Assembly (NCBI GenBank): GCA_964420735.1
Contig: CAYQUL010000001.1
Location: 1-51,938, forward strand
Source: an uncultured Gammaproteobacteria bacterium
GTDB lineage: Bacteria; Patescibacteriota; Microgenomatia; UBA8517
Reading direction: 5' to 3'
Length of the DNA stretch: 51,938 nucleotides
Shown: piece by piece, positions 1 to 51,938 of the stretch
Layout: the number at the start of each line of letters is the position of its first letter
Numbering within the stretch: the first letter of the stretch is position 1
The notes under the pieces: generated by a model
The model's database searches: none
What the model was told of the DNA's origin: nothing
Seen by the model: the letters and a program-made list of their open reading frames with translations, nothing else
Translations under genes and position numbers: made by a program

Positions 1-1
1 T

Positions 2-949
2 TTTCTCTTTATCTATCGGAAAAACATTCAAAAGAAAGATTTGGGAATCTTTTTCGTGAGTTTTCTTATTTCACTTTCGACAATGATTGTGTCTGAGGCA
101 AAGTTTGGGTTTAAAGGTTTTTCTGGAGTTTTGTCACTTCTTTCAACAGGTGACGCTGTTGTTGCGGGGCACGGACTCGGTGACTTTCTAGTACTCTTCT
201 TAAATCAGATCGGGAGAGTCTACTCTGCCGCAAGCTTTCCTGGAAACGTCGGTTACGGTGCGTTTCTTGTAATACTCCCACTGTTTTTCTTCCTAAAAGA
301 GGCAAAACAGAAAGCTACGTCCTGGGTCTTTTTCCTTGCAGTGTGGCTTTTTTCTCATGCATCAGTTGTAACTGTTGGTGGAACAAGCACCCCGTTTTTA
401 CTGGTAGGTATCAGCCCAGCCGTTTCAATTTTACTTGGGATATTTGCATACAAACTGTTTACAAATTCAAAGCTACTGGCTTTTTGTTTTATTCTTTTTA
501 TTGTTGTATTTCAATTTAAAACGATTAAAGTGGAGGATGCACGAGGTTCAACTTATTTTGCAATTCAAAAGGATTTGGTGATTGTAAAAGAGACTGCGGC
601 ACTTGACTATATGTACCAGAGGGCAAATGGTGAGCCGTTTACAGTCAACAGTTTAACCAGTCCTTTATGGGTAAATATTGTTTGGTCATATCTTTTTAAC
701 TGGTATGGACAATCCCACTATGGCTATCAGCCAACCTGGGTCGGTCGGGGACAAGAAGGACAGGTGATTGCTCTAAGCCAGGCTCTGACGCGTGAAAAGC
801 ATCATTTTTTGATACTAGAACCAATGGCGGGTATTCCATTCCAGTATTTACCTGATATTATTTCCCAGGAGGATACCTTAACAGAACTTGTTGAAGAAAA
901 GTACTTTGGTGAAATTCGTATCCAGTACCGAGAACCTATTACAAAATGA
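2..949 (+). CDS. Polytopic membrane protein, C-terminal part (5' end upstream of window); family not recognised
   Basis: The frame is open from nt 2, with no stop before the listed TTG at 41, and ends at TGA 947-949. Several hydrophobic helices are followed by a soluble tail. The stop overlaps the next start as ATGA. Confidence 0.6.
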   Translation, partial: FLFIYRKNIQKKDLGIFFVSFLISLSTMIVSEAKFGFKGFSGVLSLLSTGDAVVAGHGLGDFLVLFLNQIGRVYSAASFPGNVGYGAFLVILPLFFFLKEAKQKATSWVFFLAVWLFSHASVVTVGGTSTPFLLVGISPAVSILLGIFAYKLFTNSKLLAFCFILFIVVFQFKTIKVEDARGSTYFAIQKDLVIVKETAALDYMYQRANGEPFTVNSLTSPLWVNIVWSYLFNWYGQSHYGYQPTWVGRGQEGQVIALSQALTREKHHFLILEPMAGIPFQYLPDIISQEDTLTELVEEKYFGEIRIQYREPITK

Positions 950-1599
950 ACACATCTACAAAATCAGCAGCACAGCTACACGAACACGTTCCACCTGATT
1001 GGTATTTTCAATCTATGAAAATTAACTTGGGGCAAAGGTATTGGCATAATCGCCGATTCTCAACAGTTATCGCTTTGTCAGAAAAGGTAAATGGGAAAAT
1101 TCTTGATATTGGATGCGCTGACGGAGTCTTTACCTACGAAATAGCAAAAAAAACAAAGGCTAAAAAAATAATTGGAATTGATGTGTTAAAGCCATCAATT
1201 GACTGGTCAAAGAAACACTGGGCAAAGAAGTCAAACCTTTCTTTTAAGGTAGGAAACGCTCATGAGCTTAATTACCCAGATAATACTTTTGACGCGGTGT
1301 ACGCACTGGAAGTACTTGAACACGTCCCGGAACCGATTAAAGTTTTAAAAGAAGTAAAACGTGTTTTGTCTCCTGGGGGATATGCAATCTTTTTAGTTCC
1401 TTCGGACAACAAATTGTTTCAAGGAATATGGTTTTTGTGGACGAAGTTTTGGAGAGGGAAGATTTGGGACGATTGTCATATTCAATCATACAAAGAGCAT
1501 GCCCTTGGAAAGTTATGTAAAAAAGCAGGCCTCACTCTCGAGGTTGATGACACATTTATATTAGGCATGCTTAACGTTGTTAAAGTGAGAAAAGTATGA
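946..1599 (+). CDS. Class I SAM-dependent methyltransferase (Methyltransf_11-like)
   Basis: SAM motif I 'ILDIGCADGVFT' and downstream 'AVYALEVLEHVPEP'. ATGA overlaps on both sides. Confidence 0.85.
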   Translation: MNTSTKSAAQLHEHVPPDWYFQSMKINLGQRYWHNRRFSTVIALSEKVNGKILDIGCADGVFTYEIAKKTKAKKIIGIDVLKPSIDWSKKHWAKKSNLSFKVGNAHELNYPDNTFDAVYALEVLEHVPEPIKVLKEVKRVLSPGGYAIFLVPSDNKLFQGIWFLWTKFWRGKIWDDCHIQSYKEHALGKLCKKAGLTLEVDDTFILGMLNVVKVRKV

Positions 1600-2507
1600 G
1601 CAAAACGTTATCTGTTTCTGTCGTAATACCCAACTGGAATGGGCAGAGCCTTCTTCAAAAAAACCTGGCGGCGGTTCTTGCCTCAATGCGATATAAGAAA
1701 AACCAAATCGGTGAAATAATTATTGTTGATGACGGTTCAACCGATGACTCGGTCAAGTTTCTTAAAAAAGAATACGGTTCAAAAATTCGTTTGATTAAGC
1801 ACACTAAGAATAGAGGATTTGCCTCTTCAGTTAATAACGGTGTCAGAATGGCAAAAGGACAGTTGGTGTGTTTATTAAATACTGATGTAATACCCTCTCG
1901 TGAATTTTTAAGCCACGCACTTGCTCATTTTGAAGACAAAAGTGTTTTTGCTGTTGGTTTGCATGAAAAAGGTGCTGGGCCCGCGGTAGGTTTTTTTAAC
2001 AACGGATTTATTGAGCACAAAGGTGGAAAGGAGACGCAAAATGAGTCATTTTCTTTTTGGGCAAGTGGTGGCAGTGCCGTTTTTCGTCGTAGCCAGTGGA
2101 TGGAACTAAAGGGACTTGATGAAGAACTTTTGACGCCTTTCTATTGGGAAGATGTGGACTTGGGCTACCGGGCATGGAAACATGGCTACAAGATTGTTTG
2201 GGAGCCAAAAAGCATGGTGGAGCATCAACACGAAAGCACCATTAATAAAGACCGTTTTAAGGTTGCCTTTATGAATCGAGTGAAAGAGCGCAATCAGCTG
2301 TTGGTTATTTGGAAAAACATCACCAGTGATAAGTTATTTCGAAATCATATTCAGGGACTACTAAAAAGGATAATCTCCCATCCAGGATATATAAAAGTTG
2401 TTTTTGATGCATTGAAGTTTCGAAAACTGGTACTGGCTAAAAGAACCAGAGAAAAGAAAGAGAGCACCGTTTCAGATGAAGCAGTCTTTGCTAAATTTAG
2501 TATATGA
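1596..2507 (+). CDS. GT2 family glycosyltransferase (rhamnosyltransferase/WbbL-like)
   Basis: 'VSVVIPNWNG', 'IIIVDDGSTDDS', 'LLNTDV' (DxD region), 'WEDVDLGYRAW'. Confidence 0.85.
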   Translation: MSKTLSVSVVIPNWNGQSLLQKNLAAVLASMRYKKNQIGEIIIVDDGSTDDSVKFLKKEYGSKIRLIKHTKNRGFASSVNNGVRMAKGQLVCLLNTDVIPSREFLSHALAHFEDKSVFAVGLHEKGAGPAVGFFNNGFIEHKGGKETQNESFSFWASGGSAVFRRSQWMELKGLDEELLTPFYWEDVDLGYRAWKHGYKIVWEPKSMVEHQHESTINKDRFKVAFMNRVKERNQLLVIWKNITSDKLFRNHIQGLLKRIISHPGYIKVVFDALKFRKLVLAKRTREKKESTVSDEAVFAKFSI

Positions 2508-3295
2508 AACTGACCCTCTCAATTATTATCGTCAGTTATAACACTGAAAAATTGACGATTAGGTGTATTAAATCAATTGACAAACACAAACCTAAGTTTC
2601 CGTACGAAATTGTTGTTGTTGATAACGCCTCCACAGATGGCTCAGTAGTCTTACTACAGAAACTGAAAAATAAAACGCTTACTATTATTAAAAACAAAAC
2701 CAATCAGGGTTTTTCAAAAGCAAACAACCAGGGGATAGCCAAAGCAGACGGAGAGTTTATTTTACTTTTAAACTCTGATACTGAAATTATCGATGACTGT
2801 TTAACTACTTTAGTTACTTTTGCAAAAGAGCACAACGATGCTGGTGTTGTTGCCCCGCAATTGTTGAACGCTGACCGCACAGTTCAGGCTTCCATCTTTC
2901 GACTCCCCACTATCTCTCGTGCAGTCTCCCAATATTTACTCAAAAACAGAGGAATACTTACAAAGTATTCGCTCTCCGGTGACAAAGCCATAAAAGTTGA
3001 ATCAGTCGTTGGCGCAGCTTTTCTTATCACTCCCCAATCTCGGAAAAAAGTTGGTGTTTTAGACGAAAAATACTTTATGTACTTTGAGGATTTGGATTAT
3101 TGCAAAAAAGTAAATGAAAATAACCTTGCAGTTTATTATTTGCCTTATGCACAGGTTATTCACCTTCATGGAGCAAGTGGTAAGGGAAGCGTCAACAATC
3201 TTTTAATTGAGTCAAGCAAAAAATACTTTGGAATTGTGAGATACTATTTATACACATTTGTTTTGTGGATTGGACAAAAATATGGTGAAAACTAA
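2504..3295 (+). CDS. GT2 family glycosyltransferase
   Basis: 'LSIIIVSYNT', 'VVVDNASTDGS', 'LLNSDTE', 'FEDLDYCKK'. Confidence 0.85.
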   Translation: MKLTLSIIIVSYNTEKLTIRCIKSIDKHKPKFPYEIVVVDNASTDGSVVLLQKLKNKTLTIIKNKTNQGFSKANNQGIAKADGEFILLLNSDTEIIDDCLTTLVTFAKEHNDAGVVAPQLLNADRTVQASIFRLPTISRAVSQYLLKNRGILTKYSLSGDKAIKVESVVGAAFLITPQSRKKVGVLDEKYFMYFEDLDYCKKVNENNLAVYYLPYAQVIHLHGASGKGSVNNLLIESSKKYFGIVRYYLYTFVLWIGQKYGEN

Positions 3296-5042
3296 TACAA
3301 CTCCGTTATGGAAACAAACCAAGTTTATTTTACTGTTGATTGTTGTTGCTGCCGCAGTCCTGCGTTTAGCTGGCTTGACGCAAGTGCCTGTTTCGCTCTT
3401 TGGAGATGAACTTGATGTTGGCTATCACGCGTATTCATTCTTAAAAACTGGGAAAGACTATTCAGGGAATTCCCTTCCGATGCACTTTCAGAGTTTAGCT
3501 GAGTGGCGCACTCCGCTTTATCTTTACGCTGCCGTCCCAACCGTTGCAATTTTTGGAATTAGTCCACTTGGCGTCAGGCTACCAGCTGCACTATTTGGAA
3601 TAGCAACTATTCCTTTGTTTTATCTTCTCGTTAAGGAGATTGTCGGTGGAGGGGTTGAGACAGATCGTGCACGCAAACTTGGACTGTTTGCAGCTTTTTT
3701 GCTTGCCTTCTCACCTTGGCACATTCAATACAGTCGAGCAGCTTTTGAAGTTACCCAGTTGTTGTTCTTCTTTATAGGGGGTATGTATTTTTTTCTTCGT
3801 GCACTGAGGGACAAGGGGTCTTTGCTGTGGCTGTCAGGGATTTTCCTTGGACTTATGCCGTGGGTGTATAGTACTGCAAAACTTTTTTTGCCATTTTTTC
3901 TTGTTGCAATGGCAGTTCTTTATTTTAAAGAAATCTTTAAATTGCCCAAACGTGCTCTGCTTATTGGTGTCTTGTCACTTGGATTGGTACTTACTCCAAT
4001 TACCTGGAGTACCTTGTTTGGTGGTGGAACACAACGATTCAACTACATAAGTGTTTTTTCGGACCCCACGGTAGAGCCTGAAATTGGTACGGCAAGAGGA
4101 ACAGATGCACATAATCGAGGGGAAACCGGAACTGGTCTTAACCCAACCGTTATTGATAGAGGATTTCACAACAAATTCACCTATTGGGGTGAGACAGTTT
4201 TGCATAACTACTTTATGCCTTTTTCATCCGAATTTCTCCTGTTAAGAGGAGACCCCAATCCTCGTCACTCAATTGAAGGAATGGGAGAGTTTTATAAATA
4301 CGAAATTATTGGTCTTATTGCAGGACTTGCCTTTTTTCTTACCAAAAGCGAAAACAAAAAAAGCAAATGGCTCATTGCCTTGTGGACCTTACTTGGGGTC
4401 ATTCCATCAAGCCTTACCAGAGATGGAGGAAACCACGCAACTCGTTTAATCTTGATTCTTCCTCCCCTTTTGTTTTTGGTTTCGTATGGATTTTACTATC
4501 TTGTTTCATCACAAAAGAGATTGAAAGTGCCACTTATTGGTTTATATATAATTGTCTTTATCCTTTCCTTTGTTTCATATCAGCACTTATATTGGGTACA
4601 CAACCCGTCACAGTCTGAGAGGTGGTGGCACTATGGTTGGGGACCGGCAATTAGTGAAGTAAAACAAATACAGTCTGAGTTTGATAACGTCATTATAACC
4701 AGTGCTGACGAGCCTCCCTGGATCTTTTTTGCAGCTTGGTATGAATTTGATCCTGTACAGTGGCACCAAGGGTATCCAATGAAGAAACACAATATCCCGG
4801 GTTTTGGCGATATCAGTTATATAGGTAAATTCTCGTTTGGTAATTTTGAAGGTAAAAAAGGGCTATATGACTGGGGTAAAATACTAGACGACAAAACGCT
4901 TTACTTAGCCTCAGCAAAGGAAGTAAACGTTAACCTGATCGCTGAGCCTGAGCGAACACCAAAGGACCTAAAGATGATTAAGTCGTTTGCCTATCCTTCA
5001 GGTGAACCTGCTTTCTATCTATTTACTGGTGTTGCCAGATGA
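3282..5042 (+). CDS. GT-C membrane glycosyltransferase, GT39/PMT_2 (ArnT/PMT-like), paralog 1 of 6
   Basis: First periplasmic loop 'FGDELDVGYHAYSFLKTGKDYSGNSLP' carries an acidic DE pair. 'FSPWHIQYSR', many TM helices and a soluble C-terminal domain are present. ATG at 3282 is preferred over the TTG-extended 3258. Confidence 0.8.
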   Translation: MVKTNTTPLWKQTKFILLLIVVAAAVLRLAGLTQVPVSLFGDELDVGYHAYSFLKTGKDYSGNSLPMHFQSLAEWRTPLYLYAAVPTVAIFGISPLGVRLPAALFGIATIPLFYLLVKEIVGGGVETDRARKLGLFAAFLLAFSPWHIQYSRAAFEVTQLLFFFIGGMYFFLRALRDKGSLLWLSGIFLGLMPWVYSTAKLFLPFFLVAMAVLYFKEIFKLPKRALLIGVLSLGLVLTPITWSTLFGGGTQRFNYISVFSDPTVEPEIGTARGTDAHNRGETGTGLNPTVIDRGFHNKFTYWGETVLHNYFMPFSSEFLLLRGDPNPRHSIEGMGEFYKYEIIGLIAGLAFFLTKSENKKSKWLIALWTLLGVIPSSLTRDGGNHATRLILILPPLLFLVSYGFYYLVSSQKRLKVPLIGLYIIVFILSFVSYQHLYWVHNPSQSERWWHYGWGPAISEVKQIQSEFDNVIITSADEPPWIFFAAWYEFDPVQWHQGYPMKKHNIPGFGDISYIGKFSFGNFEGKKGLYDWGKILDDKTLYLASAKEVNVNLIAEPERTPKDLKMIKSFAYPSGEPAFYLFTGVAR

Positions 5043-5725
5043 TACTTTATCTTCTTATAGTCCTTTTTGTGCCCTGGACTGTTGTGCTACTAACTAACCC
5101 ACCAATTTTTCTGTTGGTTCTAGCAACAACTATCGTTTCTATTTTGTTTTCCCAAAAAAGAAGGATTTTAACTGTTCTAGTTTTGCTTTTATGTCTTTTT
5201 CAGTATTTTCAGATTACTAAAACCCCACTTGTTTCGAACTCTCCAGTTCATCAAGTTGAAATAAAACACAACTTGGCTGCATACCCGCCATTACCACTAC
5301 CAGTTGCCTACTGGTTTGAACAAAAAGATATTACACAAAAGATATTTGCATTGTCACTTAGAAGCGGAGAGGTGTTAAGCCCTTCACTTTACTTTTTTTC
5401 AAATCACCCCAGAGAACGGGCGGGATATCGTGAATTTGAGAAATTTCAGTATGTACTTCTTCCATTCTTTATATATGGACTTTTTTCGCTTTTCAGGAAG
5501 AAAAAGCACTACCTATTATTTATACTTTTTGTGCCAGGATTTATTTTGTTTACTTTGTTTGGAAATAGAGGAGAGGCAGGACCATTTTTGTTTTTTCCCT
5601 TTATTGCCTCGTTAACTTTTTACGGACTTCGTGAGTTTTTCCCAAAACGAAACAAAGCCTTGATTGCTTTCCTTGTTGTTTTTGTACTTGTCACTATTCA
5701 AACTTATGCGTATACCATCTCTTAA
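5039..5725 (+). CDS. Small polytopic membrane protein; resembles the central segment of the flanking GT39-like paralogs but lacks the DE loop
   Basis: Hydrophobic throughout. 'SPSLYFFSNHPRERAGYREFEKFQYVLLPFFIYGLF' lines up by eye with 'SSEFLLLRGDPNPRHSIEGMGEFYKYEIIGLIAGLAF' of paralog 1. ATGA overlap with the upstream gene. Confidence 0.5.
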   Translation: MILYLLIVLFVPWTVVLLTNPPIFLLVLATTIVSILFSQKRRILTVLVLLLCLFQYFQITKTPLVSNSPVHQVEIKHNLAAYPPLPLPVAYWFEQKDITQKIFALSLRSGEVLSPSLYFFSNHPRERAGYREFEKFQYVLLPFFIYGLFSLFRKKKHYLLFILFVPGFILFTLFGNRGEAGPFLFFPFIASLTFYGLREFFPKRNKALIAFLVVFVLVTIQTYAYTIS

Positions 5726-7391
5726 AATCACGTTGATTGAACTTGCTTTAATTTTTGCTGTTGGAGCATTAGTCTTTTTTATTAAACTTTCTACAATTCC
5801 TTCTGGCATGTATATTGATGAAACGCTACCTGCTTATAGCGCTTACTCAATCATCAAGACTGGCCGCGATGAATATGGAAAAGTGTTTCCGCTGGTTTTC
5901 CGTTTTTACGGGTCGTATAACCCTCCACTCTTTATTTACCTTACTGCTATTTTTGAGTCGGTATTAGGACTCACCCCGCTAGCTGTTCGTTTACCTTCAT
6001 CACTTGCCGGACTTTTAAGTGTTATTCCAATCTATCTACTTTTGAAAGACAAACTTCTTAAAAATTCGCTCACGTCATTTGTCTCTGGGATCTTTTTTGT
6101 AATAACACCCTGGATTGTTTTACATAGTCGAGTTGGGTACGAAGTAAGCCTTGGATATCTACTACTCTCCCTTGGTGTTTATTTTACTTATCGAGGTTTG
6201 ACCCAGGGCAAATATCTAGCAGTGGGTATGATGTTTTTGTCATTATCAACGTATGCCGCTTACGCTGAGCGGTTTATTGTCCCATTTTTTATTATCGGAA
6301 TACTCATTTTCTTTCAGCGCAGTCTATTAATCATAAAAAACAAAACAAACTTGCTTATTTGTGCTTTGGTTGGTCTTGTTACACAAATCCCTAATCTTTG
6401 GCTTGTCACAACTCCGGCATTTTTCCCAAAACAAAATTTAGTTGGAAGTGGCATAGTTGCAGCCTCTGCCGAGAAAATCGCCCATTTTCTGCCTTACCAC
6501 GTGAGTTTCATTCTTGCATTTCTTCGTGAGTTTCTGTCTCAATATGTAACTTATTTTTCACCACAATCTCTGTTTTTTGTTCCAGATCCAGATTTGCAAC
6601 GTTCAATTCCGTACCTCTCTGTCTTTTATGTTTGGATGATTATCCCATTTTTCATTGGCTGTTTTGCTTTATATAAAAATTACAAAACCACCTTAGGAAA
6701 AGTCATTCTAACTTTGCTTATCGTGTCCCCAATTCCTGCTGCGTTAACTCTTGACCCTTTTTCAACCCATCGGGCACTTCCACAGCTTTTGCCACTGTTT
6801 CTTATTATTGGTTTAGGTATAGATTGGCTTTTAGTTAAAACTACTAGGGCTCGTGGATTACTTTTGGTTGTGATTGTTTTTGCCATATCACTTCTTTTTC
6901 TTTGGAGAAGCTATTTTGTACTTATGCCCTATACCAGAGCACAATATTGGGGATATGGACATGAAGCGTTAACTGTTTTTATCCAGAATCACCCCAATGA
7001 CCAATTTGTAATTGATCAAACGAGAATTAAGCCTGTATACAGCCAACTCGCCTTTTATATGAAATTTGACCCAGCTGAATTTCAAAAAAGCATTGACCCG
7101 AGGCTGGTCACAAATTACTATAATAACCTGCCGTTTAGTGGTCACTTTACCTTTGGAAATATTGATACTCGTGGCATAGTTTGGGAAAGTGATATATACC
7201 GTGACCTTATTCTTGTGGGGGACGACTTGACTATTTCAGACAAACAAGCAGAAGAGCACGCGCTGACTCAAGTGTTTACAATTAATGACCCTAGAGGAGA
7301 TACCCTTTTTAAGGGCTTTAAAACAAACCCCGCAAAAAAATGTAGAATAAGTAATTATGCGAGTGAAAAATGCGCTAGTTTTAAACCGTAA
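5706..7391 (+). CDS. GT-C membrane glycosyltransferase, GT39/PMT_2-like, paralog 2 of 6
   Basis: 'YIDETLPAYSAYSIIKTGRDEYGKVFP', 'ITPWIVLHSR', 'YVTYFSPQSLFF', C-terminal 'FYMKFDPAEF'. ATG at 5706 is preferred over the extended 5664. Confidence 0.8.
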   Translation: MRIPSLKITLIELALIFAVGALVFFIKLSTIPSGMYIDETLPAYSAYSIIKTGRDEYGKVFPLVFRFYGSYNPPLFIYLTAIFESVLGLTPLAVRLPSSLAGLLSVIPIYLLLKDKLLKNSLTSFVSGIFFVITPWIVLHSRVGYEVSLGYLLLSLGVYFTYRGLTQGKYLAVGMMFLSLSTYAAYAERFIVPFFIIGILIFFQRSLLIIKNKTNLLICALVGLVTQIPNLWLVTTPAFFPKQNLVGSGIVAASAEKIAHFLPYHVSFILAFLREFLSQYVTYFSPQSLFFVPDPDLQRSIPYLSVFYVWMIIPFFIGCFALYKNYKTTLGKVILTLLIVSPIPAALTLDPFSTHRALPQLLPLFLIIGLGIDWLLVKTTRARGLLLVVIVFAISLLFLWRSYFVLMPYTRAQYWGYGHEALTVFIQNHPNDQFVIDQTRIKPVYSQLAFYMKFDPAEFQKSIDPRLVTNYYNNLPFSGHFTFGNIDTRGIVWESDIYRDLILVGDDLTISDKQAEEHALTQVFTINDPRGDTLFKGFKTNPAKKCRISNYASEKCASFKP

Positions 7392-8631
7392 GTTGGTTTT
7401 GCTGTTACTTTGTGGAATTGCTTTTAGAGTTCTGCTTTTCAGTGTGGCCAGGCACGGTGACATCAATAATAATCTTTCGTGGGGAGAGGAACTGATTAGG
7501 CGGGGGGCTAACGGCTTTTATGAAGGCCTGTCTTGGCCATTTTCATCTCCCAATCAGCCGCCACTCTATTTGTATCTTTTTGCAATTGTTTCAGCCCTGA
7601 CAAGCTTCGTTGGTTCAAGTATTCATTATTTGAATGAAAACCTTGGTGCTTTCCCTTCGTCTCTAGTGTGGTGGTGGAGCACAAATGGAGAACTCCTTTT
7701 TGCTAAAATTCCAAGTATTTTAGCCGATACAGCAATTGCGGCTGTTTTATATCGTTTTTTTTCAGATAAAAAACAAGGACTGCTTGCGGCTGCACTTTGG
7801 CTTATTAATCCAGTTGTTTGGTACAACTCAGGAATCTGGGGAGGAACCGACTCTATTGTAAATTTACTAGGTCTTATCTCATTTTACTTTCTATTTCACA
7901 AAAGACTAGTAAAAGCTTCAGTGTTTTTGGTTTTGAGTCTGCTTTTTAAGGGTTCCCTCGCGCTTTTTGTTCCGTTGTGGGTTCTTGTTGCAGTGTACCA
8001 AGGATTTTCGGCTCACACATTTGGTAAAGCAGTCCTTACCTGCGCCTTGGTAACTATTCTTGTTGCGTTTCCGTTTCGTCCTTCTCTTGATTTACCCGTT
8101 TGGCTGTTTAATCTGTACACCCAACGCTTTTTCCCTGGAGAAATTGGTAGTTTAACTGCAAACGCTTTTAACTTCTGGTGGATTGTTGACTCAGGAAAGA
8201 CACTAGACTCCACAACATTTTTTGGCATAACAGCACGAATGTGGGGAGTTATCACTACGGTTTTAATCTATCTATTAGTGCTACTTAAAACAAAACGAAA
8301 TATGTCATCAGTTCGTGTCTTTTTTGCAGCAAGCATAATTGCACTCGTATCGTTTCTTTTTATGACACGCATCCATGAGAGATATCTCTACCCATTGTTC
8401 CCGTTTTTAACCTTGCTTGCAGTTAAGTACAAGCGTGCACAAATTACGTTGGCTGTTTTAAGTTTCGTAAACCTTGCTAACCTCTATCATCTTTTTTGGG
8501 CGCCAGGAGTTGAGAGTCTTAAAATGCTTTATACAAAACCCATGTTTGCAATCAGTTTGTCAATCGTGTCTCTTGTAGTATCACTTGTATTTTTCATCGG
8601 TTTTATAACATTTAAGGAAAGCAAAAGCTAG
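7357..8631 (+). CDS. Putative GT-C membrane glycosyltransferase (DUF2029/GT87 or PIG-V-like, COG5542-like)
   Basis: About 10 TM helices. The early loop 'GDINNNLSWGEELIRRGANGFYEG...SPNQPPLYLYLF' resembles the D..W...G..fY...PPlY pattern of that group. Confidence 0.5.
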   Translation: MRVKNALVLNRKLVLLLLCGIAFRVLLFSVARHGDINNNLSWGEELIRRGANGFYEGLSWPFSSPNQPPLYLYLFAIVSALTSFVGSSIHYLNENLGAFPSSLVWWWSTNGELLFAKIPSILADTAIAAVLYRFFSDKKQGLLAAALWLINPVVWYNSGIWGGTDSIVNLLGLISFYFLFHKRLVKASVFLVLSLLFKGSLALFVPLWVLVAVYQGFSAHTFGKAVLTCALVTILVAFPFRPSLDLPVWLFNLYTQRFFPGEIGSLTANAFNFWWIVDSGKTLDSTTFFGITARMWGVITTVLIYLLVLLKTKRNMSSVRVFFAASIIALVSFLFMTRIHERYLYPLFPFLTLLAVKYKRAQITLAVLSFVNLANLYHLFWAPGVESLKMLYTKPMFAISLSIVSLVVSLVFFIGFITFKESKS

Positions 8632-8676
8632 TACATGTCGTTTTGTTCTAACTCACTTTTTTAGTCAAAAAAACGC

Positions 8677-8682
8677 TATACT
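8677..8682 (+). promoter_or_regulatory. -10 box TATACT, 6 nt upstream of ATG 8689 (leaderless-type spacing)
   Basis: Lies in the only real gap (57 nt) within the paralog array. No convincing -35 and no SD. Confidence 0.35.
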
Positions 8683-8688
8683 ATCCTC

Positions 8689-10299
8689 ATGTACAAATGG
8701 TTTTTCATGTTGATTTTTGTCTTAGCCTTTCTCCTGCGTGTTGTAAACCTTGGAGGTTCGCCGGCAGGTTTTACTCCAGATGAAGCTTCTTTTGGGTATG
8801 ACGCCTACTCGATTATCAAAACAGGACGAGATCAGTGGGGTAGTTTAACTCCGCTGACGTTTAAATCATTTGGAGACTACAAACTGCCAGTTTATACATA
8901 TCTAGCCATCCCTAGTGTAAGTGTGTTTGGTTTAAACGAGTTTTCGGTACGACTACCTAATGCACTTCTCGGGACAGCTGCTGTAATAGCTACTTATTTT
9001 CTTGTTCTCGAACTGTTTGGTAAAAGAGCAAAAAGAATGGCACTAATTGCCGCCCTCTTTTTGGCAGTGTCTCCTTGGCACATCGCTCTCTCTCGTGGTG
9101 CATTTGAGGCAAACCTCACCACTTTTTTCTTAACAGTTGGCATGGTGTTCTTTTTAGCAGCTAGAAGACGACAAAGTCTTTTGACTGTTGCTATGTTGTT
9201 TTTTGGAATCAACCTTTTTACCTATCACTCCGCACGCATGGTGACACCACTTATTGTCATGGCCCTCTTGTGGATTTATAGATTAGACTTTCCAAGAACA
9301 AAAAAATTCACCCTGGCAAGCGCGGTCTTTTTGTTACTTCTGGTGACTGCAGTTGTGAGCGTTTTAGGAGGTTCCGGTGGACGGGCAGCTACCTCAACTT
9401 TAGCATCTCAAAACCTTGGATCAGGTGAAACTCGGGCTCATGTTGTGATAAGTGGCATGCCAAGTTTTGTTGCACGAGTAATATATAACGAGCCTTCTTT
9501 TAAATTGACAAAAGCTGTTGCTCAATATTTTACCTACTTTTCCCCTCAGTTTCTTCTTTTTGATGGGCCTCATGAAGTAACGTACGGAATGGTACCGGGT
9601 ATTGGTGTATTGACCATTTTTGAGTGTCTCGGTCTGGTTGGTTTATTCTTTTTGAGGAAAAATGAAAAGCCATTGCAGGTACTTTTCTTTTGGGTTTTTT
9701 TTGGCGCTATCCCTGCTGCAATTTCAATTGGTCCAGGGCACGCGGCAAACAGAGCCGCAATTCTGATGCCTGCATATCAAATAGTTGCGACATATGGTCT
9801 GTTTTTACTTTCAACTAGACTGCCGGAACTTAAGCGCTTCTTTGTCTCTTTTGTGTTTCTAGTTTCCATTTTTGGAATAGGTATTTTCTCTCGATATTAT
9901 TTTGAGCAAAAGACAGTCGCAAATTATGGAATGATGTACGGAATGAGAGAGTTATACCTCTTTTTACAAGAATACCCAACTAAACATGTTGTCTTGAGTA
10001 GGTCGTTGTCAGAAGCACACATATACGCGGCTTTCTTTGACCCGATTGAGCCAAAACTTTTTCAACAGGCAAGCAAAAATTGGAATATTGAAGAAAAACG
10101 GCTTGCTTGGGTTGATCAACAGGAGAGCTATTTTGTCGGTCGATATACCGTTAACTCCATTGATAAAATTCGTGACTTTACGTACGACAACACCTTTATT
10201 GTCGGGAAACCTGGAGAAATGCCAGAGAATGCCCGCATTGTTAAAACAATTATGTCACCCAATGCGAGTGTCCTCTGGGTTGTTGCCGAAAGACCATGA
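8689..10299 (+). CDS. GT-C membrane glycosyltransferase, GT39/PMT_2-like, paralog 3 of 6
   Basis: 'FTPDEASFGYDAYSIIKTGRDQWGSLTP', 'AVSPWHIALSRGAFE', 'YFTYFSPQFLLF', 'IYAAFFDPIEPKLF'. Preceded by a 57-nt gap containing a -10 box. Confidence 0.85.
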   Translation: MYKWFFMLIFVLAFLLRVVNLGGSPAGFTPDEASFGYDAYSIIKTGRDQWGSLTPLTFKSFGDYKLPVYTYLAIPSVSVFGLNEFSVRLPNALLGTAAVIATYFLVLELFGKRAKRMALIAALFLAVSPWHIALSRGAFEANLTTFFLTVGMVFFLAARRRQSLLTVAMLFFGINLFTYHSARMVTPLIVMALLWIYRLDFPRTKKFTLASAVFLLLLVTAVVSVLGGSGGRAATSTLASQNLGSGETRAHVVISGMPSFVARVIYNEPSFKLTKAVAQYFTYFSPQFLLFDGPHEVTYGMVPGIGVLTIFECLGLVGLFFLRKNEKPLQVLFFWVFFGAIPAAISIGPGHAANRAAILMPAYQIVATYGLFLLSTRLPELKRFFVSFVFLVSIFGIGIFSRYYFEQKTVANYGMMYGMRELYLFLQEYPTKHVVLSRSLSEAHIYAAFFDPIEPKLFQQASKNWNIEEKRLAWVDQQESYFVGRYTVNSIDKIRDFTYDNTFIVGKPGEMPENARIVKTIMSPNASVLWVVAERP

Positions 10300-11951
10300 A
10301 ATATCTACAGGCCCACAAAAATTCCTTTAAGTGGATACTCCTTGTTCTTGTTATTTCAGTTCCGACCTTTGCGCGGATGCTTAGGCCGGGAATTTACTCA
10401 ATGCAGGACTTCCCGTACTTTAGGGTTGTTGAATATACAAAATGTATACAAAATGGCAGTTTTCCTTGTCGCTGGGCGCCTGACGCTGGTCTTGGGTATG
10501 GCGAGCCAGTTTTTAATTTTTATTCCCATGTTCCTTTTTTCCTCGGTGCCGTAGTGTCAGAAGTTGTAGGTAACAGTGTCACCGCTGTAAAGGTTGTTTT
10601 TGCCTTCTCTTTGTTTGCCTCAGCACTTTCGATGTTTTTCTTAGCCAGAAACGTTTGGAAGAATAATTGGTCAGCACTTGTTTCCAGTGTTTTATATCTT
10701 TATGCCCCGTATCGGGCGGTAGATGTCTGGGTGAGAGGTGCACTTCCTGAATCTTTTGCATTTGTTTTGCTTCCTCTGATTTTGTTTTTCTTTGAAAAGT
10801 TTCGAGAAACTAAAAAAATTGTTTGGTTAGTTCTGTTAGTGGTGTCTCTGTCCAGCCTGATACTAACCCACAATCTTTCTGTTTTATTGTTTGGTGGTGT
10901 CATTGTAGTTTGGTTTGTTCAAGGACTCTTGAGTAGTCGAGACAAGAAAGTCACTCTTGCTGTCGCCTTTGCGGTATTGTTGTCTTTAACATTAAGTGCT
11001 TTTTATCTTTTTCCTGCGCTTTACGAGTCGCACCTTGTTAATCTTCAAACAACAACAACTGGATATTTTGATTTTCGTGCGCATTTTGTTACGGTTCCAC
11101 AACTTTTTATTTCACGTTTTTGGGGATATGGTGGGTCCACATGGGGTGCTGAAGATGGCTTAAGTGTATCAATTGGTCAAGTTCAAGCCATTGTACTAAC
11201 TATAACGCTTGTTGTTGCCTTTGTTAGTTTTGTTATGAAAAAAACAAAAACAAACGAAGCACGTACCTCGCTAATCTTGTCGCTCTTAGCGTTCTTTTTT
11301 CTTCTGTTAACTCACAACAAGTCTGCATTTATGTGGGAGGCATTGTCTCCAGTCATGAAATATATCCAGTTTCCTTGGCGCTTTTTAGGAGTGTCACTTT
11401 TTTGCTTAAGTCTTTCCGCAGGCTACATTATTAAAACAATAAGCACAAAAAAAATGGTGATTACTTCTATTTTAGTTTGTACACTAGCTGTTTTATTAAA
11501 CATGGCCTTCTTTAGGGAAGACTTGTGGTTTAATCGAAATGACCAGACGATGCAGTCTGGTGATATGTGGGTTGAACAAACAAGAGCTTCAATCGGTGAC
11601 TATTGGCCGATATATGGAAAGATACCAACAGACCCTGCACCAAACATATCGCAAATAAGTAATAAGCGTACGGATCGATTTTTGTTTACTGTAAACGAAG
11701 GTCAAAGCGAAGTTCATGTTCCCGTAGCGTATTTTCCCGGTTGGACAGCACGACTTAGTGATGCAGTCATTCAAACACATCCAAATAGTGATGGTCTCAT
11801 TACTTTTTATGCAAAAACCCCGGGAATTTATTCACTCCGCTTTGACAACACCACAATCCGTGAGTGGGGGAACGCAGTTTCACTTTTTTCATTTATGAGT
11901 TTACTCTGTATCTATAAGTTTTACCGGTATCAAGAAAAGAAAAATTCATGA
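10296..11951 (+). CDS. Polytopic membrane protein, PTPS-related-domain-like (PF10131-like), putative GT-C
   Basis: 'RWAPDAGLGYGEPVFNFYSHVPFFLG' resembles the conserved N-terminal block of the membrane 'PTPS-related' family. More than 10 TM helices plus a soluble C-terminal domain and a final TM. ATGA overlaps on both sides. Confidence 0.45.
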   Translation: MKYLQAHKNSFKWILLVLVISVPTFARMLRPGIYSMQDFPYFRVVEYTKCIQNGSFPCRWAPDAGLGYGEPVFNFYSHVPFFLGAVVSEVVGNSVTAVKVVFAFSLFASALSMFFLARNVWKNNWSALVSSVLYLYAPYRAVDVWVRGALPESFAFVLLPLILFFFEKFRETKKIVWLVLLVVSLSSLILTHNLSVLLFGGVIVVWFVQGLLSSRDKKVTLAVAFAVLLSLTLSAFYLFPALYESHLVNLQTTTTGYFDFRAHFVTVPQLFISRFWGYGGSTWGAEDGLSVSIGQVQAIVLTITLVVAFVSFVMKKTKTNEARTSLILSLLAFFFLLLTHNKSAFMWEALSPVMKYIQFPWRFLGVSLFCLSLSAGYIIKTISTKKMVITSILVCTLAVLLNMAFFREDLWFNRNDQTMQSGDMWVEQTRASIGDYWPIYGKIPTDPAPNISQISNKRTDRFLFTVNEGQSEVHVPVAYFPGWTARLSDAVIQTHPNSDGLITFYAKTPGIYSLRFDNTTIREWGNAVSLFSFMSLLCIYKFYRYQEKKNS

Positions 11952-13609
11952 AATATATACAAAAAAATTATCTATTGGTGTTAATTGCTGTGTTTGCCTT
12001 TCTTTTACGGGTAACAAACATTTCCACGCTTCCTCCTTCACTAAATTGGGATGAAATTTCGCATGGATATAACGCTTACTCAATCCTTAAGACCGGAACT
12101 GATGAGTGGGGAGTCTTACCACTTTCTAACTTTAGAGCATACGGAGATTATCCACTCACAGCTAACTTATACCTGACGGTTCCTTTTATCGCTATCTTTG
12201 GGTTAACTGAGTTTGCAATTCGATTTCCTCATGTACTTTTAGGCGTTGGTACAGTGATTGCCACTTATTTTTTAGCACTTGGTATTACAAAACAAAAACG
12301 AATTGCACTCCTTTCATCATTTCTAATTGCAATCGACCCTTGGACACTGTTTACCTCACGATTTGTATTACAAAGCAATCTTTCAGTATTTCTATTAGTA
12401 ACGGCTCTTGCCTGTTTTGTTCATTTCCGTTCAAAAGCAGTGATATCAATTTCTGTGTTTTTCTTGGGGTTAAGTTTATTTGCATATCACACCACTCGTA
12501 TCGTAACTCCGTTAATTGGTTTATGCCTGGTAATTCTCTACAAAGGCAAGGTTATTACCAAGTCAACAATCGTCATAAGTAGCCTTTTTTTGCTTGCACT
12601 GGGGGCAGTCTTACTTTCTGACTCCTCTCGCGCCAGAGCCAACGAAGTTTTCCTTTTAAACCCTGGCGTCATTGCGTCAATCGAAGCACAACGGAATGCA
12701 TCAACCCACTCACCGTTATTAACCAAAGTTTTATTTAACAGGCCGGTTTACTTAGTAACTCACGTGGTAAGAAACTACGTGGATTACTTCAGCCCACAGT
12801 TTTTATTTTTGTCAGGTGGCACCCAATACCAATTTAGTATTCCAGGGCATGGCTTAATGTATTGGATTTGGCTCCCATTTTTCTACTATGGTTTGATTTT
12901 GGTTTTAAAAAAAGGAATTGTGGAGAGAGACAAACTATATCTACTGTTGCTTTGCTGGTTATTAATTGCCCCTATCCCTGCAAGTATTACAACAGAGCGA
13001 ATGGCAGTACTCCGAGCAACCGCAATGTTGCCACTCCCAGAGCTTTTTGCAGCTATTGGCTTTTACGCTGTCTATGCAAAAATTGAAAAACATTTTAATA
13101 AAAAACGTGCGGCAATAGCCCTTATTGTGGCACTTTTTGTTTCTTTGTTATTGCTCTTTAGGTATCTGACAGTTTACTCAACCAGTTATATAACTAACTT
13201 CTCCTGGGCATGGCAGTATGGATATAAAGATGCTGTCTTGTTTGCCACGGATCACTATCAAGCTTATGACAAAATTATTGTTACTAAAAAATACGGCGAA
13301 CCACACGAGTTTTTCTTGTTTTACGGCAAGACAGACCCGGGGGTGTATAAAAGCGACGCAGCTTTAAACAGATATACTCAATCAAACTGGTGGTGGGTTG
13401 ATGGATTTGATAAATATCTCTTTGTGAATGATTGGCAAATACCCAAAAGCGGCAACTTGTTTGTTACAGAGAGCAAAAAAACATACGACTGTACATCAGA
13501 TCACTGTTTACTAATCACATCACCGTCAAATGCACCTACTAACTGGAAGCTTGTAAAAACGATATACTTCCTAGATAAGCAGCCGGCATTTGAATTGTAT
13601 GAAAATTAA
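11948..13609 (+). CDS. GT-C membrane glycosyltransferase, GT39/PMT_2-like, paralog 4 of 6
   Basis: 'LNWDEISHGYNAYSILKTGTDEWGVLP', 'AIDPWTLFTSR', 'YVDYFSPQFLFLSGG', 'YGEPHEFFLFYGKTDPGVY'. Confidence 0.85.
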   Translation: MKYIQKNYLLVLIAVFAFLLRVTNISTLPPSLNWDEISHGYNAYSILKTGTDEWGVLPLSNFRAYGDYPLTANLYLTVPFIAIFGLTEFAIRFPHVLLGVGTVIATYFLALGITKQKRIALLSSFLIAIDPWTLFTSRFVLQSNLSVFLLVTALACFVHFRSKAVISISVFFLGLSLFAYHTTRIVTPLIGLCLVILYKGKVITKSTIVISSLFLLALGAVLLSDSSRARANEVFLLNPGVIASIEAQRNASTHSPLLTKVLFNRPVYLVTHVVRNYVDYFSPQFLFLSGGTQYQFSIPGHGLMYWIWLPFFYYGLILVLKKGIVERDKLYLLLLCWLLIAPIPASITTERMAVLRATAMLPLPELFAAIGFYAVYAKIEKHFNKKRAAIALIVALFVSLLLLFRYLTVYSTSYITNFSWAWQYGYKDAVLFATDHYQAYDKIIVTKKYGEPHEFFLFYGKTDPGVYKSDAALNRYTQSNWWWVDGFDKYLFVNDWQIPKSGNLFVTESKKTYDCTSDHCLLITSPSNAPTNWKLVKTIYFLDKQPAFELYEN

Positions 13610-15266
13610 CAGAAGTGTTGTTGCACTCACCATAATTATTCTTCTCTCAGCCTTTTTAAGGTTTAATCTGTTAAGCAGTGTTCCACCACACCTGACACCT
13701 GATGAGGCTTCCCTGGGATACAATGCCTACTCAATTTTAAAAACAGGGCGTGATGAATATGGTCAGGTGCTCCCCTTAATTTTTAAGTCGTTTGGTGATT
13801 ACAAACCAGGGCTTTATGTATACGCCACAATTCCTTTTGTCGCCATCTTTGGGTTAAATGAGTTTGCAGTGCGAGCGGCAAGTGCCTTGAGTGGAGTGAT
13901 AGCAGTCTTTTTGATGTACTTTATTTCAAAAAAACTATTTTCCGAAAGCAAACATTTTTCTATTCCACTTATTTCAAGTTTGTTACTTGCAGTGTCACCT
14001 TGGCACATTATGTTTTCTCGTGGAGCTTGGGAAATTAATCTTTCGTTAACCTTAACGATGGTAGGTATTTATTTTTTTCTAAAATTCCCAACTAACATTA
14101 AAAATCTCTATTTTGCTGCATTCTTTTTTGCATTAACGCTTGCTACCTATCAAGGAGCAAAATTATCAACTGGCATTGTTGTTGTCATTTTGTTACTTAC
14201 TCATTTACCCCAGACTCGAAAAATACCAGTCAAGAGTTTTGTAATAGCCGCAGTTATCGGGATACTCGTCTCACTACCGATTATCACCAGTTTGTTTACC
14301 GGTAAATCAGGACGGCTGACTGTTTTTAGTGTCTTTTCGTACCCGAGAGCAGAAAGTTATATTACTCACTTTATTTCTGAGTCAGGTGTCGCACGAAACT
14401 CTGTTTCCTACTATCTCTATTATTCTGAGACACAAAACTTCGCTCGTGGAATTTTAGGAAGGTGGTTCAACCACTTTTCAGGAAGATTCTTGTTTTTTGA
14501 AGGTGACTGGGCAAATCCACGACATACGGCACCTAACCACGGGGTATTAAACCTTTTTGATATCGTTGTCTTTCCTGTTGGTATTTTTGCAATTGCCAAG
14601 AACTGGAGAAAAAAGCACGTAGTTCTTGTTGCCATCTGGTTACTTACGGCGTGTCTGCCTGCAGTCTTGTCTCGTGATCAAGTGCATGCGGTGCGTTCCT
14701 ACAATATGGTCATACCAGCTATATGGACAATTACTTTAGGATTGGAATATTTGCTAAATAGTGTAATTAACAGGAAAAAAGTTTTTTTAGCTGGAACACT
14801 TATTCTCTGCTACATCGCAGGCGTTATCTATTTTATAGACGCTTTCTTTATTCACATTCCCGCACATGCCTCAAAGCTGTGGGAATATGGATACAAGCAA
14901 ATAGTACAAACGGTTATGCCGCTTGAGTCACAGTATGACCATATCTATATTCAGCAAAGTTATTCCCAGCCGTACATCTATTTTCTGTTTTTTGAGAAAG
15001 TAGACCCTGCGACATATCAACAAGAAGCAAGACTAGCTGAAAGTGTCTCTGGGGATGTTGGTCAAGTTGCTAAGGTAGGAAAAATATCGTTTATCGATGT
15101 TGATTGGTCACGAGTTCGTGGAGAGAAGGGGAGTATTATTGTTGGGGATACACTTCACATACCGGTGAGTGACTCGAAAGAAGGAGCTGAATTTCATATC
15201 ATCAAAGAAATACCGTATGTTGATGGAAAAAATATCGCATTTCGCGTTATTGCAATTAAAAAATGA
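13599..15266 (+). CDS. GT-C membrane glycosyltransferase, GT39/PMT_2-like, paralog 5 of 6
   Basis: 'LTPDEASLGYNAYSILKTGRDEYGQVLP', 'AVSPWHIMFSRGAWE', 'YSQPYIYFLFFEKVDPATY'. ATG at 13599 is preferred over TTG 13590. Confidence 0.85.
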   Translation: MKINRSVVALTIIILLSAFLRFNLLSSVPPHLTPDEASLGYNAYSILKTGRDEYGQVLPLIFKSFGDYKPGLYVYATIPFVAIFGLNEFAVRAASALSGVIAVFLMYFISKKLFSESKHFSIPLISSLLLAVSPWHIMFSRGAWEINLSLTLTMVGIYFFLKFPTNIKNLYFAAFFFALTLATYQGAKLSTGIVVVILLLTHLPQTRKIPVKSFVIAAVIGILVSLPIITSLFTGKSGRLTVFSVFSYPRAESYITHFISESGVARNSVSYYLYYSETQNFARGILGRWFNHFSGRFLFFEGDWANPRHTAPNHGVLNLFDIVVFPVGIFAIAKNWRKKHVVLVAIWLLTACLPAVLSRDQVHAVRSYNMVIPAIWTITLGLEYLLNSVINRKKVFLAGTLILCYIAGVIYFIDAFFIHIPAHASKLWEYGYKQIVQTVMPLESQYDHIYIQQSYSQPYIYFLFFEKVDPATYQQEARLAESVSGDVGQVAKVGKISFIDVDWSRVRGEKGSIIVGDTLHIPVSDSKEGAEFHIIKEIPYVDGKNIAFRVIAIKK

Positions 15267-16903
15267 TTAAACCATTTCTAGTTAAGCACAAAATATTACT
15301 TGCTATTCTTCTCATTTCAACCGTATTGCGGTTTTATAACCTTGGCAATTTCCCTGCCTTTAACGCTGATGAAGCGGCTTTGGGATATAACGCTTACTCA
15401 CTACTTAAAACGGGCAAAGATGAGCACGGTAACCCGTGGCCGATACATTTCCAATCATTTAATGACTGGAAGCCGGGACTTACGGTGTATTTAGTCATGC
15501 CACTAGTTAGTGTCTTTGGATTAAACGAGTGGAGTGTAAGGGCGCTTCCCGCCGCGTTTGGGGTGATGACTGTTTTAGCCTTGTATTTACTAGTAAGTGA
15601 AATGACTGCTAATAAGAGAAAAGGACTTGCCTTGTCTGTTGCGTTTCTTCTTGCAGTGTCACCTTGGCATATTCACTTTTCTCGTGGTGCGTGGGAGGTA
15701 AACATTGCAACTGCATTTGTAACCTGGGGAATGCTGTTTTTATTTAAGTCTTTAAGAGACAAAAAATATCTGTATTTGGCTGTAATTGTTTTTGTCCTCT
15801 CGCTTTATACCTATCACGCAACAAGAATTGTAGCCCCTCTCCTTGTTTTTGGTTTCTTTATCTTCAATTTCAAAAAGATGGTTAAAAATTCGAAATATTT
15901 ATTTACTGCAATTTTCCTAGGCATATTACTTTGCATTCCACTTATTGTTGATATGGCAAAACCAGAGGCACTCTCTCGTGCAGCCGGTGTTGGCCTTTTT
16001 GCTGATCCTGGTCCTCGATCAAGAATAGAAGAACAAAGAGGTGAACACACAAACTTTCAAGGAATTGTACCAAAAATACTGCACAACAAAGCCGTAAATT
16101 ATGGCTTGGCATTTTTAGACAACTGGACTGCACATTTTCATGGAGAATTCCTTTTTCTCTCAGGAGATGAAATTCAACGTAACAGAGTACCTGAAACTGG
16201 TCAGCTGTATACCATAGAAATACTTTTCTTGTGTGTGAGTTTAGTTGTTCTTTCCAGTACTAATAAACTTTTTTCACGTAAGCCGATTTTACTCTGGCTT
16301 TTAGTTTCCCCAATTGCGGCAGCCCTTACCTTTCAGGCGCCTCACGCACTTCGTGCTCAAAATATGATAATTCCACTTACCTTTCTTTCTGGGTATGGAC
16401 TGTACTATCTCTGGAGTTACCCATTTGTCCGTAAACAGCTTATTTTGCTCACAAGAGTTGTACTTGTGGTCGTAATGGCGGTAAGTGTTAGTCGTTATTT
16501 GCTCATGTACTATGGACACATGTCTCAGGAATATTCTTATTCGTCACAATATGGTGTTAAAGAGCTGGTAAGCTATGTAAAAGGCAACAGTGACCGTTAT
16601 GAACATGTGCTTGTCACCGACCGTTATGACCAGCCATATATACTGTTCCTGTTTTACTTAAAATATCCGCCAGAACTTTTCCAAAAGGAAGGGAAATTAA
16701 CGGACAAAGATGGTTTTGGTTTTTCAACTGTACGAGCTTTCGGTAAATACGAATTCCGTTCAATAAAATTTGATGAAGATCGTCCTAAAGTCACAAATGC
16801 ATTGATTGCCGGGACTAAGGAGGAAATACCTGAAGAGGCTAATATTATTAAAGATATTTACGGGACAAACAAGTTTCTCTATTTTAGAGTCGTAGCTAAC
16901 TAA
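15263..16903 (+). CDS. GT-C membrane glycosyltransferase, GT39/PMT_2-like, paralog 6 of 6
   Basis: 'FNADEAALGYNAYSLLKTGKDEHGNPWP', 'AVSPWHIHFSRGAWE', 'YDQPYILFLFYLKYPPELF'. ATGA overlap with paralog 5. Confidence 0.85.
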   Translation: MIKPFLVKHKILLAILLISTVLRFYNLGNFPAFNADEAALGYNAYSLLKTGKDEHGNPWPIHFQSFNDWKPGLTVYLVMPLVSVFGLNEWSVRALPAAFGVMTVLALYLLVSEMTANKRKGLALSVAFLLAVSPWHIHFSRGAWEVNIATAFVTWGMLFLFKSLRDKKYLYLAVIVFVLSLYTYHATRIVAPLLVFGFFIFNFKKMVKNSKYLFTAIFLGILLCIPLIVDMAKPEALSRAAGVGLFADPGPRSRIEEQRGEHTNFQGIVPKILHNKAVNYGLAFLDNWTAHFHGEFLFLSGDEIQRNRVPETGQLYTIEILFLCVSLVVLSSTNKLFSRKPILLWLLVSPIAAALTFQAPHALRAQNMIIPLTFLSGYGLYYLWSYPFVRKQLILLTRVVLVVVMAVSVSRYLLMYYGHMSQEYSYSSQYGVKELVSYVKGNSDRYEHVLVTDRYDQPYILFLFYLKYPPELFQKEGKLTDKDGFGFSTVRAFGKYEFRSIKFDEDRPKVTNALIAGTKEEIPEEANIIKDIYGTNKFLYFRVVAN

Positions 16904-16904
16904 C

Positions 16905-17768
16905 ATGAAAACACTCTCTGTAGTTCTTGCAACCAGAAACGAAGAGGCAAATATTGCTAAGTGCCTAGCTTCTGTCAAAGCACTTGCTGATGAAATAATT
17001 ATTTTTGATGAACACTCAAGTGACAAAACACGCGAAATTGCTCGCTCTTTTGGAGCCAAGGTGTACGAAGTCGACCACGAGGCTATTTTTCATATCACCA
17101 AACAAAAGGCAATTAATAAAGCTACCTCAGACTGGATACTACAATTGGATGCAGATGAATTTCTTTCCCAAGAACTTTCAGAAGAAATTCAAGTGGTTTT
17201 AAGTATGACTGACAAGGAGATTCTTGAAAGGAGACCTGCAAACAAACAGTTATTTAGTCTCTTTTTACGACACCAAAAAGTGGTAGAACGGCGCGATGGA
17301 AACCTTGGAAAAAAAACAGGAGAGGTTGTTGCATTTTTTCTTCCTCGAAGAAATTTATTTATTGATGAACCACTTATTCACGCAGGGGTTTATCCAGACG
17401 GGGTGATTCGATTAATTAAACATGGTAAGGCACATCTGCCCGCCAAAAGTGTTCATGAGCAGATGGTTATCGAAGGGGAAGTCGCATGGCTTTTTTCTGA
17501 CCTTGTTCACAATGACTCTCCAACCTTAAGAAAGTACTTACAAAGAATGAACCGCTATACTGATTTGCGCGCAGCAGACCTTCACCAGGAACTAGCACCT
17601 AAAAGTCTTGTTTCCCTGCTTCAGAAAACTTTTATAGATTTACCTTTTCAATTTGGCTTAAGGTACCTTCGTCGACGTGGATATAAGGATGGAATTCGAG
17701 GGTTTTTGTGGTCACTTTTATCAGCTTGGCAATACCCTCTTGCGTATTACAAATACTACTTTAGGTGA
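16905..17768 (+). CDS. GT2 family glycosyltransferase (WaaE/KdtX-like architecture)
   Basis: 'LSVVLATRNEEANI', 'IIIFDEHSSDKT', 'LQLDADE'. Confidence 0.8.
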   Translation: MKTLSVVLATRNEEANIAKCLASVKALADEIIIFDEHSSDKTREIARSFGAKVYEVDHEAIFHITKQKAINKATSDWILQLDADEFLSQELSEEIQVVLSMTDKEILERRPANKQLFSLFLRHQKVVERRDGNLGKKTGEVVAFFLPRRNLFIDEPLIHAGVYPDGVIRLIKHGKAHLPAKSVHEQMVIEGEVAWLFSDLVHNDSPTLRKYLQRMNRYTDLRAADLHQELAPKSLVSLLQKTFIDLPFQFGLRYLRRRGYKDGIRGFLWSLLSAWQYPLAYYKYYFR

Positions 17769-17834
17769 CTTCTTAGTATAAAAACTTATATCAGACAAGG
17801 AAGTTTCGTGTTTAGTTTTTGTATCAGAAAAAAA

Positions 17835-17846
17835 CTAGTATACTAG
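17835..17846 (+). promoter_or_regulatory. Perfect 12-bp palindrome CTAGTATACTAG containing -10 box TATACT (17839-17844), 5 nt upstream of ATG 17850
   Basis: Read directly from the sequence in the 81-nt intergenic gap. Confidence 0.35.
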
Positions 17847-17849
17847 GGA

Positions 17850-18896
17850 ATGAAAATCGCAATTGATCGTGGTCCATTGGATAACCTAAATTCTACTCGA
17901 GGCGTAGGGGTTTACACTAAAAATTTACTTAAAGCCCTTGAGTTTCTCTCAAAATCTGAAAAATTTACAGTTGTGGCTATCGATGCGGAATCGGCAGATT
18001 TATCCGAGTATGACATTGTTCATTATCCTTATTTTGATTTCTTTCGTAATACCCTAAAACCTTCTCCACACGTTAAAACTGTGGTTACTATTCATGACAC
18101 TATTCCACTTCTTTATCCAAAGCACTACCCCGCAGGCATCAGAGGACGTTTGAATTTTAATTTTCAAAAAAGAGCTTTGCGTAACACAAGTCATGTGATC
18201 ACCGTGTCAGAGACTTCAAAAAAAGATATCGTACGTTTGCTTCCTGTTGCAGCAAATAAAGTTACTGCAATTTACGAAGGACCTACTGTTACTGATCGGA
18301 GAGTTACTCCACAAGAGATTAAAGAACTTCGAAAAAAGTACGATTTACCTGATAAATATATCTTGTATGTGGGAGATGTGAACTGGAACAAAAACCTTCA
18401 GTCTTTGTGTTTTGCAGCCACAAAGACAAAAACACATTTAGTTATCATCGGAAAGGCTGCTGTAAACACAGAATTTGATAAAACACACATCGAGAATCAA
18501 CCGTTAGTTGATTTACTTCAAAAATACGGATTAAGTCCATATATCCATCGCTTAGGTTATGTTGAGGAAGATTTAGCAGGCTTTTTTAAAGGTGCAGTGT
18601 GCTACTGTCAGCCATCTTTTTACGAAGGGTTTGGACTTCCCGTCCTTGATGCACTACTGCTTAATACCCCAGTCATTTGTGCAAAGACACAGGCATTAGT
18701 TGAGCTTTACGAGGGATGTGCATTGTTTTTTGATCCCCACAACCCTGATACTTTGGTAGACTCAATTAAACAGGTCTTAAAAGACCCAAAACAAAAAAAG
18801 TTAACCTCGACTGGTGCAAAAAGAGTCAAGAATTTTAGTTGGGGGCTAGCTGCGAAAAAAACATATGAGGTCTATAAAAAACTCCTTAACAATTGA
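17850..18896 (+). CDS. GT4 (GT-B, Glycos_transf_1) glycosyltransferase
   Basis: C-terminal 'QPSFYEGFGLPVLDALLLNTPVICAK' (E-x7-E region). Preceded by an 81-nt gap with a -10 box. Confidence 0.8.
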   Translation: MKIAIDRGPLDNLNSTRGVGVYTKNLLKALEFLSKSEKFTVVAIDAESADLSEYDIVHYPYFDFFRNTLKPSPHVKTVVTIHDTIPLLYPKHYPAGIRGRLNFNFQKRALRNTSHVITVSETSKKDIVRLLPVAANKVTAIYEGPTVTDRRVTPQEIKELRKKYDLPDKYILYVGDVNWNKNLQSLCFAATKTKTHLVIIGKAAVNTEFDKTHIENQPLVDLLQKYGLSPYIHRLGYVEEDLAGFFKGAVCYCQPSFYEGFGLPVLDALLLNTPVICAKTQALVELYEGCALFFDPHNPDTLVDSIKQVLKDPKQKKLTSTGAKRVKNFSWGLAAKKTYEVYKKLLNN

Positions 18897-20043
18897 ACGT
18901 TGGTCTGTTTCCTTCTATGCAATTTGGTTTGTTTCAGTTATTGTCGCTGCTTTTATTGCCACTCAAATACTTCCTAATCAATTTAACTATCTTGGAGGAG
19001 GACTCACAAACTATGTTAAGCACCCACTGTTCTGGGGATTTTCAAATTTCGATGGTGAGCACTATATCTCAATCGCTCGAGCAGGATACGCTCCATTACA
19101 ACATTTCTTTTTCCCGGTGTACCCATTTGCAATACGTTTTGTGTCCCAAATAGTTGGAGGCTCACTTTTTCAAGTAACTCTCTCAGGAGCACTTATTTCT
19201 ATAGTTTCCTCAATTCTTTTTTTCATTGGACTTATTAAGTTAATAAAAATTGACTACAGTCAAAAAATTTCTGAACTCACTCTTCTTCTATTAGTCACCT
19301 TCCCTGCCTCATTTTATTTTTTTGCGGTCTACACCGAGTCATTGTTTCTAGCACTTGCTGTATGGAGTTTTTATTTTGCAAGGAAAAAGAACTTTTTGGT
19401 TGCCGCGCTACTCGCTTCCATTGCGTCAGGTACCAAAGTTATTGGGTTTAGCCTTGGAGCAGCACTTTTAGTTGAGTTTATTTTGCAAAATTGGCCAATA
19501 AAAATTTCGTATGCATTTATTCAGAAAAATATAAAGTCACTTGTCGCCATTTTATTTTCATCCTCAGGGTTATTGCTGTATATGTTTTTTTTACAAAAGA
19601 GCACCGGAGACGCGTTGGTTTTTCTTCATAAAGTTGGCGTGTTTGGCGACCAAAGGTCATCAACACTAATTTTCTTACCTCAGGTTTTTTATCGCTACAT
19701 TTTTAAGATATTGCCAGTTGCTGGAAGCTATTGGCCGGCGATGTTTACTTCGGTAGTTGAGTTTCTAGTGGCCACACTTTTTTTGCTAATTCTCATTTTT
19801 TCCTTTAAAACCATGAGAAAAAGTTATTGGATATACACTTTTGTGGGATTTTTAGTTCCAACACTTGCTGGCAGTTTTTCCTCGCTTCCTCGTTATGTTA
19901 TTGTTTTGTTCCCCGCATTTATGTGGCTCGCTCTTTTTCTTGAGAAAAAACAAAAGAAATATCTCTATACTGTTGTTGGTGTGTTTATTGCAGTACAATT
20001 TGTTGCTTTAATGCTTTTTTTTAGGGGATATTGGTTTTCTTAA
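18865..20043 (+). CDS. GT-C membrane mannosyltransferase-like protein (PIG-V / Mannosyl_trans2-like)
   Basis: 'NFDGEHYISIARAGYAPLQHFFFPVYPFAIRF' matches the wD..hY..IA..GY...aFfPlyP signature. About 9-10 TM helices. Confidence 0.6.
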   Translation: MRSIKNSLTIERWSVSFYAIWFVSVIVAAFIATQILPNQFNYLGGGLTNYVKHPLFWGFSNFDGEHYISIARAGYAPLQHFFFPVYPFAIRFVSQIVGGSLFQVTLSGALISIVSSILFFIGLIKLIKIDYSQKISELTLLLLVTFPASFYFFAVYTESLFLALAVWSFYFARKKNFLVAALLASIASGTKVIGFSLGAALLVEFILQNWPIKISYAFIQKNIKSLVAILFSSSGLLLYMFFLQKSTGDALVFLHKVGVFGDQRSSTLIFLPQVFYRYIFKILPVAGSYWPAMFTSVVEFLVATLFLLILIFSFKTMRKSYWIYTFVGFLVPTLAGSFSSLPRYVIVLFPAFMWLALFLEKKQKKYLYTVVGVFIAVQFVALMLFFRGYWFS

Positions 20044-20049
20044 AAATTA

Positions 20050-21321
20050 ATGTACAAAAAAATCTCGCTAGTACTTAAAAATCCGCTAATGTCGGGAAGT
20101 TTCCTGATGATTGGCGGAAGTATGGCAATTAATGTCGTCAATTATATTTATCACCTTTTAATGGGGAGGATATTAGGTCCTGTCGACTATGGTGTTCTTG
20201 CAAGCATCTTTTCACTGCTTTATATCATTTCAATTATTCCGCAATCAGCAAGTGTTACGATTGTAAAATTTATTTCTTCTGCAAAAACAAGCAATGAACG
20301 AGACCACATATCCTATGAGGTTGTCGGGTTTGTGAGAAAAGTTGCCTTGATTGGGGCGATCCTGATTGTTGTTTCTTCACCTTTTATTAGTCATTTTCTT
20401 AATCTCACATCAATAATCCCGGTTCTGCTTGTCGCTCCAGTTTTTTATTACTCAATAATTACCACAGCCCATCAAGCGATTTTGCAGGGGGTGTTGTCGT
20501 TTTTGGGCGTTGTTTCAACTAATGCAATTTCAAGCGTTGGGAAATTATTATTAGGTTTGGGGTTTATTTATCTAGGTTTAAATGTATCAGGAGCGATTTT
20601 TGCAGTAGTTCTTGGCGTCTGGCTTGCCTACATTGCTTCAATTTACTATTTGAAAAAGAAAGTGAGCCCAAGTGCAAAATCCACATCACACTTTAAATTA
20701 GCCACTTTTTTTCGTTTTTCTGGACCAGTGTTAATTCAAGCTTTTGCATTCACCTCACTTTTTACAATCGACCTAATTATTGTAAAACACTTTTTTAGCT
20801 CATATGACGCAGGCGTGTATGCTGCCCTTTCAACACTTGGAAAAATAATCTTTTTTGCAAGCTCTCCAGTGGCCTCTGTTATGTTTCCAATTGTCGCAAA
20901 AAGACACACAAACGGTGAGTCCGCACGGAGTGTTTTAGTTATGTCACTTCTTTTAACAGGGCTCGCCTCTGGTATATTCGTGGCTATTTACTATTATTTG
21001 CCACACCTGACTGTAACTATGCTCTATGGCACAAAATACATTGGAGCTGAGTCAGCTCTTCCCTGGATGGGACTTTTTATAGCGTTTTACAGTTTTTGTC
21101 AGCTGTTGGTTAACTACTTTTTGTCGGTTGGAAGGTTAAAAGTTGTATATCTTCCCCTTGTCGCCGCAATTATTCAAATTATTTTATTAAGTGCTTTGCA
21201 CAACTCACTTGTTCAAGTAATTCAAATATCGCTAGCTATCGTTTTTGTACTGTTTGTATTGCTTCTTAGTATCTTGTCGTATAATCAGCTAACTATTTAT
21301 GGTAAAAAAATCACCGCTTAA
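20050..21321 (+). CDS. Wzx-like oligosaccharide flippase (MOP superfamily polysaccharide biosynthesis protein)
   Basis: 423 aa and about 12 TM helices, with the small-residue-rich pattern typical of Wzx/polysaccharide biosynthesis proteins. Also supported by locus context. Confidence 0.6.
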   Translation: MYKKISLVLKNPLMSGSFLMIGGSMAINVVNYIYHLLMGRILGPVDYGVLASIFSLLYIISIIPQSASVTIVKFISSAKTSNERDHISYEVVGFVRKVALIGAILIVVSSPFISHFLNLTSIIPVLLVAPVFYYSIITTAHQAILQGVLSFLGVVSTNAISSVGKLLLGLGFIYLGLNVSGAIFAVVLGVWLAYIASIYYLKKKVSPSAKSTSHFKLATFFRFSGPVLIQAFAFTSLFTIDLIIVKHFFSSYDAGVYAALSTLGKIIFFASSPVASVMFPIVAKRHTNGESARSVLVMSLLLTGLASGIFVAIYYYLPHLTVTMLYGTKYIGAESALPWMGLFIAFYSFCQLLVNYFLSVGRLKVVYLPLVAAIIQIILLSALHNSLVQVIQISLAIVFVLFVLLLSILSYNQLTIYGKKITA

Positions 21322-22090
21322 AAGACAAAAGCAGATGCTTATCTCGATTGTTGTTCCTGCCTATAAGCAGGAAAAGTTTATTAAAGACGATTTAACAAAT
21401 ATTATTGACACCCTTCAAAAAGGACTGCCTGAAATATATGGCTTTGAAATTATTTGTGTTGTGGATGGAGAGTTAGACAATACAGCGCGTGAAGCCAAAA
21501 AGGTTCGTTCATCTCATATTAAGGTGATTTCATACCCTGAAAATCATGGAAAGGGCTACGCTGTGCGACAGGGAATGAAAGCCGCCAAGGGAGACTTTAT
21601 TTCTTTCCTTGACGCTGGGATGGACATCAGTCCAAAAGGAGTCATGATGCTTTTGGCACACATGGAGTGGTATAACGCAGATGCAATTGTTGGCTCAAAA
21701 AGACACCCAGTCTCTAAGGTAAATTATCCTTTTTTAAGGAAAGTGTTAAGTACTGGATATCATTGGTTTGTGAAACTTGCCTTTGGACTGCCAATTACCG
21801 ACACCCAAAGCGGCATTAAACTTTTTAAAAGGAGTGTTATCGAGAAAATACTACCTCGACTTTTAGTTAAGCGGTATGCAATGGATATCGAAATGTTAGC
21901 GGTAGCCAAGTACTTAGGCTTTGATCGTATATACGAGGCACCGATTGAAGTTACGTTTGATGCCAGAACGAGTGCAATTAAGTGGAGCACGATTTTTAAG
22001 ATGTTGTGGGATAGCCTAGCTGTTTTTTATCGCCTTCGAATTCTCCACTATTATGACGACTCAAACCGAAAAAATTGGTTGACTTCATAA
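21299..22090 (+). CDS. GT2 glycosyltransferase, DPM1-like (polyprenol-phosphate sugar synthase-like)
   Basis: 'ISIVVPAYKQEKFI', 'IICVVDGELDNT', 'FLDAGMD', 'TDTQSGIKLFKRSV'. An alternative start at ATG 21335 is possible. Confidence 0.75.
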   Translation: MVKKSPLKRQKQMLISIVVPAYKQEKFIKDDLTNIIDTLQKGLPEIYGFEIICVVDGELDNTAREAKKVRSSHIKVISYPENHGKGYAVRQGMKAAKGDFISFLDAGMDISPKGVMMLLAHMEWYNADAIVGSKRHPVSKVNYPFLRKVLSTGYHWFVKLAFGLPITDTQSGIKLFKRSVIEKILPRLLVKRYAMDIEMLAVAKYLGFDRIYEAPIEVTFDARTSAIKWSTIFKMLWDSLAVFYRLRILHYYDDSNRKNWLTS

Positions 22091-22092
22091 AT

Positions 22093-23202
22093 ATGAATAT
22101 TTTAGTTTTAAGTTGGCGAGACCCAAAACACCCGATGTCTGGAGGAGCGGAGCAGGTTATGCACGAGCATATGAAAGGCTGGGTTGAGGCAGGCCACACT
22201 GTTACCTTGTTTGCCGCTGCGTTTGGGGGCATTAGTGAGGAAAATGTAGATGGTGTTCACATTGTCCGTCGTGGAAGGCAGATACTTGGTGTTCATTTTG
22301 AAGCCTGTCTTTGGTATCTTTTTGAAAAACATGACCCGTTTGATCTTGTTGTAGATCAATTTCATGGAATTCCATTTTTCACCCCACTTTATTGTCGAAC
22401 AAAGAAACTAGCAGTTGTTCAGGAAGTGGCTCGAAATGTCTGGATGAAAAATCACTTACCATTTCCCTTTAATTTAATTTTTGGAGGAGTGGGGTATGTA
22501 ACAGAGCCACTTTACTATTTATTTTATAAAAAGGTTCCTTTTTTAACTGGCTCCCAGTCTGCAAAGGATGACCTTATTTCAATTGGTATACCAGGTAAAC
22601 ACATAACAATTGTTCCTCATGGCGTTAAGTTGTCTACTCCTAAGGTACTTCCAAAGAAAGAAAAAGTGACAACGGTTACTTTTCTCGGCGCAATCGCAAA
22701 AGACAAAGGAATAGAAGATGCTTTAAGGTGCTTTTCAATTTTAAATAAGAAAGGCACTTATCAATTTTGGGTAATTGGAAAAGCTGGAGAGATTTATTTA
22801 AGGGAAGTTATCGAGATGACCAAAAGACTAAAAATTGCAGATAAGGTTACTTTTTGGGGTTTTGTGAGCGAGGAAGATAAGTTTGATTTACTTGCTCGTT
22901 CTGATGTGATGATAAACCCTTCTGCGCATGAGGGGTGGGGGCTTGTAAACATTGAAGCAAATAGTGTTGGAACTCCAGTGGTGGCTTATCCTTCGGCAGG
23001 TCTAGTTGATTCAGTCAAGAACAATGAAAGTGGTGTCTTAACTCCACAATCAACACCTGAAAGTATTGCTCACGCGGTGATATCAATTACGACAAACAAG
23101 ACTCAGTATATGAAACTTAAGAAAGGTGCGTTGTCTTGGTCAAAAAAGTTCACATGGCCAGCTTCAAAGAAGCAAAGTCTTACTCTTATTGAGTCTCTGT
23201 AA
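22093..23202 (+). CDS. GT4 (GT-B) glycosyltransferase
   Basis: 'INPSAHEGWGLVNIEANSVGTPVVAY'. ATG at 22093 lies right after the upstream stop (22088-22090) and is preferred over the extended 22075. Confidence 0.8.
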   Translation: MNILVLSWRDPKHPMSGGAEQVMHEHMKGWVEAGHTVTLFAAAFGGISEENVDGVHIVRRGRQILGVHFEACLWYLFEKHDPFDLVVDQFHGIPFFTPLYCRTKKLAVVQEVARNVWMKNHLPFPFNLIFGGVGYVTEPLYYLFYKKVPFLTGSQSAKDDLISIGIPGKHITIVPHGVKLSTPKVLPKKEKVTTVTFLGAIAKDKGIEDALRCFSILNKKGTYQFWVIGKAGEIYLREVIEMTKRLKIADKVTFWGFVSEEDKFDLLARSDVMINPSAHEGWGLVNIEANSVGTPVVAYPSAGLVDSVKNNESGVLTPQSTPESIAHAVISITTNKTQYMKLKKGALSWSKKFTWPASKKQSLTLIESL

Positions 23203-23211
23203 TGGGGCTTA

Positions 23212-23220
23212 TGCTACACT
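23212..23220 (+). promoter_or_regulatory. Extended -10 TGcTACACT, 7 nt upstream of ATG 23228
   Basis: Same TGcTACA.T form as at 37088-37096. Confidence 0.3.
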
Positions 23221-23227
23221 TAATTTC

Positions 23228-23455
23228 ATGAGTAACGGCACTACTTTTGAACCCCTAATCTCCATTGTTCCAAACGTGGCTCCTCCACCAAGGAAACCAT
23301 TTATAGCTATTGCTGTTTTGATGACTGTTTTTGTTGTCCTCGCACTTGTGGCTGTTTCAATATATTTGTTTCTAGAAAACAGAAAGCTAGTTAATGAACT
23401 AGAAACATTTCGGAATCCACAAACATTTCCTTTTGTGGCTCCAGTATTGGAATAA
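23228..23455 (+). CDS. Small single-pass membrane protein (about 75 aa), unknown function
   Basis: ATG at 23228 is preceded by an extended -10-like 'TGcTACACT' (23212-23220). It has one strong TM helix, 'FIAIAVLMTVFVVLALVAVSIYLFL'. The upstream part of the listed ORF (23126-) overlaps the GT4 gene. Confidence 0.4.
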   Translation: MSNGTTFEPLISIVPNVAPPPRKPFIAIAVLMTVFVVLALVAVSIYLFLENRKLVNELETFRNPQTFPFVAPVLE

Positions 23456-23473
23456 CTCTTTCTGATTCACCAC

Positions 23474-23502
23474 TTGTTGAGCTAGTAGTTGGGTTATATA
23501 GT
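23474..23502 (+). promoter_or_regulatory. Sigma70-like promoter TTGTTG-17 nt-TATAGT, 11 nt upstream of ATG 23514
   Basis: Hexamers and the 17-nt spacer were counted directly. Confidence 0.35.
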
Positions 23503-23513
23503 ACGTATAGAAT

Positions 23514-24044
23514 ATGAAATACCTTTTCTTATCACTAATTGCGCTTTTGTTTGTTCCACACGTTGTTTTTGCTCATGCAGATGAACTACCAACAGTTGGC
23601 GCGACAGAGTCTGCTTCGATTAATACGTTTGAAGTTTTTTGGCCGCTTACAGCTGGAAAAACACTAGGTGAGAGTTTCTACTTTTTAAAAACTTTAAAGG
23701 AAGACCTGCGAGGAATACTGATTTTTGGAAAACCGGAAAAAGGTGAGTATTTGGTGTTTCGTTCAACTAAGCGAATACTTGAAGCTGAAAACCTGTTAGG
23801 TCGTGAGAAAAATGATTTGGCAAAACAAACTATTGTTACAGCCAATGGCTATTTAACCCAAGCGAAGACAGACTTTGAAGGAGTTACAGGGAAGGATGAC
23901 ATGAAGGCTCAAGTAAAAAATAGATTGGATAATTTAATTATTCTTGTTGATCAGATGACAGCCAAAACCAATGGAGAGGTACACGATCAGCTACACACTA
24001 CTCATACTTTAATAGAGGAGACATTAGTTCTTGTACGTAAGTGA
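23514..24044 (+). CDS. Secreted helical protein, unknown function
   Basis: Sec-type signal peptide 'MKYLFLSLIALLFVPHVVFA/HA' followed by a charged, helix-prone sequence. TTGTTG-17-TATAGT promoter-like element upstream. Confidence 0.55.
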   Translation: MKYLFLSLIALLFVPHVVFAHADELPTVGATESASINTFEVFWPLTAGKTLGESFYFLKTLKEDLRGILIFGKPEKGEYLVFRSTKRILEAENLLGREKNDLAKQTIVTANGYLTQAKTDFEGVTGKDDMKAQVKNRLDNLIILVDQMTAKTNGEVHDQLHTTHTLIEETLVLVRK

Positions 24045-24959
24045 GATTTGCTTCATAGTTTTAATTTCTAATTTTCCTTCATCTACTTTCTTTGACGCAT
24101 AGATAAGTATATCTTCAAAGTCCTTCAGTAATTTTTGAGGTTGATCAGAAAAATCAATAGGGTGACTCCATAGGTGAAAGATCTCACCGTTTTTGACTGC
24201 CTTATCAATTCCACGTTTTGCTTTCCAGGCACGAATTCCTTTTGGAATATATTTTCTCACTCCACGGGCTGAGAGAAAATAAAAAGAGCCAGGGATATTA
24301 ATTAGTTTCTTGTTTGTTTCCGGTAGTACGGTAGATGGGGAAGTAGGGAGTAAAAAATCGAGTATTTGTACTAGGTGTCGTATCTGACTCGGTGCAGACT
24401 CAAACCACTGTCTATCTGCACCACGGTAGGTTGTAAAGCCATATTTTGTAAGAAGATCAAGATGTCCGACAGAGTTTTTAGGGAAAACAAATGAAGTTGC
24501 TTGAGCATTGTTCTTTTTCGCGAGCGATACCCATGCTTGTAAGTCACTTTCTGCGCTTGCCTTCGTGCAGCCCTTTTCCCCCCAAAAAAAATGAGAAAAA
24601 GTATGACAGGCAACTTCATGAATTCCAGACTGTTTAATTAATTTAAACAACCCAAATCCATACCATTCCGGGTTTTTTGAGGAATCTGTCCCAGGATCAC
24701 TTTTAAACCAGTCAGAAGTCGCCCAATCATATTTAGGTCTTTCTATTTCACGATGAAGACCGTCACATGTATCAAGAAACATATGACCAGTTAGTGCCCA
24801 GGTTACAGGAATTTGGTATTTTGCAAAAAGCGATAGCAGCTTAGGTATTGTTTCCCAGTCTTTTTTAGCTCGCCCTCTAAATGTGTCAAATTTCTCTAAA
24901 TGTACACGCCCCCAAATTAGTTCAGTATCGAGTGAAATACAAAGTGTGCCTTTTTTCAT
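24024..24959 (-). CDS. Polysaccharide deacetylase-like (CE4-like) protein
   Basis: 'LCISLDTELIWGR' and 'ACHTFSHFFWG' blocks. ATG at 24959 forms an ATGA overlap with the upstream methyltransferase stop. The 3' end overlaps the convergent gene by 21 nt. Confidence 0.6.
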   Translation of the reverse strand: MKKGTLCISLDTELIWGRVHLEKFDTFRGRAKKDWETIPKLLSLFAKYQIPVTWALTGHMFLDTCDGLHREIERPKYDWATSDWFKSDPGTDSSKNPEWYGFGLFKLIKQSGIHEVACHTFSHFFWGEKGCTKASAESDLQAWVSLAKKNNAQATSFVFPKNSVGHLDLLTKYGFTTYRGADRQWFESAPSQIRHLVQILDFLLPTSPSTVLPETNKKLINIPGSFYFLSARGVRKYIPKGIRAWKAKRGIDKAVKNGEIFHLWSHPIDFSDQPQKLLKDFEDILIYASKKVDEGKLEIKTMKQISLTYKN

Positions 24960-25696
24960 TTTACTAATATCCAAAATGTTGTTGGTGCAATGTACTTTGC
25001 AACTGACGAAACAAGTTTAAATACAACTGGAGGAAAAATGGATAAAACTTTATTATCATATCCAAACACCCTTGGATTTTGAAGTATTTTTTTAGTGTAA
25101 TCAATTTGCTTAAACTTACTGGTAAGCTTCATTAAACCCCAATAAGTGACTGGCGTTTCATAATATTCCTTTTTACCTTTAATACGGACATACACGTTTG
25201 CCAGTGATTTTGGTAAGTATGACAAAAACGGAAGATCATAATGTGGCTCCATCGGCCACAAGGCATTAATTGCTGCAAGATAACATACCCCACTTGGTCT
25301 TAACACACGGTAGAGTTCACTAAACAACTTTTGGACATTTGGGACATGTTCATAGACATGAGTGCAGATAACGACGTCAAAAGCATTATCTTTAAACGTT
25401 AATGCCATTGCATCTTCCTTTTTAAATACTAAATTCGTTTTTTTAAACTTCCTTTTTGCAAAGGCAATTCCACCACCGTCAATGTCAGTGCCAACAACTT
25501 TCTTAAAATACTTGGCTAAATAGTTATCAATGATTCCTGTTGAAGCACCAATGTCCAAAACTGTTAATTCCTTTAGTTTCCCTTTACCATAATACTGTTC
25601 AAGGGTAAGCACAATATGTTTTGCTTTTATCTCGCGAGAATTTGAGTCATACATTTGTGGTCGAATCGAAGCGTATTCGTTTTGATATTTTTTCAT
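24956..25696 (-). CDS. Class I SAM-dependent methyltransferase
   Basis: 'VLDIGASTGIIDNYL' (motif I), 'DVVICTHVYEHVPN', 'LRPSGVCYL'. Confidence 0.8.
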   Translation of the reverse strand: MKKYQNEYASIRPQMYDSNSREIKAKHIVLTLEQYYGKGKLKELTVLDIGASTGIIDNYLAKYFKKVVGTDIDGGGIAFAKRKFKKTNLVFKKEDAMALTFKDNAFDVVICTHVYEHVPNVQKLFSELYRVLRPSGVCYLAAINALWPMEPHYDLPFLSYLPKSLANVYVRIKGKKEYYETPVTYWGLMKLTSKFKQIDYTKKILQNPRVFGYDNKVLSIFPPVVFKLVSSVAKYIAPTTFWILVK

Positions 25697-25741
25697 CTCA
25701 ATAGTATTGTACTAAATTAGCAGTATAATTGGTGAGCATTT
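25697..25741. promoter_or_regulatory. 45-nt divergent promoter region
   Basis: On the + strand, TATAAT at 25724-25729 is followed by a GGTGAG SD-like element before ATG 25742. On the - strand, TACAAT (25706-25711) lies 9 nt upstream of the ATG at 25696. Confidence 0.4.
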
Positions 25742-26581
25742 ATGAAACGTATTTTACTGACTGGATCAAACGGTTTTATCGGAAGCGCACTGAATACCTC
25801 ATTTACTGGTAAATACGATGTGCGAGTCTTAGAGCGAGAAAAGTATCCTTTTCAGGACAAGGCGAAATTAATTGAAGCGTGTACTGACATTGATGTTGTC
25901 GTCCATGTTGGGGGACTAACAAGAGGAAATTCAGACGAGTTAATAGAGGCAAATACCGTCAACACGATTCGCCTTTTTGAAGCAGCTTGTGCAGTGGCCC
26001 AACCGATTCGTTTTGTTTTTGCCTCATCTTTTGCTGTATATCAGGGGTCGACTGACTTACTGACTGGAGACTCTGACTTGAATCCTCGTAACATATATGG
26101 CTTTTCAAAAAAGTGGGCTGAGGAGGCACTTACCTTTAGGCAAAATAATATAGAAGTTGTGTCTCTTCGAATAGCAAATGTTTTTGGCCCAAAAGTTCCC
26201 CCATTTGCACAGTCAGTCATTGCGACATTTATTGAGCAGATTAAAAAAGAACTCCCAGTAACCGTAAATGGAGATGGGAACCAAGCAAGAGATTTTGTCT
26301 TTATCTCAGACGTTGTTGCTGCGTTTCGCGCAGCAATTGATGCAGCACTTACAAACCCTCACATGACCTACAATATCTGTTCTGGTGTACATACAAGCTT
26401 AAATGACGTAATAAATGGCGTGGCTGAGACTCTTCACAAACAAGTAACTGTCACATATAACCCAGGTGAGAAAGAGACAGTCACTTGGATCGGAGACTTT
26501 GCAAAAGCAAAAAAAGAGTTACACTGGGAGCCTCAAGTAACACTTAAGAAAGGAATTGAACTATGCGTATCGGAATCTTAA
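25742..26581 (+). CDS. NAD-dependent epimerase/dehydratase (extended SDR)
   Basis: 'ILLTGSNGFIGSAL' (GxxGxxG) and 'YGFSKKWAE' (YxxxK). Confidence 0.8.
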   Translation: MKRILLTGSNGFIGSALNTSFTGKYDVRVLEREKYPFQDKAKLIEACTDIDVVVHVGGLTRGNSDELIEANTVNTIRLFEAACAVAQPIRFVFASSFAVYQGSTDLLTGDSDLNPRNIYGFSKKWAEEALTFRQNNIEVVSLRIANVFGPKVPPFAQSVIATFIEQIKKELPVTVNGDGNQARDFVFISDVVAAFRAAIDAALTNPHMTYNICSGVHTSLNDVINGVAETLHKQVTVTYNPGEKETVTWIGDFAKAKKELHWEPQVTLKKGIELCVSES

Positions 26582-27693
26582 CTCACAATTTCCCCGCCAC
26601 AAGTCAAGAAAGAAAGGATGCTGGCATTTTTTTATATGATTTTGCTCAGGAACTTGCAAAAAGCCACAAAGTGTTTGTATTGTGCCCTTCTTTTGAAGGA
26701 AAAAAAGAGAAGTATACGAAAGTGCCGGTTACCTATTTTCCTTGGAAAGGAGGAAAAAACAAGCTTGGTGACTTTAAACCTACCAGTCCATCTTCACTCA
26801 TTCAATTTGTTTCTCTGCTTAAAAACGGACGTAGAGCTTCAGAGGCGTTTGTAACGAACAATAAACTGGACTACATAATTGCTGCCTGGGCATTCCCTTC
26901 AGGAGACTTTGCCTACTATGCTCACAAAAAAACTGGCGTGCCATATGCCGTGTGGACCTTAGGGTCTGATATGAATAAGTTTATTCACTATCCGTTCTTA
27001 AAACAGCTCATTATTCGTTCTCTTAAAGCGGCAAACCTTCGGATTGCAAACAGCCATGCACTCATAAAGAAGGTTGAATTAGTATCACACCGGCCATGTC
27101 AATTCTTGCCTGCAGTGACTAACCTTTCAGAGGGTGTTGTTAATGTAGAGCGAGATAAAAACGTGTTTACGTTTCTGTATGTTGGCCGCCTTGAGTCCGT
27201 CAAGGGCCCTGATATTTTACTTGAAGCTTGTGAAAAACTACCCTTAGGCAATTGGAAAATAGAAATTGGAGGCGACGGTACGTTAGAAAAATCTTTACAC
27301 AAAACAAAAACACACAGTAAGCACAATGAACGGATCGACTTTTTGGGCAGACTTGACGGAAAGCTTGTAGCTGACCAAATGAAAAAGGCTGACTGTCTTG
27401 TTGTCCCTTCGAGAAATGAAAGTTTACCACTTGTTATTATTGAAGCAGCACGAAATGGCTTACCAGTTATTGCAACCGATGTAGGGGATTGCAAGCACAT
27501 TATCAAACAATACAATGTAGGGTACGTTGCTCGTCCAAATGACGCCAACTCACTTTACACAAAAATGAAAAAAGCACTGCAAACAAAAGGATTTAGAAAA
27601 AGATTTGGAAAAGGAACAAATGCTCTTGCTCGTGATTTTACTCAGGAAAAAGTGATTGCCCATTTTAATAACTATGTTAAAGGTAAAAACTAA
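26563..27693 (+). CDS. GT4 (GT-B) glycosyltransferase
   Basis: 'LVVPSRNESLPLVIIEAARNGLPVIATDVGD'. Confidence 0.8.
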   Translation: MRIGILTHNFPATSQERKDAGIFLYDFAQELAKSHKVFVLCPSFEGKKEKYTKVPVTYFPWKGGKNKLGDFKPTSPSSLIQFVSLLKNGRRASEAFVTNNKLDYIIAAWAFPSGDFAYYAHKKTGVPYAVWTLGSDMNKFIHYPFLKQLIIRSLKAANLRIANSHALIKKVELVSHRPCQFLPAVTNLSEGVVNVERDKNVFTFLYVGRLESVKGPDILLEACEKLPLGNWKIEIGGDGTLEKSLHKTKTHSKHNERIDFLGRLDGKLVADQMKKADCLVVPSRNESLPLVIIEAARNGLPVIATDVGDCKHIIKQYNVGYVARPNDANSLYTKMKKALQTKGFRKRFGKGTNALARDFTQEKVIAHFNNYVKGKN

Positions 27694-29089
27694 GAGAGTA
27701 TTAATTGTAGGTGCTGGTGTCGCTGGGCAAGACGTTGTGAGGGAAATAAAGTCAGATCCTGAATTAGGACTAAAGACCGTTGGGTTCATTGATGATAATC
27801 TAAACGTAGGCGAGAAAGTCTATGGGTATCCCGTTTTAGGAAAACGCAATAACCTATCAAAGTTGTTGCGAGAAAAAAAGATTAATCAAGTAATTATTGC
27901 AATTCCTTCAGCCGAAGGAAAGGCAATTGCAGAATATGTAAAAATTTGTAGTAACGCTCGGGTTGCTGCAAGGATTGTCCCGAGAGTAAAAGAAATTATT
28001 GAAGGTAAGGCACATATCAGAACATTACGTGAGGTGCGTGTGGAGGACTTACTAGGTCGCCCCGTTGTTAAGTCAGATGTTAACGCACTCCACGATTTTT
28101 TTGGTAATAAAACTGTATTGATTACTGGTGCAGCGGGATCAATTGGTTCTGAATTATCGAGACAAGTTGCAGCATACAAACCTGCAAAAGTGATTCTTTT
28201 AGATTGGTGGGAAAACGGGTTGTTTGACTTACAGCAAGAGCTTATTATACTTTTTCCTCAGGTAGACATCTCCTTTGTTATTTGTAATATTCAAGATAAG
28301 ACTTCGCTTAATCGAGTGTTTGCTTTATATAGACCTCATATTGTTTTTCATGCAGCGGCTTACAAGCATGTTCCACTTATGGAGCAGCACCCTGATCAGG
28401 CGGTTCGCAACAATGTGTTTGGGACACTAAATGTGGCAACGATCTCAAAAAAAGTTGGAGTTGAGCGGTTTGTTTTAATCTCAACGGATAAGGCTGCAAG
28501 TCCGGTAAGCGTTATGGGCGCGACTAAACTGGTGACTGAAGGAATTGGCAAAAAACTTAATGGAAAAACTAAGTATATGGCCGTTAGATTTGGAAATGTT
28601 CTTGATAGTTTTGGAAGTGTCATTCCTACATTTAAAAAACAGATTGCTCGAGGAGGTCCGGTCACAATTACCGATAAACGAATGACTCGTTACTTTATGA
28701 CAATTCCTGAAGCAGCGCAGCTTATTCTTAAAGCAGCGCAAATGGGAATGGGGGGAGAGCTCTTTGTTCTGGATATGGGTGAGCCTGTAAAAATAATTGA
28801 TTTGGCAGAAAACCTGATTCGGCTCACAGGACTTATTCCAGGAAAAGATATTGATATAGTTTACACAGGTAAACGACCTGGTGAGAAATTGAAAGAAAAG
28901 TTACTGAACGAAAAAGAAGTGTTAGCTAAAACAGCCGACCCTAAAATTTCAAAAACCGAGAGTCTTGGGTTTGATATCTCCAAGCTTGATGCCACACTTC
29001 ATTTGCTTGAAGCGCTAATGCTTACAGGAGACAAAGTGAAAATAGTTAAAGCATTATCAAAACTAATACCAAGTTTTAAAGTTCGTTGA
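27674..29089 (+). CDS. CapD/PglF/WbpM-like nucleotide-sugar 4,6-dehydratase lacking the usual N-terminal TM anchor
   Basis: 'VLIVGAGVAGQ' N-terminal Rossmann fold, 'VLITGAAGSIGSEL', 'AAAYKHVPLME', 'ISTDKAASPVSVMGATKLV'. ATG at 27674 is preferred. Confidence 0.8.
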   Translation: MLKVKTKRVLIVGAGVAGQDVVREIKSDPELGLKTVGFIDDNLNVGEKVYGYPVLGKRNNLSKLLREKKINQVIIAIPSAEGKAIAEYVKICSNARVAARIVPRVKEIIEGKAHIRTLREVRVEDLLGRPVVKSDVNALHDFFGNKTVLITGAAGSIGSELSRQVAAYKPAKVILLDWWENGLFDLQQELIILFPQVDISFVICNIQDKTSLNRVFALYRPHIVFHAAAYKHVPLMEQHPDQAVRNNVFGTLNVATISKKVGVERFVLISTDKAASPVSVMGATKLVTEGIGKKLNGKTKYMAVRFGNVLDSFGSVIPTFKKQIARGGPVTITDKRMTRYFMTIPEAAQLILKAAQMGMGGELFVLDMGEPVKIIDLAENLIRLTGLIPGKDIDIVYTGKRPGEKLKEKLLNEKEVLAKTADPKISKTESLGFDISKLDATLHLLEALMLTGDKVKIVKALSKLIPSFKVR

Positions 29090-29114
29090 TTCGTGCTTCA
29101 CTTGATGAGACAAT
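29086..29114 (+). promoter_or_regulatory. Sigma70-like promoter TTGATT-17 nt-GACAAT, 5 nt upstream of ATG 29120
   Basis: The -35 hexamer overlaps the capD-like stop codon. Spacing was counted directly. Confidence 0.35.
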
Positions 29115-29119
29115 AGCCC

Positions 29120-31198
29120 ATGCGTATAAAGATATCGTTATTTGTCGGAGCACTCTTCTTTCTTGTTGCTCTAGCTACACTTCCTCACTATGGCATTAAT
29201 TGGGACACAATAAATCACCTCCCGAGAGGACAAGCATATTTGCGTTATATGCTTACTGGCAAAACTAACTACGCCGATATGCCGGTTCATTTTCAAGATT
29301 GGTTCAAGTCAAGTGACTGGTTTTTTCAGGATCCGTCAGCACTTTTTATTAAAACAAATTTGCCTGAAGGACAGTTTGTAGACAGAAGCTACTATCAAAA
29401 TGATGGACTAAATTATGAGTACTTTATTGAGCATGATGGGGGAGGACATCCTCCACTCAGTGATATTTTATCTGCGGCAACTAACCGACTTCTTTACTCA
29501 AAGTTACATTTGGTTAATGATGTTGATGCCTACCGTGTGTATGGAATAGCGCTTGCCGCAGCACTCGTGTCCCTCGTTTACTTCTGGACATCACAAAAAT
29601 ACGGCACAGGTGCAGGTCTTGTCGCGTCACTGTCACTTGCAACATATCCACTTTTTTGGTCAGAATCCCACTTTAACACCGAGAAAGATATTCCTGAGGC
29701 TGTTTTTTGGTCATTCTTTCTTTTCACTTTTTGGAAGGCTATAAATACCAAAAAACTCTTGTGGTTTACTCTGTCAGGTGTCTTTGCAGGACTCGCACTT
29801 GGAACAAAATTTAATATTCTGTTTAGTATTTTTGTAATTGTTCCATGGTTTGTCTTTTATCTTTTCAATCAAAAGCACAAAGTCCGCTTTACACTTTTAT
29901 TTTTTAAGAGTGTAAAAACATGGGTGGGTTTTCTGTTGGTGCCTTGCCTTATGTTTGGCATCTTTGTGCTTTTTTGGCCATATCTTTGGGCTGACCCCAT
30001 CGGTCGTGTTCAGTCAGTAATTTCCTTTTACAAGGAAATTGGAACCACAACATCTGAGGTTTCTCGTTACACAACTATTTTTGGATTTAACACGTTTCCA
30101 CTCGTTTGGATTATAACGACAACGCCACTTATTGTTTTATTTTTGTCAGCCATTGGTATTGTCTACTCGTTACTTAATTTAAAGAAACATGAAGATAAAT
30201 TTGAATTATTAATTCTTTTGTGGCTAGCTGTTCCCATTCTTCGGGTTGTTTGGCCGCATGCAAGCACTTATGGAGGAGTTAGACAACTGATGGAGTACAT
30301 CCCTGCTTTGGCAATTTTTTCTGGGATTGGATATGCAGGTCTTTTGTCCTTTTCTAAAAAGTACATATATGCTGTTCCTGCTGTTCTTGCTGTGGTTACT
30401 TTTGGATTTGTTGTTTTAATTACTACCCTTGTTTCAATACATCCAAATGAAAATGTTTATTTTAATGGTTTAATTGGTGGACTCTCCGGTGCAAAGAAAC
30501 AAGATTTGCCGTACTGGGGCTTTAGTTTTGGAACACCATACAGAGAGGCTGTAACCTGGATTAATCAAAATGTAGAACAAGACGCAACGCTTGTCTTTGC
30601 CTATGAACTGATACCAAATTTTCCTAGATTGTGGTTGCGGCCTGATATCAAGCTAATTAATGCTGAGCGGAGTGGATATTTGATGAAAGGAGAGTATGCA
30701 ATTACCCTAAATTATCAAGGAACTGACACACGTTCATATTACGATCTTTTTTTAAATCGCTTCATAAGCCCAGTGTACACAGCACAAGTTGATGGTGTAC
30801 CAATTGTTTCTGTATGGAAAAACGACAAAGAACACTTAACTCAAAAAGTTGAGGAACACGAAGTGTCTGGTGCGAAGTTTGAGACAAGTGAGACAAGCAT
30901 TCTTATTTCGCTTAAGTCACCTGTTAATCTGTGGCGAGTAGAGATAGATTATTTTGAGAAGGACTGCAAAGGATTGGTCTGGGGATATACGCAGACTTCT
31001 CTTGACACAAAAACTTGGACCCGTTTGCCAGGCACTCTTCCAGACGATTGGAGAATCTCGGCCATGGGTGAACAGCCTAAGGCAGGACGCTTTATAGAGC
31101 CATTTGTAGGGGACAGCGCACAGTACATTCGGTTTATGGTAAACCCAAGTAACACTTGTTTAAAAAACATTAAGAAGCTAAAAGTTATTTCTCTTTAA
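29120..31198 (+). CDS. GT-C membrane glycosyltransferase (PMT_2-like) with C-terminal discoidin-like beta-sandwich
   Basis: 'GINWDTINH' loop, 'GGGHPPLSDIL' (HPPL block), 'LGTKFN'. The C-terminal 116 aa (30848-31195) contain 'LWRVEIDY...TSLDTKTWTRL...SAQYIRFMV'. Confidence 0.7.
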   Translation: MRIKISLFVGALFFLVALATLPHYGINWDTINHLPRGQAYLRYMLTGKTNYADMPVHFQDWFKSSDWFFQDPSALFIKTNLPEGQFVDRSYYQNDGLNYEYFIEHDGGGHPPLSDILSAATNRLLYSKLHLVNDVDAYRVYGIALAAALVSLVYFWTSQKYGTGAGLVASLSLATYPLFWSESHFNTEKDIPEAVFWSFFLFTFWKAINTKKLLWFTLSGVFAGLALGTKFNILFSIFVIVPWFVFYLFNQKHKVRFTLLFFKSVKTWVGFLLVPCLMFGIFVLFWPYLWADPIGRVQSVISFYKEIGTTTSEVSRYTTIFGFNTFPLVWIITTTPLIVLFLSAIGIVYSLLNLKKHEDKFELLILLWLAVPILRVVWPHASTYGGVRQLMEYIPALAIFSGIGYAGLLSFSKKYIYAVPAVLAVVTFGFVVLITTLVSIHPNENVYFNGLIGGLSGAKKQDLPYWGFSFGTPYREAVTWINQNVEQDATLVFAYELIPNFPRLWLRPDIKLINAERSGYLMKGEYAITLNYQGTDTRSYYDLFLNRFISPVYTAQVDGVPIVSVWKNDKEHLTQKVEEHEVSGAKFETSETSILISLKSPVNLWRVEIDYFEKDCKGLVWGYTQTSLDTKTWTRLPGTLPDDWRISAMGEQPKAGRFIEPFVGDSAQYIRFMVNPSNTCLKNIKKLKVISL

Positions 31199-32133
31199 AG
31201 AAGCTTTTTCTTTATTATTTTCTCTACACTCTCCCGTTTTTGGTTAAAGCTTGTGATCATTTCGCCCATTAGTCCTGTGACAATAAGCTGCACTCCAATA
31301 ATCATTAGAAGCATGCCAAGAATAAGCAATGGCTGGTGAAAGTTAATTCCACCTGTCGTGATACGCAAATAGGTTATATAAAGCCCAATTGCAAATCCTC
31401 CTGAAAAAGAGATTAGTCCAAGACCACCAAAAAAGTGACCTGGACGGCGAACATATCCTGTTAAGAATACTACGGTTAATAAATCAAGAAACCCTTTGAT
31501 ATTTCGTTCTATACCAAATTTTGATTTTCCAAATTTACGAGGATTGTGTTTTACAACAATTTCACCAACCCTAAAGTTTTGTTTTGCGGCCAAAACTGGT
31601 ATGAATCGATATTGCTCACCATATAGGTTTAGTGACTCGACAACCTCTCTTCTATATACCTTGTATCCGCAGTTAGTGTCATGTACTTCAACACCAGTAA
31701 CTTTTCGGATAATAAAATTTAAAATTCGAGAAGGAATAACCTTTGAAACTGGGTCATGTCTCACTTTCTTCCACCCAGATACTAAGTCATACCCTTCATT
31801 GAGTTTCTTTAAGAAGTGGGGTATCTCGTTTGGCTCATCTTGCAAGTCAGCATCCATCGTAAAAATGATCTCTCCTTTTGCATGCATAAATCCCGTCTCA
31901 AGCGCCATGGACTTTCCCCAATTTCCTCGAAGTGCTAATACCTTTATGTTTTTGTTTGCTTTCCTTAAAGCTGTGAGTCTTGCAAGTGTTTCGTCCGTTG
32001 ACCCATCGTCAACAAAAATAATTTCGTAACCTGCTTTGATTTTTGCACACACCTCAACGATTCTTTTTGCAAGAATTGATACAGAGTCTTCTTCGTTTTT
32101 TGCTGGTATAACAAAACTAATCATATCTTTCAT
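31195..32133 (-). CDS. Polyprenol-phosphate glycosyltransferase (GT2, GtrB/ArnC/DPM1-like) with C-terminal TM pair
   Basis: 'ISFVIPAKNEEDSV', 'IIFVDDGSTDET', 'TMDADLQDEP', 'HDTNCGYKVYRREV', plus two C-terminal TM helices. Confidence 0.85.
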   Translation of the reverse strand: MKDMISFVIPAKNEEDSVSILAKRIVEVCAKIKAGYEIIFVDDGSTDETLARLTALRKANKNIKVLALRGNWGKSMALETGFMHAKGEIIFTMDADLQDEPNEIPHFLKKLNEGYDLVSGWKKVRHDPVSKVIPSRILNFIIRKVTGVEVHDTNCGYKVYRREVVESLNLYGEQYRFIPVLAAKQNFRVGEIVVKHNPRKFGKSKFGIERNIKGFLDLLTVVFLTGYVRRPGHFFGGLGLISFSGGFAIGLYITYLRITTGGINFHQPLLILGMLLMIIGVQLIVTGLMGEMITSFNQKRESVEKIIKKKLL

Positions 32134-32176
32134 ACAAATGGCCCCTTTTCGTGTATGATATCACTAGACTCGTTCT

Positions 32177-32989
32177 ATGCCAAAAGTAACCGTAATTATA
32201 ACTACAAAAAACTCGGCAAGTACACTTTCCGAGCTCCTTTTAAGTCTCAAGAAACAGACACATAAGGATTTTGAAACAATCGTTGTTGATAACTCCTCTA
32301 CTGACAACACAGAGAAAGTCACTCGACTTTACACAGACCTGTTTTTTACTCATGGTCCCGAGCGAAGTGCCCAACGAAATTTTGGCGCTAAAAAAGCTCA
32401 AGGGAAATATCTTTTTTTCCTAGACTCCGACATGAAGCTAGCACCAACTGTTATTTCTGACTGTGTCGAAGCTGTCTCTAGGGGAAAAAACATCGGGGGA
32501 GTTATCGTTCCGGAAAAATCTTTTGGACAAAACTTTTGGGCCAAAGCTAAGGCGTTTGAACGGGAGATAAATGAAGGTGAATCTTACTTCGAAGCCGCAC
32601 GCTTTTTTCCAAAGGCTGTTTTTATTGAGTTTGGAGGATATGAGTCATCAATAACCGGGCCTGAAGACTGGGATCTACCAAAAAGAATAGCAAAGAAGTA
32701 TGTCATCTCACGAGTTTCAAGTTATATTCTTCATAATGAAGGGTCACCAACTCCGGTCAAGCTTATGAAACGCAAATATTATTACGGTTTGTCTGCATAT
32801 GCGTATTTATCTAAAAACAATATACCGACATTCAGCACACAGACTGTCTACTTTTTGCGCCCTGCCTTTTACCGACAATGGCGAAAACTTCTCTCAAAAC
32901 CGCTCTTAACTTCTGGTATGATTTGGCTTCTTTTTATGGAAACTCTTGGGGGTGCTGTTGGTTACCTTCGCGGTCGATACTCAATATGA
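32177..32989 (+). CDS. GT2 family glycosyltransferase
   Basis: 'VTVIITTKNSASTL', 'IVVDNSSTDNT', 'FLDSDM', 'GPEDWDL'. Confidence 0.8.
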   Translation: MPKVTVIITTKNSASTLSELLLSLKKQTHKDFETIVVDNSSTDNTEKVTRLYTDLFFTHGPERSAQRNFGAKKAQGKYLFFLDSDMKLAPTVISDCVEAVSRGKNIGGVIVPEKSFGQNFWAKAKAFEREINEGESYFEAARFFPKAVFIEFGGYESSITGPEDWDLPKRIAKKYVISRVSSYILHNEGSPTPVKLMKRKYYYGLSAYAYLSKNNIPTFSTQTVYFLRPAFYRQWRKLLSKPLLTSGMIWLLFMETLGGAVGYLRGRYSI

Positions 32990-34008
32990 ATAAACCACTT
33001 GTTTCAATTGTAATTGTTAATTTCAATGGATATGAAGTGTTAGTTTCCTGCCTTAAAAGTATCGAAAAACTTGATTATGCGAACTTTGAAGTGTTAATTG
33101 TTGATAATGGTTCAACTGACAAGTCACTCTCTTTTCTTGAAGCTCTCGACTCAAAGCAAGTAAAGCTTATTAAGAGCCCTAAAAATGTCGGATTTGCCAG
33201 TGGAAACAATCTTGCGTTGCCAAGTGTTAAGGGGGAGTATCTACTTCTTTTAAACAACGACACTGTGGTTCCTCACAATTTACTCACCGTTTTAGTAAAT
33301 AAGCTTGAGTCTGACAAGTCAATTGGGGCACTGCAACCAAAAATCAAATTTATGGATAAGCCGGACATTCTTGACAACGCTGGTGCTTACTTAAATCGGT
33401 TGGGGCTGACCGTTCACTGGGGCTTTGGTGAGCATGACCGCGATGAGTTTGACCACGAAAGTGAAATTTTTAGTGCCAAAGGGGCGTGCCTTATGACTCG
33501 CACTGCTCTTGTTAAAACGATAGGATTGTTTGATGACAATTTTGGGTCATATTTTGAAGAAAGCGATTTTTGCTGGAGAGTTTGGCTATCTGGCTACCGC
33601 GTTTTATATTACCCTTCAGTCTCAATTTTACATAAGGTTGGTTTTACCAGTCAAAAAATGGATACCGTTGTCGTGATGCTTAACTCGACTAAGAATAGAA
33701 TTTTCTCTTTATTCAAAAATCTATCGACTGTAAACCTTTTCACTATTTTTTTACCACATGTGTTTTTTTTACTAGGACTTGGAACATATTATTTGCTTAG
33801 GTTACAGTTTAAAAAGTCTTGGATGATCTATGGGGCAATTTGGTGGAACATTACTCACTTGACACTTCTTCTTCGTTCAAGAAACCAGACACAAAAACTA
33901 AGAGCAAGATCTGATACAGACATTTTTGTAGTCATCATGAAGCCCCTTGATCTAAAGGCTCTTTTTTCTCACTTCAAAAAGGTAGAGGCAAATTTAGATA
34001 GAACCTGA
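32986..34008 (+). CDS. GT2 family glycosyltransferase (WbbL-like) with C-terminal TM segment
   Basis: 'VSIVIVNFNG', 'LIVDNGSTDKS', 'LLNNDT', 'FEESDFCWR'. ATG at 32986 forms an ATGA overlap, so the 32878 extension is rejected. Confidence 0.8.
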   Translation: MNKPLVSIVIVNFNGYEVLVSCLKSIEKLDYANFEVLIVDNGSTDKSLSFLEALDSKQVKLIKSPKNVGFASGNNLALPSVKGEYLLLLNNDTVVPHNLLTVLVNKLESDKSIGALQPKIKFMDKPDILDNAGAYLNRLGLTVHWGFGEHDRDEFDHESEIFSAKGACLMTRTALVKTIGLFDDNFGSYFEESDFCWRVWLSGYRVLYYPSVSILHKVGFTSQKMDTVVVMLNSTKNRIFSLFKNLSTVNLFTIFLPHVFFLLGLGTYYLLRLQFKKSWMIYGAIWWNITHLTLLLRSRNQTQKLRARSDTDIFVVIMKPLDLKALFSHFKKVEANLDRT

Positions 34009-34020
34009 TACAGTACACAT

Positions 34021-34689
34021 ATGAAAACATTCCCTAAAACAATTCCCATTAACGGTCGTGTTCGTGTCTGTCTTGAATTTTTGCGGAAGCAAGGAATTAA
34101 AGGCAAGAAAATCGTTGATGTTGGTTCAACTTTTGGTTGGCTTGCGCGGGAAATTGAGAAAGACAACCCAAAGACATATGTCGGTGTTGAGCCAAACGCG
34201 GAAGCAGTCACTTTTTCAAAGAAAAACGCAAAATATGCTACCTTCTTTGAAGGGGATGCGGCACACTTGCCGATAAAAGACGCTTCTGCAGACTTAGCTG
34301 TGTTTTTTGATGTTATTGAGCATGTACCAGAAAACACGGAAATAGAGTGCTTAAAGGAAATTAACCGAGTACTTGTTCCTAAAGGTACGCTTCTTCTCTC
34401 AACGCCATTTGATCATCCAATAACTAAGTTACTAGACCCCGCATATTATTTTGGCCACCGACATTACACCAAAGAAGGACTTACTGCTCTCTTAAAGTCA
34501 GCGGGCTTTGCGCTAGACACATTTGAAGTCCGAGGTGAAATCGTTTCACTTTTGTATATGATTTTGTTCTACATCAGTAAATGGGTATTCAATAAAGACT
34601 TGAATGGAAGTTTCATTCAGAAACTTGATGACCAGTCCTATTCAAAAAACGGTATTGCGACTGTTTACCTAAAGGCAACTAAGAAGTAG
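34021..34689 (+). CDS. Class I SAM-dependent methyltransferase
   Basis: 'IVDVGSTFGWLAREI', 'LAVFFDVIEHVPEN', 'LVPKGTLLLSTP'. Confidence 0.8.
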   Translation: MKTFPKTIPINGRVRVCLEFLRKQGIKGKKIVDVGSTFGWLAREIEKDNPKTYVGVEPNAEAVTFSKKNAKYATFFEGDAAHLPIKDASADLAVFFDVIEHVPENTEIECLKEINRVLVPKGTLLLSTPFDHPITKLLDPAYYFGHRHYTKEGLTALLKSAGFALDTFEVRGEIVSLLYMILFYISKWVFNKDLNGSFIQKLDDQSYSKNGIATVYLKATKK

Positions 34690-36297
34690 CTATTTTGTTT
34701 TTCGAAGAATTTTTGTGGGGATTGATTGGCCCATTGAGTGCTCAAACTGTTGTAATCTATTGTGTGCAATTTGATTTAATCCAAGACGCTCTCTTGTATA
34801 CCCTTCTGCAACCTCTCTCATTTTAACTAGTTCCAGGGCTGAGAGATTGTCTGTCCAAACAAATGCGGTATATTCACCAGGAACTCCTTTGTAATAGTTG
34901 GCATCCTTCAAGTAATCAACTTCGCTACTCCATAAACGTGCAACTTCATCTGTTTTTCTGTTTCGTATTTCATAGAGCCATGCATTTTTTTCAGGCACAT
35001 ATACAGAGTGATCAAAATATGGTGAGCCAGGGTATTGGGTTATGATTGTCCAATCTATGTCGTCGCCTGCTGTGAGGTTGTTTGAGGCCCACTCAATTGA
35101 TTCTCCAATGGTAGTTTCACTCTCACCAGGGTGACCTATGGACATCAAGGCTTTGAAACTTAAACCTGCATTGTGCGCAATGTCAACACAACGGCTATTA
35201 ATGTCACGACTAGTGTGCTTCTTCATGACGGAAAGGATCTTGTCGCTGCCAGACTCTACCCCTGAAAGTAAAATCTTAAAGCCTGCTTGGTTCATGAGCC
35301 GTGCCTGCTCTGGAGTAAATAGTTCTGCTTTTACAAAGCCTCTAAATCTCATTTCGTGTCCTAATTTCTCCTGCATTTCAATGAGCCCTGTACAAAGTTT
35401 TTCTAAGTTTGAAGGAGAGACGTTGAGTTCGTCGTCATAAAACATAACACCTCCGTAGGGGTCTTCCGTTTCAAGAGATGGAACAACTACTGACTCAATC
35501 TCTTTAATCACATCACCGATATCTCTTGTCCGTGCGATGCGAAACACTTGTGAATCACGCCCTCCACAGAAGCCACATTCAAAAGGACAACCCAATTGTC
35601 CGATTACTGAAAACGCTCGTCTTCCATCGATTGAATAATGATAACTATCTAAATCAATCAGGTGTCTTGCAGGATGCTCGTAGCTTTCAAGTGTTCCTTT
35701 TTGCAAAAATAGAGGTGACTTATTATTACTACTATCAATAATTTTTTTGTCGTTAGCCAGGTCGATTGCATAAAAAATTGCTTCTTCACCATCGCCTACA
35801 ACAATGCGATCAAATAAATTGGTCAACTGCATAAATGCATGTGTACCTCTTCCTTGTCGCCCAGTCCGTATATCCTCACGATATGCCGTATGAGTTAGTG
35901 TTGCATGAGGGCCACCAAGGATAACGGTTGATTCTTCCGATGTGGCTTGAATTGCCTGTGTAATAGCCGCCGCCGTTGGAATTTGAGGAGTTGTTGCTGT
36001 AATGCCGTAAACAGCATCTGTGTGGTCTACTGCATATTGTTTAACGATATCAAGATAATTTGTGTACCCTGACAAATCTAATACACTTGTTGGGTTCCCA
36101 TTTTGTGAAAGTTCAGCTGCAACTTTTAGTGGACCCAAAAAAGGGAAGACTCGTTCGTCAGCTAGAAAAGGGGATGGGGGAATGATTATGGTAACAGGAA
36201 TGTCCCGCACTTTCTCTTTTTGCTCAGCTAAAGGTGTTTCCTTTTCAAACGAAGTGAAATTTATTTCTGAAGTGGTTCTTCTTTCAACGATCGACAT
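34690..36297 (-). CDS. B12-binding-domain radical SAM enzyme (class B-like)
   Basis: CxxxCxxC cluster 'GCPFECGFCGG' (about 35563-35592 on the + strand). The N-terminal 'VTIIIPPSPFLADERVFPFLGPLKVAAEL' block is B12-binding-domain-like. ATG at 36297 (TTG at 36306 is possible). Confidence 0.75.
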   Translation of the reverse strand: MSIVERRTTSEINFTSFEKETPLAEQKEKVRDIPVTIIIPPSPFLADERVFPFLGPLKVAAELSQNGNPTSVLDLSGYTNYLDIVKQYAVDHTDAVYGITATTPQIPTAAAITQAIQATSEESTVILGGPHATLTHTAYREDIRTGRQGRGTHAFMQLTNLFDRIVVGDGEEAIFYAIDLANDKKIIDSSNNKSPLFLQKGTLESYEHPARHLIDLDSYHYSIDGRRAFSVIGQLGCPFECGFCGGRDSQVFRIARTRDIGDVIKEIESVVVPSLETEDPYGGVMFYDDELNVSPSNLEKLCTGLIEMQEKLGHEMRFRGFVKAELFTPEQARLMNQAGFKILLSGVESGSDKILSVMKKHTSRDINSRCVDIAHNAGLSFKALMSIGHPGESETTIGESIEWASNNLTAGDDIDWTIITQYPGSPYFDHSVYVPEKNAWLYEIRNRKTDEVARLWSSEVDYLKDANYYKGVPGEYTAFVWTDNLSALELVKMREVAEGYTRERLGLNQIAHNRLQQFEHSMGQSIPTKILRKTK

Positions 36298-36342
36298 AAT
36301 GCACAAGTATTATCCATACAGATGTGTGCGTCAAGTATCCCC

Positions 36343-37041
36343 CTATCGCAATTGCCACCAAAGCTTGAAAGCATTCAAAAACGTTGAGATGACCACTTTC
36401 CATTTTGCGTTTTTAACTTCTCCGGATATACGTGGATGATAATAACTAGGAGCTTCAATAATCCGAAGTCCTTTTTTTCTAAATCTTACTAGTATTTCAG
36501 TTAGGATAAAGATTCCTCCAAGAGCTTGTAGTTTTATTTTTTTGACGGCACTTGTTCTCCAAATATTTACCCATCCAACGTCCATATATTTAACGTCAAA
36601 AAGCAACAGAAGGAGGAGCAGATAGCCATATGAGAAGAAAATGCGTTTGGTTGCGTAGTCAGTTCTTCCACCTCTGTAACCAAGCACTAAGTCAGACTTG
36701 TCTAAAACATCAAAACAATGCCTCATGTCGTCTACTAGGAATTGTCCATCTGCTGGCATGTATGCCACGAATTCCTTTTTTGCTTTCTTTATACCCGCAA
36801 GCATTGCTCGACTAAAACCAACATTTTTTATCTGTCTTAGGACATGAACGTTCTTGTGCTTCAAGGTAAACTTGTCAGCAATTTGGGCAGTTTTATCATT
36901 GCTACCATCATCAACAACGATAATTTCCCAGTCCCTAGCATATTTAGGAAGTTTCTTTATTGAGTCTTGTATGATGAATTTGATGTTTTCCTCCTCATTA
37001 TAAGCAGGGATAACTATTGTGATTGAGTGTTTCATATTCAT
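36343..37041 (-). CDS. GT2 glycosyltransferase, DPM1-like
   Basis: 'ITIVIPAYNEEENI', 'IIVVDDGSNDKT', 'YMPADGQ'. Confidence 0.8.
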   Translation of the reverse strand: MNMKHSITIVIPAYNEEENIKFIIQDSIKKLPKYARDWEIIVVDDGSNDKTAQIADKFTLKHKNVHVLRQIKNVGFSRAMLAGIKKAKKEFVAYMPADGQFLVDDMRHCFDVLDKSDLVLGYRGGRTDYATKRIFFSYGYLLLLLLLFDVKYMDVGWVNIWRTSAVKKIKLQALGGIFILTEILVRFRKKGLRIIEAPSYYHPRISGEVKNAKWKVVISTFLNAFKLWWQLR

Positions 37042-37087
37042 TAGGCCAACTATAGCAGTCGTTTGGCATTTATTCTACAAATAAATT

Positions 37088-37096
37088 TGCTACAAT
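37088..37096 (+). promoter_or_regulatory. Extended -10 TGcTACAAT, 6 nt upstream of GTG 37103
   Basis: Lies in the 61-nt divergent intergenic region. Confidence 0.4.
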
Positions 37097-37102
37097 CGAC
37101 TT

Positions 37103-37750
37103 GTGAAGCAAAACGCTAAACAAACAGTAATCAATCTCTATAGTAAGGCAAGCTACACCAAAATATTTTCATATATTCGTTTCTGGGATGCACCATACAT
37201 GGAAGTTGAAAAAATAGTACCCAAAAAAGGGTCAATAGTGGAGCTTGGTTGTGGAGAAGGGCTTTTTAGTAATTTTCTAGCAGTTTCAGAGACCAAGCGA
37301 CGTGTTTTTGGCATTGAAATTGACAAGAATCGATTGATGAACGCTGACAAGGGAGTTAAGAACGCATCGTTTTCATATGGGGACATTACCAAGATCACAG
37401 TTCCATCTTGTGACACGATTGTATTGTTTCATGTCCTGCACCACCTCCATTCATATGCTTCTCAACACAACCTGTTGTCCCGATGTGCCCAGGCTTTAAA
37501 GAAAAACCACCAATTAATTGTTGTTGAAGTAGAACCACTTTTCTCGATTAAATATCTTACAACTTGGTTTACTGATCATTTTCTCGTGCCATGGCTTTTT
37601 GAAAAACGTTTTTATTCACCGATTTTTTTTAGAAGCCCAGAAGACTGGAAGGAATTATTAGTAGGACTTGGTTTTGAGGTTAAAGTAAAACGTTATCAAA
37701 AGGGGATGCCATTTTCACATATTGTTTATGAATGCACTAAAATTAAGTAA
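37103..37750 (+). CDS. Class I SAM-dependent methyltransferase
   Basis: 'IVELGCGEGLFSNFL' (motif I), 'TIVLFHVLHHL'. GTG start 6 nt after 'TGcTACAAT'. Confidence 0.7.
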   Translation: MKQNAKQTVINLYSKASYTKIFSYIRFWDAPYMEVEKIVPKKGSIVELGCGEGLFSNFLAVSETKRRVFGIEIDKNRLMNADKGVKNASFSYGDITKITVPSCDTIVLFHVLHHLHSYASQHNLLSRCAQALKKNHQLIVVEVEPLFSIKYLTTWFTDHFLVPWLFEKRFYSPIFFRSPEDWKELLVGLGFEVKVKRYQKGMPFSHIVYECTKIK

Positions 37751-39920
37751 TACTAGATTTGGATTACTACTCGCAATAATTCTTTTTATTGGTGCCACGT
37801 TTCGGTTTCTCGGTGCGTCTCCTGGATTTAATCAATTTCATTCAGACGAAGGAATTTCTTACTCTGCTGCGGTTTCGATGCTAAGGAATAGCAATATGGA
37901 CCCTCTGCGGTATGACTATCCTGCTTTGGTACCTGAAATTAACTGGCTAGCCTTTCGATTTATATTTACCCCTGTTTATTGGGGTAAGTATTACGTAAGT
38001 AATATTAGCAACTTTCTTGATGGATATTTGCCCCTTATTCCAAAGGAGGTAGATATGAATCGCATTTTTCAAAATGAAATTCTTGGGAATAGAGAGATTA
38101 ACGCTTTGTTTTGGGGAAGGTACACAACAGCTCTCATAAGTTCGGCGTCAATTTTCGCAATTTTTCTGCTTGCTTCAAGAATGTTTAACCGTCAGGTGGG
38201 GTTTCTTTCAGCACTTCTCTTGGCCCTCAACTTTCGTTCAGTCACAAATGCTCACCTTGGTCTACCTGACTCATACAATGCGTTCTTTCTGCTTTTCTCA
38301 CTAGCCGCATCATGGAGCATACAAAAGCTTCCAACAAAAGCAACCTATTTGTTAGCAGGTATCGCCATAGGACTAAGTTTAGGTACAAAATATCAAGTCT
38401 TTGCGGTACTGCCATTTCTTGTATCCCACATAATCCGGTCACTCGACAAAGAAAACAGATTGTTTTTTCGCACCCTCATTGATCCTAAATTGTTCATCGC
38501 AGGTTTGGCTGCAGTTTTTACCTTTATTGCAATAAATCCGTACCTTATTATTCACTTTGACTTTGCCACATACATTATTCACGAGGTTTCATTAAAGTAT
38601 GCGATGGGGAAAAATGCACTTTCTCTGTTTCCAGTCCATTATTGGATTTTTAATGACTATGGTTTGCCGCTTTTTATATTGATTGTCTCCGGTGCAGTTT
38701 CAATGCTTCTACTTAAAACAAAACAGGCGATTTTTTTGTTGAGTCACATTATTCCGTTTTTGTTTATAATGCTTTTTTATTCAAACGGTGGCTTTTATGT
38801 AAGAAACTTTATTACAGTTACCCCGTTGTTTCTTATTTGTGCTGCCTGGTTGTTAGCGACACTGTATGAGCAGGTATCACACTATTCAGCGTTTTTCGCG
38901 AGTATCATCACCGCAAGCATACTCGCCGTGATTATTTACCTTCCAGTTACAAACATTCTTATTCACACAAAAGAGTATCAGAAACCTTGGAATTACAAAA
39001 CAATAGTAGATGTCACAAGAGAAGTTTTGCCACAAAACGCAGTGGTTGTGGGTCACCCATTTGACCCATTGCCAATAGAGTCAAATGCAAAAAGGATAAG
39101 TATTAGTGCTTCACACTTGTATTCATTACAAGAGTTCAGAAGTGTTAAGGGTGAGTATGCATTAATCAATATGGATTGGGCTGCTGATCCATTCTATGGT
39201 TGGATGACTTCTTCCGGAGCGGAATCATATTCCTATGTATTTAATAAACCGTATAGGCAGATGAGGGACACGTTTTGGGGTTTAAGTGTCGAAGAAATGA
39301 TGCAGCATGTGGTTACTGCAAAGTACAAGCCGTGGCAGGCCCCTGAAGCCGCTCTTTTTCTCGTCCAAGTTCCATACTTTGGCGACGTTGGCTTCAGTCA
39401 GGCAAAAAATGTTGTTATTGATAATTCATGGAAAAAGGTAAATGAAGAGGATGCTTCAGATGGATTTTTAACAATTAATAGCGATGAAAAATATATGCAA
39501 ATTGGACCGGGATCGGGTAAATTTCAAATTGCGTACCTAACTTCGGCTAAATTTGAAGTAGATCCAGGGTTTGTTTATAAAGTAACCGGAAGTCTTGCCT
39601 CTGAATCAGGGTTTGAAAATACGCTTCCAAATGTATTTATGCGCTTAGATTTTTATAATAGTAACGATGAGCGTGTTATGACCTCAGTCTCAAACCGTTT
39701 TTTTGGTAATAAAGGAAACGTTGAGGTCTTTTCTCAAGCTCCAAATGGCGCTACATTTGCTCGTATTTCATTCCAAAGTTCCATTGCCTTAAGCGGCAAT
39801 GTGAAACTCAAGGCAATCTCAATTTCAGCTAGTACAAACAAGCAACCTACGAAAGACAGCGTTGTTACTTTTGAAGATTACAAGGAACTTCTTTATCCTA
39901 ATTCACATGGGAACCTTTAA
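37728..39920 (+). CDS. GT-C membrane glycosyltransferase (PMT_2-like) with C-terminal CBM-like jelly-roll domain
   Basis: 'FHSDEGISYSAA' loop, 'YDYPALVPEI', and 'LGTKYQVF' (the same block as in the 29120 gene). The C-terminal region of about 140 aa (39420-39840) contains 'FEVDPGFVYKVTGSL...FMRLDFYNSNDE...ATFARISFQ'. Confidence 0.7.
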   Translation: MNALKLSNTRFGLLLAIILFIGATFRFLGASPGFNQFHSDEGISYSAAVSMLRNSNMDPLRYDYPALVPEINWLAFRFIFTPVYWGKYYVSNISNFLDGYLPLIPKEVDMNRIFQNEILGNREINALFWGRYTTALISSASIFAIFLLASRMFNRQVGFLSALLLALNFRSVTNAHLGLPDSYNAFFLLFSLAASWSIQKLPTKATYLLAGIAIGLSLGTKYQVFAVLPFLVSHIIRSLDKENRLFFRTLIDPKLFIAGLAAVFTFIAINPYLIIHFDFATYIIHEVSLKYAMGKNALSLFPVHYWIFNDYGLPLFILIVSGAVSMLLLKTKQAIFLLSHIIPFLFIMLFYSNGGFYVRNFITVTPLFLICAAWLLATLYEQVSHYSAFFASIITASILAVIIYLPVTNILIHTKEYQKPWNYKTIVDVTREVLPQNAVVVGHPFDPLPIESNAKRISISASHLYSLQEFRSVKGEYALINMDWAADPFYGWMTSSGAESYSYVFNKPYRQMRDTFWGLSVEEMMQHVVTAKYKPWQAPEAALFLVQVPYFGDVGFSQAKNVVIDNSWKKVNEEDASDGFLTINSDEKYMQIGPGSGKFQIAYLTSAKFEVDPGFVYKVTGSLASESGFENTLPNVFMRLDFYNSNDERVMTSVSNRFFGNKGNVEVFSQAPNGATFARISFQSSIALSGNVKLKAISISASTNKQPTKDSVVTFEDYKELLYPNSHGNL

Positions 39921-42117
39921 AAAACTCATACATTTTATTAAGAAATACCCATTTTTTTTGGTTTTAGTAGCACTAGTTGCAGCAGGCCAGATGATGGCTA
40001 TGTATGTTTGGAAAGACGATAATGCGATTTTTTTTAAGTTCACTCATTTAGCTGAACCTGCTGGATATCTTGGAAGAGGGTTGCTGGGGGAAGGGCCTTA
40101 TCGACTATCTGTTGCACCTTACTGGTTTGTTTATTACTTATTTGGATATTCCTCAATATATCCTTTCTACATACTCGCTTTTTTAACCTATTTCACCTCA
40201 ATTTTTGCAGTATATTTGTTTGGAAAACAATTTTTAGATGAGAAAGCCGCAAAAGTTGCCTCATTTCTTTTTGCTGCAGGTTATGTTGCGTCAGAAGGTT
40301 TTTATTGGCTAGCTAGTTCGTGGATTTTGAGCACGAGTATTACACTTACTCTATTAGCCTTGAGTACATCAATTGTGTATATCCGAAACGGAAAGAAAAA
40401 ATATTATTTGTTTTCGTTAATAAGCTATCTTTTGTGCTTACTTATAACTCCAGTGAGAACTCATTATGTTATTGGTTTAATTATCGCTATGTATCTGTTA
40501 TGGGGAATAAAAGAAAGAAGTGTAAAAAGTATTTTCACTACTTTTTTGAAATTAATGCCGTTTCTTGCACTGTTTTACTGGTTTTTTCTGGTATCTGCTG
40601 ATTCTCGTACCCTTTCATTAAGCGATTTTGTAACTGCAGTTTTTTCAGGTAACTGGTATGTTTTTTATTCCTTCTTTTCAACCTCAGGGAGTATGTTTGT
40701 AACAGATACTCAGTGGAAAGTTGCACTTTTACTTTTAAAACCTTTTGTAGGTCATAGCTTAAGAACGTTTGCATTAACAACGCTTGTCACTATTATTAGT
40801 TCTGTTTTTCTTTTTAAAAGAAGCAAAGCGAGATTTCGATTGCCTGTCTTTTTAGTATTCTTTGTACTTTCCATAATTTTGTTCTTTGTTTCAAACTCAA
40901 TTGTAGTTGCGCCTCAAATCGGGAAAGGTGCGGCTGACTTGTTTTTTGTTTACTTTGGCGGCTTTACTTTGCTTTTCTTTACTTTTTTCGCCTTTACTCA
41001 AGAAGTGTCACATCGCAAAAACACACTTTTTGCCTTGGTTTGGTTTGTACTAAGTCTTTTTGTCTACACCGCATACATCCCCACAAGCACCTACGCCACA
41101 ATTGATCGATATCTGGGACACACGTTTATTGCTCTTGTTCTACTGTACTCAATTTTGGCAACACAGACAAAACAAAAGATTTTTATTGTGGTTATTTGTT
41201 TGTGGGGGTTAACTAATATTGTGAGCTCATTTAAAAACCAGCAAAGTGTTGTTACAAACAAAAGTGTACCAGCAGCGCACTTTTTTACGTCTCTTAAAAG
41301 CCAGATGCCGCAAATAATTAAGGGAAACCTAATTTATATTGATGTGGCGCCAGTTGCACAAGAGCGCTTTGCCGCTGCTTTTTCAGTGGGTCAAATGCCA
41401 GAGACTACAGCTCTTGCTTGGCGTTATGGTTTAGATCGGTACGATTTTGAACTAACAACAAGTGGTCAATACGTATCTGAGAAGTTAGCAGATAAGTCAA
41501 TGAACGTGTCTCAGATTAATAGTTTTTATTATGATGGGACAAAGTTACTAAATACGACCGACGCTTTTCGTCGTAAAGAAGCCACCCATCCTGTTAATTT
41601 CATAAAAACGGGCGAATCTACATTTGCCGTTAACCCACCGCTGCCAACTGTCAGAGATTTACACATCGAGGTTGTCATTAATGCAAAGCCGCTTGTCATC
41701 CCTCAAGACCGTTTTCCCCTTATTGGCAAGAAAACTCCTACACAATACAGAGACGAAGCTTTTAGAAATGCAGCGTTTAAATATAGAAAATTTAAAAAAG
41801 ACTTTCTAAAACCAACGAGTGCTTTTTCATCAAGTCAATGGCAAGAGCGAGTCATTGCAAGTTTGGTAGACCAAAACACTGATACCGTCTGGCAACCTGA
41901 TCGCATTTTATGGCACGATGGAAAACAATCGTTTACGCTTGACTTGGGAAGTGTGCAACAAATTAACCGTTTAGTGTGGATTAACGGTTTTGATAACAAC
42001 ACACCAATCGAATATAAAATATATACCTCAGCAGACAATGTTTCATACACTGAAGTAAAACATGTTAATTCTATTAGAAAACTTACTGGCGGGGCTCTAC
42101 AGGAAGAAAAATTTTAG
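39907..42117 (+). CDS. Putative GT-C polytopic membrane protein ending inside an F5/8 type C (discoidin) domain at an in-frame TAG
   Basis: About 12 TM helices with 'VWKDDNAIFF' in the first loop. From 41818 the sequence reads 'SSSQWQERVIASLVDQNTDTVWQ...FTLDLGSVQQINRLVW...YKIYTSADNVSYTEV', which is discoidin-like. TAG at 42115-42117. Confidence 0.7.
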   Translation: MGTFKKLIHFIKKYPFFLVLVALVAAGQMMAMYVWKDDNAIFFKFTHLAEPAGYLGRGLLGEGPYRLSVAPYWFVYYLFGYSSIYPFYILAFLTYFTSIFAVYLFGKQFLDEKAAKVASFLFAAGYVASEGFYWLASSWILSTSITLTLLALSTSIVYIRNGKKKYYLFSLISYLLCLLITPVRTHYVIGLIIAMYLLWGIKERSVKSIFTTFLKLMPFLALFYWFFLVSADSRTLSLSDFVTAVFSGNWYVFYSFFSTSGSMFVTDTQWKVALLLLKPFVGHSLRTFALTTLVTIISSVFLFKRSKARFRLPVFLVFFVLSIILFFVSNSIVVAPQIGKGAADLFFVYFGGFTLLFFTFFAFTQEVSHRKNTLFALVWFVLSLFVYTAYIPTSTYATIDRYLGHTFIALVLLYSILATQTKQKIFIVVICLWGLTNIVSSFKNQQSVVTNKSVPAAHFFTSLKSQMPQIIKGNLIYIDVAPVAQERFAAAFSVGQMPETTALAWRYGLDRYDFELTTSGQYVSEKLADKSMNVSQINSFYYDGTKLLNTTDAFRRKEATHPVNFIKTGESTFAVNPPLPTVRDLHIEVVINAKPLVIPQDRFPLIGKKTPTQYRDEAFRNAAFKYRKFKKDFLKPTSAFSSSQWQERVIASLVDQNTDTVWQPDRILWHDGKQSFTLDLGSVQQINRLVWINGFDNNTPIEYKIYTSADNVSYTEVKHVNSIRKLTGGALQEEKF

Positions 42118-42141
42118 GACACCAAAGCGCGTTATGTTCGT

Positions 42142-42522
42142 ATGCAGCTAATAAAAAGCCTCAATGACGATTCGCCAGGAATAACTGAGGCATGGATTGT
42201 CCCCACTGAGTATTCACTATATTCAGTTCACGACTTGGAAGGTTTTATTGTTAATCCATTTAGTGTTGTTTTAAGTCAAAAGGACTATGAGCAAGGACTA
42301 AAAAATGTTCTTTTTAAAGGCAAAGTTTCATACGAATGGAAAACAAATAAATACACTAGCTTCCAATCAACTGCAAAGAGCAATATTGAAGTTTTGTACG
42401 ACAACAAGCCACATACCTATTTGCTTACCATACCAGCTGGTGGAACAGAGATGTCTGAACTTAAACTTAACCTTGTAACAATTCCAGGCGACTTGCAAAT
42501 TATCTCAGCAAAAGTGTTATGA
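42142..42522 (+). CDS. In-frame continuation of the preceding gene: second half of the discoidin domain plus a beta-rich tail of about 100 aa
   Basis: Same frame as 39907-42117. The codons right after the TAG read 'DTKARYVRMQLIKSLNDDSPGITEAWIV', which is the ARYVR..E strand motif that closes F5/8 type C domains. Confidence 0.6.
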   Translation: MQLIKSLNDDSPGITEAWIVPTEYSLYSVHDLEGFIVNPFSVVLSQKDYEQGLKNVLFKGKVSYEWKTNKYTSFQSTAKSNIEVLYDNKPHTYLLTIPAGGTEMSELKLNLVTIPGDLQIISAKVL

Positions 42523-43223
42523 AGAACCTTAAAGTAGTTATTGTATTACCGGCATATAACGCTGCCAAAACGCTAAAAAAAACATACCAGGATATACCCA
42601 GGGGAAAAATGTTTCGAACTATATTAGTTGATGATGGTAGTCGTGATACAACGGTTAAACTTGCACACAAAATGGGAATAGATGTGTATACGCATCCGCA
42701 AAATAGGGGGTACGGTGGTAATCAAAAGACATGCTATACCATTGCCCTTTCTAAAGGGGCTGATATTGTTGTGATGATTCATCCAGACTATCAGTATGAT
42801 GCGACACTAACCCAAGAACTCATTCAACCGATTATTAAAGCTAAAGCAGATATTATGTTAGGTTCTCGCATTCGAAGCAGGAAAGAAGCCTTAAGTGGTG
42901 GAATGCCACTTTATAAATATATCAGTAATAGATTTTTGACTATGGTTGAAAACATTGCTTTAGGTCTTAATCTTTCTGAATATCATACTGGTTTTCGTGC
43001 ATATAGCCGCCGCTCGTTAGAATTAATTCCGTTTCATAAATTCTCAGACGACTTCGTTTTTGATCAGCAAGTGCTTCTATCTGCAGCGAAGCTAGACCTT
43101 CGTATTGGTGAGATACCAGTTCCTGTGAGATACTCACCTGAAAGTTCGTCGATAAACTTTAAACGGTCAGTAAGATACGGGATAGATACATTGTTTTACC
43201 TGTTTTTGACGATTATTTCTTAA
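42519..43223 (+). CDS. GT2 glycosyltransferase, DPM1-like
   Basis: 'VVIVLPAYNAAKTL', 'ILVDDGSRDTT', 'IHPDYQYD', 'SEYHTGFRAYSR'. Confidence 0.8.
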   Translation: MKNLKVVIVLPAYNAAKTLKKTYQDIPRGKMFRTILVDDGSRDTTVKLAHKMGIDVYTHPQNRGYGGNQKTCYTIALSKGADIVVMIHPDYQYDATLTQELIQPIIKAKADIMLGSRIRSRKEALSGGMPLYKYISNRFLTMVENIALGLNLSEYHTGFRAYSRRSLELIPFHKFSDDFVFDQQVLLSAAKLDLRIGEIPVPVRYSPESSSINFKRSVRYGIDTLFYLFLTIIS

Positions 43224-43225
43224 TT

Positions 43226-44053
43226 ATGAACAAAATACCTGAAATTTCAGTTGTAATGCCAGCTTATAACGCAGAAAAGTATATTGGCGCGTCAATCGAA
43301 AGCATTTTGCGGCAGACATTTAAAAATTTTGAATTGATTATTGTTAACGACGCCTCAACTGACAAAACATTATCAATTATTAGAAAATATGCAAGAAAGG
43401 ATTCTCGAATACGGTACAAAAGCAACAAGAAAAATAGCCTGATCGCCCACTCACTAAATGTAGCAATTGGCATGGCTAAGGCACCAATTATTGCACGAAT
43501 GGATGGAGATGATATCTCAACTGATGATCGTTTAGAAGCACAACTTGCGGTCCTAAGAAAGCATAAAAAGATTGCGGTAGTGGGGGCAAACCTTACGGTT
43601 GTTGATACAAATGGCATGGTAGTTTCAAAGAGAGAGTATCCAACAGACTCAAAAAGTTTAAAAAAACTAATGTTTAGGTACAGTCCGTTTTCACATCCAG
43701 TAGTTATGTTTCGAAAAAGTGTTTTCGAAGAATTCGGGGGATATCGAACTGATATTTTTCCCTGTGAAGATATTGATATGTGGTTCAAAATCGGAAGCAA
43801 GTATGAATTTGCAAGCATTAACAAGCCACTCTTAATTTATACACTTATCGAAAACTCAAGCAGTCATAAAAAACTTCGGAAGCTTGAGCTGTTGACCTTT
43901 AAAATTAGGAAAAACGCAATTATGAAACTCGGGTTTAGACCAAGTATGTATGATGTTTTCTATAATGTGGGCCAATTCGTTTCGCTATGGTTTATCTCCC
44001 CTAAAATGCGTATCCGGATGTACGATTTTTTAAGAAAATATGAACTAATATAG
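43226..44053 (+). CDS. GT2 family glycosyltransferase
   Basis: 'ISVVMPAYNAEKYI', 'IIVNDASTDKT', 'RMDGDDIS', 'CEDIDMWFK'. Confidence 0.85.
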   Translation: MNKIPEISVVMPAYNAEKYIGASIESILRQTFKNFELIIVNDASTDKTLSIIRKYARKDSRIRYKSNKKNSLIAHSLNVAIGMAKAPIIARMDGDDISTDDRLEAQLAVLRKHKKIAVVGANLTVVDTNGMVVSKREYPTDSKSLKKLMFRYSPFSHPVVMFRKSVFEEFGGYRTDIFPCEDIDMWFKIGSKYEFASINKPLLIYTLIENSSSHKKLRKLELLTFKIRKNAIMKLGFRPSMYDVFYNVGQFVSLWFISPKMRIRMYDFLRKYELI

Positions 44054-45073
44054 ATGTCTAAAATATCTGCTCTACTGAAGCCATTTAATAGTACAGTATT
44101 TTATAACGATAAAATCTTTAACATTAATAATGGGCACAATATCTTTTTTGAATTTGATCGAATACTTAATGCGAGAGGTATTGATATACATACACTAGAT
44201 AAAGCAAAAGCTGCCGATAAATATATTTTTGCTGATGTACCTTACCCATGGGAAATTGCCATGTGGCTTAAGTTACTCACCATTCCAAAGAATAAGAAGA
44301 TATTATTTTGTTTTGAGTCACCAATTGTCAACCCTTTTAACCATCTTAGCTTTTTTTATATGCATTTTGGGACTATTTATACTTGGAATGACGAACTTGT
44401 GAAAAGTATTAAAAAGGTAAGAAAGTTGTATGTGCCACAAGTTGAGATTCAAAAAAGTATAAAGAATATTCCCTTCAATAAAAAAAAGTTGTTGGTGTGC
44501 ATAAACTCAAAGAAGTCTTCTATTGTTTTTTTGCGCCTGTTATCTCCCTTTAAAAAGGACTTGTATCGCGAGCGTTGTGATGCAATTGACTACTTTGAGA
44601 AAAATAATAGTCAGGAGTTTGATCTCTATGGCAAAGGGTGGAATTTACCTGGACGCTTCAACCTTGTGGAAAAACTCTTGAAAGTAAAGAAACTGTCAGT
44701 TTATAGAGGTGAGATACCTGTTAATGAGAAAAACAGTGTGTTAGCCAAATACAAGTTTTGCCTGTGTTTTGAGAATACTTCAGCACCTGGTTATATAACC
44801 GAAAAAATATTTGATTGTTTCGCATCAGGCACTGTACCTATCTATAAGGGTGCTCCAAATATTTCAAAATATATACCTAAAAGTGCGTATATAGACATGA
44901 ATCAATTTTCGACATATGGCGAGTTAGTTACTTTTTTAGAGAAAATGACTAAGGAGCGATACCAGGGCTATCTTACTGCAGCCTCACTTTTTGTCAAAGA
45001 CAAAAAAAGTGAGCGAAAATGGGGGAAGCAATCTTTTATTGATATAGTAGTGAGTAACATACTAGAAAAATGA
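44054..45073 (+). CDS. GT10 family alpha-1,3/4-fucosyltransferase-like
   Basis: 'FCLCFENTSAPGYITEKIFDCFASGTVPIYKGAPNISKYIPKSAYIDM' matches the GT10 signature (compare Helicobacter FutA 'FNLCFENS..GYVTEKI.DA...TIPIYWG'). Confidence 0.8.
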   Translation: MSKISALLKPFNSTVFYNDKIFNINNGHNIFFEFDRILNARGIDIHTLDKAKAADKYIFADVPYPWEIAMWLKLLTIPKNKKILFCFESPIVNPFNHLSFFYMHFGTIYTWNDELVKSIKKVRKLYVPQVEIQKSIKNIPFNKKKLLVCINSKKSSIVFLRLLSPFKKDLYRERCDAIDYFEKNNSQEFDLYGKGWNLPGRFNLVEKLLKVKKLSVYRGEIPVNEKNSVLAKYKFCLCFENTSAPGYITEKIFDCFASGTVPIYKGAPNISKYIPKSAYIDMNQFSTYGELVTFLEKMTKERYQGYLTAASLFVKDKKSERKWGKQSFIDIVVSNILEK

Positions 45074-45774
45074 TAAATATTCTTTTTTTTGTCCTCTACT
45101 TTTTAGTTCATCCAAAATTATGGAAACTTCTGTTAAAGCGAGTTTACTTACCGGTTTATGTTCAGTATGCGTGGCTTGAGGGTAATACATTAGGTACGTT
45201 TATCGATATTGGTGCTCATAAGGGAACTGTTAGTAAAGTTGTACATCACATTTTTCCACAGGCAAAGATTTTTGCGTTTGAACCAATAAAAAATTTTGCA
45301 AACGCAATAAAAGCAGTAGTCCCTGGTAGTACCGTCATTGCGGCAGCTGTGGGGGACAAAGACGGGATGACTAAATTGCATGTTACAAAGTACGCACCTG
45401 CTTCATCAATTAGACCTTTTGTTGAAAGCCTCAGCACAAAATTTATAACGAATAACGATATTGAAACCCAAATTGTTCAACTTGACACCTATTTTAAAAA
45501 CAAAAATCTCAAGCACCCCGTTTTTCTAAAAATTGACGTGCAAGGATATGAGAGGGAAGTACTTACGGGTGCAAAACAGATGCTAGACAGCGTAGATATT
45601 ATTCATATCGAGAGTACACTCACTGAGGTATATAAAGGCCAAGCTCTTTTCCATGAAATACATGAAGTCCTGTCTCGCGCTGGTTTTGAATACCGAGGTG
45701 CTCTAGCTGATGGTGAATTTATCCCCAAATTTTCTCCAGAAGAGTCGCAGAATTCTATCTATATCCGCTCTTAG
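45070..45774 (+). CDS. FkbM family methyltransferase
   Basis: 'FIDIGAHKGTVS', 'IFAFEP', 'FLKIDVQGYEREVLTGA'. Confidence 0.8.
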   Translation: MINILFFVLYFLVHPKLWKLLLKRVYLPVYVQYAWLEGNTLGTFIDIGAHKGTVSKVVHHIFPQAKIFAFEPIKNFANAIKAVVPGSTVIAAAVGDKDGMTKLHVTKYAPASSIRPFVESLSTKFITNNDIETQIVQLDTYFKNKNLKHPVFLKIDVQGYEREVLTGAKQMLDSVDIIHIESTLTEVYKGQALFHEIHEVLSRAGFEYRGALADGEFIPKFSPEESQNSIYIRS

Positions 45775-46472
45775 TTTGTTTTTTGTGCTACTAAATACAC
45801 TTCAGCAAAGCCTTTGTTACTGTATCCCTCTTTAATTTTTTGTACCAGCCATTTTGGCTTATATACTGTGGTCCCCACGGTATGTTTGATCACTAGTTCA
45901 ACATTATGCATCAATAGTTCCCATATGTTTCCGACTAACTGTGCACTTTTAACTTTTAAATTATTGTCTGCTAGTAACTTCTTTAGTTGACCTACAGAAT
46001 AGTGCCTGTGTCCAATCAAAAAAAATGCAGGATCAAATAGTATTGAAATGACGTGCCTATTAGGGGTACTCAAAACCAGATGACCACCAGGTCTTAGAAC
46101 TCTGTAAATCTCTGACAAAACTTGCCCTTCGGTGTTAACTGGGACGTGCTCGATTACGTCCATGATGGTTACAGTGTCAAAAGACTTGTTTTTAAATGGC
46201 AGCTTCTGTGCCTCAGACACAAAAAAAGCGGCTTTAGGCGTCATACGCTTTGCAAATGCGATTGCTTTCTTGTTTGGGTCAATGCCAGTGACTGATTTTG
46301 CAAAAGGGAATATAAGCGAGTCAAATTGACCAGTCCAACAACCAATATCAAGAACATCTTTTCCCTTTACATATTTTTTGGAATAACTGGCGTTAAATTG
46401 GTGGTGAATTGACGGTTTGGTGTCGGTTGTTTCACATAACGTCCGTCGCTGTGACTCTTGGTTTTTTGACAT
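45771..46472 (-). CDS. Class I SAM-dependent methyltransferase
   Basis: 'VLDIGCWTGQF', 'TVTIMDVIEHVP', 'LRPGGHLVLSTP'. ATG at 46472 is preferred (TTG at 46502 is possible). Confidence 0.8.
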   Translation of the reverse strand: MSKNQESQRRTLCETTDTKPSIHHQFNASYSKKYVKGKDVLDIGCWTGQFDSLIFPFAKSVTGIDPNKKAIAFAKRMTPKAAFFVSEAQKLPFKNKSFDTVTIMDVIEHVPVNTEGQVLSEIYRVLRPGGHLVLSTPNRHVISILFDPAFFLIGHRHYSVGQLKKLLADNNLKVKSAQLVGNIWELLMHNVELVIKHTVGTTVYKPKWLVQKIKEGYSNKGFAEVYLVAQKTN

Positions 46473-46493
46473 TGTGGTTGAAAATTCATTCAC

Positions 46494-46503
46494 ACTATAC
46501 AAT
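46494..46503. promoter_or_regulatory. Overlapping divergent -10 boxes
   Basis: On the + strand, TACAAT (46498-46503) lies 7 nt upstream of ATG 46511. On the - strand, TATAGT (46494-46499) lies 21 nt upstream of the ATG at 46472. The intergenic region is 38 nt. Confidence 0.35.
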
Positions 46504-46510
46504 ATGTTGT

Positions 46511-47308
46511 ATGAGTAATAATACCGTCATTCATTGTATCGGAGATAGTCATGTCGATTTTTTATCAGGGTATAACAATATTCAACCTGAATGGCCACTT
46601 TTGCACCACGATCGAGTTCCACTTTTTAAAACATATCGATTAGGTGCTGTTCTTGCATATACCATTTCTAAAAAAGGTTCACATGGGCACGAGGCCCTTC
46701 ATTCACTTCTTACGACAATTCCGCCTAAAAGCTATGTCATGCTCATGCTTGGTGAAATTGATTGTAGGGTACATTTAATTAAGCAGGCAAAAAGTCAAAA
46801 AAAACCTGTTAGTGTCGTTGTCAAAAAGTGCGTAGATAACTATTTTTCAAGTATCGAAGAAATCAAAAACGCTGGATATCAGATAATTGTTTGGGGTGTG
46901 ATACCTTCCACTCGTTTTGAAGTACAAGATGATTCGTATCCTACAGTTGGGACATGTCGTGAGAGAAATGAAGTGACTAAATTATTTAATCTACATTTAG
47001 AAGCCAAAGCGAAAAGTAAAAATCTTCCATTTTTGTCGCTCTATAACGATCTTGTTGACGCAGATGGGCTCACTAATATGAAGTATTTTATTGACCTGAT
47101 ACACCTTTCAACACGTGCTATTCCTCTAGTTATAAAGAAAATGAGTACCATAGTCCCACTGTCCAGAAATGTCCAAAGTGAGTCTATGAAAGTTTATTGG
47201 GCAAATTACATAAGATATTACATAACCAGAAGACTCTTGAATTTTTTGGTGATACACCTTAGAGTCTACCCAGTTGCACAAAGACTCTCTCAATCACTAA
47301 AAAAATGA
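46511..47308 (+). CDS. SGNH/GDSL-type hydrolase (putative glycan O-acyl esterase/transferase)
   Basis: Block I 'HCIGDSHVDF' (GDS) and block V 'IDLIHLS' (DxxH). ATG at 46511; the listed 46409 TTG extension overlaps the divergent gene. Confidence 0.6.
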   Translation: MSNNTVIHCIGDSHVDFLSGYNNIQPEWPLLHHDRVPLFKTYRLGAVLAYTISKKGSHGHEALHSLLTTIPPKSYVMLMLGEIDCRVHLIKQAKSQKKPVSVVVKKCVDNYFSSIEEIKNAGYQIIVWGVIPSTRFEVQDDSYPTVGTCRERNEVTKLFNLHLEAKAKSKNLPFLSLYNDLVDADGLTNMKYFIDLIHLSTRAIPLVIKKMSTIVPLSRNVQSESMKVYWANYIRYYITRRLLNFLVIHLRVYPVAQRLSQSLKK

Positions 47309-48981
47309 AAAAGCACTTAGTTATTCTCTCCATTCTGCTTTTTCTTGTTGCTGTGTATTACCTGCCACTTACAAAAGCGTATTTTCAACAAGATGAATGG
47401 CTCGCTTTTGGCAACTATTATGGTTTAGCTAGCCACTCAGTAATTTCCCTTTTGAAAAATTCATTTGCAGCCAATATTGGCCACTATATCCCGCTATACT
47501 ATTTATCCTTCTATGGTCTTGTGAGCATTATTCAAACCAACTTTGTTATTTGGCAAGTATTAAGTATCATTTGGCATCTAGCGATTACTGTTTCAGTTTA
47601 TATCCTCCTTAAACGACTTTTTTTGAACAATAAGCTTGCACTGCTTGGCACGGCACTTTTTGGCTTTTCAGGCAGTGCCCATCAGGCAACGTCGTGGGTT
47701 ATTGCGGATACAAATACTCATGGAGCTACTCTTTTGGGAATAATAAGTTTAATTTTTGCAGGCATGGCAGCAGGAAAAAGAAATGAGAAAAAATATATTG
47801 TTCTTTCAATTGTAATGTTTATAACTTCGCTTCTTTTTAAAGAGACAACGATCGCGCTTTTTGTCTGCTCGCCAATTCTTTTCCTTTTGATGAAGTTTGA
47901 CTCGTTTAATAAGTCTCTTAAAGCGATATTAGTTCCTTGGTCCGTCGCAGGAGCAGGATATATTTCGCTTAGGGCTTTAATGTTTTTGCTCCCTCATGCA
48001 AAAACGACTGCATCTGTTGCAACACAAAGTCAGACAATCTGGGAAATTGCCTTAAATATGATTACTTTTCCGTCTAAAGCACTTGCCCAGAGTTTGATTC
48101 CCTCTAAATGGTGGCTCAGGTTTTCTGAAAGTATTTTGGGAAGATTACATATAACCGGTGGAAACGACGTTCATACAACTGGTTTTGTTGAATTTGTAAG
48201 TGGCTTTCTAGGGGCCTTTTTTGTAACTGTGTTTATCGTAGCAATCATTTTTGTTGTTTTCGCGTGGTTGAGAAATGCAAATGACAAAAATGTTCGCCTA
48301 ATGGTTTTTTCAATTGTGTTTGTTTCTCTAAACAGTTTTATTATTGCTTTTTCTCCAGAGCGCACTGGAATTATTACTTTTATCGATTCTAGAAATTTAT
48401 ACTTTCTACTTGTAGGAGCAATTGTGTTCCTTCTTGCTTTTATTCAGTACTTCAATCTTTTTGAAGTAAAGAAAAAAACATTATATCTATCGTTTGTTTG
48501 CATTTTTCTTCTAAATATTTCAGCAGGGTTATTTGATTTTCGTGACTTAATTACAATAGGAAGAACACGTGCTCAAATTCTCACCGAGTTAAGCAAGCAG
48601 ATTCCGCAACTGTCTGAAAAACAAGTAATTTTTTTGGAAAGTGATGCAAGTTATTATGGTTTACCACAAAGTGAGCCCATACCGCCGTTTCAGTCGGGGT
48701 TTGGCCAAACGCTTTTGATTGTTTTATCTAAAAGAGGCGCTTTTCCATCATCCTTTTATTCTCAGAATTTCCTTTGGGGTATTACCTCGCAAGGATATCG
48801 AGAGCAAGATGGACGAGGATTTGGTTTTTATCGGAAATACAACGATTTGTTGTCAGACCTTAAGCAATACAACATATCTCCAGAAAAGGTGGTATCTTTT
48901 AGGTGGAGAAGCAATACAGAAGCACTAACTAATCAAACTGAGATTGTACGCACAAAGTTAAATAACGATTTACGAAAATGA
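47305..48981 (+). CDS. Polytopic membrane protein, putative GT-C
   Basis: About 12 TM helices, an acidic pair 'YFQQDEWLAF' in the first loop and a soluble C-terminal domain. The layout is similar to the N-terminal half of the 39907 gene. Confidence 0.45.
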   Translation: MKKHLVILSILLFLVAVYYLPLTKAYFQQDEWLAFGNYYGLASHSVISLLKNSFAANIGHYIPLYYLSFYGLVSIIQTNFVIWQVLSIIWHLAITVSVYILLKRLFLNNKLALLGTALFGFSGSAHQATSWVIADTNTHGATLLGIISLIFAGMAAGKRNEKKYIVLSIVMFITSLLFKETTIALFVCSPILFLLMKFDSFNKSLKAILVPWSVAGAGYISLRALMFLLPHAKTTASVATQSQTIWEIALNMITFPSKALAQSLIPSKWWLRFSESILGRLHITGGNDVHTTGFVEFVSGFLGAFFVTVFIVAIIFVVFAWLRNANDKNVRLMVFSIVFVSLNSFIIAFSPERTGIITFIDSRNLYFLLVGAIVFLLAFIQYFNLFEVKKKTLYLSFVCIFLLNISAGLFDFRDLITIGRTRAQILTELSKQIPQLSEKQVIFLESDASYYGLPQSEPIPPFQSGFGQTLLIVLSKRGAFPSSFYSQNFLWGITSQGYREQDGRGFGFYRKYNDLLSDLKQYNISPEKVVSFRWRSNTEALTNQTEIVRTKLNNDLRK

Positions 48982-51860
48982 AAAAAATAATCACAAAATA
49001 TAAGTATGTAGTTCTTGTCATATTAGGTTTTTTCCCATTGGTTTGGTTTGTTAAATATCCTACGGCAATTATTGATGGACTTGATACCAATTTTCCGTTA
49101 GACCCAATCGTTTGGTTTGTAAGAAGATTGTATATATGGAACGATGTTTTAAACGGTGGGCTCCATTTTAGTTCTTCAGTTGCAGGCCTCTTTTTTCATT
49201 TTTTACAGGTATTGCCATATGTACTTGGTATTTCTCTTCAAATAGTTGAACTAAGTAATATCTTGTTCTGGTCACTTTCTATAATTTTCGCCTCGTACTT
49301 TTTTGCAAGAGTTTTTGTTTCAAAGAGGTTTGTTATTCAGCTACTTTTTGTGGCACTTTATAGCTTTAATATTTATTTATTTAATACGTGGGAAAATATT
49401 AAAGTGGCAAATCTATCATTAATGGTTGGATTACCACTGCTCGCAAGTATTTTAAAATTAAGTGTTGAAAAGAAAATAAGCTGGAAGAAAACCATCTTTT
49501 TTTCAACATTAGTAGGAGTGGTGAGTGCGGGAACTGGAATTAATCCTGCATATTTTATTTGTCTCTTAGCAGGGGTTGGAATTTACCTGTTGGTTTTACT
49601 AGCAGTCAAGCAAGATAGAAATGAAACACTTAGGCGTTCAAGTGTGGTCTTTATTCCATTTATTTTAGTGAATGCATTTTGGATAACCCCGTTGGTGGAT
49701 TTTTTGTTTATATCAAACACTGTGCAAACACTTGAATCAATCGGTTTTACAAACTGGGTTGCAAGTTTATCTGTTAATACAAGCCTATTAAATGTAATAC
49801 GCCTCCAAGGAGCATGGGACTGGTACATAAAAAACGACTATGGTGTTCCGCTCTATATTCCGTACGCCTCGCGCTACTTTTATAGCACTCCCTTTGTCTT
49901 ATTTAGTTTTGTCACCCCGATGCTTGCGTTTGCAGCATTTGCTTATCGGAAAGTTGAGAAAATGGAACAATATTTGTTTTTTTCAGTTTTAACAATCCTA
50001 GGAGTTTTTCTCGGTGCAGGACTTCATGAGCCCACTGGTGTTTTATTTAACTTTCTCCTACATAACCTCCCATTTTTTAGTTTTTTTAGAAGCCCTTGGT
50101 ATATTTTCACTCCATTCACCATCATTGGACTTGCGGGGCTATCAGGATTATTTGTTGAGGGACTTTTTGAAAGGTTTGAAACTAAAAAAATATATAGAAT
50201 GTTTTATTTCAAACACGTATTAGTTATCGTGACCGCCAGTTTGGTTGTCGGTCAACTTGTGTATTCATATCCTCAAATTACTGGCAAAATTTTTAGACCA
50301 GGGAGAGATGACAGTTTTTACCAAACATTTCCTGATTATGTCTTTGAAGCAAAAGCACTACTTTCAAAAAGTGACTACGGAAGAATTGTTACATATCCAG
50401 ATGACCAGCTTGAAAGTTTTAAATGGGGTTACAAGGGAACAGAATCAATATTAGGTTTGTTTTCCTCAAAAGAAGTGATTGCCCCATCGTTTAACTACCC
50501 AAACCAATATCTTTCTACACTTGTGGAGCGGTTCTACAGCAGTTTAAAGCGCGGTGAGTTTGTGACCGCCTTTGAAATGTCGCATATCCTTGGCGTTGAC
50601 AGTATGTTTGTTAAAACTGACACTGTTTCGCTTGCACCAAATATTCTTCTAGAATTAGCTCGATTTACTCAGGAGCGAATCGATATTAAAGATTGGCATT
50701 TTATGAAAATAAAACCGGAATACGCTACGACTAAATTCCAAATACCTAAATATATCTATTCAACCGATCTAACCCCCGTCAGGCTTGCCGATTTATCTCG
50801 TTTTATCTCAAAGGACAGTGTTCTTGTATCAAATAGTGACAGCCAACTAGCTTTGTTTCCTGAAATGCACGACAAAATTGCATTAATTAGTCAAGGAAAG
50901 CAGGCGGATATAAGTTCTAAAGACACGCTTCAGTTTACATATACAACAAAAAATCCTGAAGAATATACACTTTACCTTACGGGATATAAAATTAATCCTA
51001 GTGAACTCGTTATTTCAGTTGACAATGTTCCTGTTCCACCACGCAGTGTTTCGACATCAGAGAATGTCATTATAGTCAGTCTTGCAAAAGCCGTAATGGG
51101 TGAGCACACCTTAACAGTTAAACTCCCTCAATCATCGGCTAACATATTGCAGACTGCAGAAGTCTCCGTTATTGGCAGTCCAACGATCGGAACATTAAAA
51201 TACTTCCCCGTTGATAACTTTGATCCATTTAGAAAATATGAAGTGTCTTTCGAATTCAAATACGATTATGGTGATTTGCCAAGTATACGAGTTGCTCAAT
51301 CTGGGCCTAACTCGCCGTACAAAATCGAACCAATAAATTTAATTAGAAACCCAGACTGGCTTTCAGAAAAGTTTATTTTTTCACCTATAGAACTCGCATC
51401 AAAATTGGAACTTATCATCCAGCAGCCTATTCAAAAAGCTTTTACTAGTAGATCTACTTTTAGAAACATACAGATAAGTAACATAACTGAAAACAAATTG
51501 TACATTATTGAAAAAGCCAAGCCAATTAGGACCGACGAAACAACCTTAACATATGTTAAGCAGAATCCGACAAAATACGAACTTGAAGTTAAAAATGCCC
51601 CTGACGGCTATTTTATTGAAATGAAGGAAGGATATCACAAAGGTTGGGGGATTGCCTCAAACGACTATATCGGTGGTAAGCAGGTACATATGACAGCAAA
51701 TGGCTATGCAAACCTATGGTATGTACCAGTGGGGGGAGATGCAAATATACAAGTCTCGTTCTTTGGGCAAAAACTATACGTCTTGGGATTGTTAATTAGT
51801 GGTTTTGTACTCCTTATTACTTTCACTTTTTTCATATATGAACAGAAGCGTAATAAGTAA
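48978..51860 (+). CDS. Large GT-C membrane protein, DUF3367/AftD-like (alpha-(1->3)-arabinofuranosyltransferase family-like) with big extracytoplasmic domain and C-terminal TM anchor
   Basis: N-terminal 'DGLDTNFPLDPIVWFVRRLYIWNDVLNGG....GLFF' follows the AftD-family pattern DTK..L..nP..Fl.R....Wn.....G.....G.LF as I recall it. About 13 TM helices, then about 500 aa of soluble beta-rich sequence, then a terminal TM 'LYVLGLLISGFVLLITFTFFIY'. Confidence 0.55.
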   Translation: MKKIITKYKYVVLVILGFFPLVWFVKYPTAIIDGLDTNFPLDPIVWFVRRLYIWNDVLNGGLHFSSSVAGLFFHFLQVLPYVLGISLQIVELSNILFWSLSIIFASYFFARVFVSKRFVIQLLFVALYSFNIYLFNTWENIKVANLSLMVGLPLLASILKLSVEKKISWKKTIFFSTLVGVVSAGTGINPAYFICLLAGVGIYLLVLLAVKQDRNETLRRSSVVFIPFILVNAFWITPLVDFLFISNTVQTLESIGFTNWVASLSVNTSLLNVIRLQGAWDWYIKNDYGVPLYIPYASRYFYSTPFVLFSFVTPMLAFAAFAYRKVEKMEQYLFFSVLTILGVFLGAGLHEPTGVLFNFLLHNLPFFSFFRSPWYIFTPFTIIGLAGLSGLFVEGLFERFETKKIYRMFYFKHVLVIVTASLVVGQLVYSYPQITGKIFRPGRDDSFYQTFPDYVFEAKALLSKSDYGRIVTYPDDQLESFKWGYKGTESILGLFSSKEVIAPSFNYPNQYLSTLVERFYSSLKRGEFVTAFEMSHILGVDSMFVKTDTVSLAPNILLELARFTQERIDIKDWHFMKIKPEYATTKFQIPKYIYSTDLTPVRLADLSRFISKDSVLVSNSDSQLALFPEMHDKIALISQGKQADISSKDTLQFTYTTKNPEEYTLYLTGYKINPSELVISVDNVPVPPRSVSTSENVIIVSLAKAVMGEHTLTVKLPQSSANILQTAEVSVIGSPTIGTLKYFPVDNFDPFRKYEVSFEFKYDYGDLPSIRVAQSGPNSPYKIEPINLIRNPDWLSEKFIFSPIELASKLELIIQQPIQKAFTSRSTFRNIQISNITENKLYIIEKAKPIRTDETTLTYVKQNPTKYELEVKNAPDGYFIEMKEGYHKGWGIASNDYIGGKQVHMTANGYANLWYVPVGGDANIQVSFFGQKLYVLGLLISGFVLLITFTFFIYEQKRNK

Positions 51861-51867
51861 AAAAGCA

Positions 51868-51938
51868 ATGATCCTTAAAAAGGACATTAATAACGAATTT
51901 CAACACTTTGAAATAAAGATTGGTGACTGGTCGCACAA
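51868..51938 (+). CDS. Start of a further gene (3' end beyond window)
   Basis: From ATG at 51868 the frame stays open to the window edge ('MILKKDINNEFQHFEIKIGDWSH'). Too short to classify. Confidence 0.3.
   Translation, partial: MILKKDINNEFQHFEIKIGDWSH

Follow-up and report, generated by a model that had tools for sequence, protein, structure and literature searches.

Background

Several described systems bear comparison with the locus analyzed in this study. Lipomannan/LAM and arabinogalactan of mycobacteria and corynebacteria depend on a set comprising Ppm1, PimE, MptA/B/C, EmbA-C, and AftA-D, and the mycobacterial genes are dispersed. Three-component systems, including GtrA/GtrB/GtrC, CsbB/GtcA/YfhO, and polyprenyl-phosphoribose synthase/MATE flippase/GT136 (PMC11127046), have one of each component and decorate a polymer with an evident pathway. 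Other relevant systems are the ArnC/ArnT modification of lipid A with aminoarabinose, eukaryotic ER-lumen glycosylation (DPM1/ALG5, ALG3/9/12/6/8/10, PIG-M/PIG-V, and PMTs), and the Wzx/Wzy O-antigen and capsule loci.

The window analyzed here is a complete NCBI contig of 51,938 bp and stems from an ultra-small, uncultivated bacterium. The original prediction, which proposed a GT-C-rich glycan-assembly locus of more than 50 kb and called for a taxonomic classification, was confirmed in its observations using Pfam, profiles, structures, and relatives, and its interpretation was supported in part; the nearest relatives of the contig are Woesebacteria and other Microgenomates (Patescibacteria/CPR). 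The contig probably represents most of a large Microgenomates envelope-glycoconjugate locus, which would use polyprenyl-phosphate-sugar and GT-C chemistry at the outer face of the cytoplasmic membrane.

Gene content and assembly soundness

The window contained 44 densely packed genes (98.5% coding; Table 1), with 33 of 43 junctions overlapping or at most 10 bp apart, a packing that we count in favor of translational coupling. The locus is truncated at both ends, as predicted, because the window equals the full contig. The GC content was even along the contig (0.35-0.41), and both halves were collinear with a single 123-kb contig of a related MAG, with near-equal spacing of the halves (33.7 kb in the window vs 34.2 kb). 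A chimeric assembly, which had been named as a possible ground for refutation, is therefore unlikely. The broader explanation, that the contig is a chimera or a collection of decaying pseudo-enzymes without coherent function, could draw on its origin from a MAG and on one in-frame stop in a GT-C gene, but it is largely refuted and highly improbable given the uniform GC, the collinearity, the equal organization of independent genomes, the catalytic acidic residues kept in every aligned family, and the dense packing with overlapping genes.

Table 1. Genes of the 51,938-bp window, with gene labels in parentheses.
Position	Strand	Feature	Evidence
2..949	+	(z) C-terminal membrane-protein fragment, probably PMT_2-type GT-C cut by contig end	
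946..1599	+	Class I SAM methyltransferase	Methyltransf_23/11, E ~1e-24
1596..2507	+	(a2) GT2, cytoplasmic	Glycos_transf_2, 86 bits
2504..3295	+	(b2) GT2, cytoplasmic	Pfam, 98 bits
3258..5042 (likely start 3282)	+	Array paralogue 1, ArnT/GT39-like GT-C	PMT_2, 35.2 bits
5039..5725	+	Small membrane protein, ~5 TM segments, 228 aa	Sub-threshold Wzy-like matches only
5664..7391 (likely start 5706)	+	Array paralogue 2, ArnT/GT39-like GT-C	PMT_2, 39.4 bits
7357..8631	+	(X) PIG-M/ALG6-like GT-C	Family profile vs solved structures
8689..10299	+	Array paralogue 3, ArnT/GT39-like GT-C	PMT_2, 42.4 bits; PMT, 34.7 bits
10296..11951	+	(Y) PTPS_related/YfhO-like GT-C	PF10131, 55.7 bits, above cut-off
11948..13609	+	Array paralogue 4, ArnT/GT39-like GT-C	PMT, 40.5 bits
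13590..15266	+	Array paralogue 5, ArnT/GT39-like GT-C, modelled representative	PMT_2, 32.5 bits
15263..16903	+	Array paralogue 6, ArnT/GT39-like GT-C	PMT_2, 33.7 bits
16905..17768	+	(g2) GT2, most conserved array neighbour	Pfam, 61.6 bits
17850..18896	+	(g4) GT4	Glycos_transf_1, 83 bits
18865..20043	+	(V) PIG-V-like GT-C	Own PMT_2 score only 20 bits
20050..21321	+	(W) MOP-superfamily (Wzx-like) flippase	Polysacc_synt, 57 bits; Polysacc_synt_3, 56 bits
21299..22090	+	(d) DPM1-like GT2, candidate polyprenyl-phosphate-sugar synthase	Solved relative
22075..23202	+	(g4b) GT4	Glycos_transf_1, 108 bits; PDB matches generic
23228..23455	+	Small single-pass membrane protein, 75 aa	Conserved with 67-aa gene, L001 19991-20194
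23514..24044	+	DUF5667 protein, N-terminal TM segment	PF18915, 36.9 bits
24024..24974	-	Polysaccharide deacetylase	PF01522, 28.3 bits
24956..25696	-	SAM methyltransferase	Methyltransf_11, 87 bits
25742..26581	+	NAD-dependent sugar epimerase/dehydratase	PF01370, 131 bits
26563..27693	+	GT4	Glycos_transf_1, 117 bits
27656..29089	+	CapD/PglF-like nucleotide-sugar 4,6-dehydratase	Polysacc_synt_2, 358 bits
29120..31198	+	PMT_2-type GT-C, 692 aa	PMT_2, 41.9 bits
31195..32133	-	ArnC/GtrB-type polyprenyl-phosphate glycosyltransferase, predicted donor synthase	Solved relatives
32177..32989	+	GT2	Pfam, 89 bits; orthologue in L085
32878..34008	+	GT2 with TM segments	Pfam, 86 bits; orthologue in L085
34021..34689	+	SAM methyltransferase	Pfam
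34690..36306	-	B12-binding radical-SAM enzyme	Radical_SAM, 47.7 bits
36343..37041	-	GT2	Pfam, 97 bits
37103..37750	+	SAM methyltransferase, partner of GT-C 37722	Pfam
37722..39920	+	PMT-type GT-C, 732 aa	PMT, 40.4 bits
39907..42522	+	GT-C with C-terminal CBM32/discoidin domain	AF2 model, Foldseek, profile
42519..43223	+	(d2) DPM1-like GT2, candidate donor synthase	Solved relative
43226..44053	+	GT2, variable cassette	Pfam, 120 bits
44054..45073	+	GT10 fucosyltransferase-like, variable cassette	PF00852, 68 bits
45070..45774	+	FkbM-type methyltransferase, variable cassette	PF05050, 92 bits
45771..46502	-	SAM methyltransferase	Pfam
46409..47308	+	Possible SGNH/GDSL esterase (weak)	Lipase_GDSL_2, 19.9 bits, cut-off 32.9
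47305..48981	+	PMT_2-like GT-C, 39907-family paralogue without CBM32 domain	Orthologue score, hhalign
48978..51860	+	AftD-like GT-C, 960 aa	Orthologue scores on GT-C_AftD

GT-C glycosyltransferases

The original gene calls and GT-C identifications were upheld, and all 15 proposed GT-Cs (10 confident and five putative), whose genes cover 51% of the window, found support of differing strength. Nine (3258, 5664, 8689, 10296, 11948, 13590, 15263, 29120, and 37722) matched GT-C families above the Pfam gathering cut-off, five (7357, 18865, 39907, 47305, and 48978) were supported at the family level by orthologues, profiles, or predicted structure, and one is a fragment. An invariant or near-invariant acidic residue was found 30-63 residues from the N-terminus in seven of seven alignable GT-C families, and was also seen by eye in the single sequences 29120 and 37722; in all aligned families, the conserved acidic residue is that of the predicted first external loop.

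The fragment at the contig end had about five TM segments and no Pfam match of its own, and its full-length relatives scored on PMT_2 at 34.5 bits, passing the cut-off (L022:2219-3637), and 24.6 bits, just below it (L034:2356-3765). The profile of the 7357 family, found in 41 loci and with an invariant D35, matched the solved structures of GPI mannosyltransferase 1 (E 1.8e-8) and ALG6 (E 3.5e-6), as well as the family of the six-paralogue array (hhalign probability 96%). The 10296 family, with a conserved D38, was linked by hhalign to the 39907 (95.7%) and 48978 (93%) families. Among 38 orthologues of 18865, with an invariant D63, 16 matched PIG-V Mannosyl_trans2 and 14 matched PMT_2 at E <= 0.01. 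GT-C 37722 has orthologues in L083 and L085, where its pairing with the methyltransferase at 37103 is kept.

The AF2 model of 39907 had a pLDDT of 89.4, and its top 22 Foldseek matches in the PDB were exclusively GT-C enzymes; additionally, its profile matched CBM32 domains. This gene is broken by an in-frame TAG at 42115-42117, beyond which the same frame is resumed by a 126-aa ORF at 42142 that corresponds to the C-terminal end of homologues without an interruption. Its paralogue 47305 (hhalign 99.7% to the 39907 family; D30 and E31 invariant) has a 64% identical orthologue, P0251, scoring 34.8 bits on PMT_2. Orthologues of 48978 scored 28.9-38.3 bits on GT-C_AftD (cut-off 26), and the 47305/48978 pair is kept together in L083, L085, and L086. 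Given the CBM32 domain and the AftD-like ectodomain, a glycan is the likely acceptor for at least some of these GT-Cs.

The array of six ArnT-like paralogues

Judging from sequence comparison, the six ArnT-like GT-Cs, which share 26-34% identity within the window, are old paralogues; the first of them carries a DE motif and has mutual phmmer matches with the other five. In the orthogroup assignment, the median best-versus-second-best margins were 89-190 bits. Among 41 fully flanked loci, the order 4-5-6 was found in 38, 5-6-g2 in 39, and 4-5-6-GT2-GT4 in 36, and the records that contain the array loci carry the names of six candidate phyla. The paralogues thus behave as one-to-one orthogroups whose order is fixed throughout these six phyla of the Microgenomates group, which argues for non-redundant, sequential roles, by analogy with ALG3/9/12/6/8/10 or the Mpt/Emb/Aft enzymes.

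The AF2 model of paralogue 5 (pLDDT 89.7, pTM 0.90) consisted of a TM domain with an external alpha/beta domain on its C-terminal side. Its closest Foldseek match was ArnT (5f15, TM 0.53/0.55), and solved AftD, Emb, and AftB structures were also among its matches, whereas the six-paralogue profile found nothing at E < 0.1 among PDB sequences. Both modelled proteins (39907 and 13590) matched solved GT-C enzymes, with moderate TM-scores (0.27-0.55).

These similarities also bear on an unlikely alternative, namely a protein-glycosylation island in which PMT- or ArnT-like O-glycosyltransferases would serve separate targets, such as type IV pilins, S-layer proteins, or adhesins, and build no joint polymer. 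Ten proteins fall into Pfam PMT or PMT_2, the Foldseek lists contain OST/STT3, PglB, AglB, Pmt4, and DPY19, and CPR cells rely on pili and surface proteins; pilin glycosylation has been predicted but is unexplored in Saccharibacteria (PMC11623550). In addition, the nearest solved relatives of the conserved GT2 16905 are the protein/peptide glycosyltransferases GmaR and SunS, over its N-terminal ~90 residues only, and a glycoprotein product would therefore fit better than a polymer. However, the MIR domain typical of eukaryotic PMTs was matched by no window ORF, the top structural match was ArnT rather than PMT, the CBM32 and AftD-like domains indicate glycan acceptors, and simple O-mannosylation needs fewer genes than at least nine co-ordered GT-C orthogroups and many Leloir transferases.

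Donor synthases and flippase

Three GT2s resemble synthases of lipid-linked sugar donors, one being ArnC/GtrB-like and two DPM-synthase-like. Residues 5-294 of the former (ORF 31198-) matched solved ArnC (E 5.5e-49) and GtrB (E 1.8e-33), and a hydropathy scan revealed a hydrophobic (TM) C-terminal region at residues ~263-293; it is also the nearest window paralogue of the GT2 at 36343 (phmmer E 3e-17). Dolichol-P-mannose synthase 5mlz was the closest solved relative of 21299 (E 1.9e-14, residues 12-236) and the sole one of 42519. The 21299 gene occurs in 53 loci and is 89% identical in a close relative, and 42519 is 67-74% identical in L083 and L086, where it adjoins the CBM32-bearing GT-C. 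The flippase has about 13 TM segments and a 23-bp overlap with the downstream gene. GT-C, flippase, and DPM1-like GT2 are contiguous at 18865-22090, and 31 of 80 loci have the trio in the form V-(W)-d, which resembles a described three-component system in which the flippase is of the MATE family and the GT-C bears a CBM (PMC11127046).

This arrangement fits a further reading, possible but rather doubtful, in which the GT-Cs are modifiers of the Gtr, YfhO, or ArnT kind. Each would attach single sugars as side chains to a polymer or lipid that originates elsewhere, mainly for surface variation against phages or hosts; peptidoglycan-linked polymers, teichoic-acid-like molecules, and scavenged membrane lipids are conceivable targets. 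The faint YfhO match in 10296 orthologues, the ArnT fold match, and the variation of cassettes even between close relatives agree with it, whereas the array, with its one-to-one orthologues in fixed order throughout six candidate phyla, resembles a conserved core function rather than a diversifying decoration, and the backbone pathway is not visible in the window, although it could sit elsewhere in the genome.

Cytoplasmic transferases, tailoring genes, and conservation

The predicted complement of 10 GT2, three GT4, one GT10, and six methyltransferases was reproduced by Pfam, as were the radical SAM (B12) enzyme, deacetylase, epimerase, CapD-like dehydratase, and Wzx-like flippase; the proposed SGNH esterase proved weak. 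The B12-binding domain scored 29.3 bits, under the cut-off of 32.1, and a gene similar to the radical-SAM gene is present in L086. Next to the array, g2 was present in 68 loci and g4 in 61, and a2 lies upstream of it in many loci. The closest solved relative of b2 was a chain in PDB 5tze, which we take to be TarS, as a generic GT2 match. Orthologues of the 5039 ORF had no Pfam match, the DUF5667 gene adjoins the core in L001, L007, L011, and L029, and the GT10 gene is missing from L083.

The super-locus is conserved and takes up at least 48 kb of a 0.81-Mb genome, and the second half of the window is also kept as a skeleton in relatives. By these comparisons, the locus is not strain-specific, an alternative considered in the original prediction; its core is ancient and shared throughout the Microgenomates group, and its variable cassettes differ even among close relatives. 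A conserved GT-C-rich core points to a major surface molecule, so far unstudied.

Proposed assembly pathway

In the favored reading of an envelope-glycoconjugate locus, the epimerase and CapD-like dehydratase would tailor nucleotide sugars in the cytoplasm, and soluble GT2, GT4, and GT10 enzymes may make side chains or a primer attached to lipid or protein. The three DPM1/GtrB/ArnC-type enzymes (21299, 31198-, and 42519), as their homology suggests, would load polyprenyl phosphate with single sugars, and the MOP/Wzx-type flippase would carry lipid-linked sugars or oligosaccharide over the membrane. The 15 GT-Cs, of at least five families, would then add one defined sugar or linkage apiece to an extracytoplasmic acceptor, and the product would be decorated by the methyltransferases, the B12 radical-SAM enzyme, the deacetylase, and possibly the esterase. 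The donor synthases, which the original prediction had not singled out, and the flippase strengthen the proposal of extracytoplasmic assembly, but the wording "largely outside the cytoplasm" was only partly correct, since the window also encodes 14 Leloir transferases that are cytoplasmic. A conserved GT-C skeleton interleaved with variable cytoplasmic transferase/methyltransferase cassettes would yield a shared core glycan with lineage-specific decoration; lipoglycan, wall-linked polymer, and glycoprotein glycan are all conceivable products. Points that speak against this reading are the missing initiating phosphoglycosyltransferase, Wzy polymerase, chain-length regulator, ABC exporter, and GtrA-type flippase in the window, the lack of a PDB sequence match at E < 0.1 for the six-paralogue profile, the moderate TM-scores, the in-frame stop in 39907, and the relation of 16905 to protein/peptide glycosyltransferases.

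Comparison with known systems

The configuration and product of the locus appear to be undescribed; polyprenyl-phosphate-sugar/GT-C extracytoplasmic glycosylation itself is known. In the general sense, this is thus not a new pathway type, since the mechanism is known in kind from three-component or LAM-type logic. Literature searches agree with the statement that such a locus had not been described for these organisms but cannot prove it, and NCBI auto-annotation already labels individual genes GT39, ArnT-family, or AftD-family.

Like this locus, Wzx/Wzy loci contain genes for a Wzx-like flippase, for the tailoring of nucleotide sugars, and for many Leloir transferases and methyltransferases, with variable cassettes between conserved genes. 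In contrast to them, GT-Cs dominate here, and no window ORF matched an initiating phosphoglycosyltransferase, a chain-length regulator (Wzz), or an ABC transporter or other export apparatus in Pfam; the only Wzy-like signal was sub-threshold (17 to 21 bits, ORF 5039), so these absences stand as originally noted.

Compared with the ArnC/ArnT system, the window has no match to ArnA, ArnB, or ArnD-type formyltransferase or aminotransferase genes, the similarity of the array to ArnT lies beneath profile-search detection, and, according to published genome analyses (e.g., PMC5220378), CPR bacteria as a group are not known to make lipid A or LPS. Features in common are the fold of array paralogue 5, with ArnT as its best match, the order of its TM and external domains, and the homology of ORF 31198 to ArnC over nearly its whole length.

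Unlike three-component systems, the locus combines 15 GT-Cs, about three synthases, and one flippase, and no small GtrA-type flippase was found in the window; the adjoining synthase, flippase, and GT-C, the ArnC/GtrB-like enzyme, and the CBM-bearing GT-C are shared features. Unlike the ER-lumen pathway, this is a bacterial operon-like cluster in which STT3/PglB-type Pfam matches are absent, as is the MIR domain. Both have distinct GT-Cs that would act in series, adding one sugar each from Dol-P-sugar type donors, with PIG-M/ALG6-like (7357), PIG-V-like (18865), and DPM-synthase-like counterparts here.

Differences from the mycobacterial system include a non-actinobacterial phylum with a genome under ~1.3 Mb, the gathering of genes in one locus, the dominance of six-fold ArnT/GT39-like paralogues without a PDB sequence match, and a window without UbiA- or DprE-type (decaprenyl-phosphate-arabinose) matches or a PimA-specific signal. 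The comparison with Emb/Aft/Pmt proteins made in the original prediction is apt as an analogy, and the orthologues of one window protein even score above the cut-off of the Pfam model for the AftD GT-C. As in LAM and arabinogalactan assembly, serial GT-Cs would act outside the membrane on lipid-phosphate sugars from GT2 synthases, C-terminal carbohydrate-binding domains occur on GT-Cs, and GT4 enzymes, which in mycobacteria perform the cytoplasmic start, are present.

Gene content and extent of the locus

The window has an even GC content (0.35-0.41 across its 51,938 bp) and carries 44 genes that occupy 98.5% of its bases, with 33 of the 43 gene junctions overlapping or no more than 10 bp apart. 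No tRNA or Rfam RNA family was found in the window, where promoter-like sites occurred at the chance level and terminator-like sites below it; no transcription-unit boundaries were readable. The homologues of its membrane proteins belong to Patescibacteria, and the closest named ones to Candidatus Woesebacteria and Microgenomates.

All window ORFs were scanned against Pfam, and the identified features are listed in the table. Apart from the GT-C membrane transferases, the original prediction had named ten GT2, three GT4 and one GT10 glycosyltransferases, six methyltransferases, several tailoring enzymes and a flippase, all of which were recovered by Pfam, and an SGNH esterase, which was weak (19.9 bits, under the Pfam cut-off). 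Its list of missing components also held: no window ORF matched an initiating phosphoglycosyltransferase, chain-length regulator or ABC transporter in Pfam or gave a convincing match to a Wzy polymerase. The initiating transferase, Wzy polymerase and chain-length regulator were not found when the window and flanks of ~20 kb in relatives were covered, and a search of ten proteins (unclassified or membrane-embedded) against NCBIfam yielded no more than one Wzy-like and one Agl23 match, both sub-threshold.

Glycan-related and accompanying features of the contig, named by start coordinate or range (minus sign, reverse strand)
Position	Feature	Family match	Acidic residue(s), loop 1	Conserved anchor
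2-949	GT-C, fragment			
1596	GT2	Pfam		
2504	GT2	Pfam		
3258	ArnT/GT39-like GT-C, array paralogue 1	PMT_2 or PMT		
5039-5725	small membrane protein			
5664	array paralogue 2	PMT_2 or PMT		
7357	PIG-M/ALG6-like GT-C		D35	
8689	array paralogue 3	PMT_2 or PMT		
10296	GT-C	PTPS_related	D38	
11948	array paralogue 4	PMT_2 or PMT		
13590	array paralogue 5	PMT_2 or PMT		
15263	array paralogue 6	PMT_2 or PMT		
	array paralogues		D38/E39	
16905-17768	GT2	Pfam		
17850	GT4	Pfam		
18865	PIG-V-like GT-C		D63	
20050	Wzx-like MOP flippase	Pfam		
21299	GT2, DPM1-like	Pfam		
22075	GT4	Pfam		
23228-23455	75-aa ORF			
23514-24044	DUF5667 protein			
26563	GT4	Pfam		
29120	GT-C	PMT_2 or PMT		
31198(-)	GT2, ArnC-like	Pfam		
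32177	GT2	Pfam		with 32878
32878	GT2	Pfam		with 32177
34690-37041(-)	radical-SAM/GT2 pair			
36346(-)	GT2	Pfam		
37103	methyltransferase			with 37722
37722	PMT-type GT-C	PMT_2 or PMT		with 37103
39907-42522	GT-C with CBM32		D37/D38	with 42519
42519	GT2, DPM1-like	Pfam		with CBM32 GT-C (42519 itself 67-74% identical in relatives)
43226	GT2	Pfam		
44054	GT10	Pfam		
47305	GT-C		D30/E31	with 48978
48978	GT-C	GT-C_AftD in orthologues P0122, P0130, P0141, P0145	D36	with 47305
	methyltransferases (six)	Pfam		
	B12-binding radical-SAM enzyme (one)	Pfam		
	polysaccharide deacetylase (one)	Pfam		
	epimerase (one)	Pfam		
	CapD/PglF-like dehydratase	Pfam, 358 bits		

The window corresponds to a whole contig, so that the locus is truncated on either side, as had been anticipated. 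In the close relative the locus runs on past the end of the window, and the true super-locus is therefore longer than the contig; this continuation (L083 14536-21611) encodes two unannotated membrane proteins (636 and 845 aa), a further Wzx-like protein, a GT2 and a methyltransferase. Both halves of the window occur at nearly the same spacing on the 123-kb contig of this related MAG, with core proteins sharing 59-89% amino-acid identity. Such collinearity over both halves argues against chimerism. An assembly chimera or a pseudogene cluster was considered and rejected, also in view of the even GC content, the same organization in independent genomes, the conserved acidic residues and the dense packing. 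In the 0.81-Mb chromosome OZ246419.1, the array lies at 348-370 kb and the downstream part at 374-396 kb, separated by an unread gap of 4.7 kb; if the gap belongs to it, the locus covers at least 48 kb, or ~6% of that genome. A third genome has the same order over ~69 kb, including an unread gap of 24.5 kb.

GT-C glycosyltransferases

GT-C genes account for 51% of the window. The 15 proteins that the original prediction had proposed for this class were all supported, at different strengths: nine passed their own Pfam cut-off, five were placed through family members, profiles or structure models, and one is a fragment. A simple hydropathy scan gave 7-12 transmembrane (TM) segments for the 14 full-length candidates, and the AF2 models of 13590 and 39907 are multi-helix bundles. 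Among the orthologues of 18865, 16 of 38 matched the PIG-V family and 14 of 38 PMT_2, while the family profile of 7357 matched the solved GPI mannosyltransferase 1 (E 1.8e-8) and ALG6. The 22 best PDB matches of the 39907 model (pLDDT 89.4) in Foldseek were all GT-C enzymes, including STT3, AglB, PglB, DPY19, ArnT and ALG12, and the protein ends in a C-terminal CBM32 domain. An orthologue of 47305 with 64% identity passed PMT_2, and the families of 47305 and 39907 aligned with an hhalign probability of 99.7%. The protein 48978 itself had no GT-C_AftD (PF11847) match at E < 0.01; its orthologues reached 28.9-38.3 bits against a cut-off of 26. The fragment 2-949 is the C-terminal part of a protein of which one full-length relative passed PMT_2 and another fell just under the cut-off.

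In addition, all GT-C families of the window were connected in an hhalign network, and an acidic residue after the first TM helix was kept in at least 96% of each aligned family. Its position just after this helix would place it in the first extracytoplasmic loop.

The gene encoding the CBM32-bearing GT-C (39907-42522) contains an in-frame TAG at 42115-42117 within the CBM32 domain, which splits a GT-C of ~870 aa into ORFs of 736 and 126 aa in the same frame; homologues of ~880 aa are uninterrupted. This TAG may reflect sequencing error, readthrough or a nonsense mutation. The 126-aa ORF (42142) was considered as a GtrA-type flippase and rejected, being the in-frame C-terminal CBM32 tail of the upstream gene, with no TM segment.

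A conserved array of ArnT-like paralogues

Six of the GT-C proteins (3258, 5664, 8689, 11948, 13590 and 15263) are homologous to one another (E 1e-35 to 1e-83), although they share only 26-34% identity with the reference paralogue; a DE motif is invariant among them. Their joint profile gave no sequence match in the PDB at E < 0.1, and a fold comparison was therefore needed. The AF2 model of 13590 (pLDDT 89.7, pTM 0.90) had ArnT as its best Foldseek match (TM-score 0.53/0.55), with 5f15 and 5ezm at a probability of 1.0 and TM-scores of 0.51-0.55, followed by AglB, STT3, PglB, ALG9, Pmt4, ALG12, AftD and Emb. Of the ArnT, PMT, AftD and Emb proteins with which a structural comparison had been suggested, ArnT was the closest. 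The array, which has no sequence match to solved structures, forms a natural series in which the evolution of new acceptor or linkage specificities in GT-C enzymes can be studied.

A scan of one genome per GTDB species yielded 80 related loci, each of ~21 kb, whose taxonomy was taken from the record titles. Among them are Woese-, Shapiro-, Collier-, Ames-, Gottesman- and Daviesbacteria; the core order recurs in genomes assigned to these six candidate phyla of the Microgenomates group, and on the earlier question of conservation the locus is not strain-specific. Many array loci with this order, L004, L007, L008, L010 and L011 among them, carry the title 'uncultured Gammaproteobacteria' or 'Pseudomonadales', which is probably wrong for these species-representative MAGs; one array locus each was titled Clostridia and Chitinophagaceae.

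The loci contain a median of five and a maximum of seven array-type genes, or a median of seven GT-C genes (range 4-9) when the PIG-M/ALG6-like (X), PTPS_related (Y) and PIG-V-like (V) types are added. Orthogroups were assigned by the best-hit margin to a window paralogue together with synteny, and these margins were large (medians 89-190 bits). With the array paralogues numbered 1-6 and the small membrane protein 5039 as s, the recurring order is GT2 GT2 1 (s 2) X 3 (Y) 4 5 6 GT2 GT4 V Wzx DPM1-like GT4. Among 41 fully flanked loci, 4-5-6 was found in 38, 5-6-GT2 in 39 and 4-5-6-GT2-GT4 in 36; the PIG-V-like GT-C preceded the DPM1-like GT2, with or without the Wzx-like gene between them, in 31 of all 80 loci. 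The most conserved neighbor of the array is the GT2 16905, present in 68 loci. The large margins and the fixed order indicate that the array duplications are older than the split of these lineages and that each copy was retained. A possible genomic marker of the group is the order GT2-GT2-1-X-3-Y-4-5-6-GT2-GT4-V-Wzx-DPM1-GT4.

Several small genes accompany the core. The protein encoded at 5039-5725 (228 aa, ~5 TM segments) resembled Wzy or repeat-unit polymerases only below threshold (17.3 and 21.4 bits), and its orthologues had no Pfam match; the family was seen in five loci only, three of which place it immediately before an array paralogue 2 gene. The largest intergenic gap (311 bp) contains the single-TM ORF 23228-23455, which is conserved with a 67-aa gene of the close relative (L001 19991-20194) together with short flanking DNA motifs. 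After the core, here as in L001, L007, L011 and L029, lies a DUF5667 protein (23514-24044) that has an N-terminal TM segment.

Anchors and variable cassettes

The second half of the window is organized around the four conserved anchors given in the table, and the genes between them vary even in comparison with the close relative. The window cassette at 43226-47308 encodes a GT2, a GT10, an FkbM methyltransferase, another methyltransferase and the possible SGNH esterase, whereas that of the relative (L083 5814-10004) encodes a GT2, a methyltransferase, a GT2, an SDR and a methyltransferase. This cassette, between the DPM1-like GT2 and 47305/48978, resembles the variable regions of O-antigen loci. 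Additionally, the pair of B12-binding radical-SAM enzyme and GT2 recurs in a distant genome (L086 2419-4777), which also has a second radical-SAM gene and a carbamoyltransferase; this pairing may point to unusual C-methylated or carbamoylated sugars.

Proposed donor supply and mechanism

Three GT2 proteins are candidate donor synthases. Almost the whole of the protein 31198(-) aligned with the solved ArnC (E 5.5e-49) and GtrB (E 1.8e-33), and its C-terminus contains a hydrophobic region; dolichol-phosphate-mannose synthase is the best or only solved relative of 21299 and 42519. The flippase gene 20050 overlaps the synthase gene 21299, and the PIG-V-like GT-C 18865 lies directly upstream of it. 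A three-component system with a MATE-family flippase and a CBM-bearing GT-C has been demonstrated (PMC11127046).

A scaled-up three-component logic is the best reading of the homology, gene context and conservation observed here. Judging from their sequences, the three GT2 proteins (21299, 31198- and 42519) would load single sugars on polyprenyl phosphate, and these few synthases and one flippase would supply ~15 GT-C enzymes, which would act on an extracytoplasmic acceptor by extending or decorating it; the primer and modifications would come from Leloir transferases in the cytoplasm and from tailoring enzymes. A lipid-phosphate-linked donor for the GT-C enzymes is putative, its context being the three DPM1/GtrB/ArnC-like synthases of the locus, and the enzyme activities, sugars, order of action and acceptor of this scheme are likewise predictions.

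The fixed one-to-one orthogroups favor sequential, non-redundant steps, and the CBM32 and AftD-like ectodomains favor glycan acceptors. A protein acceptor is less probable yet possible: several GT-C proteins are PMT_2 members, OST and PMT are among the fold matches, and the GT2 16905 resembles GmaR and SunS. The latter two are its best solved relatives over the N-terminal ~90 residues only; GmaR is an O-GlcNAc transferase for flagellin, and SunS an S-glycosyltransferase for peptides, and this partial likeness hints weakly at an acceptor that is a protein or a peptide. Two conserved GT4 proteins were compared with the PimA/PimB type, which would favor a lipoglycan start, and gave generic GT4 matches only.

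Significance for the CPR envelope

A large part of bacterial diversity belongs to the CPR, whose members have tiny genomes and a life attached to other cells. Their genome papers count 20-29 glycosyltransferases or note 'many glycosyltransferases', with an unclear envelope make-up (PMC5220378, PMC7143001), and a protein-family survey reports Microgenomates-enriched membrane families, mostly hypothetical, without names. The NCBI automatic annotation labels single genes as GT39, ArnT-family, DUF3367 or AftD-family; we found no description of a GT-C, GT39 or ArnT array or expansion in CPR, Patescibacteria or Microgenomates in the open-access literature. The enzymology is familiar; what stands out is an ancient configuration of unusual density that is conserved throughout the Microgenomates group.

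Taken together, we tentatively propose, as a possible rather than a probable reading, that an ancient ALG- or LAM-like extracytoplasmic line, with at least nine GT-C orthogroups in fixed order and ~15 GT-C enzymes in a super-locus of at least 48 kb (~6% of a 0.8-Mb genome), builds a conserved, probably essential and unrecognised envelope macromolecule (e.g., a lipoglycan or a wall polymer replacing teichoic acids) that is decorated via variable cassettes. If so, the locus may rank among the most GT-C-dense biosynthetic loci known. An organism that spends ~6% of a ~1-Mb genome on a single glycan locus must rely on what this locus makes, and good candidate roles of the product are host attachment, phage recognition or the integrity of the envelope. 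The locus bears on what the CPR envelope is composed of.

Relation to characterized pathways

The locus is most closely analogous to mycobacterial LM/LAM and arabinogalactan assembly, the Gtr/YfhO/GT136 three-component systems, ArnC/ArnT, and the ALG/PIG/PMT enzymes of the ER lumen, and it belongs to none of these specific pathways. As in the GT39 protein O-mannosyltransferases (PMT), whose Pfam models PMT or PMT_2 are passed by eight window proteins, the array has the DE motif of loop 1; however, the MIR domain, a hallmark of eukaryotic PMT, is absent from all window ORFs by Pfam, and the 13590 model has a C-terminal alpha/beta domain instead. This model is similar to ArnT (GT83) in fold and domain architecture, whereas the likeness in sequence is undetectable by profile. 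Of the Ara4N pathway, an ArnC-like GT2 is present, but ArnA-, ArnB- and ArnD-type domains are absent from the window; lipid A, the setting of ArnC/ArnT, is not known to be made by CPR bacteria. The decaprenyl-phosphate-arabinose genes (UbiA and DprE type) of the mycobacterial AftD pathway are unmatched within the window, which, in contrast to Wzx/Wzy loci, also lacks an initiating transferase, a convincing Wzy polymerase and a chain-length regulator. The synthase and GT-C parts of the Gtr three-component system are matched here, whereas no GtrA-like small flippase occurs in the window and the MOP gene 20050 adjoins the synthase. The GT-C, MOP flippase and synthase genes at 18865-22090 lie side by side, an arrangement that would correspond to the three-component layout of PMC11127046, where a MATE-family flippase has this role.

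Follow-up and report, generated by a model that had tools for sequence, protein, structure and literature searches.

A conserved tandem array of divergent GT-C glycosyltransferase paralogs in Microgenomates, with a putative role in envelope glycan assembly

Gene content of the array

The window analysed here is a 51,938-nucleotide stretch of DNA from a Microgenomates genome. As originally predicted, six full-length, plus-strand open reading frames (c1–c6) form one co-directional array of PMT_2-like paralogs, with three other membrane proteins interleaved (Table 1). The encoded proteins are 536–586 aa long, counted from ATG where TTG is also possible; this corrects the earlier range of 546–586 aa. 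The array belongs to a co-directional block of ~23 kb that contains seven ATGA start/stop overlaps and gaps of at most 81 bp, with c4, c5 and c6 joined by overlaps of 4–11 bp. GC content over the array is 0.39–0.40, without a compositional break.

Table 1. Genes of the array and its surroundings (positions in the window; bit scores are for Pfam models)
Gene or feature	Position	Strand	Details
Further GT-C-type membrane protein, 3' part, cut by contig end	2–949	+	Frame open from base 2; full-length orthologs ~510 aa
SAM-dependent methyltransferase, conserved upstream operon member	946–1599	+	Methyltransf_23/11, E 1e-24; orthologs at equivalent position in many loci
Two GT2 (GT-A fold) glycosyltransferases directly upstream of c1	1596–2507, 2504–3295	+	Glycos_transf_2, E 3e-24, 7e-28; conserved synteny
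c1 (copy 1), PMT_2-type GT-C glycosyltransferase	3282–5042	+	586 aa from ATG; first start in ORF tool TTG 3258; PMT_2 35.2 bits, PMT 23.0 bits
Membrane protein, accessory gene paired with c2	5039–5725	+	228 aa; related only to second half of GT-C membrane domain
c2 (copy 2), PMT_2-type GT-C, accessory array member	5706–7391	+	561 aa; 575 from TTG 5664; PMT_2 39.4 bits
GT-C glycosyltransferase of another subfamily (ALG6/Gpi18-like)	7357–8631	+	No soluble domain; hhalign 97.7%
c3 (copy 3), PMT_2/PMT-type GT-C	8689–10299	+	536 aa; PMT_2 42.4 bits, PMT 34.7 bits
PF10131 (PTPS_related) polytopic membrane protein, GT-C-related	10296–11951	+	PF10131 55.7 bits
c4 (copy 4), PMT-type GT-C	11948–13609	+	553 aa; PMT 40.5 bits; PMT_2 22.1 bits, below cut-off
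c5 (copy 5), PMT_2-type GT-C	13599–15266	+	555 aa; 558 from TTG 13590; PMT_2 32.5 bits
c6 (copy 6), PMT_2-type GT-C, modelled copy	15263–16903	+	546 aa; PMT_2 33.7 bits
Cytoplasmic glycosyltransferases GT2 and GT4, directly downstream of c6	16905–17768, 17850–18896	+	Pfam; c6-GT2-GT4 synteny in many loci
Polytopic membrane protein, possible further GT-C	18865–20043	+	392 aa; position after GT4 conserved
Wzx/MOP-type polysaccharide flippase candidate	20050–21321	+	Polysacc_synt 57.2 bits, Polysacc_synt_3 56.1 bits; eleven hydrophobic segments
Dpm1-like GT2, candidate polyprenyl-phosphate-sugar synthase (donor supply)	21299–22090	+	72% identical ortholog in locus L058
GT4 glycosyltransferase, final conserved gene of the block	22075–23202	+	Glycos_transf_1 108 bits; 59% identical ortholog in L058
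Seventh PMT_2-positive protein, outside tandem array	29120–31198	+	692 aa; PMT_2 41.9 bits
ArnC/GtrB-type polyprenyl-phosphate glycosyltransferase, convergent with 29120–31198	31195–32133	-	Sequence match to PDB
Eighth PMT/PMT_2-positive protein	37722–39920	+	732 aa; PMT 40.4 bits, PMT_2 28.2 bits

The predicted family membership holds at the Pfam level. Five copies (c1, c2, c3, c5 and c6; 32.5–42.4 bits) pass the gathering cut-off for PMT_2 (PF13231, 26.1 bits), and c1, c3 and c4 pass that for PMT (PF02366, 22.7 bits), through which alone c4 qualifies. The label GT39 in its strict sense is unsupported: with the curated models, bacterial Pmt gives 18.6 bits where 800 are required, and ArnT gives 19 where 567 are. 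Assignment to ArnT, Pmt or Agl23 proper was rejected, the curated models of all three being missed by a wide margin.

Fourteen residues are invariant in the six-copy alignment (D50, E51, Y56, A58, Y59, S60, K63, T64, G65, D67, P153, W154, S159 and R160, numbered on c1 from its TTG start), including the Asp-Glu pair of the first loop. The first-loop peptides quoted in the original prediction match the sequence exactly; of its 'SPWH..SR' block, the literal 'SPWH' occurs in four of the six copies, while 'PW....SR' is present in all.

The count of six stands for the array itself, but further relatives lie in the window. The proteins at 29120–31198 and 37722–39920 also pass PMT_2 or PMT, and profile comparison (hhalign against the array family) adds 7357–8631, 10296–11951 (96.3% probability, E 1.5e-9, 244 columns) and the 2–949 fragment (98.9%, E 1.4e-17, 334 columns), which corresponds to the C-terminal 60% of its orthologs from four other loci (L027, L003, L031 and L011). 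The 228-aa protein at 5039–5725 matches family positions 302–416 (97.0% probability); it adjoins c2 orthologs in seven loci and has only nine database relatives. For 18865–20043, the PMT_2 score (20.1 bits) is below the cut-off and the hhalign match weak (34%). The 7357–8631 protein has no Pfam match; its AF2 model (pLDDT 90.2) is matched best in Foldseek by yeast ALG6 (6snh, TM 0.71), then by GPI mannosyltransferase I, ALG3 and PimE, and its homologs are labelled 'Gpi18-like mannosyltransferase' by JGI.

Two genes are candidates for donor synthesis. The best solved relative of 21299–22090 is the Pyrococcus Dol-P-Man synthase (5mlz, E 1.9e-14, residues 12–236), followed by ArnC and GtrB; its top NCBIfam matches, PpgS and PgfS, are both below cut-off. 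The 31195–32133 protein matches ArnC over its full length (9hwj, E 5.5e-49) and GtrB (5ekp, E 3e-33) in a phmmer search of the PDB. No initiating phosphoglycosyltransferase was found in the window, whose 3' half is a patchwork of genes for GT2, GT4 and GT10 enzymes and methyltransferases.

Divergence of the copies and their conservation across Microgenomates

All pairs of copies share 23–33% protein identity and 41–47% DNA identity. Between c5 and c6, whole-protein identity is 33%; in the loop that had been judged about half identical by eye, 14 of 21 residues agree. An exact 20-nt block does occur at 13986 and 15650, with no third occurrence. It falls within the best-conserved peptide, and its length exceeds only marginally what resampling of synonymous codons yields (P ~0.01, uncorrected for the 15 pairs); it thus does not support exchange between copies, and no gene conversion among them was found.

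Two other explanations, a duplication introduced during assembly and decay of the copies into pseudogenes, can for practical purposes be discounted, and nothing was found in favour of either. Because the DNA identity is so low, the copies cannot be collapsed or duplicated reads; moreover, a matching array is present in dozens of independently assembled genomes, and every copy is an open, full-length frame with intact motifs.

The array was compared with 77 loci from other Microgenomates species. The gene order c1-(c2)-7357-c3-10296-c4-c5-c6-GT2-GT4-(18865)-Wzx-GT2-GT4 recurs in Woese-, Davies-, Shapiro-, Ames-, Collier- and Gottesmanbacteria, with c1, c3, c4 and c5 in this order in 23 of 44 long loci. 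A 21-kb locus holds a median of five paralogs (range 1–7, in 36 other species). Contrary to the original premise, a run of six is therefore nothing unusual here: multiple copies are the rule in Microgenomates.

Each of the six copies falls in a separate ortholog clade of a bootstrapped NJ tree (from one MAFFT alignment), bearing out the prediction that the duplications are old and all copies retained. The clades hold 21–80 members: 80 for c1 (in 73 loci), 21 for c2, 53 each for c3 and c4, 37 for c5 and 31 for c6. Membership is bootstrap-stable (Jaccard 0.85–0.96); exact recovery reaches 97.5% of bootstraps for both c5 and c6, and is low (0.08–0.30) for c1–c4. A further 27 family members in the compared loci lie outside the six clades. 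Identity to orthologs elsewhere has a median of 33–46% and a maximum of 66%; c1 is up to 64% identical to its Woesebacteria ortholog, and c6, with 2917 database relatives, has orthologs at 55–62%.

Locus content varies in its accessory parts. Of the 44 loci that are long enough, eight have a c2 ortholog, which is inverted in four of them; 5039 is likewise confined to a minority, further paralogs have been inserted among the core genes, and c3, c5 or c6 orthologs are missing from the locus in some genomes. The presumed catalytic machinery is stable: D36, E37, S46, T50, D53, R93, R141 and R364 (c6 numbering) are each kept in at least 85% of the members of every clade. Between-clade differences map coarsely to c6 residues 221–320 and 481–520; only two positions were found that are conserved within clades and differ between them, and no specificity switch was demonstrated. 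Since a whole class of bacteria, the Microgenomates, preserves the array with every copy in its place, it is probably a retained, conserved set rather than a chance duplication.

Fold and comparison with known systems

In the AF2 model of c6 (pLDDT 89, pTM 0.90), a GT-C fold is followed by an alpha/beta domain at the C-terminus; together with its fold matches, the model upholds the predicted architecture of a membrane domain followed by a soluble C-terminal domain. Foldseek matched GT-C enzymes only: STT3/PglB/AglB (E 1e-7 to 1e-5), Pmt4 (E 1.7e-5) and, by TM score, ALG12 (0.56/0.62) and ArnT, as well as EmbC. With identities of 9–16%, c6 resembles several GT-C enzymes, none of them closely. 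A profile search of PDB sequences gave nothing at E 0.01, and we know of no close relative that has been solved or characterized.

Among bacterial enzymes, the best length-normalized match to c6 is ArnT, the undecaprenyl-phosphate-L-Ara4N:lipid A transferase (GT83; PDB 5EZM/5F15; TM 0.55/0.56), which has a polytopic GT-C domain, a C-terminal soluble alpha/beta domain and a similar total length. Databases label the array proteins 'ArnT family'. However, identity in the structural alignment is 9–10%, the curated ArnT model is missed, and ArnT is normally encoded by a single gene of the arn operon and acts on lipid A, whereas loci such as this one carry 5–7 paralogs. A Gram-positive-like envelope has been reported for the lineage (PMC6744442).

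With PMT/POMT enzymes (GT39; bacterial Pmt), the array proteins share Pfam PMT/PMT_2 membership and the Asp-Glu pair of the first external loop, which is the PMT family motif. They differ in lacking a MIR domain, in carrying the soluble domain C-terminally rather than in loop 5, in the failure of the curated bacterial Pmt model, and in that Foldseek aligns c6 to yeast Pmt1/2/4 over only ~255–270 columns. To our knowledge, eukaryotic PMT genes have no operon arrangement. Eukaryotic PMTs likewise make up a family of paralogs, which divide the labour among them and form dimers (PMC12586580, PMC12705809).

The nearest bacterial precedent for the logic proposed below is the mycobacterial EmbC-EmbA-EmbB and Aft system: tandem GT-C paralogs that use polyprenyl-phosphate sugars outside the membrane for distinct steps of one cell-wall glycan, as is suggested here. 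EmbC, EmbA/B and AftB are all among the c6 fold matches. Yet Emb proteins are ~1,050–1,100 aa long with large carbohydrate-binding domains and belong to other Pfam families, the tandem genes number three rather than five to ten, and no sequence relation is detectable beyond the fold. A second parallel is the ALG3/ALG9/ALG12/ALG6/ALG8/ALG10 series, in which GT-Cs of more than one subfamily act successively on a flipped lipid-linked glycan with Dol-P-sugars from Dpm1/Alg5-type GT2 enzymes. The closeness of the 7357–8631 model to ALG6, the c6 matches to ALG12 and ALG9, and the Dpm1-like GT2 in the operon all fit this series. The ALG genes are eukaryotic and dispersed, though, and no STT3/PglB oligosaccharyltransferase gene was identified in the window; the likeness concerns logic and fold rather than orthology. 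Finally, three-component systems (GtrB/CsbB/ArnC-type GT2, GtrA/MATE flippase, and one GT-C: GtrC, YfhO, PgtC2 or GT136) offer a precedent with the same parts list as our candidates (PMC11127046, PMC7389260, PMC12041528). In those systems one GT-C adds one side-chain sugar, whereas here 5–10 GT-C genes lie in a conserved operon and no GtrA-type flippase was found in the window.

Proposed role and alternatives

From homology, we infer enzyme activity, topology, a lipid-linked donor, sequential action and the nature of the product as follows: (i) cytoplasmic Dpm1/ArnC-like GT2 enzymes would load sugars onto polyprenyl phosphate, (ii) other GT2 and GT4 enzymes may assemble a lipid-linked core, (iii) lipid-linked sugars would be flipped to the external side of the membrane, a Wzx-like protein being present, and (iv) each GT-C paralog would pass a sugar on to an acceptor outside the cytoplasm by means of the invariant Asp-Glu pair in its first external loop. 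The usual substrates of Wzx are diphosphate-linked oligosaccharides, not monophosphate sugars.

The same genes could instead encode PMT-style protein O-glycosyltransferases working in parallel, each with targets of its own among the proteins that are secreted or lie on the surface (pilins, S-layer, Ser/Thr-rich regions). This is unlikely, if far from negligible. The PMT scores of c1, c3 and c4, the Asp-Glu motif and the Pmt4 fold match all speak for it, and in Gram-positive bacteria Ser/Thr-rich regions are glycosylated by GtrB and a GT-C enzyme (PMC12041528). Against it stand the missed Pmt model and absent MIR domain, and an operon whose cytoplasmic GT2/GT4 enzymes and Wzx-type flippase are of the kind that typically assembles oligo- or polysaccharides; fixed order and translational overlaps also better suit a pathway or complex than independent enzymes.

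Such a complex might be a hetero-oligomer with the paralogs as obligate subunits, as in Pmt1-Pmt2 or EmbA-EmbB. The overlaps of c4, c5 and c6 suggest stoichiometric co-translation, these three co-occur in order in most loci, and solved GT-C fold matches are dimers (Pmt4 homodimer, Pmt1-Pmt2, EmbA-EmbB). Nevertheless, the catalytic loop is kept in every copy, so that none looks purely structural, and some loci do without c3, c5 or c6; we consider obligate complexes improbable, although they would be compatible with the stepwise reading. Very improbable is a fast-evolving, horizontally shuffled island of O-antigen or capsule type, with copy number reflecting antigenic or phage-evasion variation. 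The patchy, at times inverted c2 with 5039, the inserted paralogs, the 27 members outside the clades and the mosaic 3' half of the window would fit, but the core order c1-c3-c4-c5-c6-GT2-GT4 and its divergent orthologs persist across candidate phyla, and the array has no compositional break.

We therefore return to the stepwise reading, held as a whole with moderate confidence: the six genes, ancient and catalytically intact paralogs of one GT-C subfamily and neither ArnT nor Pmt proper, would act as polyprenyl-phosphate-sugar-dependent extracytoplasmic enzymes, every one of them responsible for a set, non-redundant step in making a lineage-conserved envelope glycan, in an operon whose logic would follow the ER-lumenal ALG series or the mycobacterial Emb/Aft enzymes. 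In distantly related genomes, every copy is matched by an ortholog of its own at a fixed place in the gene order, which makes it most likely that the copies carry out different steps and cannot stand in for one another. The original prediction of a division of labour thus stands as regards non-redundancy; the steps most likely differ by linkage, donor or acceptor position, among which sequence does not tell. If this reading is true, the array would work as an assembly line that builds a conserved cell-surface glycan in ultra-small, uncultured Microgenomates.

Family, fold and age of the six paralogs

The window is dense in genes, mostly on the plus strand, and even in composition (GC 0.35–0.41). 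Three further membrane-protein genes lie between the six copies of the array (c1–c6, Table); genes outside the six are named here by their start coordinates. In agreement with the original prediction of PMT_2-like proteins, each copy reaches at least one gathering threshold of a PMT_2/PMT-type Pfam model: PMT_2 (PF13231) for c1, c2, c3, c5 and c6 (32.5–42.4 bits; cut-off 26.1), and PMT (PF02366) for c4 (40.5 bits; cut-off 22.7). Curated models were missed by a wide distance. The Pmt equivalog model (CAZy GT39; NCBIfam NF058602 PrMnsylTfPmt) matches only c4, at 18.6 bits (cut-off 800), and the ArnT equivalog model (CAZy GT83; NCBIfam NF009784) only c5, at 19 bits against 567. Agl23/TIGR03663, the best NCBIfam match of c1, c5 and c6, scores 33–46.7 bits against 126.25. 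Protein O-mannosyltransferases (eukaryotic PMT/POMT) carry a MIR (beta-trefoil) domain in a large lumenal loop, whereas Pfam detects no MIR domain in c1–c6.

Features of the window, with the number of loci carrying an ortholog (among 44 loci that extend at least 9.5 kb beyond c1)
Feature	Position	Strand	Description	Loci with ortholog
First gene	2–949		GT-C, cut by contig end	
c1	3282–5042	+	long ORF	
5039	5039–5725		228-aa membrane protein	
c2	5706–7391	+	long ORF	8/44 (4 inverted)
7357	7357–8631		ALG6/PIG-M-like by predicted structure	21/44
c3	8689–10299	+	long ORF, 536 aa	32/44
10296	from 10296		membrane protein, PF10131 by Pfam	17/44
c4	11948–13609	+	long ORF	36/44
c5	13599–15266	+	long ORF	28/44
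c6	15263–16903	+	long ORF	24/44
18865	18865–20043		PMT_2 score below cut-off	
20050	20050–21321		Polysacc_synt (Wzx/MOP-type), putative flippase	
21299	21299–22090		GT2, candidate donor-making enzyme	
29120	from 29120	+	692-aa PMT_2 protein	
31195	31195–32133	-	GT2, candidate donor-making enzyme	
34690	34690–36306	-	B12-binding radical SAM enzyme	
37722	from 37722		PMT_2/PMT-positive protein	
39862	39862–42117		polytopic, GT-C-like topology	
44054	44054–45073		GT10, fucosyltransferase-like	
47305	47305–48981		polytopic, GT-C-like topology	
48978	48978–51860		polytopic, GT-C-like topology	

Since a profile of c1–c6 returned no match among PDB sequences at E 0.01, the fold was tested by structure prediction. 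From 45 sequences, AlphaFold (AF2) gave a model of c6 (pLDDT 89, pTM 0.90) that consists of a helical membrane domain followed by a C-terminal alpha/beta domain (residues ~425–546), which is the sole soluble domain. The top 36 Foldseek matches of this model in the PDB are all GT-C-fold proteins (GT-C enzymes and the GPI-transamidase subunit PIG-U), with E-values down to 1.3e-7, TM up to 0.56 and sequence identities of 9–16%. They include STT3/PglB/AglB (E 1e-7 to 1e-5), ALG12 (TM 0.56/0.62), Pmt4, ALG9, EmbC, AftB and PimE. The ArnT architecture—a membrane domain plus a C-terminal periplasmic domain—is recovered in the match to 5f15 (617 columns, TM 0.55/0.56). Because the fold matches are only to GT-C-fold proteins, at such low identity, and the curated models are missed, the copies are, judged by profile and predicted structure, GT-C enzymes with an ArnT-like layout that belong to neither ArnT nor Pmt proper. 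Judging by the basic N-terminus and the helix order in the c6 model, the first loop, with its Asp-Glu pair, probably faces outside.

Among c1–c6, all pairs are 23–33% identical in protein and 41–47% in DNA. The family is large: 6,447 cluster representatives, among 1.84 billion, match its profile at E 1e-30, and c6 has 2,917 database relatives, with orthologs 55–62% identical. The nearest relatives are from Woesebacteria (up to 64% identity for c1, 79% for c6). A GTDB scan with one genome per species revealed at least 597 relatives, and the best 77 loci all belong to Microgenomates lineages (Woese-, Davies-, Shapiro-, Ames-, Collier- and Gottesmanbacteria, and Levyibacteriota). These 77 loci supplied 304 family members for a neighbour-joining tree, in which every window copy has a separate clade of 21–80 sequences. 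Clade membership is stable under bootstrapping (Jaccard 0.85–0.96); exact recovery is 97.5% for c5 and c6, and only 8–30% for c1–c4. Median identity to orthologs is 33–46% per copy, versus at most 33% to any window neighbour.

The Asp-Glu pair is invariant in all six copies, and D36, E37, S46, T50, D53, R93, R141 and R364 (c6 numbering) are each present in 85% or more of the members of all six ortholog clades. The catalytic loops are thus intact, and no copy looks dead. Clades differ most at c6 positions 221–320 (the long loop before the F.G.FLF..GD block) and 481–520 (in the soluble domain). Only two positions, 302 and 306, are conserved within clades but differ between them; a specificity code from clade-specific residues was dropped, two positions being too few. 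It is close to certain that c1–c6 are GT-C paralogs of ancient divergence, that their genes are intact and that they lie in a conserved operon.

At the level of motifs, each peptide quoted in the original prediction was found in the translated copies. Of its 'SPWH' motif, the literal form occurs in four copies, and 'PW....SR' in all six. The best-conserved loop of c5 and c6, thought to be about half identical, has 14/21 identical positions, and c3 is shorter than the minimum length first given. The exact 20-nt block reported for c5 and c6 does occur only at 13986 and 15650. A second exact run, of 18 nt (GGATATAACGCTTACTCA, encoding GYNAYS), is common to c4 (12065–12082) and c6 (15383–15400); like the 20-nt block, it encodes an invariant peptide. 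For each of the 15 pairs, 300 synonymous-codon resamplings served as the null for the longest shared exact run, giving uncorrected P-values of ~0.01 (c5/c6) and ~0.003 (c4/c6). Gene conversion was rejected: the two runs are unconvincing after correction for 15 pairs, both fall where the peptides are best conserved (LAVSPWH and GYNAYS), and the copies share so little DNA identity.

Operon order and content in Microgenomates

Mapping the ORFs of all 77 loci onto the window genes revealed a recurring order: cut GT-C - methyltransferase - GT2 - GT2 - c1 - (5039 - c2) - 7357 - c3 - 10296 - c4 - c5 - c6 - GT2 - GT4 - 18865 - Wzx-like - GT2 (21299) - GT4. Among the 44 longer loci (ortholog counts in the Table), 23 show the order c1<c3<c4<c5. 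The array core is c1, c3, c4, c5 and c6, while c2 with 5039, 7357, 10296 and occasional extra paralogs are accessory. Loci of at least 21 kb (n = 36) carry a median of five family paralogs (range 1–7) and seven GT-C-like genes overall. Six in a row, originally regarded as unusual, is therefore the normal state in this lineage.

The genes of the 23-kb block are tightly packed, with seven ATGA-overlap junctions and a widest gap of 81 bp. Most gene starts between 946 and 23202 have no evident Shine-Dalgarno-like purine run before them, and several likely starts lie 11–35 nt inside the previous gene. Scans of 3001–23000 returned fewer promoter-like sites than shuffled sequences, and 29 terminator-like sites (versus 18.6 in shuffles, sd 4.0). 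Nearly all of the latter fall within coding sequence, so the scans are uninformative on transcription units.

Many public MAG records with the operon in full synteny (loci L003, L004, L006–L008, L012–L014 and many others), which are TPA_asm and binchicken assemblies, are titled 'uncultured Gammaproteobacteria bacterium'. On records of a Microgenomates-type operon, the taxonomy in these titles looks mistaken or like a placeholder.

Further GT-C relatives, candidate donor supply and possible sugar modification

Several neighbours are relatives of the copies. In profile–profile comparison with the c1–c6 family, the cut first gene reaches 98.9% probability, 7357 97.7%, 5039 97.0% and 10296 96.3%; 18865, a possible further GT-C, reaches only 29–34% (hhalign). 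Full-length orthologs of the cut gene are ~510 aa long and GT-C-like, with an 'LTFGYDQARDA' first loop at the start, and so the array has one further upstream member. In the window this gene (1–949) has a frame open from base 2, and the TTG start at 41 proposed by the ORF tool is not real. The match of the 5039 protein is confined to the second half of the GT-C membrane domain: its block LSPSLYFFSNHPRER echoes 'YFSPQFLF..GD...R', and it has neither the catalytic first loop nor the soluble domain. It always lies immediately 5' of a c2 ortholog, has only nine relatives in 5.8 billion proteins, and may represent either half of an enzyme that has been retained or an accessory subunit. The 7357 protein has no Pfam match and is named 'hypothetical' by NCBI. 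Foldseek places its model (pLDDT 90) closest to yeast ALG6 (TM 0.71), then GPI mannosyltransferase I, ALG3 and PimE; by predicted structure, it is a bacterial ALG6/PIG-M-like GT-C, conserved within the array.

Polyprenyl-phosphate-sugar synthases (Dpm1/GtrB/ArnC-type GT2) are, by homology, encoded together with the GT-C genes. The 21299 protein is closest to the Pyrococcus Dol-P-Man synthase 5mlz (E 1.9e-14), then to ArnC and GtrB, with PpgS and PgfS as its best NCBIfam matches, and the 31195 protein is a full-length homolog of ArnC (E 5.5e-49) and GtrB (E 3e-33). Both are candidate donor-making enzymes, and they are circumstantial grounds for a polyprenyl-phosphate-linked donor for c1–c6. The window encodes two more PMT_2/PMT-positive proteins, 29120 and 37722. 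Genes 29120 and 31195 are convergent, their 3' ends overlapping by 4 bp; the pair resembles a classical module of synthase and GT-C, apart from the main operon. No GtrA-like protein was found in the window; the 126-aa ORF at 42142 is soluble.

The 39862, 47305 and 48978 proteins have 8–12 hydrophobic segments; each has a large soluble part towards the C-terminus and an acidic motif in its first loop ('WKDDN', 'QQDEW' and 'DGLD', respectively). The first has a discoidin (F5/8 type C) domain at its end, and the last (960 aa) has a final hydrophobic segment at its C-terminus. Because they match the profile of the array family weakly or not at all, these proteins of GT-C-like topology may be GT-C enzymes of undescribed subfamilies. 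The region 23500–47300 is nearly all glycan-related. Alongside the GT10 and radical SAM enzymes, it encodes at least seven further GT2 and one GT4, five class-I SAM methyltransferases and one of FkbM type, a PglF/CapD-like dehydratase, an epimerase and a polysaccharide deacetylase. Beyond the array genes and the donor and flippase candidates, the contig has seven SAM methyltransferases plus one FkbM type. The gene content of the 3' half suggests that the sugars are heavily methylated or otherwise modified.

Proposed function and significance

In the established scheme, a GT2 makes a polyprenyl-phosphate sugar, which a flippase moves and a GT-C transfers outside the membrane (PMC11127046, PMC7389260, PMC12041528). 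The window has parts matching these three-component systems, but the GT-C part is multiplied five- to ten-fold, each copy with its own orthologs and in fixed order. Here, (i) GT2 enzymes would make the polyprenyl-phosphate sugars, (ii) the putative Wzx-type flippase (20050) would carry them across the membrane, and (iii) the GT-C copies would transfer them outside, as non-interchangeable steps of one pathway. Copy-by-copy orthology in fixed order is the mark of such a multi-step pathway, as with the ER-lumenal ALG enzymes or the Emb/Aft enzymes of mycobacteria, and we therefore favour, as the probable reading, the stepwise building of one conserved envelope glycan.

Parallel protein O-glycosylation, with a different set of targets for each copy, is an unlikely though serious competitor, and assembly of the copies into hetero-oligomeric complexes is more doubtful still; these alternatives are not all exclusive. 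A fast-evolving diversity island seems very improbable. An assembly artefact or a set of pseudogenes is scarcely conceivable, being excluded by the divergence of the copies, their intact frames and their recurrence in independent assemblies.

More tentatively, and with rather less confidence than in stepwise building itself, the operon may encode an assembly line for glycan outside the membrane that is inherited vertically throughout Microgenomates. Dpm1/ArnC-like synthases would feed five to ten GT-C enzymes from three or more subfamilies (ArnT/PMT-like, ALG6-like and PF10131). Such a line would be what the ER-lumenal ALG pathway is in eukaryotes, and its product a complex, conserved envelope glycan or glycoconjugate essential to ultra-small, probably host-dependent cells.

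Existing database names for these proteins are 'glycosyltransferase family 39 protein', 'ArnT family', 'Gpi18-like mannosyltransferase' and 'hypothetical'. We found no description of a conserved multi-GT-C operon in the literature on CPR, Microgenomates, Woesebacteria or Patescibacteria glycosyltransferases; Meheust et al. (2019) go no further than unnamed membrane families enriched in Microgenomates.

The 52-kb window consists almost entirely of glycan genes and, if the genome is of the size of related complete Woesebacteria genomes (802–917 kb), would make up ~5–6% of ~0.9 Mb; the surprise lies mainly in this share. Candidate-phyla-radiation bacteria have some of the most reduced genomes known. 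A gene set in which at least five large, paralogous membrane enzymes stay in fixed order, class-wide, is therefore very likely central to the biology of these cells. To our knowledge, nothing is known of the surface glycans of these bacteria, and the operon offers a concrete, widely conserved target for asking which glycan is made, on which acceptor, and whether it serves host attachment. For glycobiology, it supplies some six orthologous series of one GT-C subfamily, with hundreds of sequences each, in which to study linkage and acceptor specificity, and a bacterial case of multi-step GT-C assembly from one operon. An essential envelope glycan, if that is what the operon makes, might serve, for example, envelope integrity or attachment.
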